Assembly: GCA_039621445.1 (NCBI GenBank) | Contig: CP154954.1 | Coordinates: 35,635,703 to 35,699,702 of the forward strand | DNA: 64,000 bases | Reading direction: 5' to 3' | Source of the DNA: Euglena gracilis | Taxonomy: Eukaryota | In this document: piece by piece, positions 1 through 64,000 of the stretch | Numbering within the stretch: the first letter of the stretch is position 1 | Layout of the letters: each line of letters starts with the position of its first letter | Position numbers and translations under genes: made by a program | Notes under the pieces: generated by a model | Databases searched by the model: none | The model's input: only the letters and a program-made list of their open reading frames with translations | What the model was told of the DNA's origin: nothing

Positions 1-6390
<6,390 letters not shown>

Positions 6391-7310
6391 ATATGTATAT
6401 GCATATCTATGTAATGTATATGTATCTGTATATGTATATGTATATGTTGTATATTATATGTATATGTACATGTATATGTATCTGTCTCTGTCTATGTAAT
6501 CTGTCTATGTATCTGTATCTGTGTGTAGATTCTATCTGTGTCTGTAGATGTAGATGTATGTATATGTATATGTGTATGTGTCCCCGCCCCCCCCCGCATT
6601 GTCGCGTGACTCGGGTAGCACGGGGGGTGACAATTTCCCGGGGTGACAATTTGGCCAGCACAGAGTGGGGTGACAATTGCCCGGGGGCGTCAATTGCCCG
6701 GGGACATCAATTGCCCACCCATGTAGGCAACATTAAATACAAATGACCAAAAACACCATCTGAAACAACAGTGAACCCACAAAAATGCAGCTATGGTCGT
6801 AATATATTGCAGAGCATTTGGTATGTGACATTTCTCAGCATGTTGTGGCGAAATAGAGGATCAATCGAGCCGTGTCGGCGAAAAGAAAGTTCACAAACAT
6901 CTTCTGTAGGGGGGGTGACAAATTGGGCAGCACGGACGGGGGTGACAATTTCCCGGGGTGACAAATTGGCCGGCACAGCCAGGGGCGACAATTGCCCGGG
7001 GGCGTCAATTGCCCGGGGGCGTCAATTGCCCGGGGGCGTCAATTGCCCGGGGGGGGGGGCGGGTATGTGTTTGTGTTTATGGATATGTACATTTTTGTGT
7101 TTATGTACATGTACATGTACATGTGTATGTATATGTATGTATATGTATATGTGTTTGTATAGGTATATGTATATGTATTGTGTATGTATATGTGTATGTA
7201 TATGTATACGTGTATGTATATGTTTATGTATATGTATATGTGTCTGTTTTTATTATGTGGATGTGGATGTGGATGTGCATGTATACGTATGCGTATATGA
7301 ACATTATGCA
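6391..7310. repeat. (TATGTA)n-type microsatellite interrupted by a MITE
   Basis: TATGTA/TATATG units at ~6390-6580 and ~7065-7300. Confidence 0.85.
6582..7065. mobile_element. MITE-like element with tandem CAATTGCCCGGGGGCGT units (family also at 10469-10649)
   Basis: Ends CCCGCCCCC...GGGGGCGGG(TA); internal CATTGTCGCGTGA and GGTGACAATT(G/T)CCCGGGG shared with the 10.5 kb copy. Confidence 0.7.
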
Positions 7311-7635
7311 CATGCATACCAAAGCGGCTTTAAACTGAAATAAGCTTTGGGTACAGAAAAAATCTTCCAGAATGCAGAAAATTTTAAATCAATTTAATCA
7401 GCAGCGAAAGACCAGCAGTTGATTTTTGGCTATTTTTGGCTAGCTTTCAACAACTTTCGGTCGTTGCTTTTTTTTGCAATCTGACATCATTTTCTGTCAC
7501 GCTGCGATCATGGGGAGGGGGGCATTGGACTTTTTTCGCACCACTTTGTTTTGAAATTGTCAGCCATTTTATCAAAGAATTACGAAAAGCGTCTCTGAGA
7601 GCTACAAACGAATCGAGGCAGAGTTAAAGCAGTCC

Positions 7636-8024
7636 CAGGGTTCGATATAAGGACAGGTGGGGGGGGTGGTCTGGACCCTGCGGGCCAGGAGGGGGGGGGG
7701 GGTGGGGGGGGAACCCCCCACCTAAACAGGTGCGCGGTCAGGGTGGCCGAAAATTTTTGACCCCCCAAAACGACCAAAAGTGCCATTTTGGGCACTTTTG
7801 GGCAAAAATGTGGCCAAAAATGCAAAAAATTTTCGGCGCAAAGCGCCGGAGGAAAAAATTGACCCTTTTGGGGGGGTCCCGGGACCCCCCCCCCCCGAGG
7901 GCCGGTGCGGACCCCCTGGCAGGTGGGGGGGGGGGGTCCGGACCCGCCTGCGGGCCAGGGGGGGGGGGGGGTGGGGGACACCCCCCCACCTAAACCATGT
8001 ACGCCCTCCTTATATCGAACCCTG
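7636..8024. mobile_element. hAT-like MITE, 18-bp TIR, 8-bp TSD
   Basis: TIR CAGGGTTCGATATAAGGA / TCCTTATATCGAACCCTG; perfect TSD AGCAGTCC at 7628-7635 and 8025-8032. CAG termini with an 8-bp TSD are typical of hAT. Confidence 0.9.
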
Positions 8025-8389
8025 AGCAGTCCCCTGTTCAAGAAACAGAAGAGGGGGGAACCAAAAAGGCCTCAGCGAAAGTGCTCCAATTTTTTTGAAA
8101 GCCCCTTGAACATGGTCAAACCCCCCGGAATTCCAAAGATGCAAATTCCTGGGGTCCCCAACGCATCTCTCCAAATCGGCAGGCCTGGGACAGCGGCCAG
8201 CCATCTCCGGAACCCTGGTGGGGCTCCCCCACACCTGTGTGCAAACGCTCAGGACCCCCACCCAGCCACCTGCAGGACAACTGTGGAGTGGACTGTGGCC
8301 TGGAAGATTGTGCTTCTGGAGTTGGAGCTGGTCCAATGTGCCAATTGGCTCGATGCGAGAAGAAGCCCACCCCCAAAGGGGTTGCCGGC

Positions 8390-8450
8390 CAGTGCAGAAT
8401 TATACGCCAAGTGGTTGTCCATCACCACGATGTCAGAGTTGGCCAGCGCC
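8390..8450 (-). CDS. HK exon: receiver domain, phospho-acceptor Asp strand (3' end uncertain)
   Basis: (E)[16 protein letters not shown]; preceded by nonconventional 3' end CTG-ctggc. Confidence 0.7.
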
Positions 8451-11400
8451 GCCAGCAGGGGGTGTCTGAAAAGGAGAATGCCCCCCGGATGCCCCATAAA
8501 AAAAAACAGATATAGAGATAGACATAGATATAGATATAGATATAGATATAGATATAGATATAGATATAGATATAGATATAGATATAGATATAGATATAGA
8601 TATAGATCTCGATATAGATCCTTTAGATAGACTATAGATAGATATAGATATAGATATAGATATATATAGATCGATATAGTATAGATATAGATTTAAGTAT
8701 ATGGATCTAGAATATATAGATATGGATATAGATATAGATATAGATATAGATATAGATATAGATGTAGACGTAGATGTAGATATAGATATGGATATAGATA
8801 TAGATATAGATGTAGGTACAGATATAGATATAGATATAGATATAGATAGACATAAGGTAGATAAACTTATTCCTGACCCTGACCCCACCCCTGGACCTTA
8901 ACAAGCCTTTTCCAAATGCCCCAAGGTAGCCAGCCCCTGGGTTCCGACATAAACTGATCGACCTCGGCAGGCGGGTACCCACTTGGTGAAGGTATGGCGA
9001 AGTACCCGACGCGCAACGTCAGAATCATCGACACGTGAAGAGGGCCACATCCATGAGAAACAGTTTGAAAGGCCAAAAAGTGCGTGGGGTCCGGAATCCT
9101 CTGGTCCGGGGGTGGACAGTGCAGGGGCCAGAATGACCTAACCAGAAATGAGCGACAAAGCGGATTCAGGAACGGGCTGGGATGGCAAGGTCAGCGGGTC
9201 AGCAGTGTGACACGCGAAGGCATGAGCCGTGGACCAGTTTATCGAGGTGGGGGCTCCACTGTTTTTGTGTGATCAGCAGACGAAAGAACAGGAAGGGCGG
9301 AGCAGGGACCAATGCCCCCGCAGGCCGGAGAGGCCACCCTCGGCAAAAAATTTTGACCCCTGAGGGCAAGGGAGGCGGCGGCGTTTGCAGGCAGGGCCCC
9401 GCGGGGGTGGGCAGGGGTGACAATCCACAGGGCCTTCAGTGGAAACCGTCGGCCAGCGCTTTGCCCACGGCCAGCAGTCCTTCGGTTCTGACTTCAAAGG
9501 TTGGGTGTGTGGGGTCTCCAAAATAAACCCCCCAAAAAAACAAGACGCCCCCATAAAATGGACCTCCCAAGAATAAGACCACCCCGGACGTTCCGAGCAA
9601 AAATCCATGAAATGGACCCCCCCATGACGGTGGAAAAGGAATGGCCAGAGGCCTGAAGGAAGGCACGACAAGAAGAGGTGAAAGGTGGAAAGTGAAAAAT
9701 CTTTTCCTTGTGCCCCACTTTGGCCATCCTCGGAGATATCTTTAAAATGGCGTGAGAATCAGTGCTCAAAGGGGCATCCCAGAATAATTTTCCAAATATA
9801 AACACAAAAATTCTCCAGCAAAAATCCATAAAATAGACCCGCCCCATGAATAAGACCTCCCCCATCGGGCTTTCCAGCAACCGACCCATAAAATGGACAC
9901 GGGGAGGGGGTGTGAACAGTTTCCAAGATCCAGGCATCTTTTAAAGACCTCTGGGGGGAGGGAGGGTCCCCCCATCCACCCAGTCCGGCGCGGGACCCCC
10001 CCGGGGGGGGGGGGCGGGGACCCCCCAAAAAATCGGGCCGAGGACATTTCCCAAAGAATTTTCGGCGCTTCGCGCAGAAACCCATTCCCGGGCCTCCTGC
10101 CTGGGACCCCGGGGTCCGGACCCACCAACCCCCCCCCCCTCGGGGGGTTTTCTGACTTACAGTGCAGCTAAAAATTACGGAAGACAGAAATTTTGGGAAA
10201 ATACCCAAATTTTGCCATATTCTTTTTCTCGTAATTTTCTGACTCCGTCGGTTTCCGACGCCCTCTTGGGAAGCTGCAAGCACAATGCTGGGACGGCCAT
10301 GGTTTGACTCCTCAGAGTCAATGAGGACACACTGTGTCTTCGTGTTCAGCAAAACACCCGTTACGCACAAACTCGTCACAGCGAACGCATTTACGGGCTG
10401 TTTGTGTGCTACATTCACAAGGATGTGTGGGCTCAGCAAGAAGGGATGCTTTGAGGCAGGGCGGTTCTTACCCGCCCCGCCCTGGGCCATTGTCGCGTGA
10501 AAAATCGGGCGGCACTGAGGGGGGGGGGGTGACAATTGCCCGGGGTGACAATTTGGCTGGCACAAAGGGGGGGTGACAATTGCCCGGGGGCGTCAATTGC
10601 CCGGGCGTCAATTGCCTGGGGGCGTCAATAACCCGGGGGGGCGCGGGTAAGCAAATAAAAAAAATGCAACCTCACCCAGCACAACACGTGGGACGGCAGA
10701 GTCATGGTACAAAGTGGGGCCCCCATTCCCTCCCATACCTCAAAATTTTTGTTGCCCGCATGTTATTTGGCCTCCCGGACCCTGAAAACCTGTTTTGGAG
10801 ACGAAATTGAGTGTCTGTAGGAAAAAACGACGGACAGTTTTTGGACCGAAAACCATGGTGTTTGGGATCAAAAACTGGTCAAAAAAGTCAAAACCCCTCG
10901 AAAATAGTTTTGGGTCCGCAACCATTTTTTTTGGCCTCCCAGCCCCGGAAAACGTGTCCTTGCGCCGAATATGAGCGGTTTTCGACCCCCCGGCGGCCCC
11001 TTTTGAATCCCATTTTGAATCCCATGGTGGTTGGGTTTAAGAAAAAAAAGGTCAAAACAGTCGGAAAAAAGTCGAAAAAAATCGAAAAATTTTTATCCGA
11101 AACGATGTTTTTGGGCCTCCCAGGCCCGGAAAACGCGGTTTTGAGCTGAAAGCGTTCTTCAACCGCGCGACATGCAACTGTTCGAGTGCCCGGGGAGGGG
11201 GGGGGGGGCCCCCCCCCCCCCGACCACCCTGGCAAAAAAAAATAAACCTCATCCTTGTCTACCGATCTTTTCTGTGGTCAAATCGCGCGACGAATGAAAC
11301 TGTTCGAGAGCCCAGGGGCCATAAACCTCATCAACAAAATCTCCAAACCCTTCCCTCCAAACCCCCCATACCCCCCATACCAGGTATTGAATAGTGCTGA

Positions 11401-14400
11401 GCTCTTAATAAGTGCTCACCCACCCCTCATTGACACCCCCATATAAACCGGCTTAGGCGGCCTAACTCGCACTTAGCTTTGAAAGTGACTGTAAATTTGC
11501 GCCGACGCGCAAATCCCAAAAAAAGTTTGACCATCGACCACCATGGCCTGAGACTCGAGACAGTCTGAAAACAGTGTCTCCTTGCACCCCAGGGCCTGGG
11601 GACGAAAGCAACGACTGGGAACTGCACAGTCCACGGGCACAGCGCTCCCGAGTCCCAGTGTGCATGAACACAAAGCGCCGGGTGATGAAAATGAATGAAA
11701 ATGAAAGCGCAAATGGAAATACAATTTTTAAAATTGCAAAAGCAACATGGCTTGCGCCGAAGCGCAAATATAACTGTTTAAAACTTATCTCACAACGCAG
11801 GGAGACCACGGCCCTGGTGGAGTAACAACACCAGAGGGGATAGAGCACAAAAATGTAGAACAGGGGGACGGAAGCCTACTCTCAGTCACGTTGACTTAAA
11901 ACTGGTCAACATTGCGCGTCGGCGCAAGAGCCGCGTTGCTTTGACAATCTTAAAAGTGTATTTCTACTTGCGCTTTGGCGCAATATAACTCTTAAATTTC
12001 CATTCTTCATGAGCCTACCCATTGCGCTTTGGCGCAACAGCCATCAAGTTGTATTTTCCATTTTTATCACTGCGGGTGGAGAGAGCAGTCCTGGAAGCAT
12101 CTCATCACCAGAGCGGACAGAGCTCAGGTGGAGGGAAGCCTTGCCTGGGGCAGGAAGCCAACCCCCTGGTGTGTGAAAGCAACCACCAACTACTTGATAG
12201 CCAGACGTGCCTTGTCCTATGCGTTGTAAACCCAACTGCCAGTGCCGGAGGTTCCTCCCACTTGCCTCGCACTTAAGCGTGCCTGAGGGGCCCTTCTCTT
12301 TGGCCGACTTTTAAAAGTCGGAAAATACCTGTGTGGAAAAGAACAGGTACCAGATAAACCCTGGGAACCACAGCCGAGGAAACAGTTTTAGGCGTCGAAA
12401 GGGTGTTTTAAAGAAGCTTGTCACCCCCCTTTCCTCGCCCAGGATTTGAAGCACAGAACTTTGGGGATGAGCGAATGGAATTGAGAAACCGAAAGGGCCC
12501 ATCAACAACGGCGGAGAAGGGAAGACATGCTGACACGCCTTTTTTCGGTAATTTGCAACCCACCAGACAGCCACATGCAACGAGGCAGATGGAGGCATTG
12601 TTCAGCAGAAAAAAAACCTTTCTGTCAACGTCCCCAAAAACCCCACTTTGTGCACCGAGTGCAAGGTCACTGAGGCCCTCCCGCCTCCCGCCCACCATTC
12701 GTCTTATTGTAACAACCACTTCCTCCCCAGCACCTGAATAGTTCAAAAGCACCAACCCAGCTTCTGGCACAGCAGCGCACAAACCCTCCTCACCATTCTC
12801 CCCTATCCCCCACCTTCTCACACAGCACGAATGCATTCAAATACATCTGCCATTTAAAAGGACATTTGCTCTTAAGCGCAAATTTTTACCTTCCACTTAC
12901 GCGCAAATTAAAGACTTGCGCTTAAGCGCAAGCTAAAACAGAAGCCGCTGAGTTTGTGGGAGTCCCTCTGATGTGTTACGTGTGTCGGGGGCCCCTCTCT
13001 GCATGGCCAGTGCGGGCTTGGTGAGGAAATACATTTGCGCCGAAGCGCAAGGGACATGCCTACATAATGCACTGCTTGTTCATCCACATTACACGTCAGC
13101 CGCGTGTTTGCACTTCTCAGTTTTTTTGTATGATGGTTTGCGCTTCGGCGCAAATGCATTTCCTCACCTAGCCCGCACACTTGCTGTTCAGAGAGGGGCC
13201 CCCGACACACTGTAACACATCAGAGGGACTCCCATAAGCTCAGGGGGCTTCTGTTTTAGCTTGCGCTTAAGCGCAAATTTATAATTTGCGCTTAAGCGCA
13301 AGCTAAAAATTTGCGCTTAAGCGCAAATGTCCATAAACATTGCCTTCTGTGCCCGGCAGTGTGGGGCCTGGCGTTGCTCACCAGACGTTGGGACAGGTCC
13401 CTGGGCTTGCCCTCAATCCCCCCCACCCCCCCCACCCGGGTCGGTCCCCCTGTACCGCGCCTCCCGCTTCCACCACACAGGGATCACAACATTGTGACAT
13501 TCCGTTTTTTCCAACTTTTCACACTGTGTGTGTAGAGTCCACCCTCTGGATGCCTCAGCAACCAAACTCTTCACGGACATATCACAGAGCCAAAAAAAGC
13601 AACAAAAAGGGCCAATTGTCACCTGGACTGTGTGGCACCATCCGGGGAACACAGTCAAGGCTTCAAAAACGAGGGACTCACACCGGGGGTTTCGGCCCTT
13701 TTTTGGGAAAATTCACGTGTCTCGGCGGTCAAACCCAGGGTTTTGGACCTTTTTCAAAATGGTGCACAGGCCGAAAAACACCAAAATTGGGCCTGTTCCC
13801 CGGGTTCCAAAATCGGAAAATGATGCCCACGCCACCGTGGAGGGTCTCCGCGGAACCAGAGGGTCAAAAGGGTGGGTTCTACCGCCGGGTCTCAAAGAAA
13901 TCGAAAATTTGCGCCAAAGCGCAAGCTAAAAATGAAAACCTTAAGTGCGAGTTAGGCCGCCTAAGACCGGCCCACTCCATGGAGCTCTGTTGACTGAAAT
14001 GCAAAGGTTTTGTGCCCGAAACAGGGCGCCAGGGGGGGGGGAAACGCTCATTTTTGGCCCAAAATACACCTTTTCCGGGTCTGGGGAGCCAAAAAACGGC
14101 GTTTCGAGCAAAAAAAAATCTGGATTTTTTTCGTGTTTTTTTGACCCGAAAATGACCGAAAGTGAGTGGGTTTACAGCCCAAAACGGGGCGCTGGCGGGT
14201 CGAAAAACACTCATTTTCTGCCCAAAAACAGTTTTTCTGGGTCCGGGAGGCCAAAAAACATCGTTTCGTTTCGATTTTTTGACTTTTTTAGACCCGGTTT
14301 TGACCCAAAGTCAATGGGTTGGCAGCAGGCAAGGACAGTCATCCCCGGTTTTTGGTCTCCGGTGGGGTCCGGTGGGATCCGGTGGGATCCAGTGGGATCC

Positions 14401-17400
14401 GGTGGGATCCGGTGGGATCCGGTGGGGTTCCGGTGGGTTGCCTTGGGGGGGGGGGGATCGGGAATTCATCAATTATAAAATTGCAATAAAACAGCATTTT
14501 GGGTGAATTTGGTCATTTTCGGTGTTTTTGGCCCAAATCACCTGGTTTTGCCGGCAGATCTTATCAAAACTGTACCAATGGTCACCGAATCTGTGCACAA
14601 AATGGCCAAGAATGGCCAAAAGGGGGCAAAAAGTGGATAAAAAGCAGTCAGAAGTGGCCTAAAATGGACACAAATGTGCAAAAATAGCCAGAAGCAGCCA
14701 AAAATGGTCTAAAATGCCAAAATGCAGCCCACGGTGGTCAAAAGTAGCCAAAAGTGGTCCAAAATGGCCAAAAAAAAATGGCCAAAAAGGCAAAAAGCTG
14801 CTAATTTGCAGGAAACCAGACAAAAAAAAGAATGCAAGTCAACTACAGATGGGGTACTGGTGGAAATTTGTGAAAATTGCACATTCGGACATGATTCTTC
14901 TCACGCGTACCATTAATCCAGAAGAAAAATCTGTGCATGGAAAAAAAATCTCCGGTGGGATCCGGTGGGATCCGGTGGGACCCGGTGGGATCCGGTGGGA
15001 TCCGGTGGGGAACCCACTAGTCAAATGGTCGAAAAACACCGGTGGGATCCGGTGGGATCCGGTGGGATCCGGTGGGATCCGGTGGGATCCGGTGGCTGTC
15101 CTTGCCTGGCTGGCAGCCCAAAACGGGGCGCTGGTGGGTCGAAAAACGGTCATGTACGTCCAAATAACAGTTTTGCTGCGTCCGTGATGCCAAAAAACAT
15201 CGTTTCAGGTCAAAATTTTTTTGGATTTTTAGCGACTTTTTTGTCCCAGAGTGGGTTGGCAACCCAAAACGGGGCGCTGGCGGGTCTCGAAAACGATCAT
15301 TTTCGGCTCAAAAACAGTCCTTGGGTCATGATGGCCATCTTGGGTCTTGATGGGCATCATGGGTCATGATGCCCATTATGGGTCATGATGCGCACCATGG
15401 GTCATGATGGCCATGATGGGCCGGGGGGTCGAAAAACGCCCATTTTCGGCTCGGAGGCCAAAAGGCATGGTTTTGGGCAAAAAAAAATCGATATTTTTCG
15501 ACTTTTTTGGCCGAAAATGGCTAAGTCCACCAGTGGAAAAAGTGTACAAAATGGCCTCCATTGGTCGAAAACGGGCATATCTCGGACTGGGCGGGGAGTT
15601 GCGGGGAAATCAAAATACCGGTAGATGGGGCGTTCCAAGGGCTTCAAATTAGGTCTCTGGACATTTCCTTTCATTTTGCTTCATTTTCGAGATATTTTGA
15701 AAATTGACATTTTTTGGCCGAAATGGCAGAGTCCAAAGGGGGGGGGGCTTATCCAGGGGGGGGGGGGCGGTCCGATCCTACCCAGTTTGGACCCCTTCGT
15801 GCGTGAATGACTCGGGCCTGGCGGGGAGTTGGTGGTCAAACCAAGGAGATAAGGAAACGAGAAATCCAGTCGCTCGCGACTGGAAAAAAAAACGGGAACG
15901 GGGCCGGGATCATGGTGATAATCCGCCGGTTCCCGAGGTGGCCCCGAGGGAGGGGGAGGGGGGTTTGGGGGGGTTTTCCCCCAGGGGTAAGCTTCGCTCT
16001 TACCCATAAAGGGATAAGAGCTCAACGACCCCCCATACCCCCATACCCTAGGTATGGGGGCCCCACTTCGTGCCATATGTGGGACGTCATGTGAATTCAT
16101 GGCTAAAGAGAAGAAAAAGGAAAACTAAAAATTCCTTCTTAAATTAAGCAGAGAGAAGGAAGAAATTTTTGGAAAAAAACAGATTTTGCCAAAATTAATT
16201 CTTCCAAAATAAAAATTTTGCCAAAATTTTTTTAAAATTTTTCTCGTATTTTTTTGCTGTAATTTTTGTCTTCCGTAAGTTTTAGCCACACTGTAAAAAG
16301 AAGCCTGCCAGGGTCCCCTCCTTCCCCCTTTATGTCACGACTTTGTTGCAATTCCGGTCAATTATAAGAGTACGGTAAGCTTTCGGATGTGTACTTTGGG
16401 TATTGGCCACTCTTTGAACAAATTAGGCACAGATTTAGAAGAATACATTTTAAACCGCATTTTGGCCGAAATTTCGTCCAGACCACCTTCCCCCCCCCTA
16501 AACCCCCCCCCCCTAATAGAAGCACGGGTGCGCTTATAGCGGACTGCCGCCTCCGGCAGCGGGGGGGGGGGGTGTGCTTCTAGTCGGACCCTACCTGCGC
16601 GATTTCTTGTTGATTTCGTTTAGAGATCTCATCAAAATGGGGGGGTGCTTGTAGTGGACCGCAGCCTCCGGCGGCGGCGGGTGCGATTTTATTTAGACCC
16701 TGCGCTTGTAGCGGCCCCGCGCTTCTATTAGGGGGGGGGGGGGCGGGTTTATTTATAATTTAACCGTAACTCCAACCTATCACCAATACAACCCGAACCT
16801 GAACTTAAATGTGTTCATCCAAAACGCTGTCGCATGCCACCAACATACAGCAAGGTTCCGCATCGAAACCTTGGAAGTGGCTGCATTAAACATTTTTCAT
16901 TTTTTCATTGTATAATGCAGTGGTCCTGCTTGTATATAACGTGTGGGGTAGGCCCATGGCAGGAGGCTGCCATGTGTCCTGTTGTTTGTTGTTGGAGGGA
17001 GGAGGGGAGCACGTTGTGTTGTTACGCTGTAGTGCATTGGATTGTATTGGGTTAGGTTGCGGTCATGCAAGTCGGTGCGAGTGGGCGCGCACGGGAGCTG
17101 TTTGGGTTCAAAAGTGCATGCACAATTCCTGAAGACCTTGGGACAGGGTATGCGCATTGGGCAGGTGAAGCTGCGGTAAGAGGGGGGATTTCAAAAAAAA
17201 AACGGCACATGTAAGAAAAATTCCTTTAGAATGTACAAAGTACTTAACTTAACTCACGCTGAAGGATTATGAACTGTAAAAAGCTGTAGAATAAACTGCG
17301 AAAATCCCGAGCAGAGGTTTTTTAAGACCTGGGGGAAGAGGGGGTCCGGAACGCACCCACTCAACCACAGGGCCCGTGGGGGTTCGGGGGGACCCACTTT

Positions 17401-18095
17401 TGGCGTTTGGGGGGAGATTTTGAGGTCCAAAATTTCTTTGGCGGTTTGCGTCGAAAATAGACAGGAAAACCCCCCTCTGGCTCTGGTTTGTCCCGACTCC
17501 CTCCCCCACAGGGAAGGGGGGCCAGACCCACCCGCCTGCCCGCCCACCAACCCTTCGCTTCTCGGGGCACCAGGAGTAAAATATATATGGCAGCCTCCAA
17601 CTATACGACCCGTGGGTCCTTTAGTTGGAGCGGGGGGGGGGGGGGCGTGTGGTGGGACCTAGGTCCAACCTTCGAAGAAAGTCGGGGTTATGGATTGGGA
17701 TAGGGTTGGGGTTATGGCTGGCGGGCCGCAGGGCTCCAATTTTTGGGAAGTTAGGGGCGCCTTTCGGAAGCATTTGGGCCGAATTTGGACCCAATTTGGA
17801 CATTTTCAGGCAAACATGCGTTTTCGAAAGTCTTCCCAGATGGGGACCTAACTTCCGGCCTAACTTGGTCCCTAAAATTTGCCAAATTTCGGCGCGCCAA
17901 TCCTAACCCTAACCTTATTCCTAAAACTAAGTGGGAACCCTCCCCGAATCCGCCGATGGTTGCCCAGAATCTGCGCGTTATCCCGGCGCCGTGGGTATAT
18001 GTATATGTATATGTATATGTATGTATATATATATATATATGTATATGTGTGTGTATATATATGTATACATATGTATATATATGCATATGTGTGTG

Positions 18096-18134
<39 letters not shown>

Positions 18135-19034
18135 ATATATGGCAGCTCCCCGCTATATGGCCCCCCAGGGGGGGCATATAGTGGGGAGTAGGGGTCAAGA
18201 TAATTTTTTTGCGTTAATGATGGAATAGGGTTAGGTGCGCGAGTTAGGCTTAGGGTTAGCCTAACTTATAGACGGGCCTAACCCTAAGCCTAAGTCGCGC
18301 ACCTAAACCCTATTCTAAACCCCGTTATTGAAGGTATAGGGTAAGGTGCGCACATGCTAATTTGCGCTAATTGGCTATGTTGCGCTAATCGGCTATGTTG
18401 CGCAACATAGCCGATTAGCGCAACATAGCCAATTAGCGCAAATTAGCATGTGCGCACCTAACCCTATACCTTCCATTAAGGGGGTGCCCAACCCGGTGTC
18501 AAGCTTAGTCCCCCGGGGGGGTACTTAACTTAACACTTGCCATATATATAAGTGTGTGTATACATATATACATATATATAATGTATATAATATACATACA
18601 CGCATGCATATGTATATATCTGATCCCGAGACAGCCAAAACCAAAAAAAGTTCTTCAACAGCTTTAATTTTTTTGTCCCTGTTTGATCCAGGCATTCTTT
18701 GGGGGGTGCATTTTCGGGCCTCCAGTACCGTCTGTACCATGGCTGGCCGCCACCCCCCCCAAGAGTCTGTTGGAAAACCACAACACAGCGTCCAAACCCC
18801 GCGACGGCATGGGGGTGGTGGGGCAAATCCGTCCCCAGCCGGCGGTATCCTGGGTCCACAACGCCGGGGTCCTCAGGGGCTGCATGGGGGAGGACGACAG
18901 CTTCCAGGGAGGTGCGGAATACGACCCGCTCTCCTTCCTGCTGGAGCGACACGGCCATCCCAGAGATCTGGGCTGCGGGCAGGTGGCCAGCCTCCCAGGA
19001 AATGCCTTCGTTGCCATGGTCCGGCATGTGCACG

Positions 19035-19068
<34 letters not shown>

Positions 19069-19082
19069 CGTTGTGTGTTGTG

Positions 19083-19113
<31 letters not shown>

Positions 19114-19202
19114 ATGTGTGCATGTGTGCGCGTGCGCGTGTGCGTGCACGTGCGCGTGTGCATGCGCGTGTGCGTGTGTACGTGCATGCGTGTGTGCGTG
19201 TG

Positions 19203-19234
<32 letters not shown>

Positions 19235-19243
19235 TGTGCGTGC

Positions 19244-19284
<41 letters not shown>

Positions 19285-22200
19285 AGAATCAAACCTCCTC
19301 ATGTAAAAAGGGTCAGAATTATGGACATAAAATAAGGCACCACAAGTATTGCGTGGGTTTGAGAAAATATGTTTGACAAATGTTAAGTATTTCAACAGTT
19401 TAGACAGGACACTTTAGATACAATAAATTTGTAGGATGGCATCCTTTCTAGTATTGTTTCCCATTCTCTCATGTAAAAGTTCTTCTCCATTTGGATCCTG
19501 GCCAGTCATATGCAACCCAGTGACAGCGTCTGAAGAAGAAAATTAATCAGAAGAGGAATCCACCGAACCCAGCCAGGGCCCCCTGACTGCCATAAACATG
19601 TGTCGCAGACCGAGGTTCTCCAGCACGGTGCTTTCAGATTCCACTGGTGGCCCGTGGAGCACCTGGTTGATGAACTCCTCCGTGCCAGCGACCCCCTCCC
19701 CAGGAAACGGTACACATAAATTAAACATGCTGTGACTGTTTGGACGCGAAAATGTTTCAAAAATGTTTCGCACATGTTTCAAAAATGTTTCAAAAAATGT
19801 TGCAAACATGTTTCAAAAATTATTGAAAATGTTTCAAAAAATCTTTCAAAAATGTTTCAAAAATACTCAAAAAATGTTTAAAAATGTTTAAAAAAAGTTA
19901 GATAAATATCATGTGATGACGCGGCGACAACGGCACCGCTGATTTCAATGATGGTGAGCAGGAAGATCGTCCACGGCACCGGTCCTCAGCCTCCCGAAAG
20001 GGAAGCGCTGCTCGGTGAGCTTTGGTTCCTCGGCCCGAACGCGGTTGGTGACCTCGAACACCACCCGGAAGCGATTGCCGGTGGCCTCGTCCAGGTTTTG
20101 GAGGGAAATTGCGAGGGTGGTGGGGGACGTGCCAGCTGCAGGCAACCCCCGTGGCTTGGCAGAACTGTGGTCGCGCCGTGCGCATACTGTCCTCCTCCCC
20201 CACGGAACCTTAAACCAGGGAGGGAGGCAACAAGGCCCTTGATGAAGTTGATTAAGAGATTCAGAGAGGGTGGGGGGCAAAGTCCTGCAGATTGACGCAT
20301 CCGGAATTCCGGATGGATGCAGATCGACCCAGCCAGATGCATCGGATAATTACGCCGTGCACATTTCCTCCTTTTCTTCAATGAATCCCACGAAGTTTCG
20401 TGAAGGGTTTTGCAAAACGATCTACTGCGACGGTTGACCGCAATGCCACAATGTGCGAAACCACATATCTCCAAACCACAAAAAAAATCAATTGATTCCA
20501 GCAAGGAAAAACATCAAAGAAATGTCTTTATTTTCCTTCACTGCGGAGTTGATTGGTCAAATGGGGGCTGGATAGATCAGGTGGGTTCATGAATGGGGAG
20601 GGGGAGTTCTGGGAAGGAGGTTCGTTGCTGCAAAATGATTTCCATGTGGAGAATTGGAACAAGCTGGTGCCATAGAGGAACGCCTTCCACCATCACTGGT
20701 GGGGATATTTAGCCAGAACAATTGTCGGCAGAAAAAAAATCTTACAGGAAAAAAATTGGACAAATTTTCGTCCAGAACTTTTCCCACGGCATTTTCTCTC
20801 ATTCCAGCCCCCCCCCCCCCGGTATCGTACCATGCAGCGGGGCCGGGGGCGGTCCTGGCCGTCGCCGTGGCACAGCGCGTTGGTCACGGCATTGTCCAGC
20901 ACGATCTCGCACGCCAGGGGGTCCAGCAGCGCCACCTCCGGGGCGATGTCGCACGCCACAGCACCAGCGCCCCCGGGGCCGGGGCGTGGGCCGCCACCGG
21001 GAAACCCCCCCAGCCCCCCTCCCAGGGTTCCCAGGGTTCCCCCCGGGGGGAGATATACTTTTCGGCGCCGAAGGAGTGGAAAATTTTATAAAAGGTTCTA
21101 TTTTTAGCATTTTTGCAAATTTTTGGCCGTTTTCCAGCCATTTTCGGGGAAAAGTCGGTGGGTCTCCCCAGTCCCCCCTCCCTGGGTCCCCCGGGGGGGG
21201 GGGGGCCCCCCCCCGCGGGCCGTCTCGCTGTCTGTACAGCAAGGCCTGCCCAGGTTATTTGACCCCCCACCCACCAGGGTAACCAGGATACCCCCGCCAG
21301 AGGGAGGGGATGGTCGCCCCCCCCCCGCCCACCTTGAATGGGTACCACGCCCGGGCTTCTTTTGTGATCAGATGCTCTCCTGGAACAGGTGGGAAAGGAA
21401 AACCCACACACACCACGGCCAATGGGCATCCTGAAAACTGAAACATTTTTGAATTTTAATGAATTTAAACTGGCAAAAAATGGTGTTTTGAGGGTTGGGG
21501 GGGTGCTTCTACCTCCATGTTTTTGCTGAAAAATTCCAACCCAGCTGAACTTGATGGTTTTTTTGAATGCGTGTGATTTTGTGGATTCCTACACAGCCCT
21601 GCCCCGCCCCCTCCGGAGACGCCTGTGGTGGGCGTCGGTTTCGCTGTCAGTTCCACGTGCTGGGGCCAAACTGCCAGCCAAAATGGGAACCGAAGCAAGC
21701 CCTGGGCGAGGGGAGGGGGCGACCCCCCCCCTTGCGCATTGCTCTTTTCCCGCTGGCGCCATTTTCCTGGTCAAATTCCTTCGGCGCCTTCGGTTCCACA
21801 GGAGCTTCCCCCGCTGCGAAATGCCACAGTCGGTGGAGGGGGGGGTCCCCAGGCATTCCCATACAAAGACGGCCCTGTGGCTATGTTGGCCTGGGACAAA
21901 CCCAGCTCAGGAGCCGGGGCATACACCGGGGGACCACAAAACTTTCTCGTCAACATCACATTCACATTAACGTTCACATTCTTCACGTTCACATTCCCAT
22001 CACGAAACCCTGCGGCGGTCCCACTCGGCCCGGGTGGCTCTGGCCATTGCGGCCCTGCACCACATCTGCGCCAAAGGTCTGCAGATCAGTGGCGACGGCA
22101 GAGCCCGCCGGGGTGGCCCGCCCCAGCCCAGCCCCCTCATTCTTCTGCAGAAAAAAAAAATGAACGCCGGCCGAATGAATGCAGGGGGGGGGGGCAGGAA

Positions 22201-25200
22201 GCGGGGGAGACGAAGGCTTTGAGGGTGTGAGGGATCGATTTTGATTGCATTTTCATTTGGGAGCACATGTTCTTGTGCAGGGAATCCTGGAATTTCCTTT
22301 GATTTAGAGACAGGTCGTGCCCCGAGTTATCGTCCACAGCACATAGCCGACACTCAGCACATAGCCGACAAACGGATGGCTGGAAAAACTTTCAAGGGTT
22401 TCTTCCGATTTGGCAGGGTTTTGGGTTGGTGGGTCAGTCCCCCCCCCCCCGGTGGTTGATCCTTGTGAAATAGTGGGTGGGTTTGGGCTTGGAAAACAGT
22501 CCCCAGGTGTCACTATGTGGCCCCATGGGAGTAAATTTTTTGGGGGTAAGCAGGTGGCTCTCCAGTCTCTTTCGGCGTCAAATTTCCGGCGAAATTCATG
22601 TGACCCCCGCCCACCACAGGATAGAGGGGCGGTCCAACTGTCCTAACCCACCCACCCACCCGGGGGGGGGGGGGGTTACGCAGGTGTTAAACGGACCTAT
22701 GGTTTCCACCTGGAAGTCAGCGAGTACAATCCTTGTAATGGATTTTTCAACATGACAATTCAGTCGGTGCAGTCTGTAGTGACTGATGAACACAGGATGG
22801 CAAAGGCCCATGGTGAGAGGGCACCTTGGACCGTGCACCATACCTCTCCACAGTTTGGATGCTCCGGCGGAGCCCATGATGCATTAAGAACCTTCAATTT
22901 CATTTTTGTCACAAAGTGTGCCCATGTGGAGAGGGAACACAATGTGAAAATCCAGGAAAAAAAATGGAAAAAGTGCGCATGAAGGCAAAAAAAAGACAGA
23001 GGCGTCGTAACGGAAGCTTCTCCTTCGTCCGTTCCTTTCCCTTCACTGCCCACACATTCAGACCATCGCAGGCAGACACAAACAAAACTGTGCAGGACCC
23101 TTCAGGACCGCCAATCGCACCGGCCAGATGCCTGTGCGCCTTCCCCCGACGCACCCTGGGGGACCAGCGTTGGGGTGTAGCTGCTGGACGTCATCCGCAG
23201 GATGGCCTCCCGGCGGCGGCACCAGCTCATGCCCCGCTGCAGGCACTACTGCCAGGCGGAATTTGACCAACCCCCCCCGCCCCGGGGGGTGGGGTCGGCC
23301 TCGCCTTAAGCTTCAGCCTGATTGGCGTGCCTGCTGCAGCTGCCCCAGGTCCGCCCCCGCACGGCGGGAGGCCCAGCCCACAGCCCCGCCTGCCCCTCCG
23401 GCGGCTCGGCCGGGGGCGACCCCACCCCCGGGCCGAGCGTTGCGCTCAGGGGTTATTTTTTCTAAGACCGGGGGGGTCACGGGGGACCCACCCACTTTTC
23501 CCCGAAAGTGGCAAAAAAAAATCGCAACCTTTTTCAAAAATTTTCGGCGCCTTCGGCGTCGAAAAGTATATCACACCCCCCTCCCTGGTTCCCGGGGGTC
23601 CAAGGCAAAAAAAAACCCTGGTTGCGCTCGCCTGCCCTTGGTCCCTCCACGAGGCGGGGGGGGGAGGCAACTTTTGGAGCGGATTCCGCGGGGCTGGGGA
23701 GGAAGGCTGGCGTTGCCCTGTCATTCTCTTGCTTTCTTTTGGTCGCAAAAGGCAACAGAGTTCCCTCGGGGATTTTGGTAAAACTCTTCTTTCTCTCTTG
23801 AGAAAATTGCACTTCTTTATGTGAGCACCCATCAGCTTGAGCCGGCTTGCATGTCAACCCCCCCAAGAAATTGTTGCTGGACAAGTGCCAGGAACATACA
23901 CTTCTTGTCGACTACCAGGGGGGAGGGAGGTCACTTTCAACATTCAAACAACCAGTTGGTCGCTTACCAAAACCAGTCGAAACACTGCCTGTCGGTCATT
24001 TTGGCACTGAGACCAAAATGGCTCAACCTTAATTGATATTGGCCAAAAAAACCCAAAAAATCCGGCGGCTTCGGCGCAGGCTGGTCCACTTTCGGGCGGC
24101 GATCACTTTTGGCTCCGAACCCAGGGGTGGTCCGGAGCAAAAAACTACTCAGTCGATCCAAAAAAAACCCCAGTCTCTAACCCCCCGGGTATGCAATGGT
24201 GTGGTCAGGAACCCTGACAACCTCCCATGATGACAGCTGGACTGTTGCAAATTCCAGGGCCGGATCCAGTTCTCGAGTATGACAGCTTCTTGGGTGAGTT
24301 GATATGCAATGGCATCAAACTTGTGCAATGTATCTCTCGCCTTCAGCTAATCACTTTCCTGCCTCCAGATTCCAGGTTTTGTCTTCTTAACCTTAGAACT
24401 ACCTGAATAATTACTTTGCCTTACCTTAACTTGCCTCACCTTAAAATTTAGGATGGGTCCTCTTTATGGTGGGAATAGGGAAAAGCTCCCAAGGGGTGCT
24501 CATTCAAGGGAATGAGCCTGAGTTGGGTTGTCATCCTTGAAGACCCCCCCCTTGATCCCTCAAACTCCCCATGAGGCTTTGCCTCGCTGCTGTCCTGTGC
24601 GCGCACACTTCCGGGTGTACGTTTTGGCTGACGCCAGACAACTATGTGCCCCGCATTAAGCTCCCCCCCCCACTTATGCCCAACAACCAGTGATCTCTGT
24701 CCCCAGCCGGGTGGTGGTTGTTGGACACGTTTCAGCCAAAAAAAGTATCCTCCGATTGGGGGGGGGGGGTCGTTGGACATCGGGGGAGGGGGCAGTTATG
24801 GGAAATGCATGCTTTCCATACAGACTCCAAAGAACAAAACAAGGTCTCATGGTACGATGGCACAGCGGGGCAGGAGGCTGGGGGTGGGGTGCCAGGAGGG
24901 GAGGGGGTTAGGCCCGTTGGTGTTTACAATTTCGACAAAAAGCTCGCAGCACCCGTAAATGAACTCTCTCCAGGCCTGTCTTGCTTTAAAAAGTTTTGAT
25001 GCCCACACCTCATGTGACTATGTATCTGACTCATTGAGGGGGGGGGGTGCTCACAAAAAAGATCGTGCCTGGACAGTCATCCAAACGGGCCCTTCACGCT
25101 TCTGAAGGCAGGGCCTCGCCGGCTCTCAAAGAGGTAGATGCAGCCCCAGGCGTCCGCCATAGCATTCTTCAGGATGGGCGGAGGGCGAAGCGTCGGGAGG

Positions 25201-28200
25201 GTTGGGGGGCGGCCGATTGGGGGGGGGGGGCTGCCATGGAGAACTGGGCGGAAAAAGTCTGCTGTAGTTCCGCCCCCCCCCCCTAAACCCCCCGGCATTC
25301 CACAAACCAAGGCTTCTGACTCCCCCCCCACTCCGTCTGTGCTGCAAAAAAAAAACAGGTCGCACTCACAGGGTGGCCCATCAGATGGTGATCGTAAACC
25401 ATGACCTTCTCCGATAACCTTGCATACACCCGCAGGGGTCGAAAGTGATTTTTCTCGACCCAGAACTGCACATGAAGCCTCGACTTTTTTAAAAACTGTA
25501 AGCGGTCTCCCCCAGGACGTCGTCAAATGACGTCCCACAACCAAGGGGTAGATTCAAAATGACATTCACCAAACTCAACGCACCAACGCATCAAAAGCCC
25601 CAAGCATAAACCTTTGTAAGTAAACCTTCGTCAGTTTGGGCTGACGCAAGAACTGATGTCCCAGGCACCGTCTTCATGCCCCAACCGATAGTTCTCGATA
25701 TGACGCCTCTGTTTACAACATGACTTTGGTCAATGTCTGTGTTCCTAAACACAAGATTTGGCACGTCAAAGCCTGCGTTCAGAAGCGCAGACTATGCCTG
25801 CTGAAGATGGGGATAGCTCAAAGATGGGGGGGCCGGAAACCATGTGCACCTTGTCCTCTTTGTGGTTGAGCATGGAATCTGCCTTCTCCGATGCCCGCTT
25901 CAACGCCTTCTCGCGCTGCATCTGATCGTGCAGGGACTGTGCCTCGATCACAGAGCAGCACCAAACACACACACGCACGCACGCACACCCATATGCAGGC
26001 GTGCACACACTTATAAATCTGATGAAAGTGTGCTGCCGATGCAAATGCATGCGATCCCCCATGTGCACACAGGAAAGAACCAGGGTGGCCCTGGTAGCGG
26101 GTCAGGGCGCTCTTCAAGACGAAGTCCGCCTGGAAGTGGCGGTGCTGCAGGACCAGCATGTAGAAGCTGGCGCAGATGGAGTGGCGGGAAGGGGTCCCCC
26201 GCGGCACGCATGTGGTGCGGACGAAAATGATGGGAAAAAATATTACCGAAAAGGCTCATGGGAAAATCAGATAATTTTCCCATGAGTTTTGTCGCCCATG
26301 ATTTTTGCCCGGACTGGAGCCCTGGCCTGAACCTCCCGCCCCTGCCCCCCCCCCCCCCCAGGTTGCTGGTTGAACTGGGGGGGGGGGGAGGTCCTCGTTT
26401 CCTGATGACAAGCACAGCACTTGGCTACCGTAGACCAAGTCAGACAAAAAATTCAAAACGGGGCTCAGTTCGGGCCAGCTGGGGCATCCACCAGGGTATT
26501 GCGTGAGAGGGGGGGAGGTGAGGGGAGGGGGGTGGTCCCGACCCCCCTCTCCCCGGGAGAGGGGGAGGGGTCGACCCTCAGGTGTAAATAATAAATAAAT
26601 AAAAACGGCACAAAGGGCCGGAGATAATTTGAGGGGCTTCAAAAAATGCCCAAATTGTGTTTTCAGGTGATTTTTCTACCAAATTGATAAAAATAGATGA
26701 TAAAATATAAGTCTGCTGGCGCGAGGAGCCAAGGAAAACAAATAATTTTTTTGGTTCCATGGGGGGTCTCCAGACCCCCCTCAGCTCTGGGGGGGGGTCC
26801 GACCCCCCCCGGGGTATTAAGTGAGTGGGGAGGAGGTGGTCTAGACCATTCGGTTACTGGCAGAAACTCCAGGGGAGGGCTTCTATTGTAAAACCCTTTG
26901 CATACATGGTGGCTATTTTTGGCTGTTTTCAGCTTTTTTTGGCTCCTTTTGGTTCTTTTTTGACCATTTCATCGCTTTTGGCCATTTTCATTGTTTCACT
27001 GTTGTCTACTGTCATTTTTGGTCCTTTCGGCAGGCTTGGAATTTTTCAGCCAATCCATAGGTAATTTTTTTGGACAAAAACTTGCACAATTTCAAACTGC
27101 TTTCAGAAATTTACACCAATTTTGGACTTTTTTTTTGGTAATTTTGCCCTTTTTTCCACCTTTTTCTCGTCACGTTTGGCACTTTCATTTCGAAAATTTA
27201 TGGCGTGATAGGTGTAAGGTTGATGCTCATGAGTGAAGAGGGGAGGGTCGGAACCCCTGTCAAAACCAAGACTCACTTGGGGCCCTGGCGAACAGGATTT
27301 GTCTCCGGGACAGGTGAAAGGGATGGGTGCCCCCCCCACTTTCCTCGGATGCGGGTAGAAGACATTCAGAAAGTCGGGGTTCTGGACGCCACACCAGAAC
27401 CAGGAGGCCCAGAAGGGCCTGATTCGATGGTCGTCCCCAAGCAAAAACTTGGGCCATACCCCGGGATGTGCGAAGAGACAACTTCAGCACACCACAACTG
27501 CAACGAAAAACACATACACCTCTGGGGTCAGGATTGCTCCGGAATGTGGGGGGTCCAGGACGTGTGAAACCCAATGCCTGACAGCGGACAACACAATCTC
27601 ATTGAAGTGCCAGAAAACGACCCGACAAAAAAAAAAAAATTGCATAATCTTTGCTTTCCAAAATCATTGGGCTTTCGAAATTCTAATTTATGCATGATAA
27701 AAGGAAACAAAGGACGATTAAGCCAGAGCAAAGATGCAATAAATTCGTGAACAAAAGCATGGAGAACGTTTGGGTGATGGACATGTGAAGGTTTTTGGAC
27801 AGTCATCCAACCAACTTCCCCTAGTAAATAAGACCAAAAAAAAGCCCCCCCCCAAACAAGAGAAAGGGGGAAGTTCAAAAGACATACGCCCCCGAACATG
27901 CGAAAATGCCCCGAAAAATGGGTGGCTTTTGACATTTTCTTTATGTTTATCCATTTTGAGGGGTTGAAATGAGCATGATTTGAGATTTTTTTTGCTCGTT
28001 GCCGAAATATGGTGCTTTTTGAACCTTCCTGAGGGAGGCGTTTATTCAGCCGAATTTTTTGGCAAAAAAATACAAAAAAGTGGACCCCAAAAAAATAAGA
28101 TCCCCTTGGGGATTTTCAAAAAAAGGACCCAAAAGTTGACCCAAGGACTTATTGGGGAAGGAGGGGTTACAATAATGGCAGCCAGAGAACTTCATTTGTA

Positions 28201-31200
28201 CGTACTCCAAAGGATGCATGGCCAAGTGCCACGACAAGGATTCTGTCACCCCCCCACTTGATTTGCTTTACAGAAGTGAGCGCTGAATCAGGGTAGAGGA
28301 TGGGCACACCCTAGCAGAGGCTCGCACCCAGAATCCCCAAAAGGAGACCCAAGGACAAATTTCATTTAAAAGAAACTCCTGAGCTCCTCCAAAGAATTAC
28401 TGTGGGTTCCTCACCAGCAGTCCAAAAGGTTCACCCAACCTGCAATGGCAACGGGTGGGATCTGAGGTTGGCTTGAAATCACGTTTTTCCTTCCTGCGCC
28501 ATGTCTCCACCCCCGGTGGGTTGCTGCTGCAAGTCCTGATTTTGGCCCGGCCCTGAGGTGTAATGAAAACCTTTGGCGTTTGTCAATGACGGTTGTCAAT
28601 GAGGGTTGTCAAACCTTTGACGGGTTGTCAATGAGGGTTCCTCCAACTTCTCGGGGAAAAAAAGAACAACTTTTTTTTAAAAAACAGCAATTAACTTTTC
28701 CTATTTATAAAAATGAGCTGGACAACCCATTTTTTTCAACACAATCTCAGCTATTTCATTTGCAATCTTTCTGCCATTCCAATGCAATCCAGTTTCAGCC
28801 TGTTAACGCACACGTCACTCACATCGTCTGCTCTCCAAAACCCTTCGAGCCAAATTTTGCAATGACGCAAAATTCCATATCGGGGATGAGAGAACGTTCC
28901 CCCGCACACCCAGTGCGGATGGCGACAACGCAACGATGGGCGCCGGGCAATCGCTGGGCGGGATATTAGTGTCGACCTGCGGTGACAGGTTGGCGATCAG
29001 GGCGACGGTGACCGGGATGGAGAGGTATGTGAGGACGAACCACACGTTGCGGGCAGGGCGGGAGGGAGGGGTGGAAGGGGCGCAGCGGGGGACGCAAGAT
29101 GGACCAGCGAAAAATACACAACAAAAAAAAAACACAACAAAACAGCACAAAACAGAACAAAAAAAAACACACAAAAACACACAAAAAAACACACAAACGA
29201 AAACACAAAAAAAACACACAACCACGCAAAAACACAATAAAAACACAATAAAAACACAATAAAAACAAAAAACAAAAAAATGCAAGTTGCGCCCTCCCCG
29301 CTGCTCTGAGCCTACTAAGTAGATTCCAATTCATGACGAGTCGACTAAGTCTCCCAAAGGCGCATTGAACTGATCACTGCTGAGAGAGACAGCAAGCGCA
29401 CAGCACGCACACTGGACGAAAATACACCTGAGATGATGAAAGAGAGGCTTTTCGTCAACCAGGGATCAAAAGCAAGCTGCAACAGGAGTTGGAGTGCCTG
29501 ATCCCCACAATGTGTGCAGGAGGCCAATAAAAAATCGTTGCAACACACCCCAGTGAGTTGCTCGAAGCCTTACAAGTGTCCAGCCCTGCACGAAAAGGCA
29601 CGAAACTGACGATAAAACCAAAATCAAAGCTTCTGAGAATGCCCACGCGGCTGGACAACAGCACTTGGACTGCATTTTCCTGCGGGGGACGCTTCCACGC
29701 CACACACACCGTGTGTTGCACGCCGCATACGCTGCATAAACACGCACCGCGTGTTTCACGCCATGCACGCCGCGCCGCACGCCGCATGTGACGTGCGACA
29801 CCTGCCAGGCCATCTTAAGAACATTTTGCAGGTACTCGGCACTGGGCACTGAGCACTGGGGGGATGGACCACTGGGATGGATGGATGGATGGATGGATGG
29901 AAAAAACGGACCAGCTAGACCCCCCCTGGGGGAGGGGTCCGGGGTCCCCCGACAAAAACAAATTTCCTCCGGCGCTTTGCGCCAGTCATTGGAAAAAAGC
30001 TTTCCATTAGCTAGCCTGCTAGCAGACCCCCCCCCCCGGCGGGGTCCATTGGAATTCCCGCTAGCTAAATTTGGACCCCCCCCCAGGAGGGGTGCTGCGA
30101 ACCCTTGAGCAAAGGCCTGACACCCTGGGCGACGCCGATGAACTGCAGCAGGTCAAAGAGCAGCAGCAGCTGAACGGCAGCGATAATGAGGTGCTTGCGG
30201 CTGGCCTCCCGCGTGATGTATGGCCAGGCGGGGTTCAACCAACCCTGGGGGGGGGGGGCAGGGAGAGAAATTCATATCGGAGGCCTTCAAAAAAATTGCG
30301 GAAAAATTGTGGGAAATCGCGGAAAATTCTAGAAAATTTGCAGAAAAATTGATATCGGGAATGTACGCATTTCTGCTGGAGGAAACTTAAAAATTTTTTG
30401 CAATTTTGCAACATTGGTGTACCTAAAATATACCAACATTGGTATATTTTGAGCCGTCGTTCACACATTTTAAAACAAAAAGGCCCAAAAACATGACTTT
30501 TGTAATTTTGGGAACGTGCTGTTCAAAGAATATGGATTTTGTTGGCAAAAAAAAAACGAAAACGGCGAAGGACTGATAAAATCTTTGGTCTCAGGGAAAA
30601 ATCTGCTCTACAATGAAGATTTTTCCAAGTCAGAATCATTTCCCAGCAGAAATGCAAAAGAAGCCAAAAACACACAAAAGCCTGCAAATTTTGCCCAAAA
30701 TGGCAAAAATTGGGAAAATTTTGAAAAATTTGCACGAAATTAGCAAAAAGGTACTTGCATTCCATTCTTGCGAACCATTCAAGGAATGGCTGGGACTCAT
30801 TTCACCTTCCATTTCAGATTCATGCGGACAAATTACGGAAAGAGAAAAAATTGCGGAAAAAAAATGCGAGAAATTGCGGGGAGTTGCTGAAAATTGTGGA
30901 AATTGCGGAAAAATAATGGATATCAATCCCCCCTTGGAGGGGGGTCCCAAAGTGCCTTGGAGTGTCTGGCTGTGGACTCGAAATAGGGGCAAGAATGGCT
31001 CTGTTCAGGTCTTCCACTTGGCCGAGTGCCCAGTCCCTTTTGACCATGGGACCCCCCCCCCCCGGGTCGGATCTAAGTGCCTTGGGCTGCCTGCACAGGC
31101 AAACACCCTCCCCCCCCCCCGCCAGATCCGACCACCCAGGGTGGGGTGTCCAGCTAGCGCCTTTTCCCTAAAGGAACTTCTTGGCCTGGTGTCCCTGAAA

Positions 31201-33353
31201 GGCTGGTTTGCCGACTCCATTTCAGCACCAAGTGCCGAAAATTATAGGGACTCGAAAATGGCCCCCAAAATGGTCATCCCGGGGGTGGGGTCGGCGACAC
31301 CGTAAAAGTCAGCCTGTGTACTGCTGCAGCTCTATCGTCAAATAACCGTTGGCTCGCAGGGTGAAGAGGAGGTCAACGGGAGAGGTGGGCCTTTTGAAGC
31401 AGTGTATTCGGGAGGCGCGCAACTGTCAGAGAATGTGCATTTGCCTTCTTCATTCAAAAAAGCAACGAAAATAGAACGGTGGTTTCCAAATGTAAAATAA
31501 AACTATGATGTGCATCTCTGTTTTGAGAGCTTTTTTTTGCGCATTGAGTGCTTCCTCTTCATGTGGCACTTCGTTTTCCAAAATTAAAGCAAACAAAAGT
31601 AAACAAATGAAAAATAAGAAAATAAAAAGAAATGATGCCCCATTGTTGTCATCCTGAACATCCTGCGTCTGCAGCTTGGTCCACACATCAGGCAGCGCGT
31701 CCCGTTGACTGACCACCAACTCCAGACCAATCATATCGTGGGCCTGCCAGGGACAGAGCCGACCCGAGTCCAGCGTCTGTGGTGCCCCCCAAATAACCTG
31801 GCAGGACCCTTGCCCCTGGCAGTGGCCAAATAACTTGGCGGGGGGAGGGGCAAAAAAGACGGTTCCAGTAACTTGGCACCTCCTTTTTTCAGGCAAAATC
31901 CCTTTACGACACCGAGAAAAAGCAAGGCCCAAATAACCTGGCAGGAGGGCAGGGCCAAAAGTTGGTTCCAATAACCTGGCACCCCGCCAGGTTATTTGGG
32001 GGGGGTTACCTCCCTCCCACCTTGTCCTTGGCACGCCAAAGGACGGGAAAGTGTGTTTGACATGGGGGCGGGGGTGTCGCGGACCAGCCGTGTCAAGGAC
32101 ATGGGGGGGAGGGTTCCTCAAATTACCAGTCTGCCTCTCAAAGGCCCAAGGGCTGTCCGTCTCACCTCCTCCCCTCCTGAAACTCCTGAAACTCCCCCCA
32201 GTTTTAACCTCCAGCCTCTGGCATTCCCCTTTCGAGCACCCGCCCCAACCCCAAACTCAACATACAAATGCGGAAACCAATATGCCTCTTTAGACCCTTG
32301 GTAGGCAAAACGGTGATTTGTGGACCCCTTCTATGCGATGCACTACCCTCGGATTACAACCCCCCCCCCACCAGACCCCAACCCCTGGAGTAAAAAGTGT
32401 GGGGCCACAGGCCACCGAAAAGCCCCAATCAATCAAAAGCAGTGGAAGCACACAGCCATGGCAAGTGCAGAGTTCACATAAAAGTGGACATGCCGCTGAA
32501 GGCGGTGGCCCACTACAGCGTACCCCTGAAAGTTCACCTCCACTTCAATTGGGGGTTCACCGAGAGAAACCCTGGCCAGATGACAATGCCGACCAGGGAC
32601 AGCGCCGAGAGGCACAGCAGCCCCTCGGAATGACCCCAGGCAGGGAGGCAGGGGGTTGGGGGGTTTGGCAGCTATCTGGGGAAGCCCCTTTGTGGAAATG
32701 GAACAGGGTGAGGTCTGGGACGTGGAAAAGGCACAGCGGCCACTGGCGAACCACACCGGTGCCCAAGTGTCCTGCAATCGATGATTGTCGCGGCGGCAAA
32801 CAGGCTTGTGCTTACCGATGGGGGGGGTGCTATGGGGTGCCTGCCCCTAGCACCCCCCCATGGGGTAGGCACCCGATTAAGCACAAGCCTGGCGGCATAT
32901 CCGACACACACACAACTAAGGGGCCTGGGAAGTTTTAATCCGCTCTTCGTAATCTTCCAATGGCGCTGATGTTCATGTCACAATTTTCTCATGACGCAAA
33001 AGATTTTCCCTTTCAAAGGTGTAATGGCGGGAAGGGACGTTACCTCCCCCAACCCCAGCAGAGGTTTTGTACAACTCTGGCCAAGCGGTGGGTTGTTGGG
33101 TTGAACCTGAACTCTTACCCTGAAGCGACCATGGGTGTATACAGGAAGTCAGAGACACTGAAATTAAACAAATAACCTTTCCAGGTCGAACTCAGACGGA
33201 AATTAAAAGCAAATCCAATCAGCACCCCACAAGGCAGGTCGGCCCCTGACTAAAAAAAAAAATCCTGTTCCAATACGCTTCAACCAAAAAATTAGGATTT
33301 TTTACATGCAGGCGGCACTGCGTGCTTGCGTGCATGCGTGCGGGCGTGCTTTT

Positions 33354-33384
<31 letters not shown>

Positions 33385-36300
33385 CGCGTGTGTGTGTGTC
33401 ACAAGTTGTCCAAGCAACCCCCCAACATACTGTCATAGGAAAAAATAACATCTGGAAAAAACATATGAATGAATAACATCTAAAAAGGAGGCACAGAACA
33501 GGTTATCACTGTGCCAAAATTTGGTCCAATTTTCTTTGACGTTCGTTATTTTCACCCTCCTCCAAAACATCACCAGTTTTTAACCCTGAAATTTTTGAGA
33601 TTTTTTTTGTGAAAAAAATGTGGGTTTCCATCAAAAAATCATTAATTTCGAGTTTTCAAGAAAATTTCAGAAAATTTCCCGGCCAACGTCCTCGTTTTAC
33701 CAAAATTGGTGAAAATGCTGTGGTGGGGGGTCGACCCCCCCCCCCACCAGGCCTTCCCGTTCTGCCCTACCTGGGACCGGGGCAATTTTTGCAATATGCT
33801 GTCATAGGAAAAAATAACGCCCGGAAAAAATAACATCTAAGCCCCTTTTAGATGTTATTTAATCAGACGTTATTCTTTCCTCATTTGCTCCAGATATAAA
33901 ACGGAAAGAGATAGGATGGATAAAATGGATAGGATGTGGGATGAAGAAAACGAATGACTGTGGCAATCATTACCAAATGACGAGGCTGACCATCAAGCTT
34001 GCATTCAGTCCACAAGCCAGATCCCGCATGCTTCCAGCCCTTGCAGCCGCAAATGCAGCTGATGCTTCTGACCATTTGACCTCAAATTCCCTAGCCCTTT
34101 GCACAAGCACTGTCGTTGTCGAGATCAAATTTTACTGACATTTTTTTCTCTTGGAATTTTTTTTGATTTTCAATGGCATTTTTTTTTTGCTTCAAAAACC
34201 TCTCAAAATAAAAATCTTGAGAAAATGTTGAATTTTTGGAAGGTGTAAAAAAATGCCCTGGTCCCGGGGAACCCACCTCGGGCAGGGGGGGGGGCTGCAC
34301 ACGGGCTGGTCAAAAACTGCACTGGGAATTTCTTGCAAATAAGAAAAATCTTCTTGCTCTTTGAAGCATTTGGCTTGTGTGACATTTGGCCACAATGCTT
34401 AGGGCAAGACCCAATCATATTCAGGAGCTTGCGCTCCTTTGCGACACCACGAATTTCGAAATCCTCAACGTCAACCAAGAATTTGCACAATTTGCACAAC
34501 AGTTTTTGTATTTACTCCCTAGGAATCCCAACATAAATAGTTGAATCTGCTCATGCTCAGGAGTGTTCAGAAAAAAAGCTGCAAAAAACTGCAAAAAAAT
34601 GCAAAAAAAACCCTGCAAAGAACCCAAAACGTGAAAACTGCAAAAAAAAAAAAACTGAAAGAACTGCACGGTGCACATCCCCCCCCTGCCTCGGGCCTGA
34701 GGAGGAGAGGGGTCCACATCTTGCAACAAATATATTTTATTTTCGGCCATTTTCGGCCATTTTCGTCCATTTTCGGGACCCCTGCCTACAGAGCCCAAAT
34801 TTTCATTTTCGTCCATCTTCGGCCTTTTTCAGCCATTTTCGGCCATTTTTATTATAGATGCTTGTTCACCAAGGAAGCGGAAGGTGGTCGGACCGCCCAT
34901 CCCCGGAAAGTTCACCGGTGAACATGCACCAGGGGGGGGGGGGCAGGGCGTACCCTTGAAATTTCACCCGGTGAAATTCACCAGTGAAATTCACCGGGAA
35001 CTTCACCGTTTTGATGGTTAGAGGTGAAATTTTGATGGGTGAAAGTTTGCTCTTTTTCCTCTCAAAAAGACCATGTTGAGGTTCATGGGTCACGGGCAAA
35101 TATAAAATATATATCGGACGTTGCACTTGGCAGGTGTTGAAAAGCACGGTGGTGTTGGGGCCTTTCTGTGTACTGGGGAAGGGGTCCTTCAGGGGGCGGT
35201 CCTTAACTAAAAAAAAAATCCCGTCCCTTACGGCCCGCCCTGCCATAAGGTCGACAGAAATCCAAATTCTTCGTTGCAAATTCTGGGGGGAGGGGTGTTA
35301 CCAGATACACACACACACACACACAAATCCAACAACCCTCCCCCCTGCTTTAGCCGTGGACCCCTCTGTACCACGACGGGGCCATCCCCAGCCATCAGAG
35401 GACACCCATGAAGCATGCCACCTCACCCCTCCGGGAGGGGCTTCCCCCCTGCCTGGCACAAGGCCGCAGGCCGGGGGTGTAGATGGCGAGGGCCAAGAGG
35501 GCAATGATTGCCCACAAGGGGGACAGGGAGGGGGCGACAATGCAAGGTGACCCGCAGGCCAGACCGACGAGGGGAAAATAATAATAATAAATAATAATAA
35601 TAAATAATTATTATTTTATTATAAAAAATAATATAATAATGTGATAATAAAATAATGATGATAATAATACATAATGACAAAAGAAAAATAGTAAACTCCC
35701 ACAAACAGCAGGCCAGAGATCCCGCTGTGTCACTTCGATGCTCATGCGATCAGGTTCCCTGAAAAGGGTTCCAGCATGACTGAAGGTCGGTGACACCTGC
35801 TTTGTCCTGAATTGGGTACAGCCAGCAGTATCTCCCCCTTCCCCCTTCTCCAATTCTTCAATGCAAAGCAAAGACCTTTGCTCTGCATTGGAGAATTGGA
35901 GGAGGGGAAGGGGGAAGACACTGCCTGAAGGGGGAAGACTGCTGGTGGTGACTGTTCTGTTCTTCCGATTCGGATCATGATCGCAAGGCAGGTGTGCAAC
36001 TGTAACGTTCTCCAGCAACGACAACCCACATAGAACTTATTTGGCCGGCGTCCCCCAATGCTCGCTGCTGGGCGACCAGCCCCAACCCTGTGAGGACAGG
36101 TTAGGGGGACTCAGGCAACCCCCCCCCCCCCCCCCCCCTCCCCCCCCCCCCCCCGGGAAACCTTGTTGCGAGGTGGGGGTCGGACCCCCGGAGCAGGAGG
36201 GGGGGGGCACAGCCCCCTCTACCACCTCATACATACCCTGGGTTGGCCAAAGGTGACCAAAAGTTCGGCCTAAACACGGCTCCTTTGGGGGCGGACCATA

Positions 36301-39150
36301 ACCAGCTTCCCCTTGGCTGCCAACGGCAGCAGCTGCTCGACGAAGATCAGTGGGACAGGGTTGGCCCAGAGCTTGTACTTGGTGGCCCGCACGAAGAACA
36401 GGGCCAGGAAAAGCAGACACAGGCAGCCCCCGGGAGTGGGTAACCAACCACAGAAGAAAATGCATTTTGCCGCCTTGATTTTTAGCCCATTCAGCCCATA
36501 AAAAAAAATGGATGCTGCGATCCACAAATCCACAAATGAATGAATTTGTTTGTCAATAAACTCCTGCAATCAGCCTGCATTGCAATCAAAACTGAAAAGC
36601 ATTGGTTTAGATTTATTGGGAATATCGCTTTGGTTATTCTTGTTGCCATTTCTATTTCAACGCTGTATTATTATAAATATTATTATTCATATTATTATAT
36701 TATATTATAAAAGCTGCTGCGACTGCAAATGCTGCTGCTGCTGCTGCTGAATCTAGCACTGGCATTGGCGCCTATTAGCAATTATGCAGATGATCTTGTG
36801 CTAGGGCACTTTTGGCCGTGTGCCCTACCCCTCCCGGGGGGGGTCGGATTTGGAGTGCCTTGGGGTGCCTGCCCAGGCAGGCACCCCCCCCCCCCCCGGG
36901 GTGGGGTCGGTCGGCACCCGACTAAATACAGCCTGCGAGCGGGGTCGAAAGGAAAAATTCCACATCTTCCCCAATGTTTTTATTGTTTCTGCAAAAAAAA
37001 ATCAACTGGACACCCAGTTATTAAGCAGAAATTGTCTATATCGAGAACTGTGTCCCAAACGCCGGTTCGGGCGGGAAACCTGTGCCTAGGACGCCGGTTT
37101 GGGCGGTAGCCCGAACCGGCGTCCTAGGCACAGGTTTCACGCCCGAACCGGCGTTTGGGACACAGTTTTTTGAAACCGTGTATTGGGGGCTCTGGTTTCA
37201 CGCCCGAACCGGCGGCCGAGGAATCACGGCCAATTTCGCCCAAAACACCCATGTTTGGGGCTGTTTTGGGCAACTTTGGCCCAAATGGGCCGCCGGTCAA
37301 AAATGGCAGATTCCACACTTAGGAAGCCATGTCACCCATCAATCGAAAGCTCTTCTCAAGGACTTTCAACAGATGGCCACAGGATTCGGCATAATGCACT
37401 CAGCGCTTATTTTCAGCGATCGTGTCTTCCAAAATTTGACATCCTAATTTGTCAAATCCCACAGCTCAGGTTGCATATTGCATATCAAACGAAAGGTCTC
37501 GCCAACACCTTTCGCTTGGTACCCACAGAACTCAGCCAGGTTGCAAAGCGCTCTCAAAATCAGCGATCGCATTTTTCCGCATTTTTCGGACCCCATTTGC
37601 ATATCTGAAATTGCACTTTTCAGCTGCCATGTTGCCCATCGATCGAAAGCTCTTCTCAAGGGCTTTCAGCAGATGGCCTTAGATTTCTGCCATGCTGCGT
37701 GGTATTCTACTTCAGAAATTCTCCAAAATTGGCCAAAAGGAAACTTTTCCTCAAAAACCCCCAATTTTTAGCCCAAGACCCCCAAAACTGCCCAAATATG
37801 ATTTCCACCTGTCTACAAACCTTTTGGACACTTTTTGGCACTTTTTATTTTGGGTCTCCTGGACGCCATTTTCATGCCCGAACTGGCGTCCAGGACGCCG
37901 GTTCGGGCAGGAAATTTCCCGCCCGAACCGGCGTCCTGAACGCCGGTTCGGGCGTGAAACCAGAGTCCCCATACACGGTTCCAAAACAAAAAGGTTTTGG
38001 GGTCGGGGCGGTTGAGGTTGGGTGGGGGTTGGAAGGGTAGAAGGAAAAAAAGCCGGAGAGCACCAGAGCACTGCCTGGGCAGGGACTGCAAGGCCCACCC
38101 CAGCTTGCACATCTGCAAAACGCAGGCAGGAGCGGGAACCAGCGAATCCCAGCGGGGACCGCAGACTGCCATCTGGGGGGGGGGGGCTTTACACCTCCAT
38201 CAGGCTTTGTTTGAGGGCCCGGGGGGTCCACCAGCGAGCCATTTCACCAGCCACTGGAAAAAAGCCACCAGCTAGACCCCCCCCGGTCTCCCCATGACTA
38301 GATATCCGCTGGCCAGTTTCTGAATTTGGACTAGCCGCAGTCGAGCCCCCCACCCCCACGGCCCACGGGGATATTCTGAGGGACCCCCCCCCCCTTTATT
38401 GTTCCACCGACCTGCCCCCGGGAGGCCCGACCGGACAATAACGGGGGGGGGGGACAATAAAGGGGTACCAAAGGAATTTCATTGGCCGGGCCAAAAAAAA
38501 CCCCCGTCAGCCGGGGCCCAGGGACAATAAAGGGGGGGGGACAATAAAGGTGGTAGAAGCCTGTCCTCAAGGTTCGAGCAACCCAACCCCCAACCCCACC
38601 GCCCCCACCCACAGGGTAGGGTTGGATTTTGATTGGGCCCCTGGCGTGGTTTCTTTGACCTTGGGGGGGTGCAAGGAGCTCAAAGCTATGTAATAAGCAC
38701 GTGGTGCGTGGATTTTGGGGTGAGTCCCGCTTCAGCTGGAGTCTGAGCCAAGGCCGAGCTTGGGGAATTGAAAAGTTTTTGCTCGTTTGATTTGAGGGCA
38801 TCGGGTGAGGACAGAATTGGTTGATTTTAGAGGTCATAGCGAGTGTGCGTGCAACACACATAAACTCATTAAAATAAATGCACAAACAAATGCAATCGTC
38901 AGACAGTCGGTAATTGTGGCAAGGAAAGGGTTTCCCGACCATTGATTTCAAACCACTAGGATTTGAGACGTAAAAGACACAAAAGGATATACCATCTTGG
39001 CAACGGCATCTCGGCATCAACTCAAATGACACATTTATTTGTCTGAGTGTAAAAACACAGACGGGCTTCCATCCTCCTGGTTATTTAGCCTGCGGTGGCT
39101 CTGGTACGCCTGATCCATCTCGGCATCGTCGAATCTGAGTGGCCGTGCCC
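8390..39150 (-). CDS. Split gene: membrane-bound hybrid sensor histidine kinase (TM region - HisKA-like - HATPase_c - receiver); outer limits approximate
   Basis: Hand-spliced core: ...[45 protein letters not shown]|(x)[185 protein letters not shown]..., then receiver fragments [11 protein letters not shown] and DIVVMDNHL. Domain order is collinear. Confidence 0.85.
8451..8942 (-). other. Nonconventional intron (492 nt) containing an (ATATAG)n array
   Basis: accCAGgggctggc ... gacaccccCTGctggc; joins [15 protein letters not shown] in frame. Confidence 0.7.
8508..8850. repeat. (ATATAG)n microsatellite
   Basis: Direct observation. Confidence 0.95.
8943..9032 (-). CDS. HK exon: receiver domain N-terminal part, with an apparent internal frameshift
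   Basis: [22 protein letters not shown] (9032-8967) followed in a different frame by [10 protein letters not shown] (8971-8943). 5' boundary not resolved. Confidence 0.65.
10160..10260. mobile_element. TA|CAGTG-ended (Tc1/mariner-like) terminal repeat; inverted partner at 16261-16293
   Basis: taCAGTGCAGCTAAAAATTACGGAAGACAGAAATT matches the reverse complement of 16261-16295 with 4 mismatches. Confidence 0.55.
10469..10649. mobile_element. TA-flanked MITE with CAATTGCCCGGG units
   Basis: TACCCGC...GCGGGTA ends; same internal units as 6582-7065. Confidence 0.7.
11452..13965. mobile_element. Non-autonomous DNA transposon copy 1 (24-bp TIR, 5-bp TSD)
   Basis: Perfect TIR CTTAGGCGGCCTAACTCGCACTTA (11452-11475; inverted at 13942-13965); TSD ACCGG at 11447-11451 and 13966-13970; homologous along its length to 55329-57512 in the opposite orientation. 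Confidence 0.92.
14359..15094. repeat. (CCGGTGGGAT)n 10-bp minisatellite blocks
   Basis: Arrays at ~14359-14436, ~14952-15010 and ~15039-15094. Confidence 0.9.
15680..16000. repeat. Dispersed repeat, inverted homolog at ~45325-45620
   Basis: Shared CCAGTTTGGACC, ATGACTCGG..CTGG.GGGGAGTTGG, ATCCAGTC.CT.GC.ACTG and TCATGGTGAT blocks. Confidence 0.75.
16499..16751. mobile_element. TA-flanked MITE with CCCTAATAGAAGCG inverted repeat (second copy 59421-59668)
   Basis: TAAACCC..CCCTAATAGAAGC / GCTTCTATTAGGG..GGGTTTA; the internal sequence is shared in inverted orientation with the 59.5 kb copy. Confidence 0.8.
18330..18473. repeat. 144-bp near-perfect spacerless palindrome
   Basis: Centre TTGC|GCAA at 18401/18402; one mismatch; adjacent hairpin at ~18223-18315 is built of TTAGGG/CCCTAA-like units. 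Confidence 0.9.
18856..18974 (-). CDS. HK exon: end of HATPase_c (3' end uncertain; could extend to 18798)
   Basis: [39 protein letters not shown]. Confidence 0.8.
18975..19588 (-). other. Nonconventional intron (614 nt) containing a (GT)n/(GTGC)n array at ~19027-19283
   Basis: agtCAGggggcc ... ggccacCTGcccgc; in-frame join FMA|AQISG. Confidence 0.8.
19589..19680 (-). CDS. HK exon: ATP-lid / G2-like box
   Basis: [31 protein letters not shown]. Confidence 0.85.
19681..20013 (-). other. Nonconventional intron (333 nt)
   Basis: gagCAGcgcttccctttcggga ... tcctggggagggggtcgCTGgcacg; paired ends; join KLT|EEF. Confidence 0.85.
20014..20133 (-). CDS. HK exon: HATPase_c beta strands (40 codons)
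   Basis: [40 protein letters not shown]. Confidence 0.85.
20134..20860 (-). other. Nonconventional intron (727 nt)
   Basis: ggcCAGgaccgcccccggc ... gccacgggggttgcCTGcagct; the nearby GT/AG alternative is out of frame. Confidence 0.8.
20861..20959 (-). CDS. HK exon: HATPase_c N-box (33 codons)
   Basis: [33 protein letters not shown]. Confidence 0.9.
20960..22045 (-). other. Nonconventional intron (1086 nt)
   Basis: ggcCAGagccacccgggccgagtggg ... cccacgccccggccccgggggcgCTGgtgct; long terminal stem. Confidence 0.88.
22046..22093 (-). CDS. HK exon (16 codons)
   Basis: [16 protein letters not shown], bounded on both sides by nonconventional junctions. Confidence 0.85.
22094..23161 (-). other. 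Nonconventional intron (1068 nt)
   Basis: cccCAGggtgcgtcgggg ... ccccggcgggctCTGccgtc; 14 of 15 positions pair when G-U is allowed. Confidence 0.88.
23162..23247 (-). CDS. HK exon: second helix of the dimerisation domain
   Basis: (Q)[28 protein letters not shown]. Confidence 0.85.
23248..23323 (-). other. Nonconventional intron (76 nt)
   Basis: aatCAGgctgaagctt ... aaattccgcCTGgcagt; join QQARQ|CLQRG. Confidence 0.8.
23324..23357 (-). CDS. HK micro-exon (5' end +/-1 nt)
   Basis: [10 protein letters not shown]; the upstream intron has a CGG/CCG stem (cggcgaggccctgcc pairs with ggctgggcctcccgccg). Confidence 0.7.
23447..23620. mobile_element. hAT-like MITE with perfect 8-bp TSD
   Basis: CAGGGGTTATTTTT...AAAAAAAACCCTG; TSD GTTGCGCT at 23439-23446 and 23621-23628; central CGGCGCCTTCGGCG hairpin. 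Confidence 0.88.
25125..25175 (-). CDS. HK exon: second half of the H-box
   Basis: [17 protein letters not shown]. Confidence 0.85.
25176..25861 (-). other. Nonconventional intron (686 nt), GAG/CTC variant
   Basis: aaaGAGgac ... gccCTCcgccc; join LNH|ILKN restores the H-box. Confidence 0.78.
25862..25945 (-). CDS. HK exon: coiled coil plus phospho-His (CAC at 25864-25862)
   Basis: [28 protein letters not shown] (28 codons). Confidence 0.87.
25946..26096 (-). other. Nonconventional intron (151 nt)
   Basis: tacCAGggccacc ... ggtgctgctCTGtgatc; join LTR|EAQ. Confidence 0.78.
26097..26179 (-). CDS. HK exon: last TM segment and juxtamembrane helix (5' end approximate)
   Basis: [27 protein letters not shown]. 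Confidence 0.72.
28960..29048 (-). CDS. HK exon: TM segment (3' end uncertain)
   Basis: [29 protein letters not shown]. Confidence 0.72.
29049..30130 (-). other. Nonconventional intron (1082 nt)
   Basis: gccCAGggtgtcagg ... cctcccgccCTGcccgc; join FIGV|NVWF. Confidence 0.78.
30131..30219 (-). CDS. HK exon: TM segment
   Basis: (Y)[29 protein letters not shown]; not present in the supplied ORF track. Confidence 0.8.
30220..31319 (-). other. Nonconventional intron (1100 nt)
   Basis: acaCAGgctgac ... ccccgcCTGgccat; join ELQQ-t|ac(Y)-ITRE. Confidence 0.78.
31320..31377 (-). CDS. HK exon (5' end approximate)
   Basis: [19 protein letters not shown]. Confidence 0.7.
31669..31743 (-). CDS. Probable HK exon
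   Basis: [25 protein letters not shown] followed by acgCAG; partner junction not resolved. Confidence 0.5.
35150..35252. repeat. Dispersed repeat, inverted copy at ~58327-58430
   Basis: GGGGTCCTTCAGGGGGCGGTCCTTAAC..AAAATCCCGTCCCT.ACGG.CCGCCCTG present in both. Confidence 0.85.
36335..36420 (-). CDS. Candidate N-terminal TM exon of the HK
   Basis: [30 protein letters not shown]; coding-like island on the same strand, boundaries unresolved. Confidence 0.45.
36800..36934. repeat. Dispersed G/C-tract repeat family (also ~52755-53063 and ~32820-32890)
   Basis: TTTGGCCGTGTGCCCTACCCC...GGAGTGCCTTGG...GCCTGCCCAGGCAGGCA shared with the 52.8 kb copy in inverted orientation. Confidence 0.75.
37040..37985. 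mobile_element. Foldback-like element with multiple GCCCGAACCGGCG subterminal repeats
   Basis: Inverted clusters at ~37050-37215 and ~37875-37980; internal ~52-bp direct repeat at ~37327 and ~37626. Confidence 0.65.
39080..39150 (-). CDS. Candidate N-terminal exon of the HK
   Basis: [21 protein letters not shown] then aacCAG; resembles the LxF..E..Y motif that precedes TM blocks of receptor-type signalling proteins. Confidence 0.45.
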
Positions 39151-42100
39151 ATTGCATGCACTTCCTCCCAAACAGCATTGGAGTTGTGAGAGGAGACAGA
39201 ATGAAGGGCTGAAAGACAAAGGACGGAGGCAGCAAATCCTTGTATCACTGCTGCGTGAGGGATTCAGCAAGCCCCATGGCTGAAAGAAAGGATCAGAGGC
39301 CAAATACCCAAAACAGACCAGGTCCTCGGCCTTTTTTTTAAAAAAAAAACCCTGTCCCAGCACATTTAGAGTTGTTCTGGGGGAGGGAATTGGACCTCGT
39401 TCGATTGCCAGGTTGCTGACCACGTCCACAGGCCTAGGGTGGTCGGGTGTGGAGGCATCCTGTCCCTTGTGGATGGGCATCTGAAATAGATTGGGCATCA
39501 ACAGGTTATTCAGACAGAGTAACGAAGTGTGGTGGAAGAAACACATCCCAAAACCGTGTTGTAAGAACACGGAAAACTCTGGCAGGATCGAACCCCCCTA
39601 AATATAGCGAAGGTGTTCATCTGGTTTTAAGTTGGTGGAAAATCAGTTGCAAAAACTGGGGTCATCAACATGGTCGATATCAGAGGGGCCACATCCAGGT
39701 AATGACGGGGGAGGAGGGGGCATACAACCCTGGGGTTACTTCCATTTTTCCAAAACTGGTCAGTCATTTTTTGGAGAACCAGTCATTTGTTCCTGGGGGG
39801 TCGGCACGCCGTGGCGAGCCGTCTGGCTAGGGGGGGGGGGGGGGGGGTTTTGGGGGGGGGGGGGGGGGCCGGGGGGGGGGGGGGAGGGGGGGCGCGGGGG
39901 TTTTCCAAGAAAATTTTCTTTGGCGCGGCTGACATGGCGTGGCGAGGGGGTCTGAAAAGGGGGGGGAGGGGGGGTAAAATGGCGTGGCGAGGGGGTCGGT
40001 GAGGGGGGGGGGGGGAGGGGTGTGCCGAACCCCCCCCCCCCCTCGTCAGTCAACACCAAGGAGGCTGGTGGCTGACTGGTTTCAAGAAAACCAAAGTGGC
40101 TTATTTTTAAGACCCCCAGGGGGCCCCCTCCCACCCCCCCAGGGTGGCGCGGGGGCCCCCCCCCCCAAAATCGGGCCGTTAAAGGCAATTGTCAAAAAGT
40201 TTCGGCGCTACGCGACAAAAAGGTATACCCGGCGCCTCCGGCGCGGGACCCCGGGGATCTGGCCCCGGCCCGCCCCCCCCCCCCGGAGCCTTCTGACATA
40301 AAAAGAAGCCTGGACGGAGGCCTCAGGCAGTGTGGAGTTATGTGTCTTTGACTAGGAAAAAGACAAAAAGACCATTTCGACAAGGAATAAAACGTCAAAA
40401 ATGTCGGAACGCTGTCGGAAAACTGTTGGAAACCCAAAGTAGGATCTGTTTGCCCTCGCGCTCACGGCGTGTCCTTTTCTGCCCTCTGCCCTGTCACTCA
40501 GGTGCCCCATGCCTGGCGGTCGGCGGCTGGACACAGTATGGAACTATTATACACAAAGTATGGACCCTACGGGATTTGACCGAATGGGGTGCTATCCCTG
40601 CCTTGTCCTCTGGCGATTCCAAACCTTCATGGCGTGGGGAGGCGTGAGGTCCTGGGTTAGTGGCGGGCTCATCTGCTGTGAGCAGGCCAGGGGATGGCTG
40701 CGCCCGGTGCGTGGGAAGGTGGACCTCGGCAGCGGGCTGACCATGGTGCAGCTGGAGGAGCAAGGGCTGGACGAGGTCATTGTGGAGTTTTGACCTCCTC
40801 CCAATGGTGCTGCACCACTCCGCGCCGCTTGGACACCACGTGCTAGCCCTTTGACCCCACTGTGGTCTTGCTACGGGTCGCCAGTCTATTTTTGGTTCCA
40901 CAACCTTCTATGATAGTTTAATACAGTGACACAAGGGACTGCATCCCTTCCCGCCCCCAATGAGACCATCATGCACACTCGTGTTGAGCTGTTTTGGTGT
41001 TGCTCTCTAGAGGTTATTTCGCAGAGAAATGTCGCATGAAACGGCCTGTTACAAAATAAACACCCCTCCCAAATAATGCCCCGGTTTATTATTTGGTCAT
41101 TTGAAGTCTGAGGCCAAGGGGAATTTATCGAGTTCAAACACTAGCCAAGAAAGTCTTTATCAATCTTTTGATTTTTTTTTCACCACAACGATGCTACGTT
41201 TGATGTCAGTTTTGCATGAAGTCTCAGATATATCTGGCTATTTTTTTCGACCCTATTTTATTTTTATTTGTGAGAGTGTTGAAGGGGGTAATGACGTTTG
41301 GGCAGCCAAAGTCGGTCCCTCAGTTTTGTTTTTGGAGGGGGGTTACTGACCCCAAATACAGGGGGGGGGGGGAATGCGCTGCGCATTTTTGCGCATTTTT
41401 GTCAATTTTTCAAAAAATGCGCATTTTTTGCGCATTTTTTTTTCCATTTTCCCACTTTTTTTTGCACTTTTTTGGAGGCATCCATGTTGTCCACATTGTC
41501 CATATGTCAAAAACAAATTTGACATTGAACACCGTTGTTCTGAACAATTCTACGTTGTCATGCATCTCTCTTTCCACCAATAATCAAATTCTCCATTCTT
41601 CCCTCAGATTTTTTCACAAAATGGCTTCCAGTTCAAGGGCTGATCATCCAAGCTTTTGTTCAATGGAAATTTTATTCTTGGACAAAAGCTTTCTGCCAAG
41701 AAGCTGAGCAGATGGAGCAGGATGAAATGCGCGGGAATCCTACTCCCCTGGTCACAAGTAAGGGGCACCATGGCTGACATTGTTGGTTGTGGTGAACGGA
41801 CAGTGACGCCTTGCTCGTGCATTTTTTTTGGCCAAAATGCCTTCATTTCAGCTCTTTTTGGTGATTTTGGTTTAATTTTGGGCTTATCGTTGGAAATTTT
41901 TATCAGTCCTTTTTCCCTTAGGAATGTCACAACTCAGCGCATTTTTTGCGCATTTTTTTGCGCATTTTTGCGCATTTTTTTCCGAGGGCCGTACAGCGCA
42001 TCCCCCCCCCCCTCCCGCCAAATATGGAACTGCTGATTCTGTATTTGAGGGGAACTTTGGGCCACTCAGGGGGTTCTATTCTTGGTGGGGGCCGGGGTTT

Positions 42101-42493
42101 TTTTCCCCCACCGGGGGCCCCGCCCCCCCCCCCCCCCCCCGGAGGGCTGGGTCCCCGCTCCCAGCAGGTTGCAGACCCCCCTTCCTTTGATCCGATGAAA
42201 TGTAGTTGGGTCCAGCACGGCGAAGCCAGGCTGAACCAAAAAAAAATCGGCGCCAAATTTTTTGGAAAATGCCAACCCACACCGGGGTCTTTAAGAAAGC
42301 CCCTGGTGTGGGGGGGTTCTATAATTGGTCTGAAATTTCATCAATCTACAGATCACCGTGACTCAATACAAGGCAGCTGGTGGCGCCGGCCGTGTTTGTG
42401 GGTCAAAACAAGGTTGATGAACGCCATCCCCTATTGAATAGCGACGTATAAAAAGATGGTTCCCATGACTTATTTCTTGAAGATATTGTTATT

Positions 42494-42547
42494 GGTGGTG
42501 GTGGTGGTGGTGGTGGTGGTGGTGGTGGTGGTGGTGGTGGTGGTGGT

Positions 42548-42579
<32 letters not shown>

Positions 42580-42790
42580 TGGTGGTGGTGGTGGTGGTGG
42601 TGGTGGTGGTGGTGGTGGTGGTGGTGGTGGTGGTGGTGGTGGTGGTGGTGGTGGTGGTGGTGGGGGTGGTGGTGGTGGTGGTCAACTGCTCCGGTGGTGG
42701 GGGTGGTGGTGGTGGTGGTGGTGGTGGGGGTGGTGGTGGTGGTGGTGGGTGGTGGTGGTGGTGGTGGTGGTGGTGGTGGTGGTGGTGGTG
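42494..42790. repeat. (GGT)n/(GGC)n trinucleotide array
   Basis: Direct observation. Confidence 0.97.
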
Positions 42791-45700
42791 GAATTATAAC
42801 TCAAGCCACTGAAAAAAAAATTGTTCAAGAATGGGCTCAAAATGTCATTTACGGCGAAATGTGGTGGGCTGTCCCCCACACCCATTGACCGGGTTCAAGC
42901 AACCAGGTGACAAAAGTACCCAATTTCCCAAAAAATTATGTCACCTGCAACCCCTGATGGGATCATATTTACTACCCCTTTTCTTAAACCTCTGACCAGG
43001 GTGGTTCATCATCCAGAGATGGTCGGTGAGGGAGGGGATCAGGATCAGGTTGCATTTCATCCCATCCACGCCAGGGGTCTTTGTGCCTCCCACGATGGCG
43101 GACTCCCCAGTGTTGGCCATGCTGCAGGCGCTAATCGACAGTCGGGCGGCGCAGTGGAGGTTCCCAGGTGTGATACCTGGCCTCAGGGACACCAAACCTG
43201 GCGGGGGGGGGAGGTTATATCAAGGGAGTTTAACCTCCGAGGCAGCGGTTTGAAATGGTTTTAAGGTGGGTGGTGCAGAACCGAAAGAGGACGTTGCAAG
43301 GCAAGCTTTCTGTTGTAGGCTAACCTCTTCCCCCGAATCCGAATACGCCTCACCATGACTTGCCGAAGGTACTTTACCCTTCCTCAAATGGCCAGAAAAT
43401 CATATAAGAACCCTGCCTTTGAAACCCCTTGAATCCTTCATCGATGCTTGTGGCCAGCCACAACGATAAACGGCGAAATATAAACGAGGCATTGAAAAAA
43501 AAATTGAATTGCACGTGACCCCCCAAAAGAGAGTATCCCCCGGGGTATAATTCTTTTTATTTTTTTTGCCTGAAGTCCAGGGCAGTGGGGGTTAATATTT
43601 GGGGGGGTTATTAGCCCAGAATTTTTTTGGGGAATTTGGGCAAAGTCCAAAAATAGCAAAAATTCTTATTCTGGCGCTGCGTGCCAGGAAAAACATTTAT
43701 AAAAAAAATGCCCTTTCCCCTCACTTTTGAGCATATTGCACATTTTATGATGTTTGGTTGTTTTCCACATGAAAAATTTTCTCATTGACCATCTCTTCAA
43801 ATCCAAAATTGTATGCATGAAGGTCGCATCAAGTCCAAAAAAAATCACCTCTGTTGGTGTTGTCCAGGGGGAGGGTGAAGCTCGGATCCCAAAGTCGGAC
43901 TCCAAGGGGGGGGATATTTGTACATATATGTATGTGCGTATGTATATATACACATATACATGTATACATATATATAATTATACATATATATATATGTGTA
44001 CATGTGTGTGTGTGTGTGTTTGTGTCTATGTTTGATGATTGTCCACAGTTGAACCCAACTTCTAACAACCCATCTCAATGTGTCCCATGCATGCATAGGA
44101 TTGACAATGAAAAGTGTCTGGTCTGACGAACTCGCAAGACGCACACAACAAATATGCCGCATATTTGTCCATGATGAGGTTCAACATTGCACGTCAAAAT
44201 ATTCCAAAAAAAAGTGATAACAATTCAGATTTTTTCTGATATTGGGTTTAAAAAAAACCGAAATTGCTTTTGTTGTTTGTGGAGCCACTGCCAGCTACAG
44301 GGATTTGGGGGGAGGGTGCATGTGAAAAAAATGGATGATTATTGTTTGCTGCATTTTTTTTTTGATTTGCTTATCGATTCTTGAATGGATGCACACAGAA
44401 GGACGCACACACACACACATGTGCCCACATGCACACACGCTGGCACATGGCCCACATGCGCGCACACAAACGTCAGAATGGGATCTCAGTTGAAAAGAAA
44501 ACCCAACAGGAGGAGATTGGTGTAAGGCCAGGGGGAGAGGAAGCAGAGAAACCCTTACCACAACCAAGGAGTGGACAGTCTGTCATAGCCACTAGAGAAG
44601 GAGGTCTTCTTCGGTTTGGAAAGGTTTTGGGACACGGTGACTGTGGGGGCATGCCATCATCTGCAGAGTCTAAAAATCAAAAATTTTTAATCTGTGCTCT
44701 TTGTGAAAAACAACGAGTGGGGAGCTTTCGTATCACAAACAGTTCAAAAACCTGGACCCCAACAATTTTTGGCCCAAAGTTTCCGGCAGAAAATTGTTGA
44801 CGCCCAAAATTCGCCAAAATACCATTTGGGCATTTTTTTTTCTTCAAATTGCCAAATTTTCGACACAAGGCACCAGAAGAAAAATTTTGACCTCTTTGGC
44901 CGGCGCCCTTGGTTACCCTCCAACTTTGGACCTCCTTGTCTAACCACTGACCCCCCCCGGTTGGAGCCCCCCCCCCCCGGTTGGAGGATGCCTTTGGACC
45001 TCTTTGTTGTTGGAGGACACCTTTTTGGTCAGAACCCTACGTCCAACACCCACCAGTCATTGGACACAGGGAGTGGTTATAAAATTGTCAAAAATAATTG
45101 AAAATGGTTCTTTCTTGAGGTACACCTGACAACTTAAGAACCAAACCCAACATTTTAGAAAATTCCAAAATCATGCAAACTGAGGCTTTTTTGATGGGTA
45201 CCCCAGGCCCCCCCCCCCCTCGATCCCTCAACGACCTGGGTGTGTAGAGGGACCACCCGGGGTCAGCCCCCCTCAAAGTGAGAACACCTGTATAAAGAGT
45301 GGTGCTGTGCAAGCCGAGCGTGCCAGCAAAAGCGAATCTACCCACCGGGGAAAAGGGGGGATGGAACTCCCCTCCCACCTGCCCCTGGGTAGGTGGTGAA
45401 ATCTGTGGATGATCACCATGACCCTGGACCCGATCCCGGATTTTTCAGTTGCCAGTGACTGGATCCCAGCTTTCTGAATCACCTCCATTCGACCCCAACT
45501 CCCCACCAGTTCCGAGTCATCCAGCCGACAAGCGGTCCAAACTGGCCCCTCCCAGTTTCACTGAGGTGAGGTTTTCGGTCAAAAAAAAACACAATTTTTA
45601 AAAAAATCTTGAGAAAATGTGCATTATTTTGAAAATTTCTGCCAGATCAAATTTGCCCCTGGAGAACTCTCTCAATCAGCCAAACTCGCATTTAAAAAGT

Positions 45701-46946
45701 TTTTCTTTGTGGGTGTTTGTATTTGCATTGCTGGAATGATTTGGGGAAGGTGGGACTCAGCCTGAACAACATCCTGAACTTTGATTTTGTGAAACATTGG
45801 TGGTCGGTGTGTGCATTTGCGCAAATGGTCGGGGTGTGCAAATGCGCACACAGACCAGTTGTCAACTGTTAAAGGGGCCATATGTACAAGCTGAAAGTGA
45901 TTTGTTTGGGAAATTGTATTGGTGGTTGTCTTGTGCAAATGCGCAACTGGCCTGTCTGGTCGGTTTGCGTATCTGCACGCACCAACCACAAAGTGCAACA
46001 CCACACACGTGTCTTTTAGAGGGCACGGCATTGATTCCGTTTGACAGCCTTTAATGCCAGATATTTGGAGATTTAAATACAATTACCCCCACCCCCCCCT
46101 ATGTCCAACGACCCCCCTATGTCCAATGACCCCCCCCCCCCCCCCGGTCAGAGGACACCTTTTCGGAGATTTGAACAAATTTTTGGTTCTGTCGTGAAGC
46201 GCCGGGAAGAAAAATAATAAAAAAAAATTGGCCAAAAATTTGGCCAAAATGCCATTTTTGACACTTTTTGGACAAAAATTTGTCAAAATTGCCCAAAATT
46301 TTTGGCGCGAAGCGCCGGAAGGGAAATTTTGGGCATTTTTGGGTGGGTAGGGACCCGGGTACCCACCAACTTTTCTTTGACCCCATGTCCAACGACCACC
46401 CCCCCGGTCATAGGACCCTTTTTGGTCACTATAACCCTAATGTCCAACTACCACCCCCCCCGTCAGGGACGAGGTTACCGGTCATTGGACATAGGGGGGT
46501 GGGGTTTAAATACCAGCCTTCTGAGCCCAAATTTCGGTATCGTCAATTGAACCTGTGAAAAACCATTTTGACCCTTAAACCATCAAAATTAACAGCATCT
46601 TGTGGTATGATTTTTCCACTTCTTTTGTAGTCAACTTCAAAAAACCTCCACAACGCGCCGCAGGGCTTCAAACAGCAAGCAAAGCCCCCCCTCCAGAACA
46701 CCATCTGGCGCTGGAAGTTGTCACACAGGGAAAGAGTGGTGAATACTGGGGTTTTCGTGCGTCTTTTTCGGTAAATTTATCACTTCAGGGTGGGGCAGTC
46801 CCGGGGGTTTCATAACTCAGCGACATGTCAAATTTCCGTAATCTACACAATTCCCCAGGAGTTACCACTGCAAAGTTGTGAAAATCAACAAATGGAGGGT
46901 TGGTGTGTCAGAAGCAGTTCAAAGATTTGGCCCCCAATCATCCAGG

Positions 46947-46970
46947 TTAGGGTTAGGGTTAGGGTTAGGG
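46947..46970 (+). repeat. Interstitial telomeric (TTAGGG)4
   Basis: Four perfect copies. Confidence 0.9.
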
Positions 46971-47860
46971 TCTACACAATAGCTGGTTTATATATATAAA
47001 AAAGCAACAATTAAATTTAGTTCAACGATTCATGACAAAGGCAACACCAAATTTGTTTATCAAATTACTGAGATTTATTGAGATTTACTGAGGGGATGGC
47101 TGTTTACAAAGTGAGAGGTGACACCAGGGGGAATGGTGCAAATTTGGTGTTTGACCCCAAACACGTCGCCGGGTTGAAACTCCCAGGAGTTTCAGGTGGT
47201 GTTCTGGAGGTGGGATGATATAGGTCCACCCCTTTGCTTGCTCTGCGACACGTTGTGCAGGTTTTGAATTTGGTTCCTAAAGGAGCTGTTAGAGAATTGT
47301 GCCACTGATGGTTGATGGTGGGAATACAGAATGCAGGAGGATTGCCGCCGGTTACCTGAAGAGTTCAGTGGCAAGTTGTCCAGCACTGATGTTCAAGGCT
47401 TGATAACACAACAAAAATGACTTTGGTGTTGCGCAACTGCAACAATACTCGTACACAGAAAAATGTGCACATTTGCACACACCTACCATTTTAAAGCAAA
47501 CCACATCCTCCTACGTCAGCATGTTTGGAGCTGGAAAATGAACGAAATTGTGGTCTTCCCTTCTTTGCATTGTTATGGTGCTGGACTGCCCCACAAACAT
47601 TGCTGGTGTTTTGGGGAGGTTGGTATGTTCAATTGCGCACGACAACCATTCTGATGGTTGGTGTGCGCAATTGCGCACGTCGACCAACTTTCTCAGACAT
47701 ACTGCACAACACCTCCACTTTGTGGATGCTCAGTTTCCACTCTTCTCTTGTCTCAGAATCCCCATTATTAATCTTTCTAGTAACTTCCCATGTTGATGAG
47801 ACAGCAATTGGAAGGTCCCCAACACCCATGCTGGGTGTTTTGCACTCCATATGCTCTCAG

Positions 47861-50800
47861 GCAAAGTCTGCTTCCGTCTCTGCGTCCCTCACATCACATC
47901 ACATCACATACATCTGATTCATTGTTTGGGTTTTAGGAGTTAGGTTTTGTCAGCTTCATTAAGAACACAATAGGTGTGTGGATTTTTGCACACTGAAAAA
48001 GGAAAAAAATCCTCAAGTGTAAGATTCACTGCCTGGGATGGTGTGGTGCTCGCAAAAAATGATACACTTTCCAGGGGGTGACCCATCTGGCAGGCGGGAA
48101 GGTGGGGCCGGCGGGCGCTAAAATCATCGCCGAGGCCCTGAGCCAGGCCCCTACTACTGTGTGGGAGCTGCTCCTGGACGGTGTGCCCAGGCTTTTCTCT
48201 GCGAACCGATCCTCCGAAAAAGACCCTCGCGATTAAGTTAACGTCATCGTTGCCCATGCCAACTCCAGCAGTATTCACAACTAGGAAAAGTTGACGAAGT
48301 CTGGGGGGGAGGCTGTCTCTTGAGGTGCCCCCCCCCCTCTCTCTGTTCCGTCATGGCCAAATGCACAGGCAAGAGGGGGAAGCAGGGACCCCCCTCCACA
48401 CAGGTGGGGGATCCAGCCAACCAGCCAGCTGTCAGCCCAGAATGAACCCGGGATTTGATTTGGCGCGATCCACTTGGGGAGTGCCATGCCAACATGCGCC
48501 ACATGGGCGGCATGGAAATGGCAGAAGAACCCCCCCCCCCTCCCCATTCACATCCCCCCACTTGGGCTGCTGATCAACCAAACCTTGATTTATACCCTAG
48601 GAAGGAAAATGACAGACGCCAGGGGCGTTTTTTTCTCGGCCGGAAAACCTCCCAAAGCTTTTTTATCAATTTTTATGTGGTCGACCATCGTCAAAAATGC
48701 TATTTTGACAAATTTTGGCAGAAACTGACAATTTTGGGGGATGAATTGGGGCCTTGAAATCCTGCCCAAATAATAAATAGGGGAGGTGAAATTTGGCGGG
48801 GGGGGTATTTTCGTGTCGTGCGAAAATGTCGAAATTGGACAGTAATGTGTCGAAAATTGATTGCTCTGATTTGCTGATGTGCAGTGGTTTTTTGTGTTTG
48901 GGTCAATTTTTACCGGGTCCAGCTGGCGCCCAAGGTTTTGCTGGGAACCGGGGGGGGAGAGGAGAGTGATTTTTGGCAGGAGTGGGATGCAGGGAAGAGG
49001 GAGTGAGGAAGAGAGGTAAGGTGGAAGTGTGGGACGGGGGAACAGGGAGGGGGAGGGGGGGGGCGAGAGGGTATGCGGGAGGGGGCATGAGGAACGAGAA
49101 GAACCCCCCTCACCCTCACCCTGGAAGGGAGTCAGCCAGCAGTCAGCTGTTTCCCAGTCCGCCCAAGTTTTCCAGCCTCTGAGCCCTCCCCCTCCATGGG
49201 GTCGACAGACAACGCCTCGAGGGGCTGTGTTTTAATGGGAAGGCGCTTTCTCAGGTTGTTTTCCAATAGAGCCCAACGCTGGCCTGAGTCGCCCCAGGCA
49301 TCCTAGCAGAGTGGGGGCCAGTGTCATTGCGCTCTTGCCACCCCCCTCCCGTTCTTGCCACCCCAATGCCAACCGGCGTCCCGCCCACCCCCCTGCCAAC
49401 CGGGCGTCGGTCTTTTAGGGTGCGACGTTGGGACCGAGGGAGCGCGGGCCATTGCCAACGTCCTGGGCACGAACACAACCCTGGAGGGCCTTGATGTCAG
49501 CCGTATGTGTCGTGTGGACTTCGCTGGGGGGGGGGGTTCTTTGGCATTCAGCTTTCGGAGAGTCTTGAGGCGAACATGCCAAATTTAGCTTTGAAAATGG
49601 TGAAAGTTGCTTTTTGGATTGAGGAATTTTTTTGTTATTTCTTCCAGCTGCGTGGTCTTGGAACCCACAGTTCGGTTCCTGCAGCAAGTTTCCGAGGACC
49701 AACAAATGGTGCATTTTCTCCAGGATCATCACCACCAACCATACCAACCACTCTAAACCCCAGCCTTGTCCAAATCTTTATCCATCCTTTTGAATGTCAC
49801 CTTTCCGGGACCTTTTCTTTGTGTGCATTGTCAATTTTTGCCAGTCCATAGCTTTGAAGTCAAACCTCAAACCCAAATGAAAGTTTTGTTTGCTTTTTTT
49901 TCAGGTTGCCGAATGCATTTCCAGTTAGGTTTCACTGCCCTCCCTCCCCATTTCCTCGCCATGCTGCACAGGGAACAGCATTGGGGACAAAGGGGCTCGT
50001 GCCACAGCACAAGCATTGGAGATAAATCGCACTGTCCTGTGGGTCAACGTCGGACGTTTGTCCCAACCCTGGCCCAGTGGAATGGGGTGTTTGGACCGGT
50101 CGTCGGGGGGGGGGGGTCGTTTCCAACAAATACGACGACACCATTCAAGGATTCTGAAAACTGATTGATTAATCCCTCTATTTCAAACTGCAATTTTTTT
50201 TTCAAACTGTTTTTCCCTCTATTTCAAACTGCAATTTTTTTCAAAAGATTTTTTGGCATCCAAGTGTACGTTGGACCTCTGGGGGCATGCAAATCTCCAG
50301 GCCGGCAACCGAATGCTCCCTTTGTCACAGGCAACGGCATCACCGCGCGCCGGAGTGTGTGCGTTGTGTCGTGCGGTGGAGGGGAACTCGGCCCTGCGTC
50401 GCCTCTGCCTGCAGCGTATGCCAGCCTGACCTCCCCCCCCCCCCCCCGCCAATGGCATGGCAGTTGGGTTTCAGTGTCGGCGTTGCGGACCGACTGTTTG
50501 CGGCAACCCAGGGAACCGCATCGGGGAGGACGGAGCGAGGATGCTGGCCGCCGCCCTGTTGGCGAATTCCACGCTACAGCACGCCAATGCTCACAATGTG
50601 CGCCATGCTTTCTGAAATTTGTGAAATTTGTGGAATTTGTGGAATTTTCTTCTAACCGGAAAACTGCACAATGCATTTTTTCCCCCACAATGTGACGTTG
50701 GAAGGTCCACCCAATGATTGTCGCACAAAGTTACAACCGGGATTGTACTGTATTATTGTGCAAGACCAAATAAAGGCAATAAACACCGAGTTCCGCAATA

Positions 50801-53800
50801 AACCCAATGAAGGAAAGTGGCAGACAAAAATTTTAAGGACTCCCAGGTACAGCTGGCCGGCTGGAAACAGATGCTGGCTGTACCCCCCTTGGGGGGAGGG
50901 ACGCTATCGATGGACCGGCAAGCCGGGGGATTTGGAACTTTTTTGTCAAGGCATTTCATTTTCAAAATGGGCTTTGCCCCAGGCAATGAAATTGGGGCTG
51001 GTGGAGCCCAAGCCATTGCGAAGGTGATGGGGGCAAACTCGTCAGTGGAGTACATCGACCTGCACAGTATGTGTTGTATGCACAGTGTGCACAGTATGCG
51101 CCGACATTTCTTTCCCCACTGGCTCACCCACCTGGACCCTACGATTGTTTTGGGCGAGCCCAATGAAGGAAAAATCTGCGAAGGGGGAAGGCGAGCCTTC
51201 CCCCAAACCAGATTTTTCTTTGGTTGTTTTGACAAATTTATGTCGGTGTTTGTTTTAAATTTTTGTCAGCTTTTCAATGTTGTTCAATAATTCAGTTTAT
51301 TTATGATCCGCAAACTCAATACACACTGCTCTTTTTAATCATGCTTTAAATTTTCAAGAAAAATGCATCCAAAATGCCCGAAATGGAGTACAGTCTTGGG
51401 TCCTGTCCGCACGGTTTGAGTTTTTTTTTTAAAAAAACGGAAACGTCCTGGTGACATCCTGCCCATTGTACATGCTGTAGGATTCGGAGAGACAATAATA
51501 TGGAGGCTGCTTCGATGAATGCTGCTACATTTTTTAACCCCCCCCCAAAATAGAACCTCGGGTTTACTTTTTGGGTCCATTTCTGGAAATCCCAGGGGGC
51601 GTTCTTTGTTTGGGAGGCCTTTTTTGGGTTTTTGCTGAAAATTTTGACCAAAAAATATTTTCCTGCAGGAAGGTCCAAAAGGGGCGATTGTCGACAACGA
51701 GAAAAAAAAAAGGCTCAAAAAAATGCCAATTATGACACACACAACATGGGCAAAAATTGAAAAATGTCAAAAATAACCCATTTTGGGGGAAATTTCCCTT
51801 GTATTTCCCCCAAAAATCCCGAGGGGGGGGTCTTATTTTGGGGGGTTTGGATTTTTGCTGAAAATCGGCAGGGGGTATTTGGGTGGGGGGGGGTTTTGGT
51901 CTTGCATCATTTTTTGTGCTTTTCTTGAGGAAAAAAGAAGACATAAAAATTAAGCAACGCAAATGAGCTCTTTTTTCCAGACCACTTTTCCGGCCGGCGC
52001 TCTTGCAGACAACAGCATCGGTGATGACGGGGCGCAGGCTGTGGCGAAGGCGTTGAAGCAGAATGCTGCCGCAACGTACGTCAATTTGGAGCGTATGTTC
52101 CCCCATGCCACTGATTGCTGCACCAAGCCTGCTGCTTTGGCGCTGGTCGTGGTATTCACGGCATTGGAAGCTGGAGCATGCAAGCACGCAGGCAACAATT
52201 ATCGAACCCTCAAACAGTTCTTTGCAACTTGAACCAGGGTTCGGGATCAAGGAGGGAGGTGCCCCCTGGATAGTCTGGATTGTCCGGGGGGTGCCTGGGA
52301 CCCAAAATGGATTTTTTCTTTCCAGCACTTGGCACCGAAATGGATTTTTTAGTGGATTCTTGTAGGCAAAATTTTTCTGCCCGTCGCTTTGTGGTGGGCC
52401 TGAAATTGTGTCCCCTTAACGAGAGTGGGGGTACGACCCACTCCTCCCACCTGCCTGAATAAAACCTTTGGCAGTTTCTGTCCATTCGAAATCCACCCCA
52501 ATCCTCCCGCTTGAAAACCCTCCCCCAAATATAAACCCCACCCGGTTTTTCAAGATCCTCACGGGGGGGCTTTATAGTTGGGGGGGTTTATTTGTGGGGT
52601 TTTTAATATATTGGGGGGAACCCAAACTTCTGGCGACTTTCTGTCCTTATCTATTTTGTCCCTTGTGGCCCTTTTGTGTTGCTTCCAATGGAGGAATACG
52701 TCTCCGGAGACTCCCTTGATGTCTCTATTTTTTTCGTTTCGAGTGCCGAGACCACTTAATCGGGTTTTACTTGAGTTGGGTGCCGCCCCCCCCCGGGGGG
52801 GGGGGGGATGCCTGCCTGGGCAGGCCCTCCAAGGCACTCCCAATCCGCCCCCCCGGGGGGGGGGGGTAGGGCACACGGCCAAACGTGCCCTAGACAACCC
52901 CGGTGCCGAAGGCGCCAGGAAGCCAAAAAGAGCCTATTTTCAAAGGAATGTGCCTGGGCACAGGCCGAAATCCGACCTCCCTCCCGGGGGGGGGGGGTAG
53001 TGCCTGCCTGGGCAGGCACTCTGGACCCCCCTCCCCCCCCCCAGGGTTGGTAAAAACAGCCTGCACTGAATCATCAACATCCAAGCAGTCAGGAGCTGAT
53101 GAATCCGAGGAGTCAGGAGGTGATGAATCCGAAGCTGATATTTTACATTTTGGGGGGTTTTTATATTTGGTCGCCAAATCAAACGCCCCTGGGGGTTTTT
53201 TAGATTTGGGGGGGGTTGTATTGGTGGGGTTATATTTTTTTGGGGGCGGTTACTCTTTGAAAAGCCTTTTTTCGGTGATTAACACTTTATTAAAGGTTCA
53301 GGAGGGGGGGGGGGGGGGTCGACACCATGACGCTGCCCAAGGAACATTATTTCAGCACTGAAGGAAAATTGTTACCTTAAAATCGACGCGCCTGGAAATA
53401 AGGGAAGGGGCGGTGGCCCACCAGCCCTGGATGCATCTCTGTGGTCATGGGACAAAACTCTGGACACTTGTATGAATCGATGAAGTGATCCCCCAAATGG
53501 GCCTTCCTGTACAGCCTTGGATGCATCAACTCTCAATCATTTGCAATCCTGCTGGCACATTTTGGTGTTTGGTTCCCAGCAAAAAAGAAGCAGTGGTGAA
53601 CATTGGTTAACTGCATTTTCCATCTTCCATTGCATGACTCCTTTCCATGATTCCGTTCCTTTTTCGTTCCGTTCCGTCCCTTCCGTTCGTTTTTGTGTCT
53701 GCAGGGAATGGGATTGGGGACAACGGTGCCCGCTATCTGGCCAATGCTCTGCAAGAGAACTTCACGCTCCGGGAGTTGAAACTGGACAGTGTGCCCCAAG

Positions 53801-55263
53801 GTGGAGTTTCGGCTCTCTTTTGGTTGAAAGGATTGTCAGGAACGCGAAAAGCCAATGGTTGAAAAATTTATCTGGATTTTTATACTGGTTATATGACCCA
53901 AGTTTTGTTATGGTAATTTTTGTGAGTCCCTGGCACTTAGCAGGGGGGAAATTCAAACACAAATATTTTTATGCAAAGTGAAAAAAATTCCCTGCAGAGG
54001 TGAAAATTTTCCAATTGTTTTCCAAGTGCATTGGAAATCTGTGTTTATTTGTGTTTACATGTGTTTTTTTTGTCTCGTTTCTCAATGGTCCATGTTGCAT
54101 TTCCCCAGCTTTTAGCCAGGCATTTGCGCACTTTTGCCAGGCGTTTGCTTATTGGTATGGACCAATTGATGATAGCAATTCTTTCGAAGGTTGCAAAAAA
54201 GGTTGTCCGCACTACAAGGCCAGGGTTTTTCTTTAGTCTTGGACCCCTCCCCAAGGAGGGAGGGGGGGGCAGGGTGGGTGGGTCCCTTGCACCCCCCTCC
54301 CCCCTGGAGGGTGGTGGGTGTATCTTTTTCGGCGCTGAAGGCACCGAAAGTTTTGAAAAAGGTGCTAAATTTAGCATTTTGGCCATTTTCGGGCAAAAGT
54401 GGGTGGGTCCCCAGGGACCCCCTCCCGGGGGGCCCACCCCAGGGGGTGGATGGGTGGGTGCCGACCCCCTCCCCTCTCCCCCCGGTCTTAAAAAAAACCC
54501 CTGTCCAAGACAATACCAAATCAATCTTTTTCTGCACAATGAAGAAATGCAAATATGCATCCATTCCAAGTAAATTTGGGGTGTTTGCGGATTTTCATCA
54601 ACTGATGGAGGTCAGAGTTACAACCAGAGTGTGCCAAGCAGATAATGGGAAATATTGGAGTTTTGATGCATTCTTATCTTATCATTCATGACAAAAAATT
54701 ATTATTTTTGTTGAATTTTCTCTGTGGTTGCCTGTGCTGTTTCTCAGATGTCGCGGAGCTCTTCAATGAATTGTCCACAAGAACTTGCTGGATTGGGCGT
54801 CCATTGTCTTTGGTTAATAAAAGCCTCTGGATTTTTTTTGGTGGTTTTGTTAAGGGGTTGGGCCAGGGTGCTGCAATTGTCATTAAGGGGGGATCAGGGT
54901 TAAGTTTAGCAGCCCCCTTGGACCAGCAGGAATTTCAAGCAATCCCTCCCCCCTGTGCAAAACCAACGCTCATTTAATGCGCTGGCCATCTCTGCGTGAT
55001 CATACCATACAAATGCTGAATCAAAGATAGACCAGTGGCATGTCCAGGGGTGGGAGCATCTTTCCAGGAGCCACCCAACAAGAGCCGTTCCCCAAATTGC
55101 CTTTTTTGAAACAACATACCAACACCAGTGTTGTTTGCAAAGGAATGCATACTTTTTTTTGGGAGAGTTGACCAGCTCTGCATCCCCTCAGGCAACAACG
55201 TCCAGGATGTGGCGCTGCTTTGCACTATAAGCACCCTGCTGCAATGCAACCGAACACGACAAG
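47861..55263 (+). CDS. Split gene: RNase-inhibitor/NLRC3-like leucine-rich-repeat protein (LRR block; N- and C-termini extend beyond)
   Basis: GT-AG exons 47861-47923, 48094-48180, 49419-49502, 49972-50055, 50331-50415, 50512-50597, 50983-51066, 52009-52092, 53705-53788, 55192-55263. The eight central exons each encode NxIGxxGAxxLAxxLxxNxTLxxLxL, e.g. NGIGDNGARYLANALQENFTLRELKLD. Confidence 0.9.
48094..48180 (+). CDS. LRR exon (87 nt)
   Basis: cag|..GKVGPAGAKIIAEALSQAPTTVWELLLD..|gtgtgc. Confidence 0.88.
49419..49502 (+). CDS. LRR exon (84 nt)
   Basis: tag|..CDVGTEGARAIANVLGTNTTLEGLDVS..|gtatgt. Confidence 0.9.
49972..50055 (+). CDS. LRR exon (84 nt)
   Basis: cag|..NSIGDKGARATAQALEINRTVLWVNVG..|gtttgt. 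Confidence 0.9.
50331..50415 (+). CDS. LRR exon (85 nt, +1 frameshift as sequenced)
   Basis: NGITA(R) then shifted GVCALCRAVEGNSALRRLCLQ|gtatgc. Confidence 0.75.
50512..50597 (+). CDS. LRR exon (86 nt to the first GT)
   Basis: cag|..NRIGEDGARMLAAALLANSTLQHAN..|gtgcgc. Confidence 0.8.
50983..51066 (+). CDS. LRR exon (84 nt)
   Basis: cag|..NEIGAGGAQAIAKVMGANSSVEYIDLH..|gtatgt. Confidence 0.9.
52009..52092 (+). CDS. LRR exon (84 nt)
   Basis: cag|..NSIGDDGAQAVAKALKQNAAATYVNLE..|gtatgt. Confidence 0.9.
53705..53788 (+). CDS. LRR exon (84 nt)
   Basis: cag|..NGIGDNGARYLANALQENFTLRELKLD..|gtgtgc. Confidence 0.92.
54221..54503. mobile_element. hAT-like MITE related to 23447-23620, decayed TSD
   Basis: CAGGGTTTTT...GGTCTTAAAAAAAACCCCTG; flanks TACAAGGC/TCCAAGAC (6/8 identical). 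Confidence 0.7.
55192..55263 (+). CDS. LRR capping exon (72 nt)
   Basis: cag|..NNVQDVALLCTISTLLQCNRTRQ..|gtgaat. Confidence 0.75.
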
Positions 55264-55328
55264 GTGAATGATTTTCTTCTTTGCTCATGATTGAAAGGGC
55301 TCACGACTTAAAGGGGGGATTGGTGGGA

Positions 55329-57512
55329 CTTGGGCGGCCTAACTCGCACTTAAGGTTTTGATTTTTGGCTTGCGCTTAAGCGCAAATTTCCAAAAACCCG
55401 GCGGTGAAACCCACTCTTTTGACCCTCTGGTTCCCCGGAGACCCTCCACGGTGGCGTGTGCATCATTTGTGCACCTTATTGAAAAAGGTTTAAAATCCTG
55501 GGTTTGAATTCTGGAACACGTGAATTTTCCCAAAAATGTGTCAAAACCCCGTTGCGAGTCCCTCATATTTGAAGCTTTGACTGTGTTCCCTGGATGGGCG
55601 GGGTGAAATTTGGCCCCCTTTGTTGCTTTTTTTTTAGGCTCTGTGATATGTGTCTGAAGAGAGTTGCCTGCTGAGGCGTCCAGAGGGTGAATTCTACACA
55701 CACGTGATGAAAAGTTGTATATAAAAAAGGCATGCCACAAAGTTGTGATCCCTGGGTGCTTGAAGCTCGTAGGAGCGGTACAGCGCGAACCACCCAGGTG
55801 GGGGGGTTGGGGGGGTTGGGGGGGATTGAGGGCAAACCCAGGAACCTGTCCCAACGTCCCACACTGCCGGGCATAGAAGGAAATGGTTATGGATATTGCG
55901 CTTAAGTGCAAACAGTTTTGCGCTTAAGCGCAATGCCCTTTCAAATAGTAGATGTATTTGAATGTGCGTGTGCTGTGGGAGAAGGTGGGGGGACAGAGGA
56001 GAATGATGAGGGGAGTTTGAGCGCTGCTGTGCCCAAAGCTGGGTTGGTGCTTTTCAACTATTCAGGCACTGGGAAGGAGTGGCTGTTCCAATAAGACGAA
56101 ATCGTGGGCAGTAGACTGTGGAGCCTCAGTGACCTTGCACTCAGTGCACAAAGTGGGGGTTTTTTGGGATGTTGACAGAGACCTGAATGTCCTTCATCTG
56201 CCCGGTGTGATGTTGCTGTCTGGTGGGTTGCATATTACCGGAAAAAGGTGTGTCAGCATGTTTTTCTTTCTCTGTCGTTGGTGATGGACCCTTTCAATTT
56301 CTCAATTCCATTCGCTCTTCCCCAAAGTTGTGTGCTTCAAATCCTGGGCGAGGAAAGGGGGGGGGGTGGCGAGCTCCTTTAAAACACTTTTTCGACCCCC
56401 AAAACTGTTTCCTTGGCTGTGATTCCAAGGGTTCATCTGGTGCCTGTTCTTTTCCAAACAAAAATTTTCCGACTTTCAAACGTCGGCCAAAAAGAAGTAC
56501 CCCTCAGGCATGCTTAACTGCGAAGCAAGTGGGAGGAACATCCGGCAGTGGCAGTAGGATTTACAACGCATAGTACAAGACACATCTGGATATGAAGAAG
56601 TTGGTGTTTGCTTCACACACCAGAGGGATGGCTTCCTGTCGCAGGCAAGGCTTCCCTCCACTTTGCCCTGTTTGCTCTGGCACCCGCAGTGATAAAAATA
56701 AGAAACTAAAAATTGATAACTGTTGTGCCAAAGTGCAATGGGCAGGCTTATGAAAGATGAAGTCATATTGCGCGAAAGTACAATAGAAATACATTTTTAA
56801 AATTGCAAAAAGCAGCGTGACTGTTGCGCCAACGCGCAATGTTGACCAATTTTAAGGCAACGTGACTGAGAATAGGTTTCCGTTCCCCTGTGCTAAGTTT
56901 TGTGCTCTATCCTCTCTGGTGTTCTTACCCTACCAGGGCCGTTCTCTCCCTCCGTTGTGACATAATTTTCAAGCAGTTGTATTGCGCTTCGGCACAAGAC
57001 CCACGTTGCTATTACAATTTTTTAAATTCTATTTCTATTGCGCTTTTGGGAATATAACTCTTAAATTTCCATTCTTCACAAGCCTGCCCATTGCGCTGTG
57101 CTGCAATGGAAATACATGTTGACACACATGTTGTTGTTATTGTGCAAGTGCGGCAATGGTCACCCACATGTTGAATTGTAAAAATTTCAGAATTTGCGCA
57201 ATGCGCAATGCAAATGCAAATGCAAAAATGAAAGTGCAATGCGTTGCAGCAAAGCGCAACTGCGAAGTGAAGTCCTCTTGTTTCATCACCCGGCGCCATG
57301 TGTTCATGCACACTGGGCCCCGGGAGCGCTGTGTCTATAGATTGTGGAGTTCCAAGTCGTTTCGTCCCCAGGCCCTGGGGTGCAGGGAGACACTGATGCG
57401 GGCTGTCTCGAGTCTCAGGCCTCGGTGTTCGAAAACAGAAAATTTTTTGACATTGCACGTCGGCGAAAATTACAGTCATTTTCAAAGCTAAGTGCGAGTT
57501 AGACGTCCTAAG
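55329..57512. mobile_element. Non-autonomous DNA transposon copy 2 (inverted relative to 11452-13965)
   Basis: CTTGGGCGGCCTAACTCGCACTTA ... TAAGTGCGAGTTAGACGTCCTAAG; TSD TGGGA at 55324-55328 and 57513-57517. Confidence 0.92.
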
Positions 57513-57564
57513 TGGGATACTCAAGGTGATTTCTCTTTTCCATTTCCATTTTGTTTTAATACAG

Positions 57565-57657
57565 AGTGGGCATATGCAACGCAAAAAGAAGGATCTGTGT
57601 CACGGAAGGCAAAGAAGAGCCACTCCATCCGGAGCTCCTTGCAATCGCAGGCATTTC
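57565..57657 (+). CDS. Candidate downstream exon of the LRR gene
   Basis: Pyrimidine tract + cag|ag, phase 1: (E)WAYATQKEGSVSRKAKKSHSIRSSLQSQAF; no domain support. Confidence 0.35.
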
Positions 57658-59420
57658 GTTGGTTTTCTTGAAGGGCCAAAGCCCAGCGTCCACTCCCTTC
57701 CATATTTTTCAGGGGTTGTAGTGGGGGGTGGCGGCTGGGGGGATGGATTGCTCAATCCCCACTGTTATTTCGGACCCTGAGCCAGTGACATCTTATCTCG
57801 TATCTTATCTATCTTATCTCATCTTATCTTATCTTTAACTGTCTGGCAGGGATTTCTGCCATTGAGAAATTCTTTGGTGCCAGAGGGGAACAAAATTCAC
57901 AACGACAAGTGCAGCACTCTGCACGCGACACGCCACCGTTAGATCGCTGCTCCTCGCTTGTCCGGTCTCTTGTCGTCGGGAACTCAGCCAACACCACCTT
58001 TATGGATTGCAGTCTCTCCCATTGCCGAGGAGAGTCAGTCCAGCATGGGGAACGGGCAGACCAGCAGTCCTGGTGTGTTGCATTGTTGTATTCATCAGTG
58101 GATCAACCACATCCTGCATTAACCATAGGATATTTGTGGTTCCTTGTTTTATGCCTTCAATGGCATTCTAGGGAACCAAAGGCAACGTGTTTGCCAAATA
58201 TCTGTACAGTTTTTTTTTTTGCATTGATAAAACTGGAGACCTGAAATGTTATCAAATTGGGAATAAAACTTTGCAATGAAATACCAAACAATCAAAAAGT
58301 ATTGAGAAGGGTCGAAACGTCTCATCCAGGGCGGTCCGTGAGGGACGGGATTTTTTTTTTCCGTTAAGGACCGCCCCCTGAAGGACCCCCCCCCCCCCCC
58401 CGCCCAATGCACAGAAAGGCCCTGAACCCTGTTCCCTGACACACAGAGAACAGTTTATGAACTGTTGCAACCCTGTGCTGGAGGGGATTAATTTAGCGTT
58501 CTAAGCTTTCAAAATAAGAACCCCCATTGCAAACTCTTTTGGATTCTCACCAACGGACCCGAAAAGTGCTAAAATTTGCCTTAAAAGATTGGTGACACTT
58601 TTTGGGGCATTATTTTTCTTTATCTCTTTTTTTTTGCCTCCTGTCCGCGAATATTTTGCACATGATGGGAAAGATTTCAGTCATTGTCCCAAACAAGCTG
58701 CCCCTTGTCTATTTATTTCCCTCTGAAGCCCTCTTTTCTTTGCTGGTGTCCCTAATGGTTAATTTTACCGCAAATTTTGACGTGAATGAGAAGAAAAATG
58801 GAAGATTTGACGGTAAAAATTTGTGGTGAAGGCAGTGCCAGGTGTGGCCCAACAGAATGGTATGGAGCATGTTCTTGAGGTCTTCAAAATTTATCAATTT
58901 AGCGATTTGGTGATTTCCTGTCTTTTTTGAATCTCGCATCGGACACAACTAGCAAAAAAACAACCTGGCAGAGTTTCCCACAGTGGCAAATTTTGAGGGA
59001 TATTGAGATCATGGGCCTCATTTCCGGGAACAGGTGGTAGAATCCGGAGAGGTTACACACAAGGTCTCCCAGTCTACCACCAATTCCTAAATCAGAGGCC
59101 AGAATAATGTGACTGAAATGCATTATTCTGATAATTTTATTATTATTCTCATTATTAATACGAGAACCCCCCAATTGGAAGAAGGACTGTACTAGACAGC
59201 AACAGTCATGCCTGGAGGGGGGGGGCACATTCGTTTCAGAGAAATTGCCCAAGAATGCACAGCAACGCGAGAACTGGGTGTTTTTTTTGTGTGTGTTTTT
59301 TGTGTTTTTTATATTTTTTCTGTCGATTTTGGATTTTTCTGAAGTTTTTTTTTGATCATTGAAAAATTCTCATTTTGGCGAAACTTTTTTTGTCATTTTT
59401 GCATTATTTGGTCAACAAAG

Positions 59421-59668
59421 TAAACCCGCCCCCCTCCCCTAATAGAAGCGCGGGGCCGCTGCAAGCGCAGGGTCCAAATAAAAGCGCACCCCCCGCCGTC
59501 GAAGGCGGCAGTCCACTGCAAGCGCCCCCCCCCCCATTTTGATGGGATTTCTAAAGGAAATCAACAAAAATCAGGCAGGAAGGGTCCAATTAGAAACGCA
59601 CCTCCCACCGCCAGAGATAGCATTCCGCTTTAAGCGCACCTGCGCTTCTATTAGGGAGGGGAGTTTTA
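59421..59668. mobile_element. TA-flanked MITE, second copy of 16499-16751
   Basis: CCCTAATAGAAGCGC / GCGCTTCTATTAGGG inverted repeat. Confidence 0.8.
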
Positions 59669-60044
59669 CTATTTTTATGCAAAATGAAAAATTTCCTTGG
59701 CAGAGTTCAAAAGTTTTTCGAGAAATGCACATCCTGGAGAGCCCCTGGAGGATTTTGCATGCAATTTTTTTTTGCTTTTTTTGCCCTTTTTTTGTGTTTT
59801 ATTTGTGTCGCGTTTTTTGAGGATCTATGGTCCCCCCCCCCTGCCCCACAGCCAGGGTTGTATGGGAAGCTCCGCAGAGGTAGGAGGGGTCCCCCCCCTG
59901 GTTTTGGAAGGGGGTCCCCCGAGATTCCCAATACAAACCTGCCCACAGCCCTGTCTGTGCTGTTAACCCCCCCCCCCCAATGACTAACAAAGAGGGTTAT
60001 TGGTTTTTTTTGAGCTGACCATCAAAATCACTGAGATACCCCCC

Positions 60045-60101
<57 letters not shown>

Positions 60102-60238
60102 GGGTACCAGCCGGGGTGTTTCACACGCAGGATTCTGGAACGAAAACACCCACTCACGTTTCTTTTTTGTTTTCCTTTGCTCTTAATGAACTCCCCCTCC
60201 GTTGTGGGTTGGTTGGTGGCCCTGGCTTCTGTTCCCAG

Positions 60239-60606
60239 GAACACAGTCCGCACTGGAGGGGGTTTTGCCCACGGAGGTCCAGCAGGTCCGCATGGATGAC
60301 GTCACGAGGGAGGATGGTGAGGTCCGCCCGAGGGCTGCCGCCTGAGGGTGGCACTGAAAGCCCCTCTCCCACATTGAAACAAAAAAGGTGTGCGTGGCAG
60401 AGCCCAATGCCAAGCCCATCCTCTGTCCTTCGTTGTTGAGCAAGTGTCCCGGGCAAGGCCCCGGGTCCCGGTTGGAGCAGAATCCGGTGGCGCAGCACTC
60501 GTCCCGCTTGCCGCTGAAGGACTTATTCCAGAAGTGTGGGGAGGTGCTGCCGTGGCTGAAGCGTTGCAGCCGGTGGCAGATCAGCCCAGAAGGGTGGACA
60601 AGGTGA
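60239..60606 (+). CDS. Candidate 3' exons of the LRR gene (60239-60316, 60401-60606)
   Basis: Phase-1-compatible cag|..|gtgagg and cag|..TGA; no domain support. Confidence 0.35.
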
Positions 60607-60754
60607 ACAAGAGCAATTTGGTGTGATCTCATCCATGGGTCAGATCACTTCCAAACACAACCTTCAAGGATTACCATACAAATTCATTCCTTCAAACTTG
60701 CCCAAAAATCATGATGACCGCTCCTGCCGTTTCAATGAACGTCGCCAGAAAATG

Positions 60755-64000
<3,246 letters not shown>

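Follow-up and report, generated by a model that had tools for sequence, protein, structure and literature searches.

CAG...CTG transposons with 8-bp target-site duplications in Euglena gracilis and a proposed correspondence with the 3-nt and 5-nt spacers of nonconventional introns

The nonconventional introns of euglenids, which have posed open questions of origin and removal mechanism since the 1990s, are described as having CAG at positions +4..6, CTG at positions -8..-6, paired ends, pyrimidine/purine (Y/R) junctions and frequent junction repeats (Milanowski 2014, 2016; PNAS 2025, PMC12501133). They are reported to make up ~70% of all Euglena introns; the machinery that removes them is regarded as non-spliceosomal and its product as circular, the excised introns being full-length circles. 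According to published assays, splicing is abolished when CAG or CTG is mutated, while synthetic 50-bp introns that have a 3-nt and a 5-nt spacer, ends that pair and an exon whose first base is a purine are spliced from a foreign site; one additional nucleotide in the 3' spacer is tolerated, giving 60-70% of the wild-type transcript, so that five is the best spacing but not a fixed measure. Direct repeats have been reported at the junctions of 84% of E. agilis introns, and CAG-CTG at +4..6/-8..-6 in only 26.7% of the non-slidable E. gracilis introns. A MITE origin of nonconventional introns has already been proposed, and a 2024 review names their ends terminal inverted repeats (TIRs) and their repeats TSD-like; in 2013, it was stated in print that transposable elements had not been identified in euglenid genomes.

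Introner elements (Micromonas, Aureococcus, dinoflagellates and others; Mob DNA 2024) are also DNA transposons that turn into introns on insertion, and their duplication is co-opted, with the element and the duplication being spliced out together (Mob DNA 2024), in which they resemble the proposal that we make here. They use, however, spliceosomal GT/GC-AG borders, derived partly from a 3-nt duplication, whereas here we propose that the cuts are placed by their distance from the paired transposon ends: no GT/GC-AG borders are formed from element and duplication, the ends being CAG..CTG, with the cuts lying 3 and 5 nt outside them. The noncanonical, MITE-derived introns of Fritillaria borealis and Amoebophrya are lineage-specific and carry TIRs and duplications at their borders, as here, but their duplications are 3-5 nt long, versus 8 here, and an adapted spliceosome is thought to remove them.

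We have analysed a window of 64,000 nucleotides from Euglena gracilis (contig CP154954.1), which, in contrast to the 2013 statement, contains resident, non-intronic copies of exactly the intron build, sharing with the nonconventional introns the CAG...CTG paired ends. These elements are non-autonomous cut-and-paste DNA transposons (MITEs) with CAG...CTG termini, inverted ends of 12-18 bp and 8-bp duplications. Two of them, 7636-8024 and 23447-23620, had been described in an earlier note as MITEs with perfect 8-bp target-site duplications, which we confirm, and four more elements of like build have been found; all six are given here with their flanking duplication copies:

7628..8032, no strand: MITE 1, element 7636-8024 (389 bp) and both copies (7628-7635 and 8025-8032) of the perfect 8-bp duplication AGCAGTCC; TIR CAGGGTTCGATATAAGGA, 18 bp, perfect.
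14318..15116, no strand: 783-bp CAG..CTG element 14326-15108; 13-bp TIR CAGGCAAGGACAG, flanks GTTGGCAG/GCTGGCAG identical at 7/8 positions, subterminal arrays of TCCGGTGGGA.
23439..23628, no strand: MITE 2, element 23447-23620 (174 bp), ends CAGGGG..CCCTG, TIR 12/14; perfect 8-bp duplication GTTGCGCT (23439-23446 and 23621-23628).
32793..32899, no strand: 91-bp CAG..CTG element 32801-32891; TIR CAGGCTTGTGCTTA, 14 bp, perfect, flanks GCGGCAAA/GCGGCATA identical at 7/8 positions.
54213..54511, no strand: second copy of the MITE 2 family, element 54221-54503 (283 bp), orientation opposite to MITE 2; 76% identity with 23472-23605 across 139 nt, flanks TACAAGGC/TCCAAGAC identical at 6/8 positions.
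59845..59949, no strand: 89-bp CAG..CTG element 59853-59941, TIR 12/14, hairpin fold; perfect 8-bp duplication CCCACAGC.

The flank identities of the six are thus 8/8, 8/8, 8/8, 7/8, 7/8 and 6/8, their inverted ends match at 12/14 to 18/18 positions, and their sizes range from 89 to 783 bp, with overlapping ORFs that have no Pfam match, as is characteristic of small, non-coding MITEs. The family formed by the elements at 23447 and 54221 has a partial relative at 21045-21186, the other elements being single within the window; MITE 2 lies within the span of a putative minus-strand gene. The element 32801-32891 is intron-like in its size and its hairpin. A metagenome scan with the 18-nt TIR of MITE 1 gave eight loci with only the seed in common, which we judged to be chance matches. 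Two further units are doubtful:

25066..25947, no strand: doubtful element 25074-25939, with a stem of 5 bp only and flanks TGCCTGGA/TGCCTCGA identical at 7/8 positions; at a stem of 5, chance alone would give ~1.4 pairs of this kind.
52953..53014, no strand: doubtful 46-bp CAG..CTG unit 52961-53006, with CCTGGGCA at either side; it sits in a locally repeated stretch.

The enrichment of flank repeats was measured on 122 CAG..CTG pairs with a TIR of at least 11/14 matches, from the region 6500-60500 of the window. Perfect 8-nt flanks occur in three of these pairs (0.0025 expected) and flanks identical at 7/8 or more positions in five (0.06 expected), a number that none of 20000 flank permutations reached, while repeats of 5, 6 and 9-13 nt show no excess among the same 122 pairs. 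The repeats are therefore more than chance and restricted to length 8, i.e. they are the fixed-length duplication that is typical of a MITE. Another TIR family of the window has 5-bp duplications and ends without CAG, and therefore length 8 is specific to the CAG class. A repeat of 2.2-2.5 kb, which we compared with its paralogue, proved to be a different transposon; the comparison gave no intron information and was set aside.

The earlier note had further described the elements as hAT-like. MITEs of the hAT superfamily (Ac/Ds-like) share with the window elements the 8-bp duplication and the short TIRs, and the ends of the latter can be compared with the superfamily's terminal motif, YARNG, being CAGGG in four elements (7636, 23447, 54221 and 59853) and CAGGC in two (14326 and 32801); the short TIRs that start with CAGGG presumably resemble Ac/Ds ends. 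The target preference of hAT transposons is nTnnnnAn, and it fits only one of the eight duplications of the window. No hAT transposase was detected by Pfam in 110 + 124 + 150 translations of window ORFs (a few ORFs having been scanned more than once; at 32-61 kb, 150 of 176 ORFs were scanned), and the assignment of the window MITEs to hAT is unproven.

The link that we propose between the two kinds of sequence is one of length. In a fresh insertion, the 5' cut would lie 3 nt outside the CAG and the 3' cut 5 nt outside the CTG of the paired ends, and each of the two duplication copies would be cut between its positions 5 and 6; the removal of 3 nt, the element and 5 nt would then delete the element and exactly one duplication, so that the original mRNA would be restored, whichever the orientation. 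This arithmetic, put forward in the earlier note, is logically sound, and that note was also right that a transposon origin had been suggested before, the 3+5 geometry and the MITE origin both being in print; the equation of 3+5 with the duplication length of 8 was not found in the euglenid intron literature that we searched. Judged by their sequences, the CAG..CTG elements of the window, if inserted in an exon, could be excised scarlessly from the transcript by the published cutting rule, and such a rule would let this class of transposons settle in exons. We consider it rather probable that nonconventional introns descend from insertions of CAG..CTG MITEs, with spacers that match the duplication length. 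The wider claim, that most euglenid nonconventional introns are decayed copies of one CAG..CTG transposon class, with an excision rule matched to its 8-bp duplication and exonic insertions erased scarlessly, is put forward tentatively. A rule that equates the sum of the spacers with the length of the duplications made by a resident class of transposons would join three published observations hitherto unconnected, i.e. the spacers of 3 and 5 nt, the many repeats at junctions and the repeat of 8 nt in an intron gained recently, and would explain how a genome can tolerate mass colonisation of its exons by transposons.

If nonconventional introns descend from such insertions, the 8 nt outside each CAG and CTG would be decayed duplicates, as the earlier note had predicted, and the published junctions of young introns support this. 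The "eight nucleotide direct repeats" of a newly gained gapC intron had been remarked by its authors. In the printed tables, three species- or strain-specific introns have perfect 8-nt repeats that adjoin the inverted ends in the predicted register (a slash marks the junction): Lepocinclis tubB-12, TTCCT/aac-CAGGCC...GGCCTG-ttcct/AAC; Monomorphina tubB-13, ATCCC/tcc-CATACCTCTG...CAGAGGTATG-atccc/TCC; and E. agilis ACOI 323 gapC-4, GTCCC/aac-CATTACC...GGTATG-gtccc/AAC. Two of the three have the ends CAT..ATG instead of CAG..CTG. Counted by hand over the 23 rows marked N or N/I in the 2013 tables, 94/184 flank positions are identical (51%), against a rough consensus-matched estimate of ~37%, and at positions 1-4, for which a consensus is not known, the count is 41/92 (45%); the older introns common to six E. 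agilis strains, also counted by hand, average ~37% identity versus a consensus-matched ~33%, with no clear excess.

That old introns have little excess flank identity would also be expected if the numbers simply coincided, i.e. if the 3-nt and 5-nt offsets came from the RNA-cutting machinery (e.g. a helix-measuring endonuclease with a 2-nt stagger), the CAG..CTG MITEs were unrelated, and the junction repeats arose by double-strand-break repair or microhomology. Enzymes of the RNase III type have been proposed for nonconventional introns, the 3' spacer was flexible in the published assay, and an origin by double-strand-break repair was proposed by the very authors who saw the 8-nt repeat. Coincidence, however, has to account for three matches at once, namely the same terminal triplets, the paired ends and offsets that sum to the duplication length; break repair predicts neither a fixed length of 8 nor inverted ends, whereas the three young published introns carry repeats of exactly 8 nt adjoining inverted ends, and the repeat-length profile of the window peaks at 8 only. 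We therefore regard a coincidence as unlikely.

Within the window itself, 11 introns had been listed in the earlier note, all with the 3+5 geometry; those locatable from its quoted 8-mers are its two best cases, and for both of them the 6/8 flank identity has been recovered. They are listed here with the exon that anchors the minus-strand gene:

19681-20013, minus strand: candidate nonconventional intron A, 333 nt, ACC/GAG-CAGCG...CGCTG-GCACG/GAG; flank 8-mers TCACCGAG/GCACGGAG identical at 6/8 positions.
20828..20977, minus strand: histidine-kinase-like ATPase exon, with the homologue P0002.
30220..31319, minus strand: candidate intron B, called by its geometry, 1100 nt, AGT/ACA-CAGGC...GCCTG-GCCAT/ACA; flank 8-mers identical at 6/8 positions.

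In both candidates, CAG occupies +4..+6 and CTG occupies -8..-6, and the downstream exon begins with a purine (G and A, respectively); their stems are of 5 bp only (CAGCG/CGCTG and CAGGC/GCCTG), and 1220 such 5-bp pairs occur in 54 kb. These two candidates have the geometry, but the set of 11 is doubtful, as is seen from a dynamic-programming control in which introns were chained on either strand by open-frame continuity and the CAG/CTG rule. This control gave chains of 10-16 "introns" on each strand, the plus strand scoring equally or higher, and the printed chain (minus strand, penalty 60) translates into junk; we have therefore rejected ab initio chaining of CAG/CTG introns as evidence. Because frame continuity and geometry yield such chains on both strands, the agreement of all 11 introns with the rule may be circular. 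For its 11 introns, two of which have been located here, the earlier note counted 42/88 identical flank positions; flank identity is 25-26% in the null of CAG..CTG pairs of the window and 16-33% in the chance chains.

The ease with which chains arise on both strands would agree with the elements being ordinary MITEs without any link to splicing, the "introns" of the window being artefacts of hand annotation in a mostly repeat-rich, non-coding region; so would the lack of any credible Pfam domain in 384 ORF translations of the window (a few ORFs scanned more than once) and the three-base periodicity, which was detected in satellites only. Further scans of the window with Rfam and for tRNAs gave no matches, a PDB sequence search with three window ORFs gave no relevant match, and word-based protein searches with 20696-21085 (minus strand) as the query gave none at the "longer" and "near" lengths. 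The exon 20828-20977, however, has a homologue, P0002 (54% identity, E 7.5e-4 library-wide; tblastn E 5e-9 within the window), and the next two conserved boxes align to it only when 19681-20013 is removed. With intron A removed, the product aligns to P0002 through the junction with a score of 42, reached by 14/500 shuffles; with the intron retained, the score is 31, reached by 173/500. Intron A obeys the CAG/CTG rule and cannot be a GT-AG intron, GT/GC-AG borders being impossible in its four slide positions (GA..CG, AG..GG, GC..GA and CA..AG). The homologue thus lends modest support to 19681-20013 as a nonconventional intron, and renders a region of ordinary MITEs and annotation artefacts rather improbable. 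Between the two ATPase exons, a search for an in-frame CAG..CTG intron found none, and the more probable donor there is a conventional GT at 20830.

That descent ran in the reverse direction, with mobile nonconventional introns (e.g. via the excised circular RNA) giving rise to the intergenic MITE-like copies, would suit the full-length circles, which would hold 3+5 = 8 flank nucleotides, but is highly improbable, since the 8-mer found on either side of a resident element differs from one element to the next, as a staggered cut at a fresh target site would leave it, and is unlike a flank carried along from a source intron.

Returning to descent from MITE insertions, the proposed cut between positions 5 and 6 can be compared with the duplications themselves: a pyrimidine/purine step occurs at 5/6, in at least one orientation, in 8/8 window duplications, against a window null of 0.385 per site, and agrees with the published Y/R junction consensus of euglenid introns. 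If most nonconventional introns were indeed decayed CAG..CTG transposons, this junction "consensus" would largely be a target preference of the transposase, not a splicing signal.

Both of the CAG..CTG elements that the earlier note had reported are present as it described them: the first, which we refer to as MITE 1 (7636-8024, 389 bp), carries perfect 18-bp inverted ends (CAGGGTTCGATATAAGGA) and is flanked on either side by the duplication AGCAGTCC, and the second, MITE 2 (23447-23620, 174 bp), whose ends are CAGGGG..CCCTG (12/14), has GTTGCGCT as its duplication. Our scan of positions 6500-60500, for CAG...CTG pairs that are located 40-3000 nt apart and have at least 11 of 14 end bases complementary, has returned 122 pairs, more elements of the same build included; the transposon half of the earlier observation is confirmed and extended.

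Additional CAG..CTG elements and candidates in the window
59853-59941: element, 89 bp, duplication CCCACAGC (8/8)
32801-32891: element, 91 bp, perfect 14-bp ends, flanks GCGGCAAA/GCGGCATA
14326-15108: element, 783 bp, 13-bp ends, flanks 7/8
54221-54503: element, 283 bp, flanks 6/8
25074-25939: doubtful candidate
52961-53006: doubtful candidate

The element at 54221-54503 belongs to the 23447 family as an inverted second copy, the alignment running from one end to the other at 76-86%. Repeats of the AAAATGGCCA type and runs of G/C (GGGGGTCC) occur in the interior of both MITE 1 (7700-7860) and the 783-bp element (14599-14796), which hints that the CAG..CTG elements are members of one wider group. 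At the end of MITE 1 (7636-7652), the first 9 nt (CAGGGTTCG) are the same as those that open the paired end of hsp90 intron 5 in E. agilis strain WA (agt-cagggttcgcttaaggg); this identity may be due to chance, since our own estimate puts the number of such matches expected from all comparisons at ~0.4.

The length of the duplication is specific. Direct repeats at the flanks of the 122 pairs have been counted in all registers of 3-13 nt: length 8 has 3 perfect cases and 5 cases at 7/8 or better (expected 0.0025 and 0.06, respectively), lengths 5 and 6 have no excess over expectation, and lengths 9-13 have no such cases. Permutation of the right flanks has reached five cases at 7/8 or better in 0 of 20000 trials. 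Flank identity is 56% for the six pairs with exact stems of at least 10 bp, and 22-26%, the same as in shifted-register controls, for exact stems of 5-9 bp. A second TIR transposon of the window, present in two copies, serves as an internal control:

11452-13965 (2514 bp) and 55329-57512 (2184 bp): non-CAG TIR transposon, mutually inverted copies, 73-82% identical, ends CTTAGGCGGCCTAACTCGCACTTA, perfect 5-bp duplications (ACCGG and TGGGA)

Since the duplications of this transposon are of 5 bp, length 8 belongs with the CAG..CTG class rather than being a window-wide property. The transposon abounds in TTGCGCTTAAGCGCAA palindromes, and the copy at 11452-13965 has an additional foldback of ~440 bp (12860-13332).

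The elements had also been called hAT-like, a description favored by the 8-bp duplication and the CAGGG ends. No transposase has been found among the 384 ORF translations scanned from the window, and the hAT target motif fits one of the eight window duplications, so that "hAT-like" denotes resemblance and not membership.

Nonconventional (NC) introns of euglenids are cut 3 nt before CAG and 5 nt after CTG; if such an intron were a CAG..CTG element, the cuts would fall at position 5|6 of the duplication, removing the element together with one 8-bp duplication and restoring the mRNA. Published NC intron junctions have a pyrimidine|purine step as their consensus at either end, and this same step occurs at duplication position 5|6, i.e. 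at the site of the would-be cuts, in at least one orientation of all eight window duplications (window null 0.385 per site; P ~5e-4 for 8 of 8, and 0.003 when only the six firm elements are counted). On this small sample of sequences, the junction consensus could be inherited from a target-site preference.

The geometry itself is already in print: in 87,843 non-slidable NC introns of E. agilis, the donor cut precedes CAG by 3 nt and the acceptor cut follows CTG by 5 nt, splicing is abolished by single substitutions within either triplet, no change in the length of the 5' spacer is tolerated, the 3' spacer has its optimum at 5 and tolerates +1, and synthetic 50-bp introns that follow these rules are spliced from a foreign exon. 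In E. gracilis, CAG-CTG occurs at the canonical positions in only 26.7% of introns that are non-slidable. The published intron catalogues comprise 649,158 junctions in E. agilis and 413,446 in E. gracilis. As the earlier note stated, a transposon origin had been suggested before, the proposal of a MITE origin dating from 2013; neither the link of 3+5 = 8 with the duplication length nor the hAT assignment has been found in the openly readable literature that was searched. A 2024 review (Mob DNA 2024) names CAG/CTG as TIR and the junction repeats as TSD-like, and does not contain the terms "8 bp", "8 nt" or "hAT"; the terms "TSD" and "hAT" are absent from the text of PNAS 2025 (PMC12501133). The interpretation is a new, testable connection among published facts, best grouped as a variant with the transposon-to-intron systems of the introner kind, and it has real support from published junctions.

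That support comes from junction tables that we have read by hand. Three NC introns that are limited to one species or strain have a perfect 8-nt direct repeat adjoining their inverted ends, with the annotated cut (vertical bar) after the fifth nucleotide of either copy:

Lepocinclis spirogyroides, tubB position 12: TTCCT|aac CAGGCCTTTTT...AAAAGGCCTG ttcct|AAC
Monomorphina pyrum, tubB position 13: ATCCC|tcc CATACCTCTG...CAGAGGTATG atccc|TCC
E. agilis ACOI 323, gapC position 4: GTCCC|aac CATTACCTTG...CAAGGTATG gtccc|AAC

The gapC intron is missing in other E. agilis strains, and its authors had remarked on the "eight nucleotide direct repeats", proposing break repair. In the 2013 tables, 23 rows marked N or N/I, several of which represent the same gene position and from which one row of ambiguous print has been left out, give a hand count of 94/184 identical positions in the 8-nt register, against an expectation of ~37% that we have roughly estimated from position-specific base frequencies; positions 1-4, which have no known consensus, account for 41/92. 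The older introns, i.e. those at nine positions common to six E. agilis strains, have a mean of ~3.0/8 against a consensus expectation of ~2.6-2.7, with no clear excess; this is predicted by decay, yet it is no positive support.

Within the window, the earlier note has every one of its 11 resolved introns following this geometry; two of these putative introns can be traced by their quoted 8-mers, at 19681-20013 and 30220-31319 (both minus strand), and in both CAG is located at +4..6, CTG at -8..-6, and the next exon begins with a purine. Their stems are of only 5 bp, and pairs with stems of exactly 5 bp number 1220 in 54 kb. When open frames are joined across CAG/CTG intron candidates by dynamic programming (19000-32600, both strands), 10-16 "introns" result on either strand, the wrong strand scoring equal or higher, and the printed minus-strand chain translates to junk; open-frame continuity is ruled out as a stand-in for RNA evidence, and the claim for all 11 may therefore be circular. 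If the reported flank identity of 42/88 is correctly counted, and if the introns were picked blind to their flanks, it exceeds the window null of 25-26% by a wide margin; 16 chance chains have flank identities of 16-33%. A short repeat family (77-85% identical) occurs at 31037-31119, 36796-36926, 52771-52897 and 52979-53046, and the first of these copies lies within 30220-31319, so that this interval contains nested repeat DNA.

The intron at 19681-20013 can be set against a protein homologue of the surrounding gene:

19546-21085, minus strand: putative histidine-kinase-like ATPase gene, relative P0002

When the ORF at 20696-21085 (minus) is compared with 1.84 billion representative proteins, P0002 is the sole detectable relative (E 7.5e-4, 54% identity over the matching stretch), a 252-aa uninterrupted ORF on a 1.35-Mb contig, which we read as a histidine-kinase-type ATPase that continues into the first part of a receiver domain. 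The match is located at 20828-20977 by tblastn, and the next two conserved stretches of P0002 align with the window only after removal of 19681-20013: the spliced alignment (FLLTNRANPQRAPLTDRW...GLGLQHIRM vs ...NLGLRHMFM) scores 42, reached by 14 of 500 shuffles, and the unspliced version scores 31, reached by 173 of 500. GT-AG borders are absent from 19681-20013 at every slide position. On this combination, the window most likely contains at least one true NC intron, the flank identity of which is 6/8. Its upstream neighbour appears to be a conventional intron and has a probable GT donor at 20830.

Other repeats in the window
18223-18315, 18320-18483, 37046-37167 and 37870-37959: near-perfect palindromic foldback units without CAG ends, 90-164 bp, self-complementarity 83-95%
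1-6390, 42493-42791 and 60761-63999: very long microsatellite arrays

The left edge of the window is a (CTCTGT)n array of 6.4 kb; the arrays after it are (TGG)n and, occupying the last 3 kb, (AAG)n, (AAT)n, (GAC)n and (AGG)n.

Follow-up and report, generated by a model that had tools for sequence, protein, structure and literature searches.

A kinase gene of small exons in a repeat-rich window

The window, meaning the whole 64,000-nt stretch of DNA analysed here, holds a minus-strand gene that runs from ~39178 down to at least 8396 and that we model, within the window, as 23 exons of 31–120 nt each. Its body (8396–39178) is placed by RNA joints, paralog matches and intron geometry. Coding sequence makes up 1,687 of these 30,783 nt (5.5%), the 22 introns measure 76–9,469 nt, and the gene's 3′ end was not reached. 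Once joined, the exons give a reading frame that stays open for 549 codons without another stop or frameshift and ends in a stop at codon 550. We are highly confident that the gene is transcribed, is of Euglena gracilis type and encodes a member of a euglenid family of membrane-bound hybrid histidine kinases. The same confidence applies to the assignment of all its introns within the window to the known nonconventional class.

The surrounding DNA is eukaryotic and repeat-rich, at ~50% G+C, and each end of the window carries microsatellites. A 6.4-kb CTCTGT array occupies 1–6390 and long AAG/AAT/GAC/AGG triplet arrays occupy 60761–64000; both terminal arrays yield long spurious open reading frames and may mark poorly assembled sequence. 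An element of ~2.4 kb, probably a transposon, occurs twice in opposite orientation (11610–13968 and 55326–57361, 81–93% identity), with one copy in the predicted 9.5-kb intron of the kinase gene. A spacerless palindrome of two 82-nt arms that are 95% complementary (18320–18483) also sits inside that long intron, and 4.5 copies of GGTTAG, a run resembling telomeric TTAGGG, lie at 46945–46971. On the plus strand, 9 kb from the kinase gene, a leucine-rich-repeat gene (48094–55263) comprises nine exons, most of ~84 nt and encoding one repeat each. All nine are flanked by AG/GT in the DNA, their borders being approximate and read from DNA alone.

Coding-like stretches of the kinase gene were first located by reading the minus strand from 39.2 kb to 8.4 kb. 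RNA was aligned to 19400–39300 (20 kb of the 31 kb), using three raw runs and one contig set, or 4 of the 24 listed runs. Among the joints listed for this region we counted at least 14 distinct splice junctions, 12 of them present in raw reads (1–11 reads each) and two in contigs only; a loose end at 20960 supplies a fifteenth, its letters being those of 22050–22066. The RNA revealed four exons of 31–41 nt that had been overlooked in sequence reading. Seven further junctions were predicted from intron geometry and tblastn searches with a paralog, and two of these agree with the ends of an RNA contig piece at 19587–19684. Reads of run X23 in exon-bearing bins map almost entirely to the plus strand, as expected for a minus-strand transcript in the usual stranded library. 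RNA depth was low, and no spliced-leader end appeared among the RNA matches listed for 19400–39300. The reads carry allele differences, so some may derive from a sister allele or a very close paralog. Two or more expressed alleles, or paralogs that are nearly identical, are represented in the RNA from this region: exon 3 occurs in two contig versions, and exons 11 and 18 contain several differences that look silent.

All exon coordinates refer to the minus strand. Exon 1 (39083–39178) ends at an RNA joint and would start at the ATG at 39178, a position inferred from the length of the paralogs; near 39211, a pyrimidine-rich tract with a terminal AG may serve as its trans-splice acceptor. RNA joints define both borders of exons 2 (38081–38121, 41 nt), 3 (36319–36414), 4 (35460–35509), 7 (31320–31350, 31 nt), 8 (30131–30219), 9 (28960–29048) and 10 (27489–27523, 35 nt). 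Exon 5 (32578–32631) has an RNA joint at its 5′ border and a predicted 3′ border, and exon 6 (31660–31748) has the reverse. The membrane part ends in exon 11 (26097–26182), with a 5′ border from raw reads and a 3′ border from a contig only.

RNA likewise places exon 12 (25862–25945), which carries the helical linker up to the H-box His codon (His280), and exon 13 (25121–25175), which carries the remainder of the H-box. Exon 14 (23324–23362, 39 nt) precedes the 76-nt intron; its RNA joints leave 5 and 6 letters unplaced, which we read as allele differences, and its exact borders were set by intron geometry and frame. Exon 15 (23162–23247) combines a 5′ contig joint with a predicted 3′ border, whereas exon 16 (22046–22093) takes its 3′ border from the loose end at 20960 and has a predicted 5′ border. 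The N-box (Asn383) lies in exon 17 (20861–20959), supported by RNA and paralog match. Exon 18 (20014–20133, 120 nt) encodes the G1 position, where Asn replaces DxGxG; its 5′ border is an RNA joint, and its predicted 3′ border fits both the contig piece and the paralog. Exon 19 (19589–19680) contains the G2 box (LGL) and matches the contig piece at 19587–19684 as well as the paralog, and exon 20 (18856–18974), the end of the ATPase domain, was placed by paralog match and intron geometry only.

A CAG/CTG intron of 9,469 nt is predicted to follow (9387–18855), below the stretch used for RNA alignment (19400–39300). Beyond it, exon 21 (9345–9386) would encode a linker and the first receiver strand; it matches the paralog at 10 of 11 residues and its borders are predicted. 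Paralog alignment placed the exon here, and an earlier candidate at 9420–9460 was dropped. Comparison with the paralog identifies exon 22 (8943–9034) as the carrier of the receiver's acidic pair, with 29 nt missing near 8972 and a consequent frameshift. Exon 23 (8396–8450), also found by paralog match, holds the phospho-acceptor Asp motif, out of frame as assembled, and has an approximate 3′ border at 8388–8397.

Splice junctions and the euglenid intron code

Nonconventional introns of euglenids are known (Milanowski 2014, PMC3935182), and the literature describes their removal by a machinery that reads border geometry and releases circles. Their reported share of Euglena introns is 57% (PMC11170887) or 71.8% (PMC12501133), and their code has been given as 5′-N3CDG...CH′GN5-6|R (Nomura 2025, PMC12501133), with 38.8% of nonconventional introns falling outside its strict form according to the same paper. 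We listed, for every junction in our gene, all equivalent registers that give the same mRNA. Sliding reached GT/GC-AG at 0 of the 15 RNA-backed junctions and at 0 of the 22 in the model. The published code (N3-CDG...CHG-N5/6|R) fitted 10 of the 15, and three Watson–Crick pairs at +4..+6/−8..−6 with a purine at the exon start were found at 13; of the remaining two, one pairs with a 6-nt spacer and one with a 4-nt donor spacer. Among 20,000 random donor/acceptor pairs drawn from the same gene, these patterns arose at rates of 1.05% for GT/GC-AG, 0.4% for the code and 1.6% for three pairs plus purine. A purine opens the next exon after all 22 introns. No back-joint of an intron circle occurred among the joints listed for 19400–39300, where depth was low.

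Short repeats at intron borders could in principle displace the apparent junctions of conventional GT/GC-AG introns. Seventeen of the 22 introns can be slid by 1–5 nt, and several begin with GT or GC, as such a displacement would predict; yet no register of any of the 22 reaches GT/GC-AG. This refutes the conventional reading for the 15 RNA-backed junctions and leaves it virtually no probability overall. Slidability itself is a reported property of Euglena introns, with a share of 84.4% and short border repeats already described (PMC12501133). We therefore regard the splicing of this gene as ordinary for Euglena, since the gene is cut by known euglenid non-GT-AG introns; their class, code and majority share are already published. 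The likeness extends to non-GT-AG borders, pairing of +4..+6 with −8..−6, a purine at the next exon, short border repeats and intron length.

Measured against the strict euglenid code, 6 of the 22 introns stand outside. Stems other than CAG/CTG are RNA-backed as GAG/CTC twice (after exons 12 and 13), GAA/TTC (after exon 10) and CAA/TTG (after exon 3), and a third GAG/CTC is predicted after exon 21. The sixth is the RNA-backed intron of 2,828 nt after exon 4 (35459–32632), which begins with GT, ends with TC and carries CAG at +5..+7, giving the 4-nt donor spacer; its longest terminal stem forms in a shifted register. In a published knock-in assay (PMC12501133), a 4-nt donor spacer was reported as not spliced. 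Because the RNA may come from another allele, the exception seen here might reflect allelic variation or an error of assembly. The intron after exon 6 is the one with the 6-nt acceptor spacer. GAG/CTC is not mentioned in the supplement files of PMC12501133 that we searched, and the large datasets of that study may bear on the frequency of such variants.

The mean end-to-end duplex of the introns was −22.1 kcal/mol, compared with −11.8 ± 5.7 kcal/mol for random pairs, but ends paired with their own partners (−22.1) only marginally better than with swapped intron ends (−18.5 kcal/mol, p 0.057). The 76-nt intron folds no better than shuffled sequences (z −1.0), and neither does the 151-nt intron when folded minus its first six bases; with the swapped-end result, this speaks against any strong claim about structure.

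The initial annotation had proposed a ~30-kb gene of small exons, split almost entirely by non-GT-AG introns, and had named RT-PCR or RNA-seq across the junctions as one check. Exons, strand, span and junction type all hold, given the RNA joints and the 549 open codons; the 22 modelled introns are all nonconventional, and transcripts do use non-GT-AG junctions. Its appeal to euglenid nonconventional splicing is supported by the RNA joints together with the slide and null tests. The idea that junctions form through CAG/CTG stems applies to most introns but has to be widened for the five with other stems and the one with a shifted CAG.

A diverged sensor-kinase family and its receiver

A phmmer search with exon 17 returned three hits, one of them a true relative, EG_transcript_6207; the other two are SprB-repeat proteins, dropped as chance matches. 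Searching with EG_transcript_6207 retrieved another four proteins of full length, two of them from E. gracilis transcripts and two from GGOE01 records (EukProt). With the break read as X, the model is 59.6% identical over 572 columns to EG_transcript_6207 and 55.1% identical to EG_transcript_4574. Identity falls to 35–36% for the remaining relatives, EG_transcript_7213 and the two GGOE01 proteins; we take the GGOE01 pair to be from Euglena longa. On the family profile the model scores 707 bits, and none of 51 shuffled or reversed controls exceeds 5.4. This gene's own protein was not found in protein database searches.

Hydropathy peaks indicate about six hydrophobic segments, followed by a helical linker. 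The H-box His280 lies in NHILKN, where the family motif is H[IM]LKN. Five features are invariant alongside this His in all five full-length relatives: an N-box Asn, the G1 Asn, LGL (G2), the acidic pair and the phospho-Asp. Of the two N-box Asn residues, the second is the invariant one, the first being replaced by Val in one relative. The catalytic positions are kept across relatives that are only 35–39% identical. The G1 box contains its invariant Asn without DxGxG or glycines, and the F box is not clear. A receiver with acidic pair, Asp, Ser/Thr and Lys is complete in four of the five relatives; the fifth record is cut short.

Domain libraries barely register this family. HATPase-type Pfam hits occur in three of the five relatives (E 0.008–0.14) and Response_reg hits in four (16.6–26.1 bits), all below cut-offs; Pfam HisKA, HisKA_2 and HWE_HK gave no hit at E up to 1 in any of the five. 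NCBIfam returned weak response-regulator hits only, a Pfam scan of 15 single-exon peptides gave 0/15 meaningful hits, and a PDB search found no match for the kinase core. Compared with the RcsC receiver, the family profile matches weakly (E 0.077) but keeps Asp, Ser/Thr and Lys in register. In the ESM Atlas, residues 255–500 of P0002, the closest paralog, scored 0.97 against HisKA/HATPase_c clusters, sharing 219–230 of 256 features; Atlas thresholds are not calibrated for protein parts, and Atlas taxa do not show transfer. A word search with exon 18 yielded 11 candidates, none of which scored, and a GTDB scan with the family alignment gave 67 pattern matches, none a relative; at that sensitivity the family has no close relative among prokaryotes, a result that is silent on origin. 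HWE and HisKA_2 kinases have Arg after the His of their motif; we discarded this identity, as there is no Pfam match and the residue after His is Ile or Met. This is, in sequence terms, a family of little-described and strongly diverged putative sensor kinases that escape Pfam cut-offs. The proposed order of membrane, HisKA, HATPase and receiver modules is borne out, except that the exons do not join into a whole receiver: there is a 29-nt gap in 9034–8943, and the last ~70 residues were not found in the window, points that the initial annotation does not mention. Neither outcome that the annotation named as refuting was seen. Transcripts use the non-GT-AG junctions, and the closest paralog's kinase region has its high Atlas score, although the Pfam hits lie under cut-offs and include no HisKA, HisKA_2 or HWE_HK. 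For the GHKL ATPase domain taken alone the signs are mixed, with N-box Asn and LGL present but G1 without its glycines.

In the family, about six membrane helices would sense a cue, and the helical linker would control a dimeric kinase core. The ATPase domain would phosphorylate His280, from which the attached receiver's Asp would take over the phosphate for transfer to further partners. These proteins could instead be kinase-dead receptors that keep the fold and signal by conformation or as phosphatases, as the loss of DxGxG at G1, the indistinct F box, the Pfam scores below cut-off and the Val at the first N-box Asn of one relative might suggest. We consider this unlikely, given that the His, the second N-box Asn, LGL and the receiver's catalytic positions remain invariant at 35–39% identity and that AgrC works with Asn at G1 (PMC10482373). 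That source describes AgrC as an active kinase and suggests that its activity follows the level of ATP. Because AgrC has the same change and is active, Asn at G1 probably denotes weak ATP binding rather than a dead enzyme, and an active kinase remains our preferred reading.

The receiver is interrupted within exon 22. The paralog's match to this exon (9034–8943) keeps to one frame as far as 8973 and picks up again in a different frame at ~8971, so that ten paralog codons are represented by one base, a loss of 29 nt. With the usual acceptor at 8450, the stop at codon 550 falls ahead of the phospho-Asp; acceptor 8449, allowed by the 5–6-nt rule, would bring the sequence back into frame and leave the receiver shorter. 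The window copy does not encode a complete receiver in one chain, as the frameshift precedes the Asp and the Ser/Lys part is absent from the window. Neither the last ~70 receiver residues nor the missing ten were found elsewhere in the window, and the former may be encoded on the far side of the 6.4-kb microsatellite with which the window begins. When short proteins were searched for the receiver of this gene, the only find was P0008, which comes from a paralog-type gene. P0008 reads like an open reading frame through paralog-type genomic DNA, with the same exon uninterrupted and apparently the same two borders; since that exon has no intron, the loss lies inside one exon and does not reflect a collapsed intron–exon block. 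A metagenome scan for the receiver exon returned three loci, all unrelated bacterial DNA without a family match. In the assembled copy, the 29-nt loss ends the frame at codon 550, and this allele would therefore yield a kinase without a working receiver, or an unstable message.

We weighed two other accounts of the gap. It may be an assembly error or confined to a single haplotype, so that cells make a full-length kinase, its final exons being located ahead of position 1 of the window. In favour of this, the first 549 codons are undamaged and conserved, the gene is transcribed, the RNA contains at least two alleles, and the region is repeat-rich, with the microsatellite at 1–6390. Against this, the gap falls in unique coding sequence of one exon, intron-free in P0008, and database searches returned no protein of the gene, which is weak evidence. 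On balance we give this account slightly less than an even chance. Rather less probable, though still a serious candidate, is that the window carries an allele in decay, or a pseudogene of recent date, and that some of the RNA was transcribed from a sister allele that is intact and shares its introns. The frameshift ahead of the phospho-Asp, the two versions of exon 3, the 4–6 letters by which RNA differs from the window in some exons, and the suggestion of nonsense-mediated decay in Euglena (PMC12501133) all point that way. Yet one contig reproduces 85 nt of exon 3 without a single difference, raw reads agree with the window at the border of exon 4, and the 549 codons contain no second stop or frameshift.

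Intron history and known systems

If intron types were independent at shares of 57%–71.8%, the probability of 15 nonconventional introns out of 15 would be 2e-4 to 7e-3, and we therefore propose that intron types cluster by gene. A gene with only nonconventional introns, rbcS, and one with only conventional introns, tubG, are named in PMC6221363. In the part of the kinase gene seen here, the likeness to rbcS is the lack of any spliceosomal cis-intron; the kinase gene differs in having at least 22 introns over 31 kb and in being a signalling gene of uncertain origin. Its contrast with the neighbouring repeat gene, whose introns are GT-AG only, suggests that intron type follows gene history.

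An origin of these introns from MITEs has already been proposed (PMC3935182, PMC11282704). We examined border 8-mers split 5+3 for an 8-bp target duplication, and 0 of the 22 introns exceeded 6/8 matches, leading us to reject recent transposon-derived introns with such duplications. Matches totalled 77 of 176, compared with 57.0 ± 6.1 after permutation (p 0.001), with the excess confined to offsets −3..+2. Duplications that have since worn down would account for such an excess, and so would nothing more than the short border repeats already described. At least two intron positions seem to predate the duplication of the paralogs, judging from the P0008 protein sequence. In a broader scenario, euglenids would operate a two-component pathway through a six-helix hybrid-kinase family of their own, with an AgrC-like, low-affinity ATP pocket, that Pfam cut-offs miss. 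The gene would have arrived intronless, from bacteria or by retro-copying, and would then have gained only transposon-born nonconventional introns, with worn duplications at their borders, and acceptor slack (8449 for 8450) could restore the frame in this allele with a shortened receiver. We offer this combined scenario as speculation, and think it improbable as a whole.

The locus provides a compact test set, with 15 RNA-backed nonconventional introns in one gene and five natural exceptions to the code. These five suit the existing knock-in assay and the question of whether the CAG/CTG sequence is read or pairing alone suffices. The locus also reveals a euglenid sensor-kinase family missed by domain cut-offs, in a lineage omitted from the main survey of eukaryotic histidine kinases. 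That survey (Kabbara 2019, PMC6324907) used HisKA and HATPase_c queries; its available portion includes no euglenid and represents Euglenozoa by two trypanosomatids, with 0 kinases. Published expression data for E. gracilis include transcripts annotated as histidine-kinase-like (PMC6776534); transcripts 6207, 4574 and 7213 are absent from the available portion of that supplement. The E. gracilis genome paper (PMC6366073), as far as its accessible text goes, has no section on histidine kinases. We found no paper describing this kinase family in the literature covered, which excludes subscription journals.

Among known systems, AgrC of the HPK10 group resembles the family in being a multi-pass membrane sensor with Asn for the G1 Asp and no DxGxG (PMC10482373). 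AgrC, however, has no attached receiver, and the likeness is one of a single motif. EG_transcript_6207, 4574 and 7213 of E. gracilis and the two GGOE01 proteins share the same domain order and motifs at 35–60% identity. By comparison, the window gene is a distinct paralog, absent from the protein collection, whose receiver is broken and incomplete in the window. The membrane hybrid histidine kinases of other eukaryotes, such as Naegleria (Kabbara 2019, PMC6324907), share the multi-helix sensor, kinase core and attached receiver, whereas our family has neither a HisKA Pfam hit nor DxGxG. The gene thus joins two known kinds, genes with nonconventional introns and eukaryotic hybrid histidine kinases, and what it adds to them is modest: a diverged family and a set of exceptions to the intron code.
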